In this document: one piece after another, positions 1 through 64,000 of the stretch
How positions within the stretch are numbered: position 1 is the stretch's first letter
Layout of the letters: each line of letters starts with the position of its first letter
Assembly (NCBI RefSeq): GCF_032062105.1
Contig: NW_026930547.1
Location: forward strand, 124,001-188,000
Reading direction: 5' to 3'
DNA: 64,000 bases
DNA from: Saccostrea cucullata
Lineage: Eukaryota
Program-made: the position numbers and the translations under genes
Notes under the pieces: model-generated
Seen by the model: the letters and a program-made list of their open reading frames with translations, nothing else
Told to the model about the DNA's origin: nothing
Database searches by the model: none

Positions 1-129
1 TAATTGAACTTATATCTACAGTACGTGTTTTTGATTGCAATATTTTTTAATGACCCTTTTCCCCCTCAACTCAAATAAGAATTAAAAGTAATTTAAGTTA
101 GTATCAATTCTGACTGTTTAAATTTCAGA

Positions 130-567
130 ATGGCAGTTTGGGTTACAACAACTGGATCAAACATACCAGAGGGGGCAGTAAGGGGTGGATATGAAGCGGA
201 TGGGAATCCTCTTTTTGTTGCCCGGGCACGAATTGAAGGCATCATGACGCCTGGAAAATGTGGATACCACATTCCTGGAGCTCATATTCCATATGGCATG
301 AAGGAACAAATCATCAATCAGTATGAGGTGTTGGTTCATCCCTCCAGAAGTCCTGGCTTTTTAGATTGGCAGAGGGCTTCTCATGGCAACGTGCCACCAA
401 ATGCCTACAGGACCGACAATGATACTTATGTCGGGAGAGCTTACTACCAGGGGAGTTTAGTCCCGGGGAAAATTGCCACTTCTCACCCTCACAAGTGTGC
501 TTACATAGGCTATGGAGGGAACGAAATCAGCATCAAGGATTATGAGGTCCTGTGTCAGATCAAATAA
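130..567 (+). CDS. DM9-repeat lectin (CGL1/DM9CP-like), copy 1, intact, 145 aa
   Basis: Two DM9 repeats (WV..GSNIPEGA.RGGYE.DG.PLF.ARA..PGK..AHIPYG..E..YEVL and W...G.VPPNA...YVGRA...VPGK...AYIGYGG.E...YEVL). tttcAG|a precedes the ATG; AATAAA at 721. Confidence 0.93.
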   Translation: MAVWVTTTGSNIPEGAVRGGYEADGNPLFVARARIEGIMTPGKCGYHIPGAHIPYGMKEQIINQYEVLVHPSRSPGFLDWQRASHGNVPPNAYRTDNDTYVGRAYYQGSLVPGKIATSHPHKCAYIGYGGNEISIKDYEVLCQIK

Positions 568-2231
568 AACCTGAACAGAATTTGAAATGCTCCATTAATT
601 GACGGTGGCTACAATGAATAATAAGGTCATATGCAAAGAAAAGTTATCTTTTATATAATACCGACATATATTAATAGCTATGTATACTTTCATTATGTGT
701 TCTATTTTCTAATCTTACAAAATAAAAAGATAAATATTATCTACAGATTGTATCATTGCTTATCGCTAAGTAGAATCTGTTAAATATACTTAGACTGAAC
801 CAGGGGCTCGATTTACAAAACTACCTTATGACGAAGAACTAGGAGACATGTGGTTATGGCTCCAAAAGAAATTATTCGAGACAAACTGTTATATAATATA
901 TATATTTTCGTGCAATTGTTTTACATGTATTTTCAATATTCTTTGTAAAACATGGAGCATGCATTAAGTACAGTAAAACCATGCTTGTTGATAAAGTTGT
1001 GAATAGCAATTGCTCTACTTGCATGTTTTCAACAACATATTATACACGCAGGAAATTAAAAGACTTTCTCTCTTAGCCATCATATATCTCTTTAACAAAT
1101 ACAGGACTGAAAAATGAAACACCTTCAGTTGTGTTCATAACTTTGAGAACTCTTTAAGTTTGAAATTACTATCTTCGCTTTAAAAGCACGTTGCAGGACT
1201 GGTCTACCACTAGTGTATCAAGCTCGAAGTTGAATGAACTAATCATCACTATGTGAAATGAAGGCACAGTATTTTTAGCATACCATTAAACACTCAGATT
1301 ATCAAGCATCCATAGACATCCTTTTCTCTTTAAAAAGAGAAATAGAATTTGTATATGTCTATATTGCTCTATCCAACGAATAGAGATGCATATTCACCAG
1401 GCTTGTCGAGAAAATATACACCAACTCAACGGGAAATAGATAAAAAAAAAAATAGATAAAGGAAATATTAAATCAGACAATTATAAAACTTAGATGTTCT
1501 TTTATCTCATGAGATTTTTCTTTTTAGGAAATATAACTAAAAAGAACTGAAAAGAACTATGAATGATTTCTATTAAAATTCACGAGGCATATCTTGATGA
1601 AGTTTGGCTGTTAACGTTGTCATGCCGTAAAAAGTTAAATCATGTTCAAAATATGAATTATTTTAAAACATTTGTGACAATTTCTTGCAGATTTATTTTA
1701 TTCGAACTTTTTATTGAAAGTTGTAAGGACTCGGGGATCTTGGATTCAACTCTGATGCTGAAGGCGTTTTCTGTACTGTGATAGTGCTTACTTGTACTAG
1801 ACGAAATGTAGCTAGCCCTACATTTTCACCCATGGTAAATTGTACTGTTATAATGTAAAAAAGCGTTGTTGAAAGTTGGTCTGCAACAACCGTCAAAAGA
1901 ATCTTGCATCATCAACAAAACTGCTAGGCCTAAAGTTTCTCATGAAAACTATTTAATCATTCACTTTTTAAGGCAAAAAACAAGTGCTGTTGATAATCTC
2001 GAGCTCTTACCCGCCCATAAATAATGGATAGGGTTATTTCGTGGGTAGTATCCTCCACATGTATGAGATAAACAATTAAAAATATTTGAATACTGTTTGT
2101 TATTTCCATATTTTTCATGATGTTAAAACTTCGTAATGCAAACATTTACACACAGTTGTAAATTTTAAACAACGAAAATATGACTCCCCATTTGATAGTG
2201 TAATATACATTATTGTCCTTCTTTGTGCAAA

Positions 2232-3486
2232 AACCAGAAGTCTCTGTCGAGACTGAAGCTCTACTGGTTTGCGCTTATAGAAAAGGAAGAGAAAAGTACT
2301 TAGGCAGTTGGAAATTGAAACTTTTCAACAGCAATAAATAGAATAATGATTCTTGATTAAGTCTCTTTATGTTCTTAGTGTAGTCTACTTGCATGCCACA
2401 TTATATTATAATTAGACTAAAACTGTATTTGGAGTAGCATTTTGAGAGTATTTAACAGAAATTTCTATTTTTAGTAACCATGGCAACACCATTCATTGAA
2501 GTGAAAAAATGACATACAGAATTATGTACCTTAGTGTAGTCTACTTGTGTGCCAAGTTATATTGAAATCAGACCAAAACTGTAGTAGGTGTAGCATTTTG
2601 AAAGCATTTCACAGAAATTTCTATTCTTAGTAACAACAGCAACACCGTTCATCGAAATCAAAAACCGATACACAGAATTATGTATCTTAGTGTAGTCTAC
2701 TTGTGTGCCAAGTAATATTGAAATCAGACCAAAACTGTAGGAGCAGTAGCATTTTGAAAGAATTTGACAGAAATTTCTATTTTTAGTAACCACGGCAACA
2801 CCGTTTATCGAAATCAAAACCGATACACAGAATTATGTATCTTAGTGTAGTCTACTTGTGTGCCAAGTTATATTGAAATAAGACCAAAACTGTAGTAGGT
2901 GTAGCATTTTGAAAGCATTTCAAAGAAATTTCTATTCTTAGTAACAACAGCAACACCGTTCATCGAAATCAAAAACCGATACACAGAATTATGTATCTTA
3001 GTGTAGTCTACTTGTGTGCCAAGTTATATTGAAATCAGACCAAAACTGTAGGAGCAGCAGCATTTTGAAAGAATTTGACAGAAATTTCTATTTTTAGTAA
3101 CCACGGCAACACCGTTTATCGAAATCAAAAACCGATACACAGAATTATGTATTTTAGTGTAGTCTACTTGTGTGCCAAGTTATATTGAAATCAGACCAAA
3201 ACTGTAGGAGGAGTAGCATTTGGAAAGAATTTGACAGAAATTTCTATTTTTAGTAACCACGGCAACACCGTTCATCGAAATCAAAAACCGATACACAGAA
3301 TTATGTATCTTATTGTAGTCTACTTGTGTGCCAAGTTATATTGGAATCAGACCAAAACTGTAGGAGGAGTAGCATTTTGAAAAATTGTTTACAGACAGAC
3401 AGACAGTGACGGACAAAAAAAATTAAAAATTAAACTAATAAAAAATAAAAGTAATCGAGTGTAGCAAAATCTCTAACGGAGCTGAA
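2232..3486. mobile_element. Probable non-autonomous Helentron-like element carrying a 156-bp tandem array
   Basis: Hairpin end aaaccag...ctggttt at about 2232-2270, a tandem array, and an (ACAG)n/ACGG microsatellite at about 3390-3415. This layout is typical of oyster satellite-bearing rolling-circle elements. Confidence 0.5.
2375..3385. repeat. 156-bp tandem repeat, about 6.5 units
   Basis: The ttagtgtagtctacttg anchor recurs at 2375, 2531, 2687, 2842, 2998, 3154 and 3310. Confidence 0.95.
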
Positions 3487-3503
3487 TTTATTTACAACTT
3501 CTA

Positions 3504-3630
3504 CACAGGCAACTTAGCCACATATGATTCTCATATGATTGTATATACATATGATTCTCATATGATCCACATATGATCCTCATATGAAAGGCAATGCATA
3601 TGTAGATCATATGTGGCTAAATTGCCTATG
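3504..3630. mobile_element. Small MITE with TA flanks and internal CATATG repeats
   Basis: ta|cacaggcaacttagccacatatga ... tcatatgtggctaaattgcctatg|ta. Confidence 0.7.
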
Positions 3631-3944
3631 TAAATAAATGAATCCCGTATGCAATTGATAAAGGGCTCTTGGTATGGTCATAACCTTGACATTAAGATAA
3701 ATCTGCGACATTTTGTCAATAAACAATAGTAATTGTTATTTCAGTGTTCATTGATATATCTTCGTGTATTCGAAATAAAAGACTCCATAGAAATATACAA
3801 AAACAGGTCTGTTATTCTAAATCACATAGAATAGTGTTCCTTTGAATTTCAACAGATTTTTGGAAGACCTGGTCTCCAAAGGTTAAATAGATATATGTAA
3901 TGAACATAACCAACTTTTTAATGGAAAATATTTGGAGATATAAC

Positions 3945-4110
3945 AGAAAAATCCGTCGACTATTCTAAGCGTTAAAATAATGGTCTAACATTAAGTACGA
4001 AAAAGCCAAACAGCATTTGACTTTATGATATAAGTACATTGTATTTGCCGACAAGGCCATTACATCGACTCCTCCCGTTTAAGAAATTGTTCATACGTAG
4101 AGCATTCTCT
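3945..4110 (-). mobile_element. Penelope-like element 3' fragment (degenerate)
   Basis: YARECSTYEQFLKR is homologous to the better-preserved copy at 24013-24372. Confidence 0.7.
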
Positions 4111-4134
4111 TGCATAAAGATCTTTCGTACGAGA

Positions 4135-4300
4135 CTGTATAAATCGAGACTCCGTAGGTGCTGGCAAGAAAAGATTCCTCCCTGCCCAACGGCCGAAAGT
4201 GCAGATAACAGGACAAAATTTGCAGCTCTCCGCCGGCAAGTGGTAATGTCTCCATATGACTGAAAAAAAAATCAAGTGGTGATGTCTCCATATGATTGAA
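4135..4300 (+). mobile_element. SINE 3' fragment (resembles bivalve tRNA-derived Meta-type SINE body)
   Basis: gtaggtgctggcaagaaaagattcctccctgccc...aaaatttgcagctctccgccggcaagtggtaatgtctccatatga resembles, from recall, the common oyster SINE body. The gtctccatatga end is duplicated. Confidence 0.45.
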
Positions 4301-4569
4301 AAAAGAAACCGCTGACGGGGTGGTGTTAACAACATACAAATACTGTATGCGTACTTTAAAAAGCAGGCTACATATTTTAATGGCTTTGGCGCAGACAACA
4401 ATGAGCTATCCATGAATACCGCTAAGAAATCATTTCTGTATACAATACACTGAACGTACAAGTGAAGCGCTAATGTAGCGCTAATTTATGATAGCGCCAA
4501 CAACTCCATACCAAGTAAATGCGCGGAATTTTAAATATGCCAAATTATGTACACGCACATACACGCAAA

Positions 4570-4960
4570 AACGAGTTGAATTATTGACAAACAAGTTGCT
4601 GAAACAAGAATATCAGCATCTTCGTTTAAAGCCATTATTTGGTAAGTTCTAGGGTCGATAAAACGACCCTGTCAGCAAGTACAATTCAGAATTAAATCAA
4701 ATGCTGATTGATATTTTTTCATCCTAATTTTTAGGTTATTATATACACACAGCATTGTCGACTGATTTTTCCGTTATTACACCCCATCATGACAAGGAGT
4801 ACACAGCGGGTGTGACCGGTCGGCAGGGGATGCTCCCTTCTTCATGGCACCTGATCCCACCTGTGATGTTTTGGAGGTCCGTGTTTGCTCTGTTCCTATT
4901 TTGTATTGTTTAATGGACTTTGAGCTTGAATCCTTCTCGATATCTCCATACATTTCATTA
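4570..4960 (+). mobile_element. Penelope-like element 3' end
   Basis: Homologous to the C-terminal ORF and 3' tail (gggtgtgaccggtcggcaggggatgct...ggcacctgatcccacc) of the 23.8-kb copy. Confidence 0.8.
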
Positions 4961-6118
4961 ATAAAGAAAAGAATTTACTGGGTACTGTATGCTTATTTCT
5001 TCAGGAGAATTATATGAAGTTTAAGTTACTTCTTACAGTATCTTAATTGAGCACTCCCTTAAACTTTAAAATTCATGGTGCTTCTAATTGAAAAATTTTG
5101 ATAATTTCTGCGGTGCACTATCTTTATTCCATAACAGCTCTAAAGATGAAAAATATTTGACCATATTTTGGGGCACAAATTATGCCCGCTCTACATTTTT
5201 AATGAAATGTTTGTTAAACTCTGGTCACTGTGAAACAATCTTTCCTACAGAAAACCTATTTTGATTTTTTTTTCTACGAGAAAGAGCTTTATAAAGTTGA
5301 AGACACACTTGCGAACAAGTTAAAATTTAGCAACGAAGACAAAAAAATCACTTCAGATGAATTTGTTAACATTTTAAAAATTAAAAATTAGAAATATACA
5401 TACTATTCTTTTTATTTCACTTTGATTCAACAGAAAAGGAAAAGAGTCCAAGAAAATAGAGTTATCAAAATATATCTACTAATGATTATTTTAATATATA
5501 AAATATAGATTTGAATGTATCTGATTCTTTCCACGTCGATTTCATTCGAAATGCTTTGTACACAGGGCCTCATAATCCTTGTAACTGAATTCAGCTCCAC
5601 AATAGCTAATGTATGCACAGTTATCAAAATATATACCAACATAAAATCCAAGGCGTTTGGTGGATTAGCCTTCTTTTCAAATATATAAAATATATAATTT
5701 TTGAGATTTCACAAATGTGATTTTTTTAACGAGTTTTGATAATTTTTTTTATTAACAAACTAAAAACAAAACTGTGAATAATATAAATTTGCATTTTTCA
5801 TTTAATTTGAAGTAGAAATTTCAATAATTGCTAAGTCTAGAAACCTTTTTGAATTTCGAAGCTCCACAATAGCTAATGTATGCACACTTGTAATAATACG
5901 CATGCAGGAGATTTTCTAGTGTGTTTTACAATTAATATTTTGAGTTTACATTTAGTAAATGCTTCATTAATTTGATTTAGTAAAAAGTTCTTATCACTTT
6001 CTTCAGTTTGATACAAAGTATTTATATTTTGATCAAAACAATTTCTGCACTCTTTCATATAGCGTAGATTTAATTCATGTGTTATCACCACGGCTTCCTT
6101 TTTGAGGGGCCGTAAACA

Positions 6119-6367
6119 AGCCTTCTGCCAATCTAAAAAACCAGGTTTTCTCAAGGGCAAAACCAACACCTCGTACTGATTGATGATTTCTTCTTTCCTT
6201 CCATATGGGATATGGGCTCCAGGAAGGTGAAAACCGCATTTTCCAGACGTCATGATACCATGAATCTTTGCTCGGGCAATAAAAAGTGGTCGCCCATCTG
6301 TCTCGTACCCTGCTCTTATTGCATCCTCTGGAATTTTTGAACCGGTAGTTGCTACCCAAACTGCCAT
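6119..6367 (-). pseudogene. DM9 lectin copy 2, inverted and truncated after the first repeat
   Basis: ttttacAG|a precedes ATG 6367. MAVWVATTGSKIPEDAIRAGYE...GFLDWQKA then runs into unrelated sequence; the second repeat was not found. Confidence 0.85.
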
Positions 6368-7053
6368 TCTGTAAAACAAATATTTCTGATATCATACTAT
6401 GTGTGTGTGTGTTTTTCTCAAAAAGGGAGCAATAACCAATCATCTTTAAATGCAAAAATAAAAACACGGCCAATACTCCTTCAAATTAATATGCAAGATT
6501 CCCTTATCATATAAAACAGATTCGATTTAAATCAATCGTAATTGTCCTTGTGATATGATGAAGCAACAACGAATGATTATAGAAAAGCACACATTTCTGT
6601 AAAAAAAAGACTTAGCATAACATACAGGAACTATTGTCGCAGTACTAATAAACGAAGAAAGACTTTTATTGTTTTATTTATATCTGTACTAATAATCAAT
6701 TAATGTAGGATTTAGTGATATACATGTATACGTCATTGTATATTTCATGTGAAGGTGTGTGCATGTTTGCGTCCTTTTAGTATTAAAATGATTTCAAGTT
6801 CATTAAAACAATCACCAATTCAAATCAGTTTTATGAAAATTTATACATTTTTAATCAAAATCATTGTGATTCAAAAATGTAAAAATAAATCCTATTAATT
6901 CAGATATGGTGCTGCCATATATTTTACTAATGAAACAACTACAGCGCTTTTCCTGTATATATATATTTTTCCACTTGACAACTTTTGGCAATCAGATAGA
7001 AGTATTTAATTAAAATACTTCTGTTTTTAATTTCATGTTCACATACCTTGATA

Positions 7054-8235
7054 CAGGTAAACGTCGGTATCTCGACATCGGATATGTCGACAACCTGGGA
7101 TATGTCGACGTTCGTCCGCGGTCCCGGCATTATTTACTATATAAATGATTTGCAAAAACTCTGATACATCGACCTCGGTAATGTCGACTACCCCGCTTAT
7201 CTCGACGTATTTCACAGCCCCAAGAGCAAAATTTACCTGGTATATGTCGACATCGGGGCAATTTTCTGCTCTACTTAACCTAATTGCTTGTCTGCTGGTC
7301 GCTCGTCACGCACGGACAACTCCGTGTACCTCGACATCGTCAGAAATTCACACTTTTCACACCAATGTTTAACTACATACTGCTTTGTAGAAATGTGTTT
7401 GTAAAGGAATCCCAAGCCCCCTAGGCGTCTCTGAGACGTTAATTGTTAAATGTTCAGCTTGGGTAATATCATATCATTGATAAATCTTCTCGATTCTGCG
7501 TAAATGTAACACCGTTTATTTATGTAAAAATCTAACAAAATTTAAACATTTTGAAAAAAAGAAAGTTACTGTATAACAATGAACAATTAACACATTGAAT
7601 TCAATTTAACTTAAAAATTGTAGTAAAAACGCATTCAACTGGAAACAATCAAATCTACGACATGCGCTACTATTGCATCAGCCGTATTATGAATGCATGT
7701 GTAACATAATTAAGTTTGTTAAATTCGCAATTCCATATTAAATTTTGGTTTAAAAATAAAATGAAAAATAATGATGAATAGTTATGAAATAAAAATGAAG
7801 TGAAATGAACAAATTAACAAATATATACGCATTATTTCTTCCGTATCACGGATGTCGACTTTGTACCATTCCGGTTTGGAGTTTATAGAGCGCATTTTGT
7901 ATCCTATTCTGATAGAGCTAGTTGCACGCGGATCGAATGCTGGATGGAAAATTGTTTTAGTAAAATGACAAGATTTCGGTAAAAAAGAATTCAAAGCATT
8001 TCATGTATTATATTGTGAATAACTTCATAGATTTTCTAATAAATATAGAGTGATGGCTACAACAAACAGCAACAGTCCATTGAAGACATGTAGGTAGTTA
8101 CACGTCTGTTCAGTTGAGGTCTATGGTTTACTAAGCAGTAAAGTTAAGGACGTCGAGTCTCTGATATCTCGACACCTCGGATATCTCGACATTTTCTGAT
8201 TGTCCCGTCGATGTCGAGATAACGAAGTTTACCTG
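7054..8235. mobile_element. Non-autonomous Tc1/mariner-pogo-type element (1182 bp)
   Basis: TA flanks at 7052-53 and 8236-37. The 27-bp TIR caggtaaacgtcggtatctcgacatcg matches the other end at 25/27. Subterminal tatctcgac/atgtcgac repeats are present. Confidence 0.88.
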
Positions 8236-8237
8236 TA

Positions 8238-8404
8238 TATTGTTGTTCATGGATCTCAGACTTGCTCTTTCTGGTATTTATGCAGCCAAGACTACGAATC
8301 TCATGCGCTCTCTTGTATTTATATTCCTTCCCTCTAAATGTAGGCTGTTACGAAGAAGACGACTGACCATTGGTGTTTTAGTAAATATAACAGGATTAAA
8401 CATG
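8238..8404 (-). promoter_or_regulatory. TATA promoter and non-coding leader exon of DM9 copy 2
   Basis: The reverse complement is homologous to 13480-13610 (gggaaggaatataaatacaagaga...ttggctgca). TATA at 8316-8323; donor caag|gtatgt at 7047/7046, beyond the transposon. Confidence 0.7.
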
Positions 8405-8894
8405 CTGAGAGAAATAAATACTGTAATAAACCATTTTGGATTTTCCTAAAAAGTTTATTAACAGATTTGAAAAGAAATATATTTTTTAAAAATTCCCTTC
8501 AAGAGAAAATGACGTCAATTTTGTTTTAACTTTACACTGAATTATAGACTCCATCTTTCTTTGACAGATGTGCTTAAACTATTAAGAAATGTAAACAAAA
8601 AATGAATATTTGTTATCTTGATTAAGTAATGTTGTTTGTTATTTTTTTGGTTGCCAATATGATCCATCAACATCAAGTTAAAAAACTTATGTAAAATTAG
8701 CTTTCTAATTGCAAATTTCAAAGCGACGATTTTTTTCCGAACAAGATAAGATTTTGTTTGTCAATTAGAAAACTTTGTATATTCTCTTTCTCAAATATTT
8801 AATTTCAGATTATTAATAATATTCCATACGGAAATTTAATATCAGAAAATAATTGCGAAAATAAGATTGTCTTCACACTTTCTTCACACCTTCT

Positions 8895-9320
8895 ATATGG
8901 GAAGAAGAGAACATTTGCTTTGGCCTTAAAGGTTTTGTCTTGATACTTAGATATGTCGACTTCGAATTATCAATTAACAATGGTTACTTCTATTTATATA
9001 ATATATTTACACATATTTATATAGACAAAGTTCTATATTATATCAATTTTTAAAGCTAGGCACGTTATTAACAAATAAGTTTTGTCTGCAGTTATCATTT
9101 GGCAACTTCTTTGGTTGATAAATTGCTTTTATCAAAAAATAAAATCTGTCATCTGTTCAAATGTTGGTTGACTTTTTTATATTAATTATGAGACCATTTT
9201 TATACACTAAAACATATTTGGATGTTTTTTTATCCGATAAAGACAAACGACGGGTATGACCAATCGATCGAGGATGCTTACTTCTTTATGGTACTTGATC
9301 CCGCCTTTGATATCATTTTG
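8895..9320 (+). mobile_element. Old Penelope-like fragment
   Basis: Degenerate homology to the RT core (EKKK.LA.A...RY.D...SINN) and to the 3' tail. Confidence 0.55.
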
Positions 9321-12219
9321 TGTTTTTCTTTTCTCTGCATCCGGTTACTTTGATCAAATTAGCTTTGAGCTAGAATTATCTATTGTCGCTATAGGAATAA
9401 AATGAACAACAATGATATTTTTTTAATTAAATTTTTTTTAAAGTTCTTTCTCTAAAGTTAACAAATATGCTCACATTAAAATTATTCAATTTTTATATTT
9501 CCAGTATACATGTTTATAAATCCAAGTTGAAATTTCAAAATGGTGCTATATTCATATTTCACAATAATCATTTGTTTGTGATTCAATTACTTTAAAAGAT
9601 AAACATGATTTTGACTCATAATGTAACTTTTATATGTATCACAAATCAAATTATTTTTCGGAGAGCAATAGAAGATCAAGGTTTAAAATAAGAACAGGAA
9701 ATATTTTTTTTCTTTCTCCAGAACAGCGGGTTAAACGTTAGCATCCCAACATAATGCAAAATCAAAGGAGCTCATATCATAGGAGTCTTCACAAGCTATA
9801 TTGTTTCACTTTTTTTTAATTTATGGACCAAACGCTTTGATAGTGGGTGAAATTGTAAAACAATTTAACATACTGCATTCATACAAAGTATAAGCTAAGA
9901 AACTCAGTAAAACCATTTATATCATGAACATCTATGGTGATGTGTGTGCGAATAACATTAAAGATCGAATTAAATCGCACAGATTTGTTTTTTCTCCTAC
10001 AATAATTAAATCGTAATATACTTAAAAAACAAATTACGCACTAAGATAATTGTACGGATATGACAAAATTACAAAAAAAAATTGTGAATAACAACCAATT
10101 TAATTAAAGTTTTGAAATATTAGTTTACAAAAAAGATTTCAAAAAACAAAATGAATGAGTATATGCGTACACGCGTTTTAAAAAAGGAAGTCAGAACTGT
10201 AAATAGAAGAAAATTAAAACATTCATAGTATTTGAAAAAATGAAAAACTAAAAGAAAATAAAAACTTTGAGGATATAATTTTAAACATTTTTTTTTTAAT
10301 TTTCAAACACTTTTGCGTATTTAAACTTTATTCTGGAAAAGTCATCTTACAGGTGTAAAAATATTTTTATTTTTATTTATTTATTTTTTATGTTGCTTTT
10401 TTTAAATTTAAGAATCAGTCCATTTTGGGTTATGGTGAAGAAAAATTACTGACATGTCCTTCCATTTGTGATCATTAACCCTTAAATATTGACTTTTCAA
10501 ATATCTTGTAGTAACTTCTCATGGCCAAATTATCGCAAACACAAGAAGAATTTGGTGTATTGAAGGAAGAAACGTTGCAATAAAAGCCCATAGAATTTAC
10601 GATAAACGTGAACAAAATGAATTTATCATTCATAGATGCCAATCTTGATTATAAGAAGAAATTGGTCCCAGTATTGTCTGTTTGAAATAGCTAAGCAATG
10701 GCGTTAGAGTTAAGAATTGAATAGGGATAAAGAAAATAAATGATATTATCAATAATCATCTATAAATTTACCCTTGCACAGGTTCCGGGTGTTTTATATA
10801 TATATGCGTGTATTCTGTAAGAAATATTATTTTTTTTAATTAAGAATTTTAAGAATTTCAGTTTAATAACAGATCACATGTATTTTGTATTCCTATGAAG
10901 CAGGATTTGTCCAAAGTCTAATACTCGAAAAAAAGAAAACATTTGCCGTGGCCTTGAACAAGATAATTAGATAAATCGACGACGTATATTCAATTAACAA
11001 TGAATATATTTTTTGAAATTTGTTTAAAAGATCACAAATATTAACTGTAAACCTTTACAACAATATATGACAAAATGTGAAAATTTGTCTATATATGTGA
11101 AAATTTTTCAAAAAATATAACCAAAATGAAATACTTTTATTGTTAATACTTTCTCTCAAGTTCTTAGGCTTTTTAAGAAAATATGTTTTTTCAATGAAAG
11201 GGAAAGAATTATCCTTTGGTCATTTTCAAAATTATTTTGTTAAACAGTCTGATTATGCACAAAAGTTGAAATTAAAAAATCCATAAGTTGACAATATCTC
11301 TGAAGTTTTTTGGCGACCAGGTATTTTAACAAATCTATTGGAACGATTATGGGTACTAATATCGCCCCGTTATACGCATTCTTATTTTCTTAATTCATAT
11401 CAAACGTGAAAAGAATAAAACACTTGCTGTGACGTTTAGAAATATCGATGAGGTATTATCAATTAACAATTTACAATGAATTTTTCCAATTTTACAATGG
11501 TTACTGTATACAAACAAATCATAAAACTTATCATGTCACAGATTTAGAAGTGGATGGATGACTTTCAACAAGACTCCTGGAAAATATTTTTTTTCATCAT
11601 CTTGTTTGTGAAAATAATTTCACCTCGTTCTAAAAAAATCTGTTCATACGTAGGAAAACGTGAAAATCAGCCTATGTAATATTGCTAATTTTTTGTCATT
11701 TTGTTCTTTATAAAATTCAACTGAGATATATAAACTCCGTACGCAGTTAATGAAGGTATATTGTTGCATAACTAATGGCTTAGTCACATTTCCCTGCCGG
11801 TGGCCGAATTATCCTTTTTTTAATGTGACATGGTAATCTTGGTGTAAGAAAAAAATTGTTTGTAACATCTGTCCACATCGGCCTAATACCGGTAAGCCTT
11901 TTTGAAAGGATCAATCACATTGTACAAGGTTACTGTATGGATCATAAAACTTGCGATGGGCAACCAATCCTGATATTTTTGTTTTTTTGATAAAAATGGC
12001 GTAGTTTATCATAGCATGCTTTACTTGTAAGATTACCATATATACATCTTTTCAAGTTTAAATATCCAAATATGAGTCACACACTGGTTTTAATCGGTGG
12101 TAATCCGTGGTGTAAACAATGCCCGAACATGGGTCCACATCGGCCTATACCGGTAAGCCTTTAAAGGATCTATTATCTAAAAGCCACCAGGATATATCGT
12201 ATCAACACAAGAATAGAAA

Positions 12220-12680
12220 TTACCATTGTTGATTGAAAATACGTCGTCAATATATCTAGTTTTCGAGTTGAAGGCCACAGCAAGTGTTTTCTTCTTTTCA
12301 CACATAAGATTTTGCATAAATTCTGCTTAATCTGAAAACAAACAAAGGTTTGCTAATAACGGAGCACAATTGATACCCATGGATTTCCAAAAGATTTTTG
12401 GGAGACCTGGGTTCAAAAAACAACATAGATATTGTCAATCAGAAACTCACGCATCTTTTTGACGTCGACTTCAGAGTACTTGTGAGTACAATCAGAATGT
12501 TTTTAACAAAATAATTTTGCAAATGAACAATGACAAGGTAAGTTAATTTACAAGTTTTTTTTATTTAAAAAAAGCAGCTGTCAATGATATCAAAAAGCCT
12601 TGATTCATTTCTCATGGGGAATGGTTGTGTATAAAGTTGAAAAGTCGAAAGTTTTTAAGCTGTTGATTTCGGTAAAATCT
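12220..12680 (-). mobile_element. Penelope-like RT fragment
   Basis: Homologous to 34320-34640 (SEVDVKKM.EFLIDNIYVVF; EKKKTLAVAFNS...YIDDVFSINN). Confidence 0.75.
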
Positions 12681-13564
12681 AGTGATTTCATATTGTCCAA
12701 AACGATTGCAAAAATACATGTACATACATAATGGCTATCATAAGTTACATTCAACAAGTCCATGTTTTAAAAAAAAATCTCATTATTGACTGACGGAATG
12801 ATCTCACACGATTTTTAAATCCTACAGGAAACAATTATTTCTTAATTAATTCATGACTTTATAATCCTATCACTGACTATTTTAGTTTAAATTTTTCATT
12901 AAATAATTTCGACCATATTTTTCCCATGAGTCTTGAAAGAGCAAATAGGCATTATTCTAAAGAAAGACAGAATAAGATTTTTTTTTTCAAATGTTTTATT
13001 CTATTGAAATATATTTGAAATTAACATAGACAATATAAAATATGCAGGACTTTACAGTAACAAATCAAAGCGAATTGTTTTCTTTTGTTGTTTAAAAACA
13101 GATTACTCGTTTGTGATCTGATATATCTAGTGTAGTGTTTTACTTCAATTTGGGTTCTTAGGAAAAACAGGCACATACTGCATACGGTAAATCAGAAAAT
13201 TCTTTCTATAAATGATGAACATTTTGCTCACCTAACCAGTTCTTATGCTAAATTCGACTTATTTAGGTAATTAAGCAGCATTTTATTTACATTTTCCGGA
13301 TTAAATACTTGTGCCGTTTTATTCATTGAATTTACCAATACTTATATTTGGTATATTAGTTTGTGAAATTCATAAACAAGGAACTTAAATAAATTTTTTG
13401 ACATAATTTGAATTCAAAGAAATTTTGTCTATCCGGGTTATTATATCAATTGATTGGTTGTTTCAATGTTTTTTAACCTAAACCTGTTTATTCCTGTTAG
13501 ATTTTCTGAAATATAAATGATTAGTCGTCGTCTTCGAAAAGACCTCCCCCAGAAGGGGAAGGAA

Positions 13565-13666
13565 TATAAATACAAGAGACCATGATAGTCGCAGTGTTGG
13601 CTGCACAATTGTCATAAAAAGCAAACCTGTAAGAGTAAACCTAGTAAAAAGCATTGCAAGGTAAGT
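13565..13666 (+). promoter_or_regulatory. TATA box, non-coding leader exon and donor of DM9 copy 3
   Basis: TATAAATA at 13565-72; consensus donor caag|gtaagt at 13660/13661; matching acceptor at 15511. Confidence 0.7.
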
Positions 13667-14065
13667 CAGCATGTAGGAAAATTTAATTATATATTTAAAA
13701 AAAACTTTCTGTTTCTTAAAAATGTCAACTGAGAATATGTACATGCAGGAAATTGAATTTTCCACTGCAATATACACACTTAATTTACATGTAATGCATA
13801 GACTTACAACTGATCACTGTCATAAAAAATTGGGGTAAGTCATGAATTACAAGTTGTCCCAAGAAAAAAATATTTCAAAACAAATATTCACATGTAAGAT
13901 CTGTAAAAGAAATTATTTTATGTATTTCAAATTCTAAAACTGCAAATATATTTAATAACGAAACAAAACTGAAAGTATCTTATATACTTTTCTTATTGTG
14001 AGTGATTTGTCAGTACATTTAAATTTTAAATACACATGGCATATCATAAAATTGAAACAAATTAA

Positions 14066-14470
14066 AGTACTCGGATCCTTAGCGGAAAATCAGGCATTGT
14101 CTAATTGAAATGTTAACAAAAATGTCTCTGAATTCTCAGAGTAACGTGTTTTAATTATATGTACTTCGATCATTTTACGATGCATTTTCCTATCATTGCA
14201 AAACACCATATGTTTCTTCTAATTTCATATCATTTTGATAAACATGGTAAGATAAAAATGAACCTCAATTTCTTATAATATGAAATTTTAAAATACTTTT
14301 AGGGGGTAAAAATTTTGACTTTTTATAAAACCATTCTGAGAACTTAAAAGAACCTTGGTATAAAATGAAAATTGTTGCATGAAAAGAATTTTTTCAAGCT
14401 TCATTTTGAGACTTTTTGAATTAAATTATAAATTAAGAAATTATCCTCTCTGGCTAAGGATCGCAGTACC
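14066..14470. mobile_element. TTAA-flanked MITE (Kolobok-like), 405 bp
   Basis: ttaa|agtactcggatccttagc ... gctaaggatcgcagtacc|ttaa (TIR 15/18). Confidence 0.7.
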
Positions 14471-15512
14471 TTAAACACTATTTTATATAATATTTTTATT
14501 TTACATTTTTTTGAAGTATTTTTGCACTGCCAATCGGTGTATAACACCTGACAATCTTTTGTACAAATGAATTATTATATAGTAATCGAGCACTCATTAA
14601 TATATTTTTTATTTTAAAAAAACTTCTTTGTATTAATTTTTGGGCAAAGAAGTATTGTATTCAAAGCATAGATTACAATAAAAAGTGTTCATGATGTAAA
14701 TTTTGAGATTTGGCTCAAATACAGTAAAGCAAAAAAAAAAATACCCTTTTCAATATTTGAAATCTTAATATTATATTTTCCAATATAAAATAATGTGAAA
14801 ACTTTCTGTGATCAAAAAATATCTGTGGTCAAAATTCTAACATTAGGGTTAATTTATTTTTTACACCTTGAGAATTTTCTACAGAATATTCTTCCGCCAA
14901 AGACATAGTCCCTCAAGAATCTTCTCTTTTTTTTGGGGGTCGATTTTTTTCTAGATTTTTTAAAAAGATTTTTAGATTTCTAATCGAATGTTGTACAATT
15001 TACATTGTTTTATTCAAATATGTTTTAAAATTTAACTTCAATTGATAAATTGATGCTAGAGGTTCTAACATTTCTTTCCCCCAAAACTGAAGAAGATGAT
15101 ACTACTTTAATGACCTTAAAAGACTTCATAAATAAAAGTAAACTCTTATAAACAAAGCCACATGGGGTTCAGTGTTTACCTGCGTTCAATTTTCATCTTC
15201 GGAAAAGTTAAAAAGATCGACAAAGTTCATGTCAAAGACTTATTAAAATATATCCTTAACACAATTATAAAGTAAACAATTTTGCAAAAAAAAGACTATG
15301 TTTGCAAACTTATTTGATGTTCCACATAGCCAGAAGGCAGTGATAATAGAGACATGAATCTCTACTGCATGCATACTAAGAGATAATTTTATATTAATTT
15401 ATCAGCATGAGGACAATATTGTTTTTTTGATTCCTGCATAAAAACTGGTCGATTGCTGCCCACCTGTATTCAGATATAAATTGCTGTAACAAATATTTTT
15501 CTAAATTCTAGA

Positions 15513-15952
15513 ATGTCAATTTGGGTAGCATCTAGCGGTTCAAACATACCAGAGGGAGCAATAAGAGCTGGATACGACTCAAATGGGAGGCCGTTTTTTA
15601 TTGCCCAGGCAAAAATGGAGGGCGTCATGACACCTGGGAAATGCGGATTTCACCTTCATAGGGAGCCCATATTCCATATGCCACGAAAGATAAAATCATA
15701 GATCTGTACGAGGTGTTGGTTTATCCCTTAAGAAGTTCAGGCTATTTGGAGTAGCAGAAGGCTTCTAACGGCAACGTGCCACCCAATGCCTTTAAGACGG
15801 ATAATGATATCTATGTTGGAAGAGTGCTGTATCAAGGAAATTTGATCCCAGGGAAAATTGCTACTGCTCCTCGTCATAAGTGTGCATACATCGGATATGG
15901 AGGGAATGAAATCAGTATCAAAGAATATGAGGTCCTGTGTCAGGTCAAATAA
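15513..15952 (+). pseudogene. DM9 lectin copy 3, full length but disrupted
   Basis: 2-nt insertion at about 15660-61 and Trp TGG>TAG at 15752-54; otherwise collinear with copy 1. The 3' flank 15955-16250 matches 570-860. Confidence 0.9.
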
Positions 15953-17354
15953 ATACCTGAACAGAATGTGAATTTTTTTATTAAGTGAGTGTGGCTAAAA
16001 TGAATATCAAGGAAGGCCATCTGATGTGCAAGGAAAACTTTATCTTTTCTATAACACTAACATATATCAATAGCTCGATCTGTATACTCTGTTCATTCTC
16101 TTTTTTATTTTCTAATCTTACAAAATAAAAAGATAAAGATCTTCTACTGTGTTTATAATTGTCTCTAAGAGTAACACATAGATCCCCACTAAGTCTGAGT
16201 CTCGATTCACAAAAATACCTTAAGACGAAGAACTAGGAGAAATGTGGTTAAATTTGTATCTTCAAATTTGAAAAATGACTGATAATAATGTTAAAAAAAA
16301 TCATGTCTCAAGAATGAAATAAATATAACATACTCAAATAAAAAAAAAATTTGTTTCAATTAATTACTTTTTTCAGTTGCCTCTGTCGTTTTGTAACACG
16401 GTGTAATAACCTGTGACGTCGTAGTTGAACGGTTCAGACGCGTTAACTAAGGAATTGCAAGAGTGGAAACAATGATTTTAACAGCCTATTACATTTAAGA
16501 CGTTTTATTTACTCTTTCTATCTTTTAGACGTACAGGGCTTATTTTCACAAACGACTGGTGTTTTTAACAAGTCAAGTGTGTAAGATAAGGATAGTGTTT
16601 CCAGTTCTGTTCATCCTTTTCCATAGTGCTTAGTGGTCTTCTGTCTTATCTATATTATTACTCTTCTCATTATACCTGCAACTGCTTTATTTCTTTCATT
16701 TTTCATAGCAATTCTTTTTACTGACCTTATTCTATATTAATTTAAAATTTGAATGTTTTTAAAAAGATCTATCCTACTGTAATATCATTTTGACAAAGGT
16801 TATTTATAAGCTAATACTTAGAAAGAAAATTTATTTTAAAGGCCAATTGAAAAATTTAAGGGTATTGAAAAAAGGTTAGTGCGAACGTAGTGAAAACCTA
16901 ATTGTTTATTGACGTAAAATTCAAGAAAATCCAATAAGACATCAGTGTTTCACCATGTATCATCGACTTATTTGTCAAAAATATATCTTGAATTCATCTT
17001 TCTAGAGCACAACTCAAAACAACAGGCTTGTCACAATATTTCGTCTTTATTGTTAGGTTCATTATATCGTATACCTGTAATACATACAAAAAAATTCACA
17101 GTTCACTTTTTTGGAGGAAATTCCTCAAAATCAAAGTCCATTAATTTTAGCTTTCGACATTTTAGTCAAAGAAAGTGTGGTCGAACTACCCTACATTATC
17201 TTGATACATTAACTTTAATAAATCCTTACAAACAAAGATATTTTACCGGGTACAGTAATGCTCTATGAACACATTATAAAAAAATAAAAACTGGTGTTAG
17301 GAAAGTTGACGGACAAGTAGACACAATTGTTCTAGAAAAGGTGTTTTTCTAAAA

Positions 17355-17890
17355 GAAGGATATGGAGATAACGAACAGTATTCGATATCATAGTCCATAA
17401 AACAATACAAAACAGGAGCAGAGCAAACACGGACTTCCGAAACATCAGAGGTGGGATCAGGTGCCATGGAGGAGTGAGCTCATTGTCATGATCGTGAAAT
17501 AACGGAAAAATTCGAAGATTCGGTGTATAAATAATGGACTAACAATTGGTATGAAAAACGTCAGTCAGCATTTGACTCAACGATAAATTGTATTTGCTGA
17601 CAAGGTCATTGTATCGACCATAGAACTTACACGAAATGATGATTTTAAGCGAGACTGCTGAAATTCTTCTTTCATAAACTTGCTTGTCAATCATTTACCA
17701 TGTTTTAGAAATTGTTCATACGTAGGGCATGCTCTTGCGTATGGAATCAACTGCGATATATTCACTCCGTATGCAGGTGATGAAGGTATATTGCTGCATA
17801 AGTAAGGGAAGTTGACGATAGAAAAGTTTAAGTCGTCACGTTTATCATATTTGATTGTTCGGTTACCATTAACGTCTTTTTCAAGTAAAA
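17355..17890 (-). mobile_element. Penelope-like element 3' end
   Basis: YDKRDDLNFSIVNFPYLCSNIPSSPAYGV..SQLI.YARAC plus the conserved 3' tail. Confidence 0.85.
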
Positions 17891-19040
17891 AGAATTTCAT
17901 GGAATACACAACAGCATTTTTTAGCTCAAAAGTTCATTCAAACGATACAAATTAGGTGCAAAGTACGTACAGATCTTCAGGCTTTATGGTAGATTTGATC
18001 ACTTACCGACCGGTATTTACATCTGATAAACGTTTTAAACGATACCTTAATTCAAAATATTACCACTGTGCCTGATTTTTTTTTTTACATAGAACTGGGT
18101 CTAATAGTTTTAAACCAATAAAATTATTTTAATCGTTCAAACCTTAACGGTTTAAATTAAATTTGTTGAATGTGTCGATCACTTATGACGTCACTTACAA
18201 ATTGGGTAGATCGTTTATGACTGAACAATCATTTCATTATCACATGAGGAACTGTTTTTACACAGGGGTAAAAACGCCTTTTTCCAAGCGTTAATAAAGG
18301 GAGGCATTCTAAAATGTAAAAGTACGCTTATGATATTCTGTAAAACAATCGCTGTGACATACTTGAACACAATATATTTTTGCATAGATAATAGGGTTAG
18401 AATTACTAAACAGTAATAGTTCTATAAAAATTCAAGAATCTTAGTGTTCCAACTTGTTAACAGAGCATCGGATATGTACATCTAAATGTCTTTAAATACA
18501 AAATACATTAATGCAACATAATATCACGTTAATTAAACTAAAAGTATGTTTATACCTGCACTTATTTAAATATTAATGGAGTCCATGAAAATATCCTTAT
18601 TTTTTCTATTTTCCCGTAAAATTCTGGGATGATATTGAATTTAAGAATTTTTAGCAGAGATTCTGACCGTACTACGATGAATCATCCTCGGCTGCAAAAG
18701 TTTGAATTCTATATTCTATCTACGTAAAACAATCTTTGCTACATGAACCAATTTTTTTGTATATAGTTTATTACTTCACTGTCGTCAAAAGGATATTATT
18801 TCTTCCTCGTCTTTTATCTCCTTCCACAGATTTTTTGTCTCCCAAAAGCAGTTTGCGCTTCTTGTTGATATCATCACAGAAATTGTCGGTGTGACTCTGG
18901 TTTTCTCCATCAAAAGGTTCTGAGAATTCCGGAGTGTAGCAGTGAAAATAAATGAGCAAGTAAAATGAATTTAATGGTCTGTCTTCTTGTTATTAAAAAT
19001 ATAGTTTAAATATATAATAATATTTTATTAGCATTTCAGA

Positions 19041-19475
19041 ATGGTACGATGGGTAAAAACGACGGGGTCCAATATACCCGAGTGGGCAATAGAAGGTGGA
19101 TATGAGGCGAATGGGAGACCACTTTTTATTGCCCGAGCACAAATTGAAGGCGTCATGATACCTGGAAAATGTGGAAACCACCTTCCTGGAGCTCATATTC
19201 CATACAGGTCTGAAGAACGAATTGTTAAAGAGTATGACGTGTTGATTACTTCAAAAACTCCTGGATATTTTGATTGGCAAAGCGGTTCATTCGGCAATGT
19301 CCCATCACATGCTTTCAGAATAGATGATGGGATATATGTGGGTAGAGCGTTCTACCAAGGAGGTTTGGTGCCAGGGAAAGTTGATTCTTCTAGGAGGAGT
19401 GCATACATAAGCTATGGAGGGGAAGAAATCAGGATTCAGAATTACGATGTCTTCTGTGAGATTAAATTAGGATGA
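19041..19475 (+). CDS. DM9 lectin copy 4, intact, 144 aa
   Basis: Two DM9 repeats; tttcAG|a precedes the ATG. Confidence 0.92.
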   Translation: MVRWVKTTGSNIPEWAIEGGYEANGRPLFIARAQIEGVMIPGKCGNHLPGAHIPYRSEERIVKEYDVLITSKTPGYFDWQSGSFGNVPSHAFRIDDGIYVGRAFYQGGLVPGKVDSSRRSAYISYGGEEIRIQNYDVFCEIKLG

Positions 19476-20349
19476 AATAAAACGATTTTGAAAGATTAAA
19501 AATTATAATATTAGGAAGTAACGAAATAGCTCATAAGATTTCACCATAGTGCTTCAATACTATGTATACTTTGTATTTTGAACAATGCTAACAAGAGTAT
19601 TAACTTCTTTACATTTTTATTTTATTTTGATCTATTTATTTATTGCATTTTCTATTAAAGCTCAGAAATCATAATAGGATGAAAGCCGAACTGTTCAATT
19701 TGTTTTTTAGCTTCATTCCTCGATGAACAAATTAATTTATAATCATTTATTCCTATAATTTCATTTTGTTTTTTAAAAATATGCTTATAATGTATTCCTC
19801 GTCGTCATTATTTCATGTATGTTATGCCTATTCGGATCAAGTAAATGCTTTGAATAATTTTCCTGTAAGTTGTGAAAAGTTTTTGTCCTTTCCTTTCTTA
19901 CAGCTTTTATTACTTAATTATACAACATGATCATTTATTTCAATCAATCAATTTTGATTCTTTCCTTGTAATCATAGTTTTATAGTTTTAATTGGAATTA
20001 CTGATTAAAATATGATTAAGTTAAATTGTGCAAAATTATCAGCGTTATTTGTTATAAGCTTGTAAAAATATGATTAAATAATAAAATTCTCATCAAAACC
20101 ATGTGATAAAAATGTTTCATAATGAAATTTTCTTGTTTAATACTAGCCTGAATAAATATGTTAATATACTCGTTTATTTCCACATCTTATTCTCTTTTTG
20201 TATGTCTTTGTAATGTTCCAATATTTTCTTTTATGAAATATTTTGCACATTCACATTTAATTCACTCCTACAGTCCTACAAGAATGTTATGTTAATTCTC
20301 AATCTGTGTTTGTTTCCAAATGTTATGTTTTGTTTAATATTAGAAAAAG

Positions 20350-20815
20350 GGGAATTATCTCTCATTGACCTTGTCTGTTAATCTAGTTGACGTTCTTTAA
20401 GTCTAACCGTACTGCCTGGAGTTCTTCACATATCGTTTCATTTCCTTTCGGTGATGATGTCGACTTTTTGTCTTTAGCTTTCACTCTCCGTTCTATTTCT
20501 TTGACAACCTTTTGTTGTTCGTCGTACTGCAGTGAGATTTGACTCATGCACTTCTCAATGTCTTCAACTTTTACTTTCATAGTTTTCAATTCTTTCAGTT
20601 CCTGGTTTACATTGCTTACATTACGTTCAAGGTCATTTAACCTTTTATCTATTTGATCCAGGGTATTGTATTTAGCTTTGGTGACACATATTTAAGCTTG
20701 TTACATATCACTGGTAGAGTTTCGCGCATATCAATACTTTGAGGGACAGTGTTCGATTGGTTTGGTATTGGTGACAAATAGCCTGCAAATTGTCCATGTG
20801 AACTTTGTGGCATAT
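20350..20815 (-). mobile_element. LINE ORF1-like coiled-coil fragment
   Basis: Heptad-rich LDQIDKRLNDLERNVSNVNQELKELKTMKVKVEDIE... ending in a frameshifted LD.QTRSMRDN motif typical of L1/CR1-type ORF1p. Confidence 0.6.
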
Positions 20816-21457
20816 TGCATGGTTTATTGATCAGAATTAATATCTAACCGGATGTTTTAAAATGTTCAAGTGTTCTTCCATAATGCAAATCCTTGTACGC
20901 AATTTAGCAATATTTCAACAGCTGTATCTACAGTGCTTAGAATTTTATATAACAGATCTTACTTGTCTTATCCCCCTCTTGATAAAACATTGTGCTCGAA
21001 ATTTTATATAACAATCTTACTTTTCGCTCTCTTGTTAAATTATGTGTTAGCAAGTCACCTTCATATGTATAAATGTATTCCTGAATTATTGTATCTTTTC
21101 TTAGTAGTTTCGGTTTTGTTTTTATTTTGTAAACCGGGAAGCAGGAAAACAAAAAAGCCCATACTGTATTCACATCAGAGCGATCATCTTAGTTAATAGA
21201 CATTTAAACAAACACCTTATAGTTCATTGCTAACTGACAGGTAATTGATTTTTGTTTGATTCTTATTGATTTTGCCAGACGCAATAGGTACTAGAGCTCT
21301 ATTTTGTACTTTCGGTTTGTGAATATAAACATGCTGTTTACAGGGGTTGTGAACATGTGCCACACAGTATTACGAGTAGTTGTTTTGACACTTTATTCTT
21401 TTACTTTTAGAAATCCTTACAGTGTTGCATAATATCCATGTAGGTTTGTAGATATAG

Positions 21458-21591
21458 GACCTCACATGATTTGTTGTTGGATAGTATTTTTATCCAACGA
21501 GTTGTGTGGATTTTATCCCCCAGCCTTGGCGAGGGGATAAAAACACACGAGTTGGATTAAAATCATATCCAACTACAAATCATGTGAGATT
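21458..21591. repeat. Long imperfect palindrome (Crypton-like non-autonomous element end)
   Basis: ctcacatgatttgttgttggata...atccaacgagttgtgt / acacgagttggat...tatccaactacaaatcatgtgag. Confidence 0.65.
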
Positions 21592-21877
21592 CTTTTTATC
21601 CCATGTTTTTTACACCACGAACAATGTTTGACACTGTTTTAATATAGGACTCAATTTCACATTACATCATCACTCTAACGCAAAATACATTGTGGCGTCA
21701 CTGTGTGATATGAAAACGATATCACATGAGCTATATCAACGGGATAAAGGGTTAAACATGGGATAAAATTGTTTATCTCGATAAGTATGTTTTATGCATG
21801 TTGTTGTTTACCTATAGCTGTATCATTCTACATGTTTGACCTAGTTTTGGGTACCTTTATCTTCGAGGTGTATATAG

Positions 21878-22035
21878 AGGATATTCAATGTTTTGTAGTT
21901 GAATATGGAATTTATTTCACGAGTGGGACAGGATTTTTGATATTTTCACGAGTGCTAAGCATATCAAAATATCAAAAAATCCTGTCTCACGAGTGAAATA
22001 AATTCCATATTCAACTACAAAACATTGAATTTTCT
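21878..22035. repeat. Near-perfect palindrome of about 155 bp (Crypton-like non-autonomous element)
   Basis: attcaatgttttgtagttgaatatggaatttatttcac...gtgaaataaattccatattcaactacaaaacattgaat. Confidence 0.75.
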
Positions 22036-22522
22036 GTTTATTACATTTTTAAAAAAAATTCTGCCCTTGCCTCTGTCTTTGTATAATACAGTAATAGGCT
22101 CGTGACGTCATAGTTGAGCGGTTGAGACGTCATAGCTATGTGAGGTGAAAACGATTTAGCAACATATTTTTGGTAATTTTGACAGTTTTATTCGCTCTCA
22201 GAATGGTTTATTTATTTCCGTCTATCTTATATTATGTCAAGGAAGTTTTTTTTTACAGCAATCTTCGTTATGGGAAGGGAATTCGAGAGTTTTCCCGCAC
22301 TTCTGATATTTGTCACACCGTGACAGGATATCATTTTGATATCCTTTCACACTGTGACAGGATATCATTTTTATTCAATGAATAAATTACAGTATCTCAC
22401 GGGTAAAAATGTAATAAATAAATGCACCATTGTTCACAATTTACATTAACAATAGAATATTTTGTACACATGCACGGCAGTAATGCACATCAGTATTGAA
22501 GTAGAAGATAAATCTATCATTC

Positions 22523-22914
22523 GGTGCAATAGTACCAAACGATGCAATAAGAGCTGGAAAACCACTTTTTATTGCAAGGGCTAGAATGGACGGCACCATG
22601 ACACCTGGGAAATGCGGGTTTCATCTTAATGGAGCCCATATTCCATATGATACGAAAGAGGAAGTCGTTCAATCTTACGAAGTTTTATTTTGCCTTCAAA
22701 AAGTAATGGTTTTTTAGATTGGCAGAGATGTTCTAACGGCTACGTGCCACCGAATGCCATTAAGACGGACGAAGGAATCTATGTTGGTAGAGCGTACCAT
22801 AAAGGGAGCTTAGTGCCAGGGAAAATCCTCGTTTCTCACAGCACTTCCTATGTCTGTTACGAGTGGGACGAGCACAGAATTAAAAATTACGAGGTGCTCA
22901 CGGAGGTCAAATGA
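22523..22914 (+). pseudogene. DM9 lectin copy 5, pseudogene and duplicate of copy 7
   Basis: Start codon and acceptor are lost. A 15-nt GGA-to-GGA deletion removes YEADG at about 22558, and there is a 1-nt frameshift at about 22688. The 3' half and flank match 38820-39815. Confidence 0.9.
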
Positions 22915-23674
22915 AACCTGTACGACGATTGGAGCAATTTATGAAACGAACTATACTGAAATGAATATCCAGCTTATCTGACTTATTTTTGTACCTTATA
23001 ATAATATCTATTTATATATCTGTATTCAATTTTTTCTTCTCTCAAAATAAAAGCAATAAAGATTTTATTCAGCTTGCATATTTTTTTTCTCTTTTCTTCT
23101 TTTTTGCCAAGTGTACATTCTTCGTACATGCACATTTATGGTACAGCAAGCAACACGTAATTTTTTTAAAAAAATCAATTAATTGAAGCAGACTGCTACA
23201 GTTCAGATTAAATAAATTCCTCACTGCTAGCGTTTTCATTCATGTCTGATTTTTAGACAGCAGAGAGAAATCGCAAAGGATTACAGACTGAAAGCGCTAA
23301 CAGTAAAGATTGAAATAAATTTGTTTTGTAGCATCGTATAAACAACATAAAGGCTACTTGAAATCTTAGTCCAAAGGCCGTAAATAAAAGCAGCGTGACA
23401 AAATTTGAAGCAAATACTTAACAATCTTTCAAACACGGTCGTTACAGGGACTTAAGTATGTGTCAACTTATCACTCATAAGATGAGAAAAAATGACTTTA
23501 ATTTAGTGAAATGAAGAATTTCAAACGTAAAAAAGGATGGGGAAGATATAACTCCAGTACCTAAAGCTACCGCAAGATGTTGACCAAAGTAATTTTTTTC
23601 CTGTTAAATTTTTGTCATCAACTGTCAATAGTTTCTAGAAGATCCTATTTATTACTGGAATTGTTCCGTCAGTG

Positions 23675-25712
23675 GAAAAACATGCGCAGGATTTCTTTTG
23701 GTTTATTATATGAAAATTGATTATTTATATATTTTTTTAAAAAACACGATTAATATTCTTAGAAATGTCGTACAGTGATCATTCATTGAATGAAAAATAT
23801 GGAGATAACGAACAGTATTCAATCTCAAAGTCCATAAAACAATACAAAATAAGAGCAGAGCAAACACGGACCCCCGAAACATCAGAGGTGGGATCAGGTG
23901 CCATGGAGGGGTGAGCATCCCCTGCCGACCGGTCACACTCGCCGTGTGCCCCTTGTCATGATCAGGAAATAACGGAAAAAATCCGTCGTCAATTCAGTGT
24001 ATAAATAATGGACTAACAATTGGTATGAGAAACGTCAGTCAGCATTTGACTCAATGATAAACTGTATTTTATGACAAGGTCATTGTATCGACCATAGAAC
24101 TTACGAAATGATGACTTTAAATGAAACTGCTGATATTCTTGTTTAGTCAACTTGCTTGTCAATAATTTACATCGTTTTAAAAATTGTTCATACGTAGAGC
24201 ATGCTCTTGCGTATCGAATCAACTGAGATATAAATACTCCGTATGCAGGTGATGAAGGTATATTGCTGCATAAGTAAGGGAAGTTGACGATAGAAAAGTT
24301 AAAGTCATCACGTTTATCATAAAGCTTGGTTGTTAGATTACCATTAGTGTCTTTTTCAAGTAAAATATCCAAGTATGAAACAGAAGTGTCGGACTCTTCA
24401 CACCACTTCTTGAATATATAGTTGCACAGTGCTCTTGAAGTTTTTCCTTCACTTCTGTCAATATCTTAGAGGGGAGTAACGAAAGAGGCTTGGTTAAACA
24501 TTTACTGGAACCTGCAATGTATCTTTGTTTGTGAGGATTCTTATGAAGTTTTGGAATCCAATATATATAAGGTAGTTCACCATATTTCAAGTTAAAGCCT
24601 ACACCTTGTATTTCCTACAAATATACATCGACCATTGTTTCCAAACTTTTCAATTACAAAAACACTTAACATGGCCTGGATACCGACTATCTGAAACATA
24701 ATCCTCCTTCGTGTTCATGTTCTTCTTCGCCCTATAACTATAGTCCTGCTGGACACGTTATTACAGGTGACGTAAATATAGTTCGTAATGAGGACCTTAG
24801 ATCACTTATTTTAAGAGGTCCTAAATATAGGGAACCCCGATCCTTCAACTGGCGTCGGAATTTCATAAATATTATGGATTCTGTGGAAAAATTACGCCAG
24901 ACAATGGGCAAGATATGAAAAAGAAGACGTTGACACCTTGTCAGAATGGATTAAATGTATCAGATTCATGTTAAAGTCCCGTATTAAAAGATTGAGGGGC
25001 AATATGAAAACCATATATCCTTCTGTGTTCAATAAACCAGAAGTGAAAAAGGAGTTAGATAGATTTCACGATCAGTACGTACTGGTTCCTGCCGACAAAG
25101 CAGGTAATAACATTGTCTTCGTTTGTAAGGCTCATTATATGACTTGCATTCTAGAAGAACTTGGTTTTAATTCTGCAAGTGGTAATCCTACTTATATATT
25201 ATAAGGAAGAAATTCTTCAAAAATACCTGTCAATTTTGAATACTTTTAATATTCCACAGAGCCAAAATGAATTTGAAATACAACACTGGACCCTTTTGTG
25301 ATTAAGAATATTACTTATATTCCTTTATTGGCATATTGAAGTTTAAGGAAAAAACGGATTGTTTTAGCTGCATTTTCTTCCGTGAAGCGTGCGGGTTTAA
25401 AGAGCCTATGACATGCAATATCCATAATCACAGATCCGAGTCTATATTCAGGTGACGAGGAATCTAAAATTGGATGTTCCTTGGCCTTTTCAAGAAGACT
25501 ATTCAAAAGTTTCAAAGAGACAGAGTAAATTTTTGTTCGAATATGATGTAGATCTAGCTGTTGATTTACATAAGGTAGTAATGAATCAAAAGAGACGTCG
25601 TGTATTGCAGGTTTATTGTACGAACGATGCCCATGACTACGCTTACGTCTCTGAGTATGGTTAAAAAGTCACATCACATTTACATTATTACACTGCGGAC
25701 TGGAAAGATTAG
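23675..25712. mobile_element. Rearranged Penelope-like insertion (-/+/- segments)
   Basis: Absent at the paralogous site 39815. 23790-24590 (-) carries YWIPKLHKNP, the thumb and the 3' tail. 24700-25285 (+) carries GPKYREP and LVPADKAGNNIVFVCK. 25290-25700 (-) carries FLKLQYANKGI. Confidence 0.85.
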
Positions 25713-26772
25713 TAGGTTTTTTTTAAATATAGGGTATTAAATGATATATAATATTTTAATATCGAGTGAAATCCTAGTTGAAGAAAACGTTTCTACCAAG
25801 TGCTTAAAGTTCAAATGTTGTAAATACAAGAAATAGATAGATGGCATACACGTATTAGGTTAATTTTTTAAAATGTCTGCTATACTGTTTGATAACTAAG
25901 TTGTGTAATAAATTGAAACTTTTATTATAGAAAATTGAAAAACTAATAGTGATTACTTTAAATTTGAAATTTCTATTTTCTCCAGTGTGATTCTTACTAC
26001 AGTTGTGCAGTTACCTATTGTATATTTTTCTTTTAGGTTAATTTTGACTAACTCGGAACAATGAAGAAGCAAAAATAAAATAGCCTTTTCCTTTGATCTT
26101 CATGAAATATAAAATTAACGAGCAAAAAAAAAAAAAACATTTAGGAGGAATTCATATTCGTGTAAATTTTGCTTACAAGGATACAAATTTCAATTTATTA
26201 CTCTGAACACATTAGTAAGGTTAGAAAAATAACTCAATTTAAGATTTGTTATAATTTGGCACAAAGAAAAAGCAAAGAAAGCAGCATATTTAAGATTTGT
26301 TTCAAGTGAATGTATCTTTATCTTCATGCAAAGTCAAATTCCACATGTTTGTACACATGTATTAAAATCAAAATGTTACTAAAATATTTACGACAAAATA
26401 TTACCAATATTTCAACTACTATCTTTAATTCAATACATCATAATTTCAGACAAATGAAGCCTGTTTAACTATAATTCATAAAAAGTTTATATTTTGAAAC
26501 AAATAGATTAATGTTCCGTTTTATTTATGAAAAATAATATAAAGATAATGAAGTTATAATATGGAAAATTGGTTTTGATAACTCAAATGAGTAAAATATA
26601 ATGCAATTTTAGTTTTAAAATACTTTATCAAGGAATAATTTTATGTTTAAAATATTTGAATTTATTAAAATAATATCATATAGTTCATATTACAATTTAT
26701 TCTATTTGATGTCAATCCATCGTTGATCAAGAAAAGATATAAATGAGATGGGTTAATTAAAAAAAATCTTAA

Positions 26773-27776
26773 GGGGACGAAGGATGTATGGTCACGTGAC
26801 TCAGTTGATTTACGTCACAATCTGTGATAAAATATGTACAAAACGAGATTGAAACCACAGTACTTGTATGATATTTTGACTGTTTGTTTGCGTTCACCGT
26901 CTAGTATAAAAATATCTGAAAACTTTTAAAATTTCTTGCAAATATTATCAAATTACGGAATAGATTAATCCACTCTGCCGTTTCCCTACACCGCGCGTCC
27001 AGCGCGTCGTTGACGTCATAGTGGATCTCTCAGTACAGTAAGATCATGCATGGTAAAAACGGATAGTATAAAATCATAAAAACGGGTCATAATATGTACA
27101 TGGTGGGGTATTTTGTGAATTGCAGAACGCAAAAAATATTTTTACATGGTTGTTAACGAAAATGTTCTATGGGACTGTCTTATTTCGCTTATTTCAGAAA
27201 TGTGTGACGTCATATTCGAGAAATGTAAACATGACACGTTTTTCTCATGATCATGACTCGTTTAACCATGCCCCGTGCAATATTTAGCTCAGCTTCACCA
27301 ATCGATATTTTTACAGTTAATCAATACAATGACAAACTTACACTTCGACGTAAATTTTCAAATATTAAATGATAGGATTTTTTGCAAATTAATTTTTTTA
27401 ATGTTTAAGTTGTCTTAAAAAGTACGTAAGTTTCCGTCTCCAGATGTGGTGTTACAAAAGAATCTTGCTTTTTCGAATTTTTAACTCTATTCATACTCTA
27501 ACATATTTTAAAAGACACATTTCCGCTGGCATATTTTTTATCTATGCTGAAAAAATTCAATTATCGACCGAGTAATGGACCCAGAAACACAGAGAATCAA
27601 AACTCCGCTCAGACACTGTGGGGTATGGTATTTGTCACTCAATTTCTCAGATATAAGTCTAGAAACCTATAGATATGTCTGCTTTATAGTATGTGGGACA
27701 TACTAAATAAGATATATACAAAAAATGAAAAAAATTAAATGACAGGTATTTTTTCAGCTAAAGGTCCTTCATCCCC
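26773..27776. mobile_element. Non-autonomous TTAA-TSD DNA transposon (Kolobok-like), 1004 bp
   Basis: ttaa|ggggacgaagga ... tccttcatcccc|ttaa; the empty site tcttaagaacta is seen in the paralogue at about 42220. Confidence 0.88.
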
Positions 27777-28485
27777 TTAAGAACTAATGCGCTAGAAATT
27801 AAAAGATAAAACATACGCCGGCACGTCCTGAAAAATAAGCTAAATTACATAGAAAAAAAGAAAGGAATTCAGAATTATGAAGATAATCAATGAATCAATT
27901 ATTTGTCAACATATAAAATATGTACGATGCAATGTTTGCCTTACAGTGCCAACATAATTCTAGAACCGTGGCTCTATAGAAAATACATATTTAAATATTT
28001 TTTAAAATAATACAATATATTTTTAATGTATCTATCAATTATCTGTTACATGGAAGTGTGAACACAAATCATTTGTCTTTGTTCCTTCAAGCGTAAAGTC
28101 CGGCGATGGACTAGGAGATAATTGGTTATGCAAGGTGAAGCCAAATTAAGTGCCCTACCTCTTAGAATTAAAAGACGTAGGCATTTTTTGATTCAAGTTT
28201 CAGTTAGAGAGAATTTATATGTTTGGATTTTCTGATTATCATAGATCTTACTTTGTCAGGACCAACACAGTAAACAGTCCATGGATAACCCTGAACGCCT
28301 ACCACATATTTTTTTGTCTTTTCAAAGCAGTTTGTGCTTCATGTTGATATCATCACAGAAATCGTTGGCGTGACTCCGGTTTTCTTCATCAAAAGGTTCT
28401 CAGAATTCCGGAGTGCAGCAGTGAAAATTAATGAACAATAGAATGAATGGTTTGTCTTCTTCTTATTAAAAATACAGTTTAAATA

Positions 28486-28617
28486 CTGCAAACCAACTTT
28501 TATTCGCGACGACTTTATTTCACGATTTACCGGGGTTAAATTAGTTCGCAACGATTAATTTTAGCGATCAAAGCCTTTTTGATCTGTTGTTAATAGACAG
28601 AGAGACTTTAAGGACAG
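28486..28617. mobile_element. 132-bp TA-flanked insertion just upstream of the copy-6 acceptor
   Basis: ta|ctgcaaaccaacttttattcgcg...cag|ta; absent at the paralogous site at about 19012. Confidence 0.7.
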
Positions 28618-28644
28618 TATATTATATTTTATCAGCATTACAGA

Positions 28645-29076
28645 ATGGTACGATGGATAATAATAACTGGGTCCAGTATATCACAGGGGTCAATAGAGGG
28701 TGGGTATAAGGCGAATGGGAGACCACTTTTTCTTGCCCGGGCACAAATTGAAGGTGTCATGACGCCTGGAAAATGTGGCTATCACCTTCCTGGAGCTCAT
28801 ATTCCATACAGGTCTGAAGAACGAATTGTTGAAGAGTACAATGTTTTGATTACTTCAAAAACTCCTGGATATTTTGATTGGCAAAGTGGTTCTTTCGGCA
28901 ATGTCCCATCACATGCGTTCAGAATGGATGATGGGATATATGTGGTTAGAGCGTTCTACCGAGGAGGTTTAGTGCCAGGGAAAGTTGATTCTTGTAGGAG
29001 TGCATACATAAGCTATGGAGGGGAAGAAATCAGGATTCAGAATTACGATGTCTTCTGTGAGATTAAATTAGGTTAA
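28645..29076 (+). CDS. DM9 lectin copy 6, open 143-aa ORF, duplicate of copy 4 with changes at conserved residues
   Basis: ttacAG|a precedes the ATG. Relative to copy 4 it has P13S, A16S, E22K, G101V and a one-codon deletion. Confidence 0.8.
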   Translation: MVRWIIITGSSISQGSIEGGYKANGRPLFLARAQIEGVMTPGKCGYHLPGAHIPYRSEERIVEEYNVLITSKTPGYFDWQSGSFGNVPSHAFRMDDGIYVVRAFYRGGLVPGKVDSCRSAYISYGGEEIRIQNYDVFCEIKLG

Positions 29077-29737
29077 AATAAACGATTTTAAAAGATAATA
29101 AATTATAACATTAGGAAGTAAAGAAACAGCTCATAAGATTTCACCATAGTGCTTCAATACTTTGTATTTTGAACAATGCTAACAAGAGTATTAACTTCGT
29201 TACATTTTTATTTTATTTTGATCTATTTATTTATTGCATTTTCTATTAAAGCTCAGAAATTATAACAGGATGAAAACCAAAGTGTGCAATTCGTTTTTTA
29301 GCTTCATTCCTCGATGAACAAATTAATTTATAGACATCGATTCTTATAATTTCATTTTAAAAATATGCTTATAATGAATTCCTCGTCCTCGCTTTTTTTC
29401 AGCCAGGTATTTTATGCCTCTTCGGATCAAGTAAATGCTTAGCATAATTTTCCTGTAAGTTGTGAAAGTTTTTGTCCTTTCCTTTCTCACAGCTTTTGTT
29501 ACTGATTTATACAACATGATCATATATTTCAATACTAAAGCGTTAACATCAATTTTGATTCTCTCCTTGTTATCAAAGAGTATAGTTTTAAATGGACTTA
29601 CTGATTAAAATATGATTAAGTTAAACTGTGCAAAATTATCAGTGTTATTTGTTATACGCTTGTAAAATACTGGATTAAATGATAAAATTCTCATCAAAAC
29701 CATTTGATGAAAATGTTTCATAATGAAATTTTCTTGT

Positions 29738-29891
29738 NNNNNNNNNNNNNNNNNNNNNNNNNNNNNNNNNNNNNNNNNNNNNNNNNNNNNNNNNNNNNNN
29801 NNNNNNNNNNNNNNNNNNNNNNNNNNNNNNNNNNNNNNNNNNNNNNNNNNNNNNNNNNNNNNNNNNNNNNNNNNNNNNNNNNNNNNNNNNN
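29738..29891. other. Assembly gap (154 N)
   Basis: Run of n. The paralogous interval 20137-20230 is 94 bp. Confidence 1.
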
Positions 29892-30649
29892 TTATGAAAT
29901 ATTTTGCACATTCACATTTACTTCACTCCTACAGTCCTACAAGAATGTTATGTTAATTCGCATTCTGTGTTTGTTTCCAAATGTTATTTCTTTTTAATAT
30001 TAGAGAAAAGGGGGAATTTTTTTTATATTATCTAGACTAGGACTTGAACCTAGATATACTATAAGTGAATTGTGGTCGCTTTTCCTTAAGCTTTTTGAAT
30101 GTAAATGAAGAAATTGCACCTTCTCTTTTCAGTTACTATTAACTCAATATGATTGTTTGTTCCCAGAATACAAACTTGATCAAAGAAGAAGGTATGGTTT
30201 TAGCTTTATTGCGCCCTAAAAATGTAATGACATCAAAAAGTTTTGAAACTGGCTTAAATATTAGTTAAATAAATGACTCTGATAAATCAGGAAATAATAT
30301 GGCATGAAAGTTTACCATTCTGCAAATATGACGTCATTAATGTATAGAATTTCTCTATTTTCAACAGGAAAAGCCACAAAATGGCACATTTAAAGGGTGA
30401 TTTTCCTTTAAAGAACAGTGTCCACAGCCGTCGCCCATGTTAATTTTTTGATATTTTGTGCAAAATTTAATAACAAATCACATATCTCAAGATCTTTGTA
30501 GGCGATGCCTGTGGACAATGTTATCTGAAAGAGAATTCCATTGAAAATTGGTGTCTTCTGCAAATTTTTAAGAAATTACGGGGAAATGCACATGTTTATG
30601 ACGTCATAATTAGCATTTAAAACACATGTGAGAAAAATGACTTGTATGA

Positions 30650-33600
30650 TTGTTGATAAATTGTATTTGCTGACAAGGTCATTGTATCGACCATAGAACT
30701 TACGAAATGATGACTTTAAACGAAACTTAATGATTCTTTTTATTATAGCATAGCAGATATTAAGGTTAGAAAAATTCCAGGTACCCATTCAAACGGAAGT
30801 CGAATGAGTGACCATAGATACTTAAAATTTAGTTTTGATATTGATAAAACAAAAAAAGGTCCCGGATATTGGAAACTTAATGTTTCCTATCTCGATAATG
30901 ATAAATACAAAAATGGTATCTTAGACATTATTCAGAGTATAGATTCCTCTTTAAGTCCTATAATTACAGGTTAAAGATTTCTCTATTTATTTTGCAAAAA
31001 ATGAACAAAAATCAATTAAACAAAAGATAAGAACTATAGAACGCGAAATAGAAGATATGGAAGACGGAAATGTAGAAAATTTTGATTACAAAAGAATGAA
31101 AACTTTAGAAGCGGAACTAGACGCTATATACGACAAAAAATCTAAAGGTGCGCAGATAAGATCTAAAATTAAATGGATTGAGGAGGGGGAGAAAAATTCA
31201 AAATATTTTTTAAATTTAGAAAAGCGCAATCAATCCTCAAACATAATTAAAGAAGTAAAAACAAAAGAAGGGAATAAAATCAGTAAAACTAATGCCATTT
31301 TAGGTGAAATGCATTCTTTCTATAGCGATCTATATACGAGTAAAAACATTTCAAACGAACAAATTGAAAAATATTTATCTGAGATTGATGATATCCCTAA
31401 ATTAAGTGAAGAAGATAAGATATTGCTAGAAAAATTTCCAACATATGATGAGTGTAAGGAAGCTGTTGATAGCATGAAAAAAGAAAAATCACCTGGACTA
31501 GATGGCATTCCTAGTGAATTTTATCAATGTTTTTGGGATAAACTTGGACCCTACTTTTACAAAGCCCTAAATGATATTTTTGATAAAGGTGAATTGTCTT
31601 ACACACAGAAACTGTCTGTTATATCACTGATTTACAAAAAGGGTGAAAAAAATAATCTAAAAAATTATAGACCGATAAGTCTAACGAACACAAAATTACA
31701 AAATAATTGCCTTTGTCTTCGCAAAAAGATTACAAAATATATTATTTAAGTTAATTAACGAAAATCAAACTGCATACATAAAAGGAAGATATATCGGCGA
31801 AAATGCTAGATTGGTACTAGACGTATTTGAATACTGTGAAAGAGAAAATTCAGATGGTATTTTACTTTTCTTAGACTTTGAAAAAGCTTTTGACTCGGTT
31901 GAATGGAATTTTCTTTTCCAAGTCTTGCAAAAATTTAATATTGGCAATAGTTTTATAAAGTGGGCAAAAATTTTATATACAAATCCAATGTTTAAAATGA
32001 AAAACAACGGCTGGCTTTCTAAAACCAGCGAAATGACACGAGGCATTAGGCAAAGATGTCCTATTTCTGCTCTCTTGTACCTCTTTGTAGCAGAAATTTT
32101 AGCTATTAAGATAAAATGTGATACTGATATCAAAGGCATAACAATTAATAATCACGAAATTAAAAACATCCAGCATGCAGACGATTTGACTGTAGCTTTA
32201 AAAGATGAAATATCAATGAAGCGAACTTTGGATAAATTACAAGAATTTTGTAAACACGCGGGATATAAACATACATAAAACAGAATGCATTTTGTTGGGG
32301 GAACTAAAAAATTTGTATAATGAACTCTACGGTATTAAGATTACGAATAAAGCAGTAAGATGCTTGGGAATATTCATTGGACATGATAAGGAAGAATGCT
32401 ACACTAAAAACTGGATGAAAATTTATCATGATATTGAAAAACTTTTTGAATCCTGGAAAAGAAGAAAATTACATTATTTGGTAAATCATGTATAGTAAAG
32501 ACACTTGCTTTATCTAAACTTACATATGTTGCTTCAATTCTTAGTCTTCCTGATATTGCTTTCACAAAAAAATTACAACGTCTAATTTATAACTTTATTT
32601 GGGATAAAAATGAAAGAATTAAACGAAACACGCTTATAGGTAGAATTTCAAAAGGTGGACTATCAATTGTTGATATTGAATGTAAATTAAAAGCTTTAAA
32701 AGCGGCTTGGGTACCTAGATTGTTAAAGAACAAAGGCATTTTGTACAATATTTTTGATGGCTATTGTAAAAAATCAAATTTTGATGCTTTTTATGTGTTA
32801 GGTTTTTCCGATAGAAAGATAGAAAATATGGCAAAAATAGAGAAACTACCTATTTTTTATCAACAAATGTTATGTTGCTTTAATGAATGTAAGCCCTGTT
32901 TTTTGAACAAAATGTCTTCCGATAATGTTCTTCAACAGCCGATATGGAACAATTGTAACTTTGTATATAAAGGTAATACTCTATTTTTTAAAAACTGGAT
33001 AGCCAGTGGCATTTTACATGTTAAAGATTTATTTAACGATGATGGTAAATTCAAATCATTGTTAGATTTTACGAATTGTATAAAAAACAAGTCAAACTGG
33101 TTGTGCGAATTTAAAATTCTTACTTCTGTTTTCAAACCCTTACTACTTAAGTATGATTTTTCAAATTGTTGGTTTGTTAACATACGATACAGAAACCATT
33201 TTCTTTTCTACACAGGATATGTTAATGTCATAGATCAAAGATGTAGTTTTTTCTATGAAAACCTTGTACACAGAAAATTTTGTAAACCATGTTATCAAAC
33301 AGTTTTAAGCAAAGAGTTCAGTGTTGAATCCTCAGAATGGAAAAATATATATCAATGTAAATTATATGACATACCCGATAGACACATTACAGAATTCAAC
33401 TATAAACTTTTAAACAATATTCTTTGTAATAATTTCTACCTCAGTAAATTGAAGAAAGAAACGAGTAGTCATTGCAAATCATGCCACGTGAACGAAACTT
33501 CAAAACATCTTATTTTTGAATGTAGAAATGTTATTGAAATATGGAACAGATTAAGTTTTACCTTAAAATAGATATCAAATGGAAACATCTTGTAATTGGA

Positions 33601-34640
33601 TTTAGCTCTGAGCGCAATAGAAAAATTGTATCACTAAACACACTCATCTCTTATGTTGCCTATAGAATTTACAAATATAAAATGTATTGTCGACTACATT
33701 CCTTGGATGAAACTAGCTATAACATTTTTAATCATGTTAAATCTTCAATTTTTTTCTATGCCTCCATTATGAAAAATTTAAACACTCTTGTAGACTACAG
33801 ACTTTTTAAAAATTTTGCACAAAATATTACTCTTTCTGATAACATGTTTTAACTGTAAGGTAATATTGTCACATTGTCTTGTGTTTGTAATGTAATTTCC
33901 CTGTTATATATATTTCACTGTTTGTTGGTATTTTGAAATGAAAATAGAATTATATAAAAAAAAAAAAAGACTTTAAACGAAACTGCTGATATTCTTGTTT
34001 CATCAACTTGCTTGTCAATAATTTACCTCGTTTTAGAAATTGTTCTTACGTAGAGCATGCTCTTGCGTATCGAATCAACTGAGATATATATACTCCGTAT
34101 GCAGGTGATGACGGTACATTGCTGCATAAGTAAGGGACATTGACGATAGAAAAGTTAAAGTCATCACGTTTATCATATAGCTTGGTTGTTAGATTACCAT
34201 TAATGTCTTTTTCAAGTAAAATATCCAAGTATGAAACAGAAGTGTCGGACTCTGTAGTATCTTTTATCTCAAGCTCACCAGGACATACATGTATCGTATC
34301 GACGTTGGAATGGAAATTACCATTATTAATTGACAATACGCCGTCGATATATCTGAATGTCGAGTTGAAGGCCACAGCAAGTGTTTTCTTCTTTTCAAGC
34401 ATAAGATTTTGCATAAATTCTGCTTCATATGAATAAAAAAATAAGTCTGCTATTAATGGTACCCATGGGAATTCCAATAGATTGTTGGAATACCTGGTTT
34501 CCGAAAACCACATAGATATTGTCAATCAGAAACTCAAGCATCTTCTTGATGTCAACTTCAGAGTACTTATGTGTGCAATCAGAATCTGTTTTAACAAAAT
34601 AATTTTGCAAATGACCAATTACGAGGTTAGTAAATTTACG
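30650..34640 (-). mobile_element. Penelope-like RT fragment interrupted by a LINE
   Basis: 34640-33985 encodes QQSIGIPMGT, ADLFFYSYE, FRYIDGVLSINN, YDKRDDFNF and SQLIRYARAC; the sequence continues at 30727-30650. Confidence 0.88.
30728..33968 (+). mobile_element. 5'-truncated Tx1/L1-clade non-LTR retrotransposon (ORF2, several frameshifts)
   Basis: APE end (SDH...GPGYWKLN), EGEKNSKYF, KSPGLDG, YRPISL, LDFEKAFDSV, GIRQRCPIS, QHADD and a CxxC..H..C knuckle. A13 tail at 33956-68; 16-bp TSD gactttaaacgaaact at 30712 and 33969. Confidence 0.93.
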
Positions 34641-35063
34641 ATAAATTAATTTAAAAATATAATATATCGGGTATATTTTTTTGAAATAATACGAAATTTT
34701 TCATCTAAATGGCAGCAAATTTTAGATTGAAAAACTTTGCTGCGAAAAGTGCGTGTGGATACTATTAAAGCATTTAGTAACAGGTAACATACACAATATT
34801 AAAACATTTTTTTTTTCAATCCCGCCAAAAATTATATCATCAATGCATGTACACTGTTAAAATTAAATAGTTTATGAATAAAAAATTATTGGAAGTAAAG
34901 ATTTACATTTAAGAAGATAAACCTTTGGAGAGTTTGATAGATACACACTACCGTGCTAACCTGTCCGGTACTATCTAGTATTTTTTTTCATATATGATAA
35001 ATTTCCAATCTTTCTCAAGATCAGTTGCTTAGTTTCACTTGCCCTGCATTTTTATTACATGTA

Positions 35064-36517
35064 CAAGGGGTTATCAAAAAGTTCGTGGACTAGCGCCATC
35101 AAATTAAAACAGCTTTAAGTACATCAATGAATTTTAAAATACATGTATATATTTAGCGTCATTTTTTCTATCTAAAGAATAAACCATAAATCATAGATTT
35201 TATTTTTTAATAAATTAGTAATGTTTTTGTAAGCAACGGTTTGTCCAGGCGGCGCAACCTCGAACACGACGTTTTTGCGACCTATGTCTAACAGAGAAAA
35301 ACTCTTTTGATATGAAAATTTGATATCCAAAAGTCCTGTTCATTCGGGTATTTGTTGGGACATAACTGTTCCATAATAAATGAAATTTTGAATTTAAAAA
35401 AGTTTTGCCCCTGACAAAATTTGGTAAGAAATGTAAACTGGTTTCAGAGAAATAATATGCATCTAGGGTACTTGTTATTTAATGTCAAAACAGATCAAGA
35501 TTCAGTGAGAAAAGGGATGAATAGTTAATATCGAGTTGTAGTCAAGATATGAAAAATCAATCATGTCAAAAATGATGTTGATTATGTGTTGTAGATATTG
35601 AACTCCCAAAAGCAAAATATGCTAACACAATCAAGCGAGGATCTCTCCCAATGTATAAATCCATTTGGAATGTTATATTCATTGAAAGCCGCTGTTCATG
35701 AACTTGTAAAGTCATATTAACAAGGCAGGTTTAAGGTATCCGATCCATATTAGCCTCAGATTCAATGGAATTGAATGCATAATAGATACGTACATTACTC
35801 AGTGTAGTTAGAACTAATTTTCATCTTTCAGTATAAAAATGTAAGGATGGGACATGTCCTAATTTATGACCTTTTCCTGCCCTTGACGAGTTCTCTCCCT
35901 TTAATTTTAGTCAATAAAAATTATTTTTAAAAAATCTGTCTGGTAAAAGAAAATATTTCGAATTGTTTTTCTTCCCAATTATCAAATACATCTTTTCATT
36001 ACATCATTTTTTGAATATTTGAAGTATTTATTTTTTTATCTTAAAAAACTTACTTCCTTCCATAGACTTCAATGCAATTTTCAATAATTTATTTCTGCTT
36101 AGGTAATAAAATTTTTGAAAATTTCTCTTGGTAAATCCCTTTCTACTCTAAAATGCTTTAAAATAATATCAGGATATTTTACAAACAATTGATATTTAAG
36201 GTTAGAAATTTTGGTCCTTAAGTCCTTACTCAGCTCCGGGGAATCTCATCAAAATAAGTGTATGAGGTAGAGGAAGCGGACATTGAAAAACAAAGACGTT
36301 GTCAGACGTCATGAAACTAAACGGCGACAGCGCCGGGTGATCATAAAATGTCGTTTTGCTTTTATAATAATTTGGTAAATAATGTACGCATCAAGCTAAA
36401 ATTTTCAACATTTTTTTGTTGTTGTTGTTGTTTTTATGTTCCATATAAATGTTGAAAGCACAGACTACATAGTGTTAATTTTATAGCCTCAGTCCACGAA
36501 CTTTTGATATCCCCTCG
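35064..36517. mobile_element. Non-autonomous mariner-like element (1454 bp)
   Basis: ta|caaggggttatcaaaaagttcgtggact ... agtccacgaacttttgatatcccctcg|ta. Confidence 0.85.
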
Positions 36518-37642
36518 TATCTATCGCATGAATCTTTATTTTCATTTTTGATTTTATTTGACAAACTTTTCTTCCTTCCTTTAACTTCCCAATCTTTATT
36601 TTGTTTCAATATCGCATGTACCGATGCAAGATATTATTGTTTTGCCCTTTTACTTCCCTTTGATTTCCCTTTCTTTATCATGATTTTAAGATGATGAATT
36701 TTGATAATTTTTATCTTGTGTTTTTTTTCTTTAATTGTGATTCTCTTCAATGATTGGACAGAAATTAGTAAATATTTGTTTTCAATAATATTTTTCCCGT
36801 GTCAATTTAGGCGGGGAGGTGCGTCCAAAAGGCCAAGAAAAAATATATAGACAAATTATGAAGAACATAAAACGTACCATGAGCAGAAACAATCTTGAAA
36901 TTTTTGAAATACTAAACAAATTTAGAAATATATCGTTTAATTTGGCAAAGTCAAAATCAACAGCATTTTTAAGCGATCACTTTGTATCACTATGTGTTTT
37001 ATAATCATTCCTTCATGTTTAGTAGTCAATTTCAAGACTACCGATGTTGACCAATATCCCAATCAGTTGTTATTCAACTACAGTCCATATTTGTATATTA
37101 TTTCCACTTTGATCTTCTTATTTGTACTAAAAGTGTTTTAAGTGTTTTTTTTATTGTCATATTTGGTTTTGAAAGCTGCTACGGTATCATTAAGTCACAA
37201 AAAAAAACCAATTCACTTATCACACTTAATGAAAGTTAATTTTTATTGCTGTTCAAGGATAAAAACTTACTGCTCTTCAATATTTTATCGGAGGAGCAAA
37301 TATCAATTGTGTTAACTTACAGTATTTTCAACATAAAGAATATAGAATAAACTTTAATGCATACAACAATTATTCATTGTATTTTGTAATTCATAAGATT
37401 TCTGCATTATAAAAACTGAAGCGATCGTTTGATCTAAAAGTTTCAGTTGTCGTTAGTTAGTAATAAAGTTATCATCATAGTAATGCATGATCTGAAAACT
37501 TTTCTTTAATTTTTTAAATCAAGGACATACACATAGATTCTGACATTAGATATGTTATCAATGGGTTTTTTTTCTTGTTAGATTACCATAAACGCAATTG
37601 GTCAATCGCCTCAAGCGTAATATCCTCCAGAAAGAGGGGGGT

Positions 37643-37737
37643 TATATAAAAAGGAGCCCCCAAATCAAAGAATAAGCTGTGCATTTACATATAAAAACAG
37701 AGCTGACACCCTAAAACCTCAGCCTTCCAAGGTAAGT
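37643..37737 (+). promoter_or_regulatory. TATA box, non-coding leader exon and donor of DM9 copy 7
   Basis: TATATAAAAA at 37643; caag|gtaagt at 37731/37732; acceptor at 38616. Same geometry as the 13565 leader. Confidence 0.7.
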
Positions 37738-38617
37738 TAACATCAAATGTTAATTTTTTTTCCTAAATGTTTTTGAGGGTTTCAAATACCTAAAACATAT
37801 ATTATATGAAAGCGTAAGCTTTAAGAATTATTATAAGGCACTGCATTTTTTACTTAAAATCTTCACGTATAACATCAAGCTCCAGACAGCTCAGTATTAC
37901 GTTCCGTTACACCTCATACCAAGTAGTCCCGGAGAGTTAATACTGTATGGAGTTTGGTACAACATGTATAATAAATATAACAATCCGTTCTCAAAGCCTG
38001 TTGAATACAGTTTGAACCAACAGCATTGCTTTTGTCTCAGTTAATGTGATTTATTCTTACAATTTTACCTTCAGAATGAGCTCAGAATAATTAAATACTA
38101 AATATAAACGGCAATGCTTGGGAACAAACAATCCGGCATTCCTCTTTCAAAATTGTCTTCCTTCAAAATTGTAAATAACTGTCAAACTTATTATTAGGAC
38201 ACATACACAGTAGTTTAAACAGTTTTGAATAACAATAAACTGAAGCTAAATGAGGCTCACGGTTTTATACTGAAATTTGACAATTTATGTAAATTTTAAT
38301 TTGGCCCCACCAGCCAAAGTGATAAGGAGATCGCTTAATCGTTATTGCAGATAAATAACTGCATGGTTTATTGATCAGAATTAATATATGACCGGATGTT
38401 TTATAAGGTTCAAGTGTTCTTCCATGATGGTAATTAGCTATATTTCAACTGCTGTATCTACAGTGCTTAGAATTTTATATTAAATCTTACTTGTATTGTC
38501 GCCCTCTTAATAAAACAATATGCTCGTAATTTTATATTAAAATCTTACTTGTCGCCCTCTTGTTAAAACAATGCGTACAAGCATGGTTATACATTATGTG
38601 TTTGCCTTGTTTACAGA

Positions 38618-39049
38618 ATGGCGAGCTGGGTATCAACAAGCGGGTCAAGCATACCACCCGAGGCAGTAAGAGCTGGATATGAGGCTGACGGAAGACCACT
38701 TTTTATTGCAAGGGCTATCATGAGTGGCACCATGACACCCGGGAAATGCGGGTATCATCTTGATGGAGCCCGTATTCCATATGCCTCGAGTGAGCACATC
38801 GTTAATTGTTATGAAGTTCTAGTTTTTCCTTCAATTAGTAATGGGTTTTTAGATTGGCAGAAATGTTCTAACGGCTACGTGCCAGACAACGCTTTCAAGA
38901 CGGACGACGGGATCTATGTCGGTAGAGCGTACCATGAAGGGAGCCTAGTGCCAGGGAAAATCCACGTTTCTCACAAAACTGCCTACGTCAGTTATGGGGG
39001 AGATGAACACGCTATTAAAGATTACGAGGTGCTCACGGAGGTCAAATGA
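38618..39049 (+). CDS. DM9 lectin copy 7, intact, 143 aa
   Basis: Two DM9 repeats; tttacAG|a precedes the ATG; AATAAA at about 39189. Confidence 0.93.
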   Translation: MASWVSTSGSSIPPEAVRAGYEADGRPLFIARAIMSGTMTPGKCGYHLDGARIPYASSEHIVNCYEVLVFPSISNGFLDWQKCSNGYVPDNAFKTDDGIYVGRAYHEGSLVPGKIHVSHKTAYVSYGGDEHAIKDYEVLTEVK

Positions 39050-41223
39050 AGTTTCTACGACGATTAAAACAATTCTGAAATGAAATCCAGCTTATCGGTC
39101 TTGTTTTTGTACCTCAGAATAACATCTATCAATATTATCTGCATGTTCTCTTCATTTTTTTTTTATTTTCTTCTCTCAAAGTAAAAGCAATAAAGATTTT
39201 ATTCATCTTGCATATTTTGGTCTCTCTTTTTTTCAAATGTAAATTCTTCGTACATGTACATTTATGGTACAGCAAGCAACACGTAAATTTCTTTAAAAAA
39301 TTAAATTAATTTAATTTAAGCAGAATGCTACAGTTCAGATTAAATAAAATCTTCTCTGCTAGCGTTTTCATTCATGTCGGATTTGTAGACAGCAGAGAGA
39401 AATCGAAAAGGGTTATCGACTGAAAGCGCTAACAGTAAAGATTGAAATGAATTTGATTTGTAGCATCGTATGAGGAATATAAAGGCGTATAGAGGTTAAT
39501 GGACAATCTTAGTCCAAAGGCCGTAAATAAAAGCAGCGTGACAAATTTGAAGCGAATATTTGACAATCTTTCAAAAACAGTCGTTACAGGGACTTAAGCA
39601 TGTGTCAACTTATCACTCATAAGATGAGAAAAACTGACTTTAATTCAGTAAAATGGAGAATTTCACGCGTAAAAAAGGATGGAGAATATACCACTCCCGT
39701 ACCCATAGCTACCGCAAGATTTTGACCAAAGTAATTTTTTTCCTGTTAATTTTTTTATCACCTGTCAATAGTTGCTAGAAGATCCTGTTTATTACTGGAA
39801 TTGTTCCGTCAGTGGTTTTTTTTTTAATTTAGAATATAAATGATATACAATATTTTAATATCGAGCGAAATCCTAGTTGAATAAAACGTCTCTACCAAGT
39901 GCTTAAAGTTCAAATATATATTGTAAATGAAAAAAGATAGATAGCATACATGTATTAGGTTAATTTTTAAAATGTCTGCAATACTGTTTGATACATAAGT
40001 TGAGTAATAAATTGAAACTTTTATTATAGAAAATTGATAAACTTATAGTGATTACTTTCTATTTCTATTTTCTCGAGCGTGTTCTTACTACAGTTGTGCA
40101 GTTAAATATTGTATACTTTTTCTTTAGGTTCATTTTGGCAAACTAGGAACACAATGTAGAAACATATTAGACTTACTTTTCCTTTGATCTTTAATTCATT
40201 CGAAATTGAGATATATCCCATACTTTCATAATGGAATAAATAATTTTTCTTCATGAAATCTAAACATAACGAGCAAAAAATATTATCTTAAATGTTCATT
40301 GAAACCAAAACAAAGTGAAAACACCAGTCGGATCAGGTGTAAGCATTTCCTGACGAAATGTCACTTACATCGTATGTTCCTTATCATGATTGGGCAAACT
40401 GAAAACATAGAAAATAGAGTATAAAAATAGTTATATATAATAGACTACCGACGACATACACGAAAATATAGAAAAAGATAGATGTAATGACACTTGCTTC
40501 TTAATTCAATATTTTACTAGATATAAATATTTTATTTGCATGTCAAAGTAAAAAAGAGTGTCAATTTATTTTACACTTAACATGCTTCTTTATTTCTTTA
40601 CGAAGGATTTCATTAGTCAAAATGTAGAATGCAAAATTGAAAATTATAAAATACAAATGGAAACGATCGAAGATTGCAACAACTGACAATTTAACACTTT
40701 CTATTTTAAGTTATGCACAAAAACTGATAATCTTTTTAATATGAAATATCAGCTTTGGTTCAGTATAAAGAGACTTGATGAAAGGATTTCCTAAAATCAA
40801 TTGGCACTTCTGCCTCTCTCAACTGCATATAATTACTTCTAAGAAAAACATTCAGGGAAAATCCATACTCGTGTAAATTTTGCTTACAAGGATACAAATT
40901 TCAATTTATTACTCTGAACACTTTAGTTAGGCAAGAAAAATAACTCAATTTAAGATTTGTTATAATTTGGCACAAAGGAAAAGCTTAGAAAGCAGCCCAT
41001 TCAAGATTTGTTTCAAGTGAATGTATCTTTATCTTCATGCAGTTTCAAAGTCAAATTCCACATGCTTGTACACATGTATTAAAATCAAAATGTTACTAAA
41101 TTATTTACGACAAAATATTACCAATATTTCAACTGCTATTTTTTAATTGAATACATCATAATTTCAGACAAACAAAGCTTGTTTAACTATAATTCATAAA
41201 AAGTTTATATTTTGAAACAAATA

Positions 41224-41921
41224 AAGAACCACGAACGATAGTATTGTTCTCCCGCCTACCTCTAAGTCAATTTTCAAAAGTTAACAAATAAGAATGATTT
41301 TCAAAATTTTTATAGATAATTATATGAATTTTCATAAAACGTTACTTATTTGGGATATCAAAGAGAGATAAATCTATAATTTTGGCAAAACTTGTGTTTT
41401 TTACTATAGAAATCAACGGAAAACGGAAAATATTTTTAAAACATCTTTCCTCCCCATGAAACAAAAATTCCATTTTACAGGTAATATGGACTCTCATTTT
41501 ACAAATTTATGCCAAAGCTTTTGGTGTTTCACGGGGGGGAACATATGTTTATAGACAAAAAACGAAAAAAATGCGGATTTTTCACCAATTTTAAAGCTAT
41601 TTACAACTAAATAATTGTATTTTATTAATTAATATATGTTTTAATTATTTGCGTAAAACATAAGAAAAGATATTAGATACATTTTATCATATTTAAAACT
41701 ATTTCAAAATATGGTGATCCTTGAAAGTTCGATTTCACTAGAAAATATCGTCTACCCCCCTTTTTTTCAAGAACTGGAATTAATGATAATTTACTATCTA
41801 GCACTGGAATTAGAATGATTAATCAATTACCATAGAACTGTTCTTTGTATTAAACAAAGATTTAATGGCCAGATTGCCATTAAAATTTAATGCAAAATGT
41901 AGGCGGGAATTCGTAGTTCTT
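41224..41921. mobile_element. Non-autonomous DNA transposon of about 700 bp with imperfect TIRs
   Basis: aagaaccacgaa...cccgcctac / gtaggcgggaattcgtagttctt; absent at the paralogous site at about 26505. Confidence 0.65.
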
Positions 41922-42789
41922 AATGTTAATATAGGGAGCGTGCCGTTTTATTTATGAAAAATATTTCAAGTTAATGAAGTAATGAAAAACAAAATTGGTT
42001 TTGGTAAATAAAATGCAAATTTAGTTTAAAATGATACTTTATCACGGTATAATATAATGTTTAAAATATACTTTATCATGGTATAATATAAAGTTTAAAA
42101 TATTTGAATTTATTAAAAGTATGTCGTATATTGCATATTACAATTTATTCTATTTGATGTCAATCCATAGTTGATCAAGAAAAGATATACATAAGATGGG
42201 TTATTTAAAAAAAAAAAATTCTTAAGAACTATTGCGCCAGAAATTAAAAGATGAAACATACGCGGGCACTTCCTGAAAAATAAGCTAAAATATATTTTTA
42301 AAAAAGGAAAGGAATCCAGAATTATTAAAATAATTAAAAAACCAATTATTTGTCAACATATAAAATATGTGTATCAAATTATATATGACGCCTGTATAAA
42401 GAAAAAAGATTTTTCCCCTCTTTTTTTATTTCTAACTACAAAGCCATATCAGTTATAATTGATATTTAAGCATCCCGACAATGTATACATTCAGAAATCA
42501 CCTAAAATTAAGATGAAACATGGTAGGTGGTCACATTTTAATGGGAAAAGATGGTTGATATAATAACCTTGTCAACCAAAACAGTTTATCATTGAGTCAA
42601 ATGCTGTCTGAATTTCTAATACTGATTGTTAGGTCATTATTAACACACTGAGTTGTCCACATATTTTTTCCGTTTTTTTTCTCGAACATAAAAAGGAGCA
42701 AACGGCAAGTGTGACCGGTCAGCTTGAGATGTTCACTCCTCCGTAGCACCTGATCTCTGTCTAATTTCCTCATTATTTATTCCTTTTCT

Positions 42790-43640
42790 ATTATGCTTGT
42801 AAACATGTATAAAAATTGTAACTAAATTTACGACAAAATATTACTAATATTTCATCTGATATTTTTTAATAGAATACATCATAATTTGAAAAAAAAAAGC
42901 TTGTTTAACTATAATTCATAAAAAATTTTTAACAAATTAATCAATGTATATATAGGGAGTGTGTCGTTTTATCCGAGAAAAATATTCAGACAATGAAGTA
43001 ATAAGAAAGAAAATCTGTTTTGGTAAGTCAGATGAGGAATCTCGAAAATAAAATGCAAATATAGTTTTAAAATACTTTATTGTGGTAAAATATATTGTTT
43101 AAAATACTTGAATTTATTAAAAATGATATTGCACAGTGCATATTACATTTTATTCTATTTGATGTCATAGTTGATCAAGAAAAGATAAAAATAAGATGGG
43201 GTTATTAAAAAAAAATTTTAAGAACCATTGCGCCAGAAAAGGTATTCATACGTGGATGCTTCCTAAAAAAGTTAAATTATGTATAAAAAACGAAAGGAGT
43301 AGAGAAATATCCAAAGAACTAAAGAACCAATGATTTTTTTGAAAATATAACAATGAGTGGTGTTTTTTTTTCATTATGGACTTCGGATAAGAGTTGACTG
43401 AATTCAAGGATTTAATTATATATATCACGCCTGTATACAGGAAAACAATTCTCTGTTCTATGTTGCTTTCTAACTGCAAGTCCATATTACTCATATTGAT
43501 ATTTAAGCATTCCAATGATGTCTATTCAGAAACCACTTAAAATTAAGATGGAACATTGTTAGGAAAAGATGACCTTGTCAACAAATACAATTTATCATTG
43601 AGTTAAATGGTGACTGACTATTTTCATACTGATTGTTAGT
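42790..43640 (+). repeat. Older local duplication of 41060-42640 (lacking the 700-bp insertion)
   Basis: Collinear similarity, e.g. tttacgacaaaatattac, gcttgtttaactataattcataaaaa, gttgatcaagaaaagata, attcagaaa.cac.taaaattaagatg. Confidence 0.75.
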
Positions 43641-43855
43641 CCATTATTTACAAACTGAGTTGATTTTTCCTTTTTTCCCGAACATAACAAGGATCACATG
43701 GCGTACGTGACAGGTCGGCAGGGGATGCTTACTCCTCCATGACACCTGATCCCACCTCTGTGTTTTAAAGGTCCGTGGTTGTTTCGCTCCTATTTTGTAT
43801 TGTTTAATGGACTTCTGAGCTCGAATGCTGTTCGTTAACTCCACATATTTCATAT
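43570..43855 (+). mobile_element. Penelope-like element 3' end
   Basis: gtgacaggtcggcaggggatgcttactcctccatgacacctgatcccacctctg tail. Confidence 0.8.
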
Positions 43856-45679
43856 TAAGTTTTAGAAAGCCCATAAAGAAGAGAGGGGCATGGGTGAACG
43901 TTGTGGCGCATGAGCCCTTTTAAATTGAACAGGCACACAACTTTACAATTTTAATATTCCCTTTTGTTTTAAAGAAAAGATCAAGAAATTCTCCCCATTG
44001 TTTACCATTTATAGTGTTGATAACTGATGTTGATCAATTTTATTGTAAAAAAAAAAATTCATAAACAGCATTAAGAAATTCTTCCTTGCTGTTTTTTCTC
44101 AGGGTCGCATCGGAAGTTTATGTTAAAAAGGGTTTTTTTGGAATATCTGATACAGTATCTGAAGGCCTCAGACGATGTACTGAAGAACTATAATTATAGA
44201 TACCACACTTCTATTTCAATTTCCTAATTAAATTCTTTTTTCATTTGGTACTGACGCCTATGTTTGGTTGTGTGAATACCATTTCCTAGTTACAAGTTCT
44301 ATACAACCTACGAATATAGGAGCTTTGCAAACATATTTTTTATAGATAACGTTACATTGGTAAATTTACGGTGGGCTTTATAAACTTAGAATTTAAAAGA
44401 AATATAATACAAATTCTCTCTACCTGCATCTTCCAATCTTGGGTATCGAAAATATTAATTCCTTCTTGTGGGCTAAACGAAAATAATCAGTTTTAAGAAA
44501 TACACCCTAATTTGTTAGAATTTTTCCAATAGCGATTTAAAAAATTAGCATGCGAAAAAAGTTTTCAAATATCAATATAAAATTTTGTGTATCCCATGAT
44601 TCACATCATGTAAAATTTAGAAATATTGATATAAAAAAATTAATAGTAAAATCAAAAGCTCCAGACAACCATCAGTTTTTTATTAAATCGTTACGGTATT
44701 TCGTTGACCCGCGTTTAAATCGGCACTGCATGATTCTATAAGTCATCCTTTCCCACAAATGAAAATTTTTGCAATGCCATTCAAGTTTGAATAGTTTACA
44801 AGATACTGGTTGATGTAAAGTTATATGTTAACAAAGAAAAAAATTAAACTTTGCATCGTTTTACATGCAAAACCATTTACTACGTTAAATTAGCGATGCT
44901 GCTCCGGGTCGATGACATATGCATGTTTATCAATTTCGAAACTTTTATATTTATATGAAATTTTGCATAATTATTTTATACTTTCTTTATACAATGTTTG
45001 AATTTTATGAAATTATTAAAAATGTCATTGTCTCAATAATTTGTGTTACTTTGGTAAATTTACGGTGGGTTTTATAAACTTCATTTAGACATATAACACA
45101 AATTCTCTCCCTTCTTCCAATCTTGGGTATTATTAATTCCTTCTTGGGGCTGAACAAGTATCATGTTTAATAAATACACCCTAATTTGTTCCTTTTACCA
45201 AATCGATTTCATTAGCATACAGTTTTCAATATCAATATAAAACCCATGATTCACATCATGTAAAATTTAGAAATATTAAATACTTCTAAAATTCCCCAGT
45301 TTCCTGAAAGCAAGATAATCTATGAATAACAAGTGCGTGTTCTTAACGGTCTACAAGTAAATACAAAAGGAGGAAGAAGTTTCGATTTTTTTTCCTTTTT
45401 GTGGTGGTATCTTGTCATATTAATAATAGCTCCCACTGTCAGTATTGCAGAACCTAGTGTAAGTACAAAATTTATCTCTCCAATTCTCTCAAAGGCATGT
45501 CTTTTCACCACTCGCATTCTAATGTTGTAATATTTGAATGTTAATTATGAAGATATGTAGAAAATAATGTTAGTCCCTCAACGATATGTGTCAGAACAGT
45601 ATAGATAGGATTCCTTATGTGACTTACACTGTATATTACTTTTTTGCTTTTAAAGAAATTTTTAACAACCCTCCCCCCT

Positions 45680-45680
<1 letters not shown>

Positions 45681-45710
<30 letters not shown>
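45681..45710 (+). repeat. (CA)15 microsatellite
   Basis: Read directly. Confidence 0.97.
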
Positions 45711-45714
<4 letters not shown>

Positions 45715-45836
45715 ACTGTATGCACATGACCTGCCACAATATTTCACAGCATATAATTGAATAGATTATTTATTCCTAATCATCTTAACATTTAAGTGCA
45801 AAGCCATGCTACATCAAATTGTTTTTCTCAATCAGA

Positions 45837-46274
45837 ATGGCAGTTTGGGTAACAACATTTGGGTCGCACATACCAGAAGGAGCAATGAGAGGTGGATTTG
45901 AGGCTGATGGTCGACCTCTCTTTATCGCTCGGGCACAGATTGAAGGAATCATGACGCCCGGAAAATGTGGATTTCACCTTCCTGGAGCGCTGTTCCCATT
46001 CGGCATGACAGAACAATCTTCCTATATGTACGAGGTGCTGGTCCATCCAACAAGAAGTCGCGATTTTTTCGACTGGCAGAGGGCTTCCGAAGGCAAGGTG
46101 CCGCCAAATGCTTACAAGACGGACAAAGACACGTATATTGGTAGAGCTTTCTACCAAGGAAATCTATTGCCAGGGAAAATTGCCACGGGACATCCTCACT
46201 GGTGTGCATACATTGGTTATAGAGGGAATGAAATTAGTACGAAGGATTATGAGGTTCTTTGTCAGTTAAAATAA
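45837..46274 (+). CDS. DM9 lectin copy 8, intact, 145 aa
   Basis: atcAG|a precedes ATG 45837; the track start at 45819 is an intronic TTG. Two DM9 repeats, with GALFPF in place of GAHIPY. Confidence 0.9.
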   Translation: MAVWVTTFGSHIPEGAMRGGFEADGRPLFIARAQIEGIMTPGKCGFHLPGALFPFGMTEQSSYMYEVLVHPTRSRDFFDWQRASEGKVPPNAYKTDKDTYIGRAFYQGNLLPGKIATGHPHWCAYIGYRGNEISTKDYEVLCQLK

Positions 46275-46586
46275 AACTGTGCGAAAATTTATGAACGCTT
46301 TCATGAATTGATATTTGTAAAAGAATTAATGTTGTGTAGACAACAACACCAGTTTCTGTGAAATTATTTAAATTGAGGGGTATTTTTAGTGGAAGGAAAA
46401 AATATTTGCCTCGAGGGTATTTGATATTGTGGTTTAAGAACAACTAAATTGTATTTTGAAATTTTAATATTTCTTATAAATTCCAGGATTTTTTCATGAA
46501 AACATTAATAATTGAACTCCTAAAAAATTTGTGATTTCACAGTTTCCTCATAATTGAAATGCAGTTAGTTTTTAAGCATCGTTTAA

Positions 46587-47591
46587 GGAGGAAGAGCCAG
46601 TAAGATGAGGAAAAAAAATGGACAATAAATATTTCCCATAGTTTATAAAGAACGAGGGCGCTTTTGATTGGCATTTGGCAGGAATCTGGGCGTAATTGAA
46701 AAGTGAAAATTTTATTGACATGTCACATGAAATTTTATAATTTTTTTAATTTATCGGATTCCTGTGCAACAGGAAAGGAAAATATTTTCCCGAAATTAAG
46801 CTTTCGTTTGCTAAAAAAATAACTTGAAAATTGGCCAAATCAGACATTTGGTACAAAATGGTACATTTTTGAACACGTTTTTCTTAAATTTTTCTATCTC
46901 TGGGTCTTCTCTCCATGATTTTGAAACGTTATTTTTGTGTATTTTAATTCAAAGAAACGAATACACTTTTTTAAAAAATGGAGAGAAGACCCAGAGACCA
47001 CGAAAAATTAACTTTTTCCAAAAAATCCAAATGTGTGAATGTGGTGCTTCTTTGTCCTTTTAAAATCAACTCTATTCATGTAGCGGTGATAGCTCAGTAA
47101 GTTGGGCCCATGTTCAGTACACTCGAAGCGGAAAGTTTTTGGTTCGAGCCTGGCAAAGGGCGTTATTTTTTTCATGCAAACAACCATTTATTTTGTCTGT
47201 TTCGTTTTATGTACTGATGTATTAAAATTTTGAATTAGATAAATTTTGGTTCAGTTTGGTTCTCGAGCAAAATCAATTTTAATCTTCTAATCTATAATGT
47301 ACATGAACAAGTATTATGCATCTATGCATTAAATATTTTAGGTGTTTATTTTTTGTGAAACATTACTAATGTTATTGTAACCCCTAGGAAAAACGGACAT
47401 AAATGTTAAAATTTCACAAGGTCTTTCAAACTAAATGAAAAAACCTATGGACGTGTTCGTAAAATCTGACCAGCTATGTTCAGCCAACCAAATCATGGAC
47501 ATTTAAACCATAAATGTTTCGTACAAATGATTCCTGCAGATCACTCGCCAAATGCGCCCATCTTCTTACTGGTTCAGTTAGTATGTCCTCC
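46587..47591. mobile_element. Probable Kolobok-like non-autonomous element with an internal tRNA-like segment
   Basis: ttaa|ggagga..ccagtaaga ... tcttactgg..tcctcc|ttat. A/B-box-like tagctcagtaag and ggttcgagcc at about 47090-47150. Confidence 0.45.
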
Positions 47592-47789
47592 TTATCCTAT
47601 TATAGCTGTTCTCTCATCAAATTTCTTGAACTTTTTAAGATATTTCACTGAAAAAATATATATAATTGAAGTTTAACCTCTTTATCTTATCAGATCCTTT
47701 AAAAAATATATAGGCAAAGATCTCAACAGTATTTTTTACGAATTCATTATACCAGTTCTATTATAGACGAAATGACCCAATGAAGAAAC

Positions 47790-48600
47790 ACAATCTGTTA
47801 CTGGGTCAAATGCTGAATGATGATTTGTTATTTTGTTATTGCCACGTCATTATGTACACACTGAAATTTCTACAGATTTTCCCGTTCCCCGAATTATAAG
47901 CTCACGGTACACTACTCGATCCATGGCACCTGATTAAATCTTATCCCACCTCTGGTCTTTTTGTTCTTGTTTGCTCTGCTCCAAATTTGTATTTTTGAAA
48001 TGGACTTTCAGCTTTAAACCTCATCATCCAGTCACACCCGTCGGTGCTCCTGTGAATAGGAAAATCCCTAAACAATTCAGTTTGTAAATTATAGCCTAAC
48101 AATTACAATGTAGTATGAAAAACATCCATTAGCATTGGGCTTAATGATAGATATTTGCTGAAAAGGTCATTGCATAGACCATAGAATTTGCAAAATGATT
48201 ACTTTAAACGAGTCTGTTCATATTCTTGTTCCATAAATTTGTTTGTCATTTACTTACCTCGTTTAAAAATGTTCGTGAGTTGAACATGCTCTTGTATATA
48301 TCAAACAATTGAGAAATAATTACCCCGAATTTAGATTATTAGGGTATATTGCTACATATCTAAGGGAAGTTGACGATTGAAAAGTTGAAGTCATTATATT
48401 TATCAGAAAACTTGATTGCTAGGTTATCATTAACGTCTTTTCATAGTAAAATATCCAGATATGATGCACATAACTATGTGTCGGTTTTAATTCAAGTTCA
48501 CGGGGATATATAGTGTCAACGTACGAGTGAAAATAACTATTGTTAATAGATTATACGTCGTCTTCGAACACCTAGAAATCGAGTTGAAGATCATCGCTAT
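47790..48600. mobile_element. Degenerate tail-to-tail Penelope-like fragments
   Basis: A + strand 3' tail at 47790-48010 and a - strand RT C-terminus at 48025-48600 (gggaagttgacgattgaaaagttgaagtc). Confidence 0.65.
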
Positions 48601-49154
48601 TGACTAAGTCCTCTTTCCTTGGCGGAAATTCGTAGAGATAACTTGTGCCATATCTATCCTTACACCTGTTTAGTGTGAATTCTATGCAGATTGATCTCAA
48701 CAAAATTAATCTTTTTTGCTCTTTCCTTCTTTTTATTTCTAAATGTTTACATTCAGTCTAATTTTCCTTATGAAATCCGTAAGAAATCTACGACGTTCAA
48801 ATTTCTATATCACAAAGGGAAACCTTGTCAGCGCGCGTTAGAATACACAGTAGGAACTATATGCATTTTCAATACTCTCGGAACACCAAAATGTAAAATG
48901 TTTTATTTCAATTTAATGAAAAACTACACCCCTGAAAAATTAACGTAAAATTAACGTAATGTGCGTTAGAAATTAATTTGTCACTTTTTCCTCGTAATGT
49001 TTGCGTTATTTAACTTTGCAACGTCATTTAACGTCATTTGACGTCACACACGACTCTTACACCTATTTCCCACGGCAGTTTTGAAGGGCGCTAAATTCAC
49101 ATTTAAGATTAACGAAATAAGCAATTATGAAGAAGGAAAATTAGAGAATGTAAA

Positions 49155-49266
49155 TATAAGCATTGAATTCATATTTTTGGATGCTAACGCGCGGTATTCA
49201 ATTTATCGGCACGGCCAGGTGTGTTATAGGACCGAAGACATCCAAAAATATGAATTCAATGCTTAA
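49155..49266. repeat. Palindromic element
   Basis: taagcattgaattcatatttttggatg ... catccaaaaatatgaattcaatgctta. Confidence 0.75.
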
Positions 49267-49618
49267 ATGAACACCTAGTATGTCTTTTTTCTAAAAAAAA
49301 AAAAAGAAAAGAAAAGAAAAAAAAGAAAAGAAAATAGATGTTTTAAAACAGGCGCTTGTTTGGTATTCAGATGAACCCTACTTATTTTTACCAAACGGTA
49401 CCTGATTCAATTTAAGCCAAACCCACTTCAAGCCAGTACTTTATCAATACATCGATCAATTAACCCTGCTTTAATAAGACATCTTCGCTTCTAGCAGTTT
49501 ATTCCTTTAAATTTTAAGAATTTAGATTGGATACAAGAACTTCCGGTTATTGGTGTAGTGTAGGATGAAACCAGGTGCTTCACAAAATCAGAAGTCCCTG
49601 GTTTAACCATGCACTATC

Positions 49619-49690
49619 TATAAATAACCGGAAGTTCTACTGTCTGTCCCATCTGACATGTCTAAAGTTTTATCATGTCGTAAGGTAATT
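49619..49690 (+). promoter_or_regulatory. Candidate TATA box and leader exon of DM9 copy 9
   Basis: TATAAATA at 49619-26 followed by taag|gtaatt at 49684/49685. Confidence 0.45.
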
Positions 49691-51463
49691 TTCGAGGAAT
49701 AAATAAGTGTTTTACAATGAAGAGAATTGATCAAAGACGTCTTGAACGATATGTTAGAAAAGAGGGAAGTCTCTAGAAGTGAGATATATCTTATTGAAGC
49801 AGTTAATGAATGATGAATTGATAAAAATACTGGCTTGGAGTGGGTGTGGCTGAAATTGAGTTTGGTGGTACCTTGTACTGAAAATAAGTAGGAATGCCCT
49901 GTACACGAAAGAAATGTCTCTGTTTCAAACACAAGCTTTGAAAATCTTTTTGACATGAAACTTTGAATTTCATGATAATTGATAAATTTTAACAAGGAAT
50001 TAGGTTCAGACTGTAAATTGTTTCTAGATTTAGTAAATATTTGCATTTTGTGTACGTCTGAAAAGATGCAGTTATCCATTTATACAAATTTATTTTCAGG
50101 CCTCATGACAGAAATGAGAAAATCATTAGAAATATATTACTATAATTAAATGAAAATATAAAAATTAAAAAAAAAAGAGAGAAAGAAATGTGCTTTTCAA
50201 ATGACCCACACCTGCTTTGTTATTTTATGTTTTCCCTTCCCGAAATGCATAGTTTTGAACGGACCAAATCATCAAATTATAATTGAAATATGTTGAATTA
50301 CAGATTTAAAAATTACGATGTTTTCTCTCCTACTTGATATATTTTCCCTTTCTTTTTTATCCAACTCTTTCCTATTTCATTCATATATCATCTTTATGTT
50401 ACATATAAATTATATACCTCTGACCAGTTGTATATATAATGTATATAATTTTGTTATTTGAACCCCATTTATCAATCGTGGTTTGGGTGAATAAAATGAA
50501 CACGAACTTGAACAAATGAAGTTGAACATTGATACACTGTAATTGCTTGAATCTTTATCCATTAGATACATGAAATAATAATTCCTCCTCTTGTATTCAA
50601 GCACAAAACAGGGAACATATAACTAGGAATTTCCTTTAATGCTATAAAAAGCATGATATTTTTGAATTATTTTGCTATTTTGTCTCTGGAAAACTCAAAG
50701 ACATTTGTTGTTTATCAATAAATCATTTGTAAAAGAAGGAAATAACCCAAATTATAAAAATATGCAACTTTTTATTTGCAATCTTAAAATTTTCTGCATC
50801 TGTTCATACACTGGTCATTTGAAGGTCTGTATCATTTTCTTTTGAGATTTTGATTTTTTTTCTTGAAAGTTTTGAATTTTTAATGTCTTATTTTAACCGC
50901 GTATTAGAATACCCTAGTTTACCAAAAGTTAAAGTACAAAACGATACTCATAAAATTCATAGTGGCAATCTCATTTACTGAATTTATTTTAATTAATTAC
51001 TCACATTTATAATATCTATACTTTACTTAAAAATTGTTTTGTGTGTACAAAGTTTCAATTCATAATTATAATGTGTACACTTGTTGTTCGTTCATTTCTA
51101 TGTATTCTTAACAGGCACTTTTTTCGGAAATAAATTTAACCCATAGTATCAGATCAAGTTACCCCAAGTACCATCCAACTTTTCTAGGTTTCCAACTTTT
51201 AATCCAAGTTTGGAAGAAAATCTTTATTACTAATGGTGCTTTCATTTTAAGTTTTGTACACATGGTCCTGTACTTTTGTAAATTTTGAAATATTTCCCCT
51301 ATTTTCGTACATTTGACCCCCTCCCGCAAACACACGGCTATAGTTCTTGAAAAATTAAATTCTACCACAGACATGCTGCTAGCAATTTAACTGATGTCCA
51401 TTTGACATTCTCAATTTATATACTTCTATTGTTAGTATATTATTTTTTTTTTCAAATTTCAGT

Positions 51464-51901
51464 ATGGCAGTTTGGGTTACAACAACCGGGTCAAACATAC
51501 CAGAGGGGGCAATAAGGGGTGGATATGAGGCGGATGGGAAACCACTTTTTATTGCCCGAGCACAAATTGAAGGCGTCATGACGCCTGGAAAATGTGGAAA
51601 TCACCTTCCTGGAGCTCATATTCCATATGGCATGAAGGAACAAATCTTCAAACAGTACGAAGTGTTGGTTCATCCCTCGGGTAATCCTGGATTTTTAGAT
51701 TGGCAGAAGGTTTCTAACGGCAACGTGCCACCGAATGCCTATAGGACCGACAATGATACGTATGTTGGGAGAGCTTTCTACCAGGGGAGTTTAGTGCCAG
51801 GGAAAGTTGCTTCTTCTGAGCCTCACAAGTGTGCATACATCGGTCACGGGGGCCAAGAAATCAGTGTAAAGGAATGTGAGGTTCTGTGTCAGATGAAATA
51901 A
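51464..51901 (+). CDS. DM9 lectin copy 9, intact, 145 aa (closest overall to copy 1)
   Basis: tttcAG|t precedes the ATG; two DM9 repeats. Confidence 0.93.
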   Translation: MAVWVTTTGSNIPEGAIRGGYEADGKPLFIARAQIEGVMTPGKCGNHLPGAHIPYGMKEQIFKQYEVLVHPSGNPGFLDWQKVSNGNVPPNAYRTDNDTYVGRAFYQGSLVPGKVASSEPHKCAYIGHGGQEISVKECEVLCQMK

Positions 51902-52682
51902 TTTGGGAACAATATTCTGATTTCGTGAAAGTATAAAAATAAATTTCGAAGGAATAAAAATGAACTTGATATCTATTGAAAAGCAGAGTAAAAATAATAC
52001 ATAGTAAAAATTCTTGTACATTATAAAAAGAATCAAGTTTTTATAAAATTTAAGCTTTGAATTTGAAATAAGCAAAAACACTAATGTAGATAAAAGTTTA
52101 TAGATTTTTTCCATTTTAACTTGAAGTTTTTAGGTTCTGGAAAAGTGAAAGAAAGATGATGTTTATCTTCTTTTTGTCATTATAACCTTTCTTAATATAA
52201 GTACAAAGATGGAATAGAAAGTTAGTGAATCAGAGGCCCTCATGATAGAGTTATTACTACGTGCAACATATCTTCCAAACCATTTCTGTTCGTGAAAAGA
52301 GAAAAAACAATACATATTGTTTTAAAGTAGATTTAAAAGTGAATAAAATCTCAAGTTCAAGGTCATGGTGTGAGGGCAACTGTTACTTACAAAGTTCTTT
52401 CAATAAGCAACATAATGTTCAAAAATCGTTTTTTTCCCATTTACCCTGAAAATGACTGAAAGAGCATCTGATGTCATAGGAGGAATTATGATAGAGTATA
52501 CACTTTATTGAATGATATGATTAAAAATGTGAAGTGAAAAGAAGGAAATACACTGTAAAATTAAAACAATACAAATAAGGAGCAGAAAAAACACGGATTT
52601 CCAAATAAACCTGAGGCAGGATCAGGTGTCATGGAGAAAAAACATCCCCTATTGACCGGTCTCACCCACTTTAAACTCCTTG

Positions 52683-52806
52683 CACAGGCACTTGACGTTT
52701 TTAACCTTTTCCTTTCATAAATAAAAATATCCCTTGTACTATAATAATAGTATATGGGGATATTTTTATTTATGAAAAGAAAGGTTAAAACGTCAAGCGC
52801 CTGTGT
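52683..52806. mobile_element. Foldback MITE inserted in a Penelope 3' tail (52560-52830, -)
   Basis: cacaggcacttgacgttttta...atatccc / gggatat...taaaacgtcaagcgcctgtg; the host tail resumes with ctccttgtcatgatc. Confidence 0.75.
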
Positions 52807-53934
52807 CTCCTTGTCATGATCGAGTAACTGATCTGTAAATTCTACGTCACAGTCCATATCAATCTTCAATATATTGAGTGGGAATTCAGTCTGAAAAATC
52901 AATTTCAATGCAGCTATATATATATTTAAATTTCCCCTGTTTCCTTATCGCTAATTTAGAACAGGGAATACAATATTGGAAATTTTGGATCAGAGATTAT
53001 TGAAACGATATATTTTAAGTACATTTTGCTAAATTTGTCTCTACTTCTGTCTAAATCTAATATATTATTTCCTTCAGTGATTAAAATCGTGTAAAAAAAA
53101 TACTGGTATATATCTTTATTATTTCGGTATAGGAGGAAATATCATAAATTCCATTTAACATTGACACTCAAAACTAGTGATTTTAAATTAACATTCCTAC
53201 ATATTTTTTTTCGCGCTTGTTTTGTACAAACCCTTGTCCATCGATAGGTATGTATTTTTTTTTATTTTGATTAACACCAAACAGAGGTGAACAAGGATCT
53301 ACGTATCTTAGTGTCGTATTTACATACAATTTTTTATCATTATGATTAACTCACAAATACCATAAAATTAGCAGAAGAAGCCATTATTATGGCGCACGAT
53401 TCCATAATATTTAAGTTTGATGGAAGTGTACTTATTTTTAACTTCTATACTTCTTGATGGAGGAACTTGAAAAATTAGCTCACAGTACATAATTATTCAG
53501 TAATGATCAATGCTAGCGATTGAATGTATGGATATTAAAATATTTTTTCCTCTTGAAATTAATGTTCCACCTATTAACAATATTAAGCAGAACTCTTCTT
53601 AAGGTTCAGTTTTTAAAAAGATAAACTGGAATTATATATTCGGGATGTAGAAAGATAAATTTTTAATATAGTGTTACATTAGCAAGTTATTATTTTATCA
53701 TAAATTTACACATTCACGTGAACTACTAGTATCTTCCTGTTATATAAATACTACAAAAGAGGAAACTATAGCTCAGCCATAATTGTACAGGATACAGCAA
53801 AATCCTGTTTGTAAAATTATCAGTAATATTTAAATTTTCATATTTTTTTTTTCGCTATATAAATTAAGCATAGAATAATATTTTATTTTATTATTTAGTT
53901 AATATAAAGACTACTCTAAATATTAACGTTTTCA

Positions 53935-55408
53935 TAATTATACCTGAGCTTGAAGGCTCAAGTGAGCTTTTCTGTAATCACCATTTTGTCCGTCGTCCGT
54001 CCGTCTGTCCGTCCGTAAACTTTTCACATTTTCGCCACTTTCTTCTCAAGAACCAATGGGCGCAAATTGAAGGCATCAAACTTGGTACAAAGATATCCTT
54101 AGGGGAAGGGGAGTTTAAATGTAAAGAGAGGGCTGATCAGCCAGTACAAGGTGTTGAGATAATCTACAAAAGACAAAAATTGGGTGGGGTCATTTAAAAA
54201 TCTTCTTCTCAAGAACCACTGGGCCAGGAAAGCTGAAACTTATATGGAAGCATCTTTGGATAGTATAGATATTAAATTGTTAAAATCATGACCCCTCGGG
54301 GGCAGGGCGGGGCAACAATAGGAAATCCAAATTTCACATAGAAATTTATAGAACAAATTTTTAAAAATCTTCTTCTGTAAGTTTATTTCACTGGGCTTTC
54401 AAATGACTGCATATTATTTCTTGTGGATAAAATCCTTGAATAAAAAGTGTGTTAGATATTAAATTGTTAAAACCAAAAATTTCGGGGGTACAAAGTGGCC
54501 ACATTTCATAGGAATTCCAAGTTTTACATAGAATGTAAAGAACAAATCTTTAAAAATCTTCTTCTCAAGAACCACAGGGCCAGATGAAATTGCTGAAACT
54601 TATGTGGAAAAATTCCTTGGGTATTGTCAATTTTAAATTGTTAAAACCATGGAGCTCCGGGGTTGCGTGGCCACAATAGGGAATTCAAGTTTTACATAGA
54701 AATGTATAGATACAAATTTTAATTATCTTATTGGCATAAACCACTGGGCATTTTTTTTAGCAAAGTAAAAATCTTGGAAGCATTCTGGGGTAGTGTAGAA
54801 TAATTGTTGCAAAAATTGGTGCTTGCGTTTCCTTTATGGTTTTTTAAGTTTTACATAGAAATATATTGATCAAATCTTTAAAAATATCTTCTCAAGAACC
54901 ACTGGGACAGGAAATAAACTGTTATATTATTAACACACTGAATTTGTTCAGTAATATTAAATTTTATGAAATAACACTACGGGTGTGACCGGGGCCACAA
55001 TGGTATGCCAATTCTTTACATAGATATATTTAGGAAAAATGTTTTAGGAATTTTTTTCTCAGTTTTTCTGCTGTTTCAAGGAAATTTTGACTTGATTATG
55101 TGTAAGCATCCTTATTTAGGAATATTCAATTTTATCATAAAGGGTAGGCTTCTTGCCAAAATATGGGAATCCAAGTTTTACATAGACTAAAATTCACACA
55201 AAAATTTATAACATTCCTTACATTTACAAAAACACTTGGTCAAAAGCTGAAACTTATGTGAAAGCAATTTCTTGCTATGTAGATTTACAGTATTAAAATC
55301 ATGAAGGGGATAGGGGGGATGATAGGTATAGCAAGAGGGTAAATCGGGTAAAGAAGTCCATAAAACAAGTTACAAAATAAGAGCATGAGCAAACATGGGC
55401 CTCTTGTT
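53935..55408 (+). mobile_element. Helentron-type non-autonomous element with a Cg170/HindIII-like satellite array (patchwork sequence)
   Basis: 5' cctgagc..aaggctcaagtgagcttttct, a (GTCC)n microsatellite, repeated aaaatcttcttctcaagaaccactgggc units of about 170 bp, and 3' catgggcctcttgtt. Confidence 0.8.
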
Positions 55409-55435
55409 ATAATTATACTGCTGTGCTTGAACAGA

Positions 55436-55873
55436 ATGGCAGTCTGGGTAACCACCACCGGATGTCACATTCCTGAAGGAGCGATACGAGCAGGGTACGA
55501 GGCAGACGGTCGGCCACTTTTTATTGCCCTGGCGCAAATTGAAGGCATCATGACGCCTGGTAAATGTGGCTATCACTTACCGGGAGCCCATATTCCGTAC
55601 GGATGTAAAGAGAGGATTATTAGCCAGTACGAGGTGTTGGTCCATCCGACAAACGCCTCGGGCTTTTTTGATTGGCAGCGTGCTTCCGGCGGAAATGTTC
55701 CTGATACTGCGTTCAAGACTGACAAGGAGACTTATATTGGTCGGGCTCACCATTCGGGGAGCCTTATTCCGTGTAAGATTGCTACAGGGTACCAACATAA
55801 ATGTGCTTACATGAGTTATGGCGGGAAAGAACATAACACAAAGGACTATGAGGTGCTCTGCACAATCAAATAA
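55436..55873 (+). CDS. DM9 lectin copy 10, intact, 145 aa
   Basis: aacAG|a precedes ATG 55436; two DM9 repeats, with SLIPCK as recalled for CGL1. Confidence 0.92.
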   Translation: MAVWVTTTGCHIPEGAIRAGYEADGRPLFIALAQIEGIMTPGKCGYHLPGAHIPYGCKERIISQYEVLVHPTNASGFFDWQRASGGNVPDTAFKTDKETYIGRAHHSGSLIPCKIATGYQHKCAYMSYGGKEHNTKDYEVLCTIK

Positions 55874-56409
55874 TTGTAACAAAAAATTCAACTAGTTTCA
55901 GAAAGCAATATTGTTCTATATAGGTGTTTATTTCATTCGTACTTTCAAATGACTAGCATATGATTTTTTGAATTAAAAAGTGTGTTATCGATATTCAAAT
56001 AAACCAAAAATTTCAGTACAAAGTGCTACACATCGTAAGTTTCCAACGATCATATTTGACAATGTAGAAGAAAGAAAAGAGTGAAATACTTTACTCACAT
56101 CCTCTGCATAGATGAAATTGCTCAGGATAACGTGCAATGATCTATCTGAAAAATTCCAGTCAAAATTGTCAATTTCTGCAACGGCAAAAAATATGGAGCT
56201 CCGGAAAACCAATGTTTTGTCCTCATGGTAATTTTGATTGCGTTCAGAAAATGCATCGAATATTGGATGGTTCGTAATTATTTTATCGGCATAAACAAAA
56301 CCTGCATTTTTGTTATCTATTGTACAGTTTTGAATCTTTTAGCATCCTTTAGAGAGAATAATGTTTGCAAAATTTGGTGCTTGCGTTTCCTCTATGGTTT
56401 TTGTAGGTT

Positions 56410-57840
56410 GTATAGTCGATACAATGATCTTGTCAGCAAATACGTTAACAAGTACTATCTATCATTAAGTTGTTTGTTGACACGTTTTTCATATTAATTG
56501 TGAGGTCTTTATTAACACACTGAATTTCTTCATGAATTATTCCGTTTAATGATAAGAAGCACTACGGGTGTGACCAGTCGACATTGTATGCCTTCTCCTC
56601 GTAGCACCTGATGCCACCTCTGGTGATTTGAGGTCCGTGTTTATTCTGCTCCCATTTTTCTGCTGTTTCAATGGAATTTTGGACTTGATTATCGTTTGTT
56701 TCATTCTTATTTAAGGAATGTTTCACAGTTTTACAGACTTGTCGCGTAGGCATATTTCATAAAGTGCTGTAGTGCTTCTTGAAAAATATGCCTACGTGCA
56801 AGTCTTGTGTGATTCACAAACTAATACTTCACACAAAACTTTATAACATTCCTTACATTTACATTTGACATGTCTAAAAGCACCAAAAATATACTCAATG
56901 TTTGAATTTCCCGCTGCCCTATGTTGTTACATTTTTACTAACGTAGAAGGATATGGAGATAACGATCGGTATTCAATGTCAAAGTCCATAAAACAATACA
57001 AAATAGGAGCAGAGCAAACACGGACCTCGGAAACATCAGAGGTGCCATGGAAGAGTGAGCATCCCCTGCTGACCGGTCACACCCGCCGTGTGCTCCTTGT
57101 CATGATCGGGAAATAACGCAAAAATCCGTAACAATTAGTATGAAAAACGTCAGTCAGCATTTGATTCAATGATAAATTGTATTTGCTGACAATGTCATTA
57201 TATCGACCATAGAACTTACGAAATGATGCCGTTAAATGGGACTGCTGATACTCTTGTTTCATCAACTTGCTTGTCAATAATCGTTTATAAGATTGGATAA
57301 AATAGTGGAAGAAATGAACATTTTCACTGACACGGCAGGATCTATAGGTTTTGCTGGAGTAATGAAGAGTGTTTTGCCAAAATAACTGAAAGACATTCAA
57401 ATATATTAGTAGCTCTTTACAATTATGGTTTTGGTAAATATTGATATTTTTGGTGATAACAAACCATTTTCAGCATCGGCAGAGTCCATGATTGTTAATT
57501 TTATTATAAATCAAGTCAGAATTTGAATTAATAATACCGTGCAGGAAGGTCAAATAATTGATTATGTGAAGCAATTTGAAACTTTTTCGGGACCCTGCAT
57601 CTCCAGTCATGTGCTCTTCTGACTGAGATTGACGACGGATTTTCCGTTATTTCCCGATCATGACAAGAAGCACACGGCGGGTGTGACCGATTGGCAGGGG
57701 ATGCTAAATTTTCCAAGGCACCTGATCATACCTCTGATGTTTTGGAGGTCCGTGTTTGCTCTGCTCCTATTTTGTATTGAATTTTATTAAGCTTTTAGAA
57801 ACTAAAAATATACTGGCGTTATTTCCATATGTTTCATTGA
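56410..57840. mobile_element. Cluster of three Penelope-like 3' ends (+ 56410-56710, - 56945-57285, + 57620-57840)
   Basis: SFRKFYGRYNDIVSKYNLSLNQMLTDVFHTNC and conserved 3' tails. Confidence 0.8.
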
Positions 57841-59193
57841 ACAAACAACGTTTGTGAGATATTGTGACGTCATAATGCCTCTGCACGCACACTGACTCTC
57901 CGATGAATACATACATGAATGTCTTCTAATTATAATCCAGTGAATATGTAGTGTTAGGAACTGCTTGCCTTTATATAGATTACTGGTATACAGGGACTCT
58001 TTATAGACTCTATGTTAAAATGCTTTAGCCGATTAGCTGTCTAGCTCCTTTTCAATGTCATGACGCCACCAACATTACTTCTGAACTGTAAATGATTAAT
58101 GACCATAAAAGCACAAGACCAATCATTCAAAAATGATGGGCAGGATTAAATTTTGCATATGTGACAACTACAAAGTCAAATTTTCTGAGTGTTAGTACCA
58201 CAAAAAGGGTCTTGAGAAAGTGAAATCTTGTTATCTATGATACTTGATAAATCTTTTTGGAATCTTCAAATACAAAATGTAAGCCTGTTTCTTCCAAACA
58301 GATTTCCGTGTTCTCTTTTTTTTAACCCTTTTCAGACCACCTGAATATTGGTTTATTACTTTTGACTTGTTTTGATTAAGCCCCATTTCAACTGTTGTGC
58401 AATCAAATTCTGTTTAAAAGTCATTAAGTTGCTAACAAGCTTTTGTTACGTAAAATTCCTGCTAAGCGGATTTGATTATTTTTCACCCCATTCCATAGTA
58501 CGCAAACTATTGATTGATAGATAAACAAGTCGGTTTTAAAGAGTCTAGATTTTTTTTACTTTTCACAATCTATATTTTCAATCAACACTTGGTGTGTGAA
58601 TATGCAATTTGTGTCTGCAGATAAATCTATTTTGCAAATTCAATCAATTTAAAAGAACTTGTTTAAATATAAGTTTGTTTAAATTTTGACAATGCCTTTT
58701 ATATCTGATGTATTAGGCGTGAATATATCTGGTATTGTCTCCACCAAGCTTTAACTATTGTCTACAAATGTTAACAAAAAAATCCAGCAATTCCCATTTT
58801 TATACTGTAAAATGGTTCGTCACACTCACTTAATTTTAATTCAATCTCCGACTGTTCCTCGGATAAATAAACACTCCTTATCCCTCTGTTATACACAACA
58901 CGATTATTTTCCTATCGGCATTATTCATATGGGGTATACCTTAGCAGTGATAATTTCCTACCATGAAATTTAGTGTGTATTTACACTGCAAAAGGTAATG
59001 GAACTTAGGGGAACAAAACCTGGGAAATGTTGAATAAATACGGCATACCTTTTTTATTGACATAAATTGTGTAAAGATATGCGAAAGAGATTATTGATTG
59101 TGCAACAGTTTGAATGCCAAAATAAAATCGGATGCCATTACTGATAATTTAAAAAATCTATCGCCTTAACATCCAATGGTGGCAAAAAGGTAA

Positions 59194-59196
<3 letters not shown>

Positions 59197-59254
<58 letters not shown>
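59197..59254 (+). repeat. (TC)29 microsatellite just after a candidate donor (aag|gtaagg at 59189/59190)
   Basis: Read directly. Confidence 0.97.
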
Positions 59255-59259
<5 letters not shown>

Positions 59260-59639
59260 GATTAAGGACATACGCAACGTACCTTACCTACTGATAATTT
59301 TTCAAGGTATTCTTAATTTAAGGTTATAGTGATATCAGATGTTCAAAGACAAAAAATCAGCATGCATTACCAGGTGTTTTTGAAAGATAAAAATTAATGA
59401 AAAGTTTTGGATTATACAAAGAAAAATATGTAAAGAATACTACACATATATTATAGATGTTTCTTTTGTCCAAAATTGTTTTTGAATATGTGTACAATAC
59501 CATAACGTTGAAATCAAAATATAACACACAGTTCCTTGAAGAATTAGAACTCTTCAGCCCCATGGAAAAAGACAATAAAGTTCAAACTACGTTGCGTATG
59601 ACTTTGAGTGCTGATCCAGATTTTTTGTATTCAGGGAGG

Positions 59640-62063
59640 ATGTCGAGGTCGATTTTAAAAAAGGACTGTCAGCGCTTCTTCAGGGCAGGAATCCTCGTTC
59701 TCAAACAAGGAACATCACTGCTGCAGATGCTTCTCGATCTTCAGCTTCATCAAATGCATGTCTCTCTCGGGGAACTTCTATCTCAATATCACCATGAACT
59801 TTTTCACTCATGGCAGAAAAGTCCTTGTTGTGCTTGCCCAACCCAAAAGGCCTCTTACTTTTCTGGCTTTTTACTAAAACAACAATACGAAGATTTGTTT
59901 GATTTTGTTCCAAAGCATGATCGCGACTGTAGAAATATTAAGACATCTGTACATGGCCTGTGCAGCTGTCGGTATGAAGTTATAAATGGCATAACCGCCA
60001 AAAGTCTTGATATCATTGTAACGTCTATGCTTCTCCTTAATTTGGAATGTTTTCACTTTGATGATGACGTCATTGAGGCGATCTCTGAGCTACGGAGACT
60101 TAGAAATGAGATAGTTGCCAAAGGTTCCACAATGAGTTTTACAGAAGATGAGTTCACTTTGTTCTGGAATAGAGCTAATCCCTCTATAACGAAAATTGCC
60201 AAAGAAATTTCTGATCAATTTCTTAAGCAAACAGTTGAAAACATCCGGGTTCTAAAGGATGAACCTCTTCATCTATATTCAGCCATGGTTGTCATTACCA
60301 CAATACGTCACGGTAACCAAAGAGAGTTGGCATTTCTAAAGGTAATGCTACATACTGCATGAAACACATGTTTAAACTCCCTCCAAGTAATAAAAAAGAA
60401 AATACTACCAGAAATTGGATAATTGTCAAATTACACTATATATTTTTCAGGACTTGGAACATGCACAGAGATTGCTGAGCGACAGGCGTCAAGGTGAACT
60501 TTTACCAATGCTGAACTTTGGTTTAGAAGTAGTCTGTTCAACATTTGGACTTTCTAACCCTGCTCTTAAGGTATTGCTTTCCTAGCGATATTGCTTTAAA
60601 ATTATTTCCACCCCAAAGCATGTATCTGTCATCTCATACCATTTACTTTTGAGGATTCGTTGGTGTTTGCCAAACTATTGGGTCATAATCATGTCGCAGG
60701 TACTTTTATTTTCATTTATGTACTAACTTCAATATTGCTATAGGAAATGCAGAATTCTAAATTCCTGTTGCATAATGGGAAGACCATGGACCTTATCAAA
60801 ACTTTCTCCAGTCCTTGGATGAAAAAGCTGATAAAATCTAGGCTCTTGGTTCAAGAACAGACTGAGATCTGGCTCGAAGAATTGTGGGCTGCAGACCCTC
60901 TAAGTAAGTCAAGTGGTTAATGAATAAATGTGTTTTTAGTAATTTCATTCAATACACATTTATGTTTCAAACATATGTTTTAGGACCAAAGACAAATTCA
61001 AATTTAGGATTCATATCGTGCGGTAAAAACATCATATTGTCCAACGATCGCCGACATGCAGTATGGAACTTTATAGAATCGGAAGGTGTGACATTCAGTA
61101 GTAGAGCGATGAATCACTTAGAGCATGCGCATCTTGAAATCATGGGGAGTGGGGAGGTTGCTGTTGGTGTATTGGAAAGTGATCCGATGATTCAAAGGCA
61201 ACGGTTATCTTCTTTTTCTGCATGTCCCGAGTTTAAGACTGCCATTGTAGTGAAAACATTCGAGTCCTCGAGCCTAGTAAAGATGGTTCGGGATGTTGAC
61301 GAGTTAGTGATTTATTGTGACAAGCAACGATATGTGTTATACATTGAGCAAGGGAAAAGGGTGTGGCTTGTGTTTTGCCTACGATTTGGAGATGTGAAGA
61401 TTGAACTACGTGAGTAAAATTTGAACCAAAAAAGGTGCTTGTTAGAAAGATTATTTGAAACCAAATACTATCAGTTAATTAAAATTTTATTCAGTTCTTT
61501 AGCTTAAGTTGGCAACGCTTAATTCAAATGACTTTTTTAATATACTATAAACTTTAATTATTTTAGACTCATCAGCAAATCATGCAATGAAGTTTCATGA
61601 CGTCATGGGAAGCAATGTACAGGCAACTGGAGGAAACAAACGTCTGCTCTGTCTAAAACATGTCAATTCGCAATCCGTGTGTCGTCTGAGCAGGCGAATC
61701 CATTATGGTGAGGAGGTCACTCTATTCATTAGACAAGAGAAACCTACCAATGTTCATGCCATTCCATGCTACATTCTTATAGGCATCAGTGCAGACGGAC
61801 TCCATAACGGGTCCCTACATGACGATCAACCATTCACTTCCGCATCACGTTCGTGGCTCATAAAAAGGAAATTAGAAGAGTTAGAATGTATTGGAAAGAT
61901 CCAAGTTTGTGTGTCTATGAATGGATTACTGAAATTTGTTACCTCTAAAGGCTCAACTTTAACAGTGCAACTTAGTGAAAGTGAAAAAAAGATGGGTGTT
62001 GCGGTGGTTTTCGAATTATTTCGGACAGAACTTGAAATCGTTAACTATAAAATTAAACAATAA
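59640..62063 (+). CDS. 634-aa protein with a DZIP3-like HEPN domain and two Neuralized (NHR)-like domains. Exons 59640-60341, 60451-60570, 60744-60903, 60984-61409, 61567-62063
   Basis: All introns are GT-AG with matching phases (0,0,1,1), giving a 1905-nt open frame; branch point TACTAAC at 60721. HEPN-like LDI....LL...I..LRRLRN....S..E.EF..FW. NHR-like GF..CGKNIILSNDRRHA.....GVTFSSR and KFHDVMGSNV. Confidence 0.8.
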
Positions 62064-62254
62064 AACATTGTTTTAATTAATATCTTCCAATGTACGTTAA
62101 AAACATTGTGATAAGTCTACTCAAGATTTCATTTTAGTAATTTTTTCTTTTTCTTTCATTGTGACACTATTAAGATTATTTTCCTGTGATTTGAAAATAC
62201 ATGTATACAGTTTTGTACATATTTTTTAAAGTATAAACCTGTAGATGAAGAGGG

Positions 62255-62940
62255 TGAACATAACGAACAGTGATCGATCTCTATAATTCTATATGCTGTA
62301 CAATTTAAATTTAACAACAGGGCATAAACACGAACTCCTGGAAGTTCTAGAGGTGGGATCAGGAGGAGTAAACATCCTCTGTTGACTGGCCACATCCACT
62401 GTGAGCCTATATGTTGATCATCAACTTTTTTTTCAAAAAATCAGAGAAGAGATTAATTTATCTCGTTTAAGTGTGAAATGTTCTATACGTAAAGCATGTC
62501 GTTGTTGATATTCTTGTTTCATCAACTTTTTTTCAACGGAGAGATATAAACCCCATATGCAAATGATGATAATATTACTGCATAAGTAAGGAGTTGATGA
62601 TTCAAAAATAAAGTCATTGCGTTTATCATAAAACTTTGTTGTTAGATTGCAATTAACTAATAAAATATCCAAATATGAAACAAATGTACCATACTCCATG
62701 GTATCTTTTATTTCAAGCTCTCTGGGATAGATGGTGTCGACATATGAATGGAAGTAACTTGATTGTTAATGCGTCGTCGAAATATCTATATGTTGAGTTG
62801 AAGGTCAGAAAATAATTTATTCTTCTCATATATGTATGTTTTGAAGAAGCTATTGTTAATTTAATGATGCGTCATCGATATAAATTTCTAGTTAATGGTC
62901 ACATCAAGCGTTTTCTTCTCATGTAGAAGTTATTGCATTT
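62255..62940 (-). mobile_element. Degenerate Penelope-like 3' fragment
   Basis: VSYLDILL..NLTTKFYDKRNDF and KLMKQEYQQ plus the 3' tail. Confidence 0.75.
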
Positions 62941-63170
62941 ATATGTATTTCGTCTAACATAATCTTTTTTTTTAACTTATTCCTAATAAAAACGCTGGAA
63001 AATGTAAATACCAGAGAAGATCGTTAGAACAGGCTTCCTAAGTTAAGATTATTGATTGCGTCTAAAACCAAAACCTAATTCTTTTGTAAATAAAAATAAA
63101 GTTATTAAACGGGGACATCCACAATTCTTCAGTGTTAGATACGCTTATCAAATATGTAGTAAAGGTTGCT

Positions 63171-63249
63171 GCTCCATTGAATCACATCTCTCATTTTTTT
63201 TATGGACCACCATAAAAAAAAATATTCGATAGATGTGATTCAATGGCGC
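63171..63249. repeat. Short palindrome
   Basis: ccattgaatcacatct...tttttatgg acca ccataaaaa...agatgtgattcaatgg. Confidence 0.7.
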
Positions 63250-64000
63250 AGAAACATGGTCTATTCAATATCTCTCAGAAGTCTGTAGAGTCTTGTGGAT
63301 TTTTCAAATTTCCAACTCTACTTAGAGTAATTTCTAAACGAAGAGGGGTAATATATTTCAAAAGGACAAAATTAAAATAGAAAGATTTTCTATCGTTCTC
63401 GTTTAGATTTTCCTGCGATTTCCTTTTCAGGGTTTTGAACGTCGCATTGATCTCTTTTGGTCTTGCATTTCTCTCTAATGAAATATAAAGATAACGATCA
63501 ATATCCAAGATCGAAAGTCCATTCAAACAATAAAAATCAGTAGCAGAGAAAACACGTACCTTTAAAACATCAACATATATTAAAATAAATTCTGAGAAAA
63601 TTCAACGTTAACTTGTATTATAAATATAATAAAACATACTAAATGAGTCTTACATATTATGTTATATATAAAGACGATTATTGCTGTGACAGCGAAAAAC
63701 AATACAGTTTTTATCTCTCAATTATTTTGTGACCTGATTCAACTTTTTATTTCTTCTTTGGCTTGAATCTGCCTTTTTTCTTTTTTTTTTATTGAAATGG
63801 TCAGGAAAAGGCAGGAATGCGTTGGGTTGCTTATCTTATTACTTCACGGAAAAAAAAAATATTTGCTTAATGTAGATTTAAGTTTACTCTACAAATATGG
63901 GTCTTTTGAGAGATGCACCAATTTTTACAGTCGAAATTCAATTTTGTTATGTACGGAGGTACGGAATTGATGATCTTTAAGGAAAAAACCCTAAAAGTGG

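What the first reader, a model, noticed from the sequence alone, without database searches (positions are those of the whole stretch)
130..55873. Ten-copy tandem array of DM9 lectins: a diversified pattern-recognition repertoire under birth-and-death evolution
Seen: 7 open ORFs (130, 19041, 28645, 38618, 45837, 51464, 55436) and 3 pseudogenes (6367 on -, 15513, about 22523) within 56 kb; the array may extend left of the window. Known: DM9-only proteins such as oyster CGL1/CgDM9CP-1 are mannose-binding pattern-recognition lectins without signal peptides. Inference: this is a rapidly turning-over immune receptor cluster, probably with copy-number and presence/absence variation between individuals.
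Basis: partly seen in the sequence, partly recalled or inferred. Interest (0 to 1): 0.7.

Follow-up and report, generated by a model that had tools for sequence, protein, structure and literature searches.

The report
Oyster mannose-lectin gene cluster
A rock oyster carries ten copies of a known sugar-binding lectin gene side by side, seven intact and three broken, and they likely bind mannose on microbes; the cluster gains and loses copies slowly while its core sugar-binding residues stay fixed, which is ordinary for oyster immune genes.

Summary
The array is real: 7 intact two-DM9 genes and 3 broken copies at the stated places. It does not extend left: no DM9 match in 124 kb left or 70 kb right. 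Database labels on this contig read Saccostrea cucullata. The fold is that of CGL1 (TM 0.95-0.97), but the copies group with the CgDM9CP-3 clade, not CGL1. Birth-and-death holds: genus-specific expansions, a duplicated two-gene cassette, three recent deaths. "Rapid, diversified" is not supported. Five intact copies have S. echinata counterparts in apparently the same order, four of them clear. Omega is 0.26 with no positive-selection signal. Five core mannose-contact residues are invariant in 7 of 7 intact copies. Counterparts of two broken copies occur in a related oyster. Presence/absence between individuals was not testable. One lead: an upstream exon gives copy 130 a hydrophobic leader, and its homologue before copy 45837 shows synonymous-only changes but three stops, so it may be a relic signal-peptide exon.

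The parts
130..567 (+). DM9x2 lectin gene, intact (c130); counterpart of S. echinata LOC133186105; promoter and upstream exons lie left of the window
   Evidence: 92% aa; 88/83; AlphaFold model matches CGL1, TM 0.95-0.97
5560..6367 (-). Broken, inverted DM9 copy (p6367): codons 1-83, foreign DNA, tail fragment 5622-5560; lacks the K114 region
   Evidence: NCBI models it as a spliced 121-aa product, P0032
8206..8418 (-). Conserved TATA promoter and non-coding first exon (module 1) of p6367
   Evidence: sequence homology; function inferred
13469..13676 (+). Module 1 promoter and first exon of p15513, donor at 13661
15513..15952 (+). Pseudogene p15513: 2-nt insertion and premature TAG
   Evidence: counterpart in DNA and guessed-RNA contigs of a related oyster
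18820..27923 (+). First copy of a duplicated two-gene cassette (c19041 + p22500)
   Evidence: self-blastn blocks of 82-93% identity to 28298-42370
19041..19475 (+). DM9x2 lectin gene, intact, divergent subfamily (c19041); no S. echinata counterpart found
   Evidence: two family members in contigs of a related oyster
22520..22914 (+). Pseudogene p22500: 5' end lost, 15-nt deletion, 1-nt frameshift; sister of c38618
   Evidence: 97%-identical guessed-RNA contig, one base longer, in a related oyster
28298..42370 (+). Second copy of the cassette (c28645 + c38618), with a LINE inserted
28645..29076 (+). DM9x2 gene, open but possibly decaying (c28645): E22K, P13S, G102V at near-invariant sites
   Evidence: tip omega 0.67, not different from 1 or from background
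30964..33568 (+). Frameshifted LINE retrotransposon (RVT_1) inside the second cassette
37551..37748 (+). Module 1 promoter and first exon of c38618, donor at 37732
38618..39049 (+). DM9x2 gene, intact (c38618), H52R; best match of S. echinata XP_061177365
   Evidence: (74%)
45305..45465 (+). Second upstream module (no TATA box seen), homologous to the leader exon of c130; donor at 45459
   Evidence: (z 7-12)
45837..46274 (+). DM9x2 gene, intact (c45837), H52L; orthologue of S. echinata LOC133186107
   Evidence: 86%; 100/99
51464..51901 (+). DM9x2 gene, intact (c51464); probable counterpart of S. echinata XP_061177368
   Evidence: 85%, tied with c130; unresolved; SH-aLRT 85, together with c19041/c28645
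53209..53247 (+). Non-coding upstream exon of c55436
   Evidence: joint 53245>55433, GT..AG, one contig of run X17; no ATG
55436..55873 (+). DM9x2 gene, intact (c55436), most distant from the other copies; orthologue of S. echinata LOC133186109
   Evidence: 90%; 95/96

Best explanation
This is a ten-copy tandem cluster of CGL1-type two-DM9 lectin genes in a Saccostrea oyster, seven intact and three broken, whose proteins likely bind terminal mannose on microbes as leaderless pattern-recognition lectins. Shown: fold, conserved Lys/Glu/Tyr contacts at both sites, purifying selection, a cassette duplication, three broken copies. Inferred: copies arise by unequal crossing-over in repeat-rich DNA and by cassette duplication, most survivors keep the same sugar specificity, and the differences between copies lie mainly in dose and expression (different upstream modules) plus small changes in stacking residues. 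Turnover is slow birth-and-death: a five-gene backbone shared with S. echinata and a labile zone between 6 and 29 kb.
For: DM9 in 7 of 7. CGL1 best PDB hit; model TM 0.95-0.97, rmsd 0.7-0.8 A. K43, E59, K114, Y123, E130 equivalents invariant in 7 of 7 intact copies and in 115-117 of 117 stored homologues. Glu at position 22 is the family norm (109 of 117), and CgDM9CP-4 with E22 binds mannose (PMC7907646, passages). M0 omega 0.26; M8 vs M7 2dlnL 0.02. Upper 95% bound below 1 in 55 of 55 pairs. S. echinata counterparts at 92, 74, 86, 85, 90% with consecutive accessions on one scaffold. Genus-specific clades in C. gigas, C. virginica and Saccostrea. Contig pieces from guessed-RNA runs of related oysters cover c38618, c45837, c51464, c55436, the c19041 family, p22500 and part of p15513.
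Against: No binding or immune assay exists for any of these copies. The S. echinata gene order rests on accession numbers, not DNA. c51464 orthology is ambiguous (85% tie). The c19041/c28645 stem is accelerated (omega 0.50 against 0.27, p=0.048, one of five tests, uncorrected), and stacking positions vary (H52R, H52L, F126-equivalent Y to H), so some change of specificity is possible. The site test has only 8 sequences of 145 codons and low power. No upstream module was found for c19041, c28645, c51464 or p22500. RNA status of the runs is a guess and they are from other oysters.
Confidence: 0.75

Rival explanations
1. A fast-turning, diversifying immune repertoire with presence/absence variation between individuals.
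For: 3 of 10 copies broken; cassette duplication; c19041/c28645 have no S. echinata match and a long, faster stem; p22500 looks unbroken at the frameshift in a related oyster; variable stacking residues.
Against: Five-gene backbone shared with S. echinata; no positive selection; invariant core contacts; labile-zone copies also exist in a relative about 10% diverged in non-coding DNA, so they are not very young.
Confidence: 0.15
2. The lectins serve a non-immune role, such as intracellular handling of high-mannose glycans, stress response or mucus function, and the cluster reflects dosage only.
For: Native CGL1 is N-acetylated at Ala2, as expected of a cytosolic protein (PMC4932603, parts 2-3 of 6); fluke and mosquito DM9 proteins relocate to vesicles under stress (PMC10377782, passages); no immune data for these copies.
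Against: C. gigas DM9CP-1 to -8 are reported to bind microbes and act in immune responses (PMC5712788, PMC12379375, PMC12059677, passages); CgDM9CP-3 lies in the same clade.
Confidence: 0.08
3. Assembly artefact: uncollapsed haplotypes or sequencing errors create the copies or the pseudogenes.
For: Fragmented assembly of 23,869 contigs; single 1-2 nt indels could be errors.
Against: Copies differ by 9% or more in coding DNA; distinct contigs for distinct copies in independent runs; each broken copy has two or more lesions or a rearrangement; one contig piece of run X1 matches p22500's 3' part with 1 difference in 198.
Confidence: 0.02

Closest known systems
CGL1 / CgDM9CP-1 of Crassostrea gigas (PDB 5ID8, 5IDB, 5MH0-3)
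   Same: Two DM9 repeats, 143-145 aa, same fold (TM 0.95-0.97), same Lys/Glu/Tyr contacts at both mannose sites
   Different: 42-61% identity to a CGL1 allele; separate clade; Asp22 is Glu in six intact copies and Lys in one; no close CGL1 orthologue among the 29 scored candidates of this genome
CgDM9CP-3 (K1QUG6) and its C. gigas neighbours LOC105327554/555, LOC117690720/721
   Same: Same clade as all window copies (SH-aLRT 97); E22/K43; consecutive accessions XP_034331152-163 suggest a tandem cluster there too (inferred)
   Different: C. gigas copies form their own expansion; none is a one-to-one orthologue of a window copy
Saccostrea echinata LOC133186105-109 cluster
   Same: Five proteins on one 25.1-Mb scaffold matching five window copies in accession order
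   Different: No annotated match for c19041/c28645; proteins nearest p6367 and p15513 lie on other scaffolds or match weakly
Fish natterins (DM9 plus aerolysin-like domain)
   Same: Share the N-terminal DM9 lectin module, hence the database label natterin-like
   Different: Window proteins end after the two DM9 repeats and have no pore-forming domain (PMC4932603)

Membership tests
DM9-only lectins (DM9CP, CGL1 type) | Two tandem DM9 repeats and no other domain | tested here: met
   7 of 7 intact ORFs, Pfam PF11901 only
DM9-only lectins (DM9CP, CGL1 type) | CGL1 all-beta two-domain fold | tested here: met
   c130 model pLDDT 94.4; TM 0.95-0.97 to CGL1 chains; the other six were not modelled
DM9-only lectins (DM9CP, CGL1 type) | Mannose contacts K43, E59 (site A) and K114, Y123, E130 (site B) | tested here: met
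   Invariant in 7 of 7 intact copies (residues from PMC4932603)
DM9-only lectins (DM9CP, CGL1 type) | Acidic residue at position 22 (Asp in CGL1, essential there; Glu in CgDM9CP-4) | tested here: inconclusive
   Glu in 6 of 7, Lys in c28645; D22A abolishes binding in CGL1; E22 protein binds mannose
DM9-only lectins (DM9CP, CGL1 type) | No signal peptide | tested here: inconclusive
   ORFs begin at the DM9 Met; upstream exons of c55436 and c38618 have no ATG; but an NCBI isoform of c130 has a 17-aa hydrophobic leader
DM9-only lectins (DM9CP, CGL1 type) | Measured binding to mannose and microbes | not testable with these tools
   Needs recombinant protein
Natterin toxins | [quoted passage not shown] | tested here: not met
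   Stop codon directly after the second DM9 repeat in 7 of 7
Birth-and-death multigene family | Lineage-specific duplicates plus pseudogenes | tested here: met
Birth-and-death multigene family | Copies not homogenised (no concerted evolution) | tested here: met
   Paralogues 49-87% aa identical; four of five backbone copies closer to an S. echinata protein than to any intact paralogue by 8 points or more, c51464 by 2
Diversifying immune repertoire with presence/absence variation | Positively selected sites | tested here: not met
   M8 vs M7 p=0.99, M8 vs M8a p=0.49; 8 sequences, low power
Diversifying immune repertoire with presence/absence variation | Copies missing in some individuals | not testable with these tools
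   Only contigs of a few runs, mostly other oysters

The most novel reading that the evidence does not exclude
Oyster DM9 lectin genes carry two alternative upstream modules, and one holds a coding exon for a cleavable signal peptide. Copy 130 would then make both a cytosolic and a secreted lectin from one gene, while sister copies kept one module or let the leader decay. This would explain how some leaderless-looking DM9CPs reach the haemolymph. Basis: NCBI isoform P0036 with a 17-aa hydrophobic leader; in the homologous exon before c45837, six of six differences in nine codons are synonymous, around three in-frame stops (P about 0.003, region chosen after looking). Against: T-rich DNA gives such hydrophobic frames in 6% of shuffles; no close homologue with this leader among the best 150 representatives; no RNA evidence seen here for that splice.
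Probability: 0.12. Interest if true: 0.6.

Novelty: new member of a known kind. Interest (0 to 1): 0.33.

Why it matters
Modestly. Oyster DM9 lectins have been studied one gene at a time in C. gigas (seven to eight named). My paper searches (listings only, open-access library) showed no title or abstract on their genomic clustering or on Saccostrea copies. The locus gives a small, clean case of birth-and-death with a stable backbone, and a natural set of binding-pocket variants (E22K, H52R, H52L) for testing what sets specificity. It also shows that database models here are unreliable: one fuses c19041 to a pseudogene half. If the leader exon proves real, it would bear on how these lectins are secreted.

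Tried and rejected
Left extension of the array: rejected. Shared single first exon spliced to alternative DM9 exons: not supported, because four window-array copies have their own module 1 and c55436 has its own spliced exon; not excluded for c19041, c28645 and c51464, whose first exons were not found. Glu22 as an array-specific specificity switch: rejected, it is the family norm. Positive selection: not found. Branch tests on c28645, c19041, c45837 and pseudogene tips against background: not significant. Leader-bearing homologues: of the 150 listed I read 6, among them four with early-starting matches. One fragment, P0296, has a similar hydrophobic run, but it may be intron read-through. Earlier-findings look-ups returned nothing. 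No complex prediction was run. Supplements were not read; Fig. S1A of PMC12379375 and the C. gigas DM9CP papers outside the library may hold alignments or loci that bear on novelty.
Full report
Observation. Six-frame translation, tblastn and blastn of the window give seven intact single-coding-exon ORFs of 143-145 aa at the stated starts and three broken copies. All seven pass the Pfam DM9 cut-off. The best solved-structure match is oyster CGL1 (E 1.7e-47). An AlphaFold model of c130 (pLDDT 94.4) overlays CGL1 at TM 0.95-0.97. The array is bounded: no DM9 match in 124 kb left or 70 kb right. Two searches of the genome found one related single gene on another contig and a more distant DM9 subfamily elsewhere, but no second copy of this array (lower bounds). 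NCBI proteins from a contig of the same length, one identical to c130 and one starting with c19041, are labelled Saccostrea cucullata.

Anatomy. Every intact ATG follows a splice acceptor by one base, so each gene has upstream exons. A conserved TATA-type promoter with a non-coding exon (module 1; c130's TATA box is imperfect) precedes c130, p6367, p15513, c38618 and the off-array gene. A second module without a clear TATA box precedes c130 and c45837. c55436 has its own upstream exon, joined GT..AG in one contig of a guessed-RNA run. No module was found for 4 of 10 copies. The stretch 18820-27923 is repeated as 28298-42370, a two-gene cassette (c19041+p22500 and c28645+c38618), with a LINE in the second copy. 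dS is 0.19 and 0.28 for the two gene pairs.

Orthology. S. echinata has five DM9 proteins on one 25.1-Mb scaffold with consecutive accessions. They match c130, c38618, c45837, c51464 and c55436 at 92, 74, 86, 85 and 90%, in window order if accession order reflects position (inferred). Tree support is 88/83, 93/93 (clade shared with p22500 and the off-array gene), 100/99, unresolved, and 95/96 (44 rows). A second tree of 46 rows picked from the stored proteins, favouring named ones, puts all window copies in one clade with CgDM9CP-3 and apart from CGL1, with separate expansions in C. gigas and C. virginica; two long-branch O. edulis proteins nest among the Saccostrea copies. c19041 and c28645 have no S. 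echinata match.

Other oysters. Contig pieces from runs of related oysters (RNA status guessed; 7 of 20 listed runs laid) cover c38618, c45837, c51464 and c55436 at 90-97%, two members of the c19041 family (93% and 87%), p15513 (about 90%, DNA and guessed RNA) and p22500 (9 differences and one gap in 305). That last piece is one base longer than the window, which fits an allele without the frameshift, although the place of the gap was not shown. So the labile-zone copies are older than this species' split from that relative, and what differs is probably whether they still work.

Selection and binding sites. Own-code codon models on 8 intact genes give omega 0.26 and no positively selected class. 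All 55 pairwise estimates among 11 sequences have an upper bound below 1. Pseudogene tips show omega 0.39, significantly below 1, so they died late. The c19041/c28645 stem is faster (0.50, p=0.048, uncorrected among five tests), and the c28645 tip (0.67) cannot be told from neutral. CGL1's contacts (PMC4932603, parts 2-3 of 6 read) K43, E59, K114, Y123 and E130 are invariant in 7 of 7 intact copies; positions 22, 52, 55, 56, 126 and 127 vary. Glu22 is the norm (109 of 117) and is compatible with mannose binding in CgDM9CP-4 (PMC7907646, passages). Lys22 in c28645 likely weakens site A, given that D22A abolishes binding in CGL1 (PMC5712788, passages).

Mechanism. Most likely these are small mannose-binding pattern-recognition lectins like the C. 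gigas DM9CPs (PMC12379375, PMC12059677, PMC10377782, passages), multiplied by local duplication in repeat-rich DNA and pruned slowly. Specificity looks largely conserved; divergence in upstream modules suggests differences in expression. Binding, immune role and expression pattern are inferred from relatives and untested here.

Lead on secretion. NCBI's isoform X1 of c130 (P0036) adds 17 hydrophobic residues from two upstream exons, ending about 6.4 kb and 0.9 kb before the ATG. The homologous exon before c45837 keeps nine of those codons with six differences, all synonymous, but has three stops between them and no ATG. The chance figure of 0.003 is post hoc; 6% of shuffles of the exon are as hydrophobic; no close homologue with such a leader appeared. 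None of 22 fluke DM9CP sequences has a predicted signal peptide (PMC11727788, passages). I give the secreted-isoform reading 12%.

Verdict. A real, well-defined cluster of a known lectin family under ordinary birth-and-death evolution. Interest 0.33.

Noticed in passing
window 59457-62060 (+): Gene next to the array with a weak HEPN_DZIP3 match (E 0.0036, below cut-off) and a Neuralized domain (E 7e-8).
   Followed up: partly
L002:673-3258 and L004:6322-8115 (+), 17-34 kb left of the window: Two long single-frame ORFs with repeated FkbM-type methyltransferase domains, three and two stretches; the nearest long non-transposon ORFs on the left.
   Followed up: partly
G000:C13013:326851-429616 and contigs C731, C4668, C5259, C8752, C16154, C18035, C18747: A second, more distant DM9 subfamily (43-50% to c130) with at least five copies on C13013 and an acidic C-terminal tail; some copies are near-identical or broken.
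   Followed up: partly
G000:C17835:27788-28210 (L021:4783-5211, -): Single off-array copy with its own module 1 promoter; groups with c38618 and p22500.
   Followed up: yes
window 19041-22914: NCBI model LOC134228971 (P0003, 231 aa) fuses c19041 to the second half of pseudogene p22500; probably an annotation artefact.
   Followed up: partly
whole genome G000: No close CGL1/CgDM9CP-1 orthologue among 29 scored candidates; best identity over the full length 61%.
   Followed up: partly
window 2367-3395: Tandem repeat of about 156-bp units at 84-93% identity.
   Followed up: no
G000:C12684 about 120457-122124 (L001): A 556-aa reverse-transcriptase-like ORF on the minus strand lies between the two upstream exons of c130's long isoform (family judged by eye).
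   Followed up: no
window 51464-51901 and 22556-22859: These two copies match contigs of related oysters at 97%, while the other copies match at 90-93% (different runs); unexplained.
   Followed up: no

What the first reader, a model, noticed from the sequence alone, without database searches (positions are those of the whole stretch)
59640..62063. Unusual HEPN plus 2x Neuralized-repeat gene next to the lectin array
Seen: a clean 5-exon, 634-aa frame that the ORF track splits into three pieces. The N-terminus resembles DZIP3/hRUL138-like HEPN with a Cys-rich insert (CCAC...H..DC...CSC). The C-terminus has two NHR-like beta domains and no RING. Known: DZIP3-like HEPN domains are expanded in bivalves and are often fused to immune-type sensor domains; NHR domains bind peptides. 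Inference: an intracellular sensor-effector or adaptor, possibly linked to the signal-peptide-less lectins. I know of no description of this architecture but cannot search.
Basis: partly seen in the sequence, partly recalled or inferred. Interest (0 to 1): 0.7.

Follow-up and report, generated by a model that had tools for sequence, protein, structure and literature searches.

The report
Oyster pseudo-RNase HEPN fused to tandem-NHR
This is a real, spliced, single-copy oyster gene whose RNase-type (HEPN) domain lacks the family's catalytic histidine in every orthologue examined and is joined to two Neuralized-type domains, so it likely works as a non-cutting adaptor or brake among the oyster's hundreds of HEPN proteins rather than as a lectin-triggered weapon.

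Summary
The five-exon, 634-aa frame is exact, equals RefSeq XP_062566652.1 (Saccostrea cucullata, uncharacterized), and all four junctions appear in RNA contigs of a close relative. The N-terminus is a DZIP3-type HEPN with a Cys/His insert. The C-terminus is two NHR domains, with no RING. The eight predicted metal ligands and an RRLR patch are conserved, so this is most likely a pseudo-RNase. The Cys insert is family-wide, not special. The NHR pair comes from a bivalve tandem-NHR family whose other members end in a low-complexity tail, often plus CARD. None of 117 other library hits holds both halves. The gene is single-copy, under purifying selection, and present in Saccostrea, Magallana, Crassostrea and probably pearl oysters. 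Adjacency to DM9 lectins holds in Saccostrea but appears broken in Magallana, so a functional link is unsupported. Verdict: an architecture not found in the papers searched, built from known domains, likely a non-catalytic adaptor. Partners are unknown.

The parts
59640..60341 (+). Exon 1 (aa 1-234): the whole HEPN domain plus the start of the helical stalk; ends in phase 0
59658..60269 (+). DZIP3-type HEPN domain, about aa 7-210; four-helix core with insert
   Evidence: Pfam E 0.0023; 40 of 56 relatives hit PF18738; model pLDDT 91.3; HEPN structures are 7 of the top 12 VIA rows
59793..59969 (+). Cys/His insert, aa 52-110 (H52, H56, C63, C64, C66, C97, C108, C110); predicted to bind zinc, not tested
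   Evidence: all eight kept in 4 of 4 orthogroup rows that cover the region, and in 30-48 of 50 related HEPNs
60102..60119 (+). Degenerate HEPN motif R155-N-E-I-V-A160: Ala at the catalytic His column
60451..60570 (+). Exon 2 (40 codons, phase 0-0): helical stalk
60744..60903 (+). Exon 3: helical stalk (aa 275-327); no family match, low model confidence
60984..61409 (+). Exon 4 (phase 1-1): NHR1, Pfam Neuralized aa 339-459
61567..62063 (+). Exon 5: NHR2 (about aa 474-630) and the stop codon; AATAAA overlaps the stop at 62059
59620..59634 (+). Splice acceptor 5 nt before the ATG, likely used by an upstream 5' UTR exon (isoform X2). RefSeq isoform X1 reads through it and adds 14 aa that the orthologues lack
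   Evidence: the X2-run contig has 29 extra letters before 59635
55436..55873 (+). Nearest DM9 lectin gene (145 aa); context only, no functional link shown

Best explanation
The gene encodes a 634-aa protein whose HEPN domain lacks the catalytic histidine and is fused through a helical stalk to two NHR domains, and it likely works as a non-catalytic cytosolic adaptor: the pseudo-HEPN would bind RNA (or an RNA-bound HEPN complex) without cutting it, while the NHR pair is predicted to recruit a protein partner. Shown: gene structure, splicing, fold classes, loss of the His in all orthologues examined, retention of the Cys/His ligands and an RRLR patch, single-copy status, purifying selection. 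Inferred: zinc binding, loss of RNase activity, RNA binding, partner binding by the NHRs, and any immune role. Inferred origin: exon shuffling joined a HEPN exon to a duplicated tandem-NHR module before or early in the oyster radiation; the His was then lost once and the gene was kept for a binding role.
For: His column: 47 of 50 related HEPNs have H, and 44 of 50 have a full Rx4-6H, against 0 of the 6 orthogroup rows in the alignment. S. echinata, M. gigas and C. virginica full-length proteins also lack it. It is the only column conserved in at least 90% of relatives that the orthogroup has lost. No other His is invariant in the orthogroup's HEPN except the family-wide H52 and H56. R152, R153 and R155 are invariant in 5 of 5 orthogroup rows; R153 occurs in only 4% of relatives. 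The His is essential in RNase L KEN, RloC and PrrC, and motif-less HEPNs are proposed to be RNA binders (PMC3710099 section 6; passages). The orthogroup is one clade in both the HEPN tree (SH-aLRT 100) and the NHR tree (100/100). Conservation is even across domains: 80-88% to S. echinata, 51-64% to M. gigas and C. virginica. 19 of 22 listed differences to a close relative are synonymous, against 22% expected. Neuralized NHR1 binds Delta (PMC5675594 passages). Related tandem-NHR proteins look like adaptors: 9 of 19 scanned have a C-terminal CARD at E <= 0.001, 4 of them over the Pfam cut-off.
Against: No binding or activity was measured. The HEPN domain is not basic overall (net charge -1, pI 6.7), which does not favour RNA binding. 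R155 and N156 are largely kept (N156 is H in C. virginica), and some HEPN families use alternative active-site residues. The structural match to HEPNs is middling: best Z 8.5, tied with designed helical bundles, and Foldseek found nothing at E <= 0.001. The full-length model is poor outside the NHRs (pTM 0.51), so the domain arrangement is unknown. The profile of this NHR family lacks a 5-residue loop present in Neuralized NHR1, so the known peptide-binding mode may not carry over. The 22 differences are only those the tool printed, of about 219 rows, and transition bias was not corrected.
Confidence: 0.5

Rival explanations
1. Brake or tuner of the HEPN arsenal: the dead HEPN would pair with active DZIP3-type HEPN RNases, spoiling or gating their shared active site, while the NHRs would tether or release it on a signal.
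For: The genome holds at least 150 PF18738 matches from 891 candidates. It also holds 21 other exon-1-like loci; 10 of the 14 examined keep RN..H. This gene stays single-copy and conserved. That HEPN RNases act as dimers with a shared active site is recalled knowledge, not tested here.
Against: The nearest genomic paralogues are only 21-35% identical, so a compatible interface is not given. No expression or phenotype data exist.
Confidence: 0.2
2. Non-immune scaffold: an immune-derived domain pair domesticated for a housekeeping or developmental role, in which the HEPN is a purely structural zinc-helical module.
For: Single copy, identical length (632-634 aa) across three genera, branching that follows the species tree, and presence in all 4 RNA data sets laid (these were chosen for holding it). 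Downstream neighbours are kinase genes.
Against: About 60% identity to Magallana and Crassostrea is lower than the neighbouring DM9 (74-78%) or the methyltransferase (71%). Both donor families have immune-type architectures (STAND, TIR, ankyrin, beta-propeller, CARD).
Confidence: 0.15
3. Still an active RNase using alternative catalytic residues or a histidine supplied in trans, switched on when the NHRs bind a ligand.
For: R155 is invariant and N156 nearly so. Alternative active-site His residues are described for some HEPN families. Neuralized repeats are SPRY-like folds coupled to effectors in eukaryotic immunity (PMC8195603 passage; structural hits).
Against: The His column drifts among A, K, S and D. 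No orthogroup-specific invariant His exists; H211 and H224 are not kept in P0025 and lie outside the core.
Confidence: 0.1
4. Dedicated downstream partner of the neighbouring DM9 lectins: DM9 binds microbial glycan in the cytosol and docks on the NHRs.
For: Adjacent in S. cucullata and S. echinata (XP_061177369.1 DM9, XP_061177370.1 orthologue, same 25,118,145-bp scaffold); same 64,991,568-bp chromosome in C. virginica. The DM9 ORFs start directly with the domain, no leader seen by eye. CgDM9CP-6 is reported as a cytosolic receptor (PMC12379375 abstract).
Against: In M. gigas two gene models (K1QF52, A0A8W8L898) fuse the orthologue to an upstream methyltransferase gene, implying adjacency. That gene lies on a 60,847,761-bp chromosome in M. 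angulata, while the listed DM9 genes lie on 61,934,658- and 57,608,718-bp chromosomes. In this genome the methyltransferase's best match is on another contig. The published DM9CP-6 partner is 14-3-3 epsilon. No DM9-to-HEPN joint was among the rows shown (15 of 65 joints printed).
Confidence: 0.07

Closest known systems
DZIP3/hRUL138-like HEPN proteins of bivalves (PF18738; Anantharaman 2013 PMC3710099; Takeuchi 2022 PMC9646362)
   Same: N-terminal HEPN encoded on one exon, same fold class and family profile; R-N of the motif present; Cys/His insert shared with a large bivalve subfamily
   Different: Lacks the motif His, which 194 of 202 P. fucata members keep. Single-copy and conserved rather than expanded. 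[quoted passage not shown]
CXorf38/DUF4559-type HEPN ('Zn ribbon inserted into HEPN', PMC3710099 Table 1)
   Same: A Zn-ribbon-like insert inside a HEPN domain is already described there; 3 of 56 aligned members hit DUF4559
   Different: The query itself does not hit DUF4559. CXorf38 is listed as active and fused to dsRBD, NACHT, ankyrin, CARD or Death.
Bivalve tandem-NHR proteins with disordered tail and often CARD (e.g. Mercenaria XP_053385095.1, Mytilus XP_063436730.1; uncharacterized)
   Same: Homologous NHR1-NHR2 module; a paralogue in this genome has the intron between the repeats at the same codon and phase
   Different: There the NHR pair is N-terminal and followed by a tail with or without CARD; here it is C-terminal, has no tail, and follows a HEPN and stalk.
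Neuralized / NEURL E3 ligases (NHR-NHR-RING)
   Same: Two NHR domains; best structural match is Drosophila Neuralized NHR, 2yue, Z 12.2, rmsd 3.9 over 151 residues
   Different: No RING; only 14-19% identity; a 5-residue loop is missing in the family profile. Much stronger Neuralized-family matches lie elsewhere in the genome.
Inactive eukaryotic HEPNs (Swt1, human sacsin, nematode expansions)
   Same: HEPN fold with loss of the motif, proposed to bind RNA or nucleotides; Swt1 and sacsin structures are among the top VIA rows
   Different: Different HEPN families and different partner domains; function there is also mostly proposed rather than shown.

Membership tests
DZIP3/hRUL138-like HEPN (PF18738) | Profile match above the Pfam gathering score | tested here: not met
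   18.2 bits (exon 1) and 15.8 bits (whole protein) against cut-off 27
DZIP3/hRUL138-like HEPN (PF18738) | Homology to family members over the whole domain | tested here: met
   86 of 117 other library hits match the N-terminal domain only; 40 of 56 aligned members hit PF18738 at E <= 0.01, best 1.3e-10
HEPN superfamily | Four-helix HEPN fold | tested here: inconclusive
   Confident helical model (pLDDT 91.3). 7 of the top 12 VIA rows are HEPN structures (Swt1 and Roquin identified as HEPN from recall), best Z 8.5, rmsd 2.8, 112 aligned, but tied with designed bundles. Foldseek had no match at E <= 0.001.
Active HEPN RNases | Rx4-6H catalytic motif | tested here: not met
   R155-N-E-I-V-A-K-G; no His in any orthogroup row; 44 of 50 relatives have the motif
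Active HEPN RNases | RNA cleavage activity | not testable with these tools
   needs an assay
Active HEPN RNases | Dimer forming a shared active site | tested here: inconclusive
   one job run, no verdict returned
CXorf38/DUF4559 HEPN | Match to PF15112 | tested here: not met
   no hit at E <= 1 for the query; 3 of 56 relatives hit
NHR (Neuralized, PF07177) | Repeat 1 above the gathering score and with the NHR fold | tested here: met
   35.3 bits, E 1.3e-8; model pLDDT about 90 there; 2yue Z 12.2; 4kg0 Foldseek E 8.9e-6
NHR (Neuralized, PF07177) | Repeat 2 is an NHR | tested here: met
   Transitive only: no direct Pfam hit, but E 1.4e-24 to a profile of non-orthologues' repeat 2, whose members hit PF07177 over repeat 2 (P0026 170-318, P0035, P0041)
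Neuralized / NEURL1 E3 ligases | C-terminal RING finger | tested here: not met
   protein ends with NHR2; no RING at E <= 1
Neuralized / NEURL1 E3 ligases | Binding of NxxN-type peptides | not testable with these tools
   the motif is described in PMC5675594; a loop difference is seen
NLR/STAND-type HEPN sensor-effectors | NACHT/STAND NTPase and repeat sensor | tested here: not met
   none in Pfam scans of the three orthologues; present in some relatives

The most novel reading that the evidence does not exclude
Oysters keep one conserved, catalytically dead HEPN as a master regulator of their hundreds of DZIP3-type HEPN RNases: a pseudo-RNase that pairs with active members and uses tandem NHR domains as a ligand-controlled switch. 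It would be an animal counterpart of an antitoxin for an expanded RNase arsenal.
Probability: 0.12. Interest if true: 0.8.

Novelty: new variant of a known kind. Interest (0 to 1): 0.42.

Why it matters
Bivalves carry hundreds of DZIP3-type HEPN domains that are assumed to be antiviral or suicidal RNases. I found no direct test of one in the passages read, nor any account of how they are held in check. A single-copy member that lost only the catalytic histidine and has been kept across oyster genera is a natural handle on that question, and it has an orthologue in the lab-tractable Pacific oyster (XP_011415378.3). It also points to an apparently unnamed bivalve tandem-NHR(-CARD) adaptor family. 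If it proves to be a generic scaffold, it is one more shuffled bivalve architecture.

Tried and rejected
1) A first exon model with a donor at 60494 broke the frame (27 stops) and was rejected. 2) A mixed HEPN+NHR alignment (A3) misaligned the NHR rows (about 10% identity) and was not used. 3) Foldseek of the HEPN model found nothing at E <= 0.001; the PDB sequence search with the HEPN profile found no HEPN. 4) The homodimer prediction with zinc gave no verdict (score 0.04, mark 0.32, my alignment not used): neither for nor against. 5) ESM Atlas gave no usable hit for the whole protein or aa 205-335. The orthologue profile found nothing for the stalk in PDB. A TPR-like look of the stalk is by eye only. 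6) A metagenome scan for orthologous loci found none (287 pattern matches, 0 confirmed), so synteny outside Saccostrea rests on accessions, contig lengths and fused models. 7) Contig depth for DM9 versus this gene varies between runs, but contigs cannot rank expression, so it was not used. 8) R98-x6-H105 inside the insert looks like a motif but is not kept in M. gigas, C. virginica or P0025: rejected as a substitute site. 9) The 1182- and 1210-aa methyltransferase fusions in M. gigas are taken as annotation merges, since RefSeq and transcript-type records list the 632- and 546-aa proteins separately and the two junctions differ. 11) Literature searches found no paper describing HEPN+NHR or citing these accessions; two of the five terms were guessed identifiers and carry no weight. 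Supplements: Takeuchi 2022 could not be read; only a 4-kb file of Anantharaman 2013 was held; 13 files of Kaur 2021 had no NHR term, one file not searched. Unread tables could list this architecture. 12) Earlier findings of this scan: none.

Full report
1. Observation. Exons 59640-60341, 60451-60570, 60744-60903, 60984-61409 and 61567-62063 join through GT-AG introns into 634 codons plus stop. A protein of the same sequence is RefSeq XP_062566652.1 (LOC134228967 X2, Saccostrea cucullata, 'uncharacterized'), on a contig of the same length as the one holding this window. Contigs from four runs of a relative about 94% alike skip intron 1 (3 of 4 runs) and introns 2-4 (4 of 4) at the predicted places; one run is on record as RNA, three are guessed RNA. 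Of the 22 coding differences that one search printed (about 219 rows in all), 19 are synonymous, against 22% expected. The gene is real, transcribed in a close relative, and constrained.

2. N-terminal domain. Pfam HEPN_DZIP3 matches weakly (18.2 bits, cut-off 27). An exhaustive search of 1.84 billion representatives gave 118 hits. Of the 117 others, 86 match only the N-terminal domain, 31 only the NHR part, and none both. 40 of 56 aligned N-terminal sequences hit PF18738 and 3 hit DUF4559. The exon-1 model is confident (pLDDT 91.3, pTM 0.88). Its best structural matches include Csm6 (Z 8.5 and 8.3), Swt1, Roquin, AF0298, 1wwp and sacsin, 7 of the top 12 rows, though designed helical bundles score alike and Foldseek found nothing significant. 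The Cys-rich insert is a subfamily trait: H52, H56, C63, C64, C66, C97, C108 and C110 occur in 30-48 of 50 relatives. A Zn ribbon inserted in a HEPN is already noted for the CXorf38 family (PMC3710099 passages). Zinc binding itself is inferred.

3. The HEPN active-site motif is Rx4-6H, and its His is essential in RNase L KEN, RloC and PrrC (PMC3710099 section 6, read in full). Here it reads R155-N-E-I-V-A-K. The His column holds A in both Saccostrea species, D in M. gigas, K in C. virginica and S in two unnamed records (P0024, P0025), while 47 of 50 non-orthologous relatives have H and 44 of 50 a full motif. In this genome 10 of 14 examined paralogous loci keep RN..H. In P. fucata 194 of 202 family members keep it (PMC9646362 passages). 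The His is the only column conserved in at least 90% of relatives that the orthogroup has lost, and no orthogroup-specific His replaces it. R152, R153 and R155 are invariant in the orthogroup, R153 being rare elsewhere. The orthogroup forms one clade among motif-bearing sequences (SH-aLRT 100; P0024 and the near-duplicate P0146 left out; midpoint root), which fits a single loss.

4. C-terminal domains. NHR1 passes Pfam. NHR2 does not, and the two repeats are not detectably alike pairwise, but NHR2 matches a profile of non-orthologues' second repeat at E 1.4e-24, and those repeats hit PF07177. The model is confident there (pLDDT mostly 80-92), and Drosophila Neuralized NHR is the top structural match (Z 12.2; Foldseek ranks 4kg0 third, behind galectin and RyR SPRY rows). 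There is no RING. The module's relatives are bivalve proteins with N-terminal NHR-NHR and a low-complexity tail; 9 of 19 scanned end in a CARD (4 over the cut-off). A paralogue on contig C17232 has the inter-repeat intron at the same codon and phase, which supports origin by duplication and exon shuffling. The stalk (aa 211-333) is conserved (59% to M. gigas, 29% to Pinctada), predicted helical with low confidence, and unassigned.

5. Spread and copy number. Full-length orthologues of 632-634 aa exist in S. echinata (83%), M. gigas (61%) and C. virginica (60%). A Pinctada imbricata model (467 aa) has the stalk and both NHRs but no HEPN. Two unnamed ENA proteins, a His-less HEPN (P0025) and an NHR2 (P0023, 57% to the Pinctada protein), come from contigs of the same length, probably one locus. 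So the fusion probably predates the oyster/pearl-oyster split, but that is inferred from fragments. The nearest Mytilus protein has no HEPN. In this genome each exon finds a single strong match, against at least 150 PF18738 matches from 891 candidates (lower bound, haplotigs not removed).

6. The lectin link. Seven DM9 ORFs of the window were confirmed, and none shows a leader by eye. A cytosolic role for one oyster DM9, through 14-3-3, is published (PMC12379375 abstract and section 24). In S. echinata the DM9 and the orthologue have consecutive accessions on one scaffold; in C. virginica they share a chromosome, at unknown distance. In M. gigas two gene models merge the orthologue with an upstream methyltransferase gene. 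That gene lies in M. angulata on a chromosome other than those of the listed DM9 genes, and in this genome its best match is on another contig without a HEPN-NHR match. This is indirect, but it suggests the neighbourhood is old and breakable. The downstream neighbours are two kinase genes. Nothing here supports a functional tie.

7. Mechanism. Best reading (0.5): a non-catalytic adaptor whose pseudo-HEPN holds RNA or an RNA-bound complex while the NHR pair recruits a partner. Against it: the domain is not basic overall and nothing was assayed. Rivals: brake on active paralogues (0.2), non-immune scaffold (0.15), active RNase by another route (0.1), DM9 partner (0.07). That the domain is catalytically dead is much better supported (about 0.85) than any particular binding role.

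8. Novelty. Both domains, inactive HEPNs, Zn inserts in HEPN and promiscuous HEPN fusions in bivalves are known. Ten literature searches found no description of HEPN+NHR or mention of these accessions. The only paper holding DZIP3, HEPN and neuralized together uses them for different proteins (PMC9334734 passages); PMC4769524 mentions only 'neuralized pats1'. Some supplements could not be read. Rating: new variant of a known kind, interest 0.42, down from 0.7 because shuffled HEPN architectures are common in bivalves and the lectin link is weak, but above ordinary because a conserved single-copy pseudo-RNase gives a testable handle on an unstudied family.

Noticed in passing
window 130-567, 19041-19475, 28645-29076, 38618-39049, 45837-46274, 51464-51901, 55436-55873 (+): Seven intact single-exon DM9 lectin ORFs of 143-145 aa; the nearest is 90% identical to S. 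echinata and 74-78% to Crassostrea/Magallana copies.
   Followed up: partly
window about 22480-22914 (+) and 5873-6391 (-): Two broken DM9 copies: one split across reading frames, one on the minus strand that diverges after the first repeat. Birth-and-death in the array.
   Followed up: partly
P0040, P0041, P0067, P0075, P0084, P0087, P0088, P0092, P0129: A bivalve family of NHR-NHR-tail-CARD proteins whose CARD resembles caspase-9 CARD; no description found. May deserve its own look as immune or apoptosis adaptors.
   Followed up: partly
L027 (G000:C17232) 3-458 and 4672-6510 (+): Tandem-NHR paralogue with a long low-complexity tail bearing several Tyr-in-acidic-context motifs and no Pfam domain.
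   Followed up: partly
P0033, P0037, P0038, P0049, P0051, P0059, P0061, P0065, P0104, P0108, P0109, P0133 and others: 23 of 117 hits match the HEPN profile twice; many have two CCxC motifs about 105 aa apart, suggesting a duplicated zinc insert inside one HEPN. Some are fused to nSTAND3.
   Followed up: no
L022 6670-6969, L023 3027-4094, L024 5509-5868 (+), downstream of the window: Kinase exons (Pfam Pkinase); they look like TTK/Mps1 and a MAP3K14/NIK-like gene, names recalled by eye and not tested.
   Followed up: no
L030 673-3258 (+), about 17 kb upstream of the window: An 862-aa single-ORF protein with three FkbM-type methyltransferase stretches.
   Followed up: no
window 30720-33852 (+) and 24013-25668: Fragmented non-LTR retrotransposon-like ORFs between DM9 copies, judged by eye.
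   Followed up: no
window 59188-59255 and about 59266-59610: A (CT)n microsatellite and a multi-copy repeat directly upstream of the start codon; the 14 extra residues of RefSeq isoform X1 lie at its edge and are absent from orthologues.
   Followed up: partly
P0007, P0008 (M. gigas UniRef K1QF52, A0A8W8L898): Database entries that merge a methyltransferase gene with this gene's orthologue; likely annotation errors that mislabel it 'methyltransferase domain-containing protein'.
   Followed up: partly
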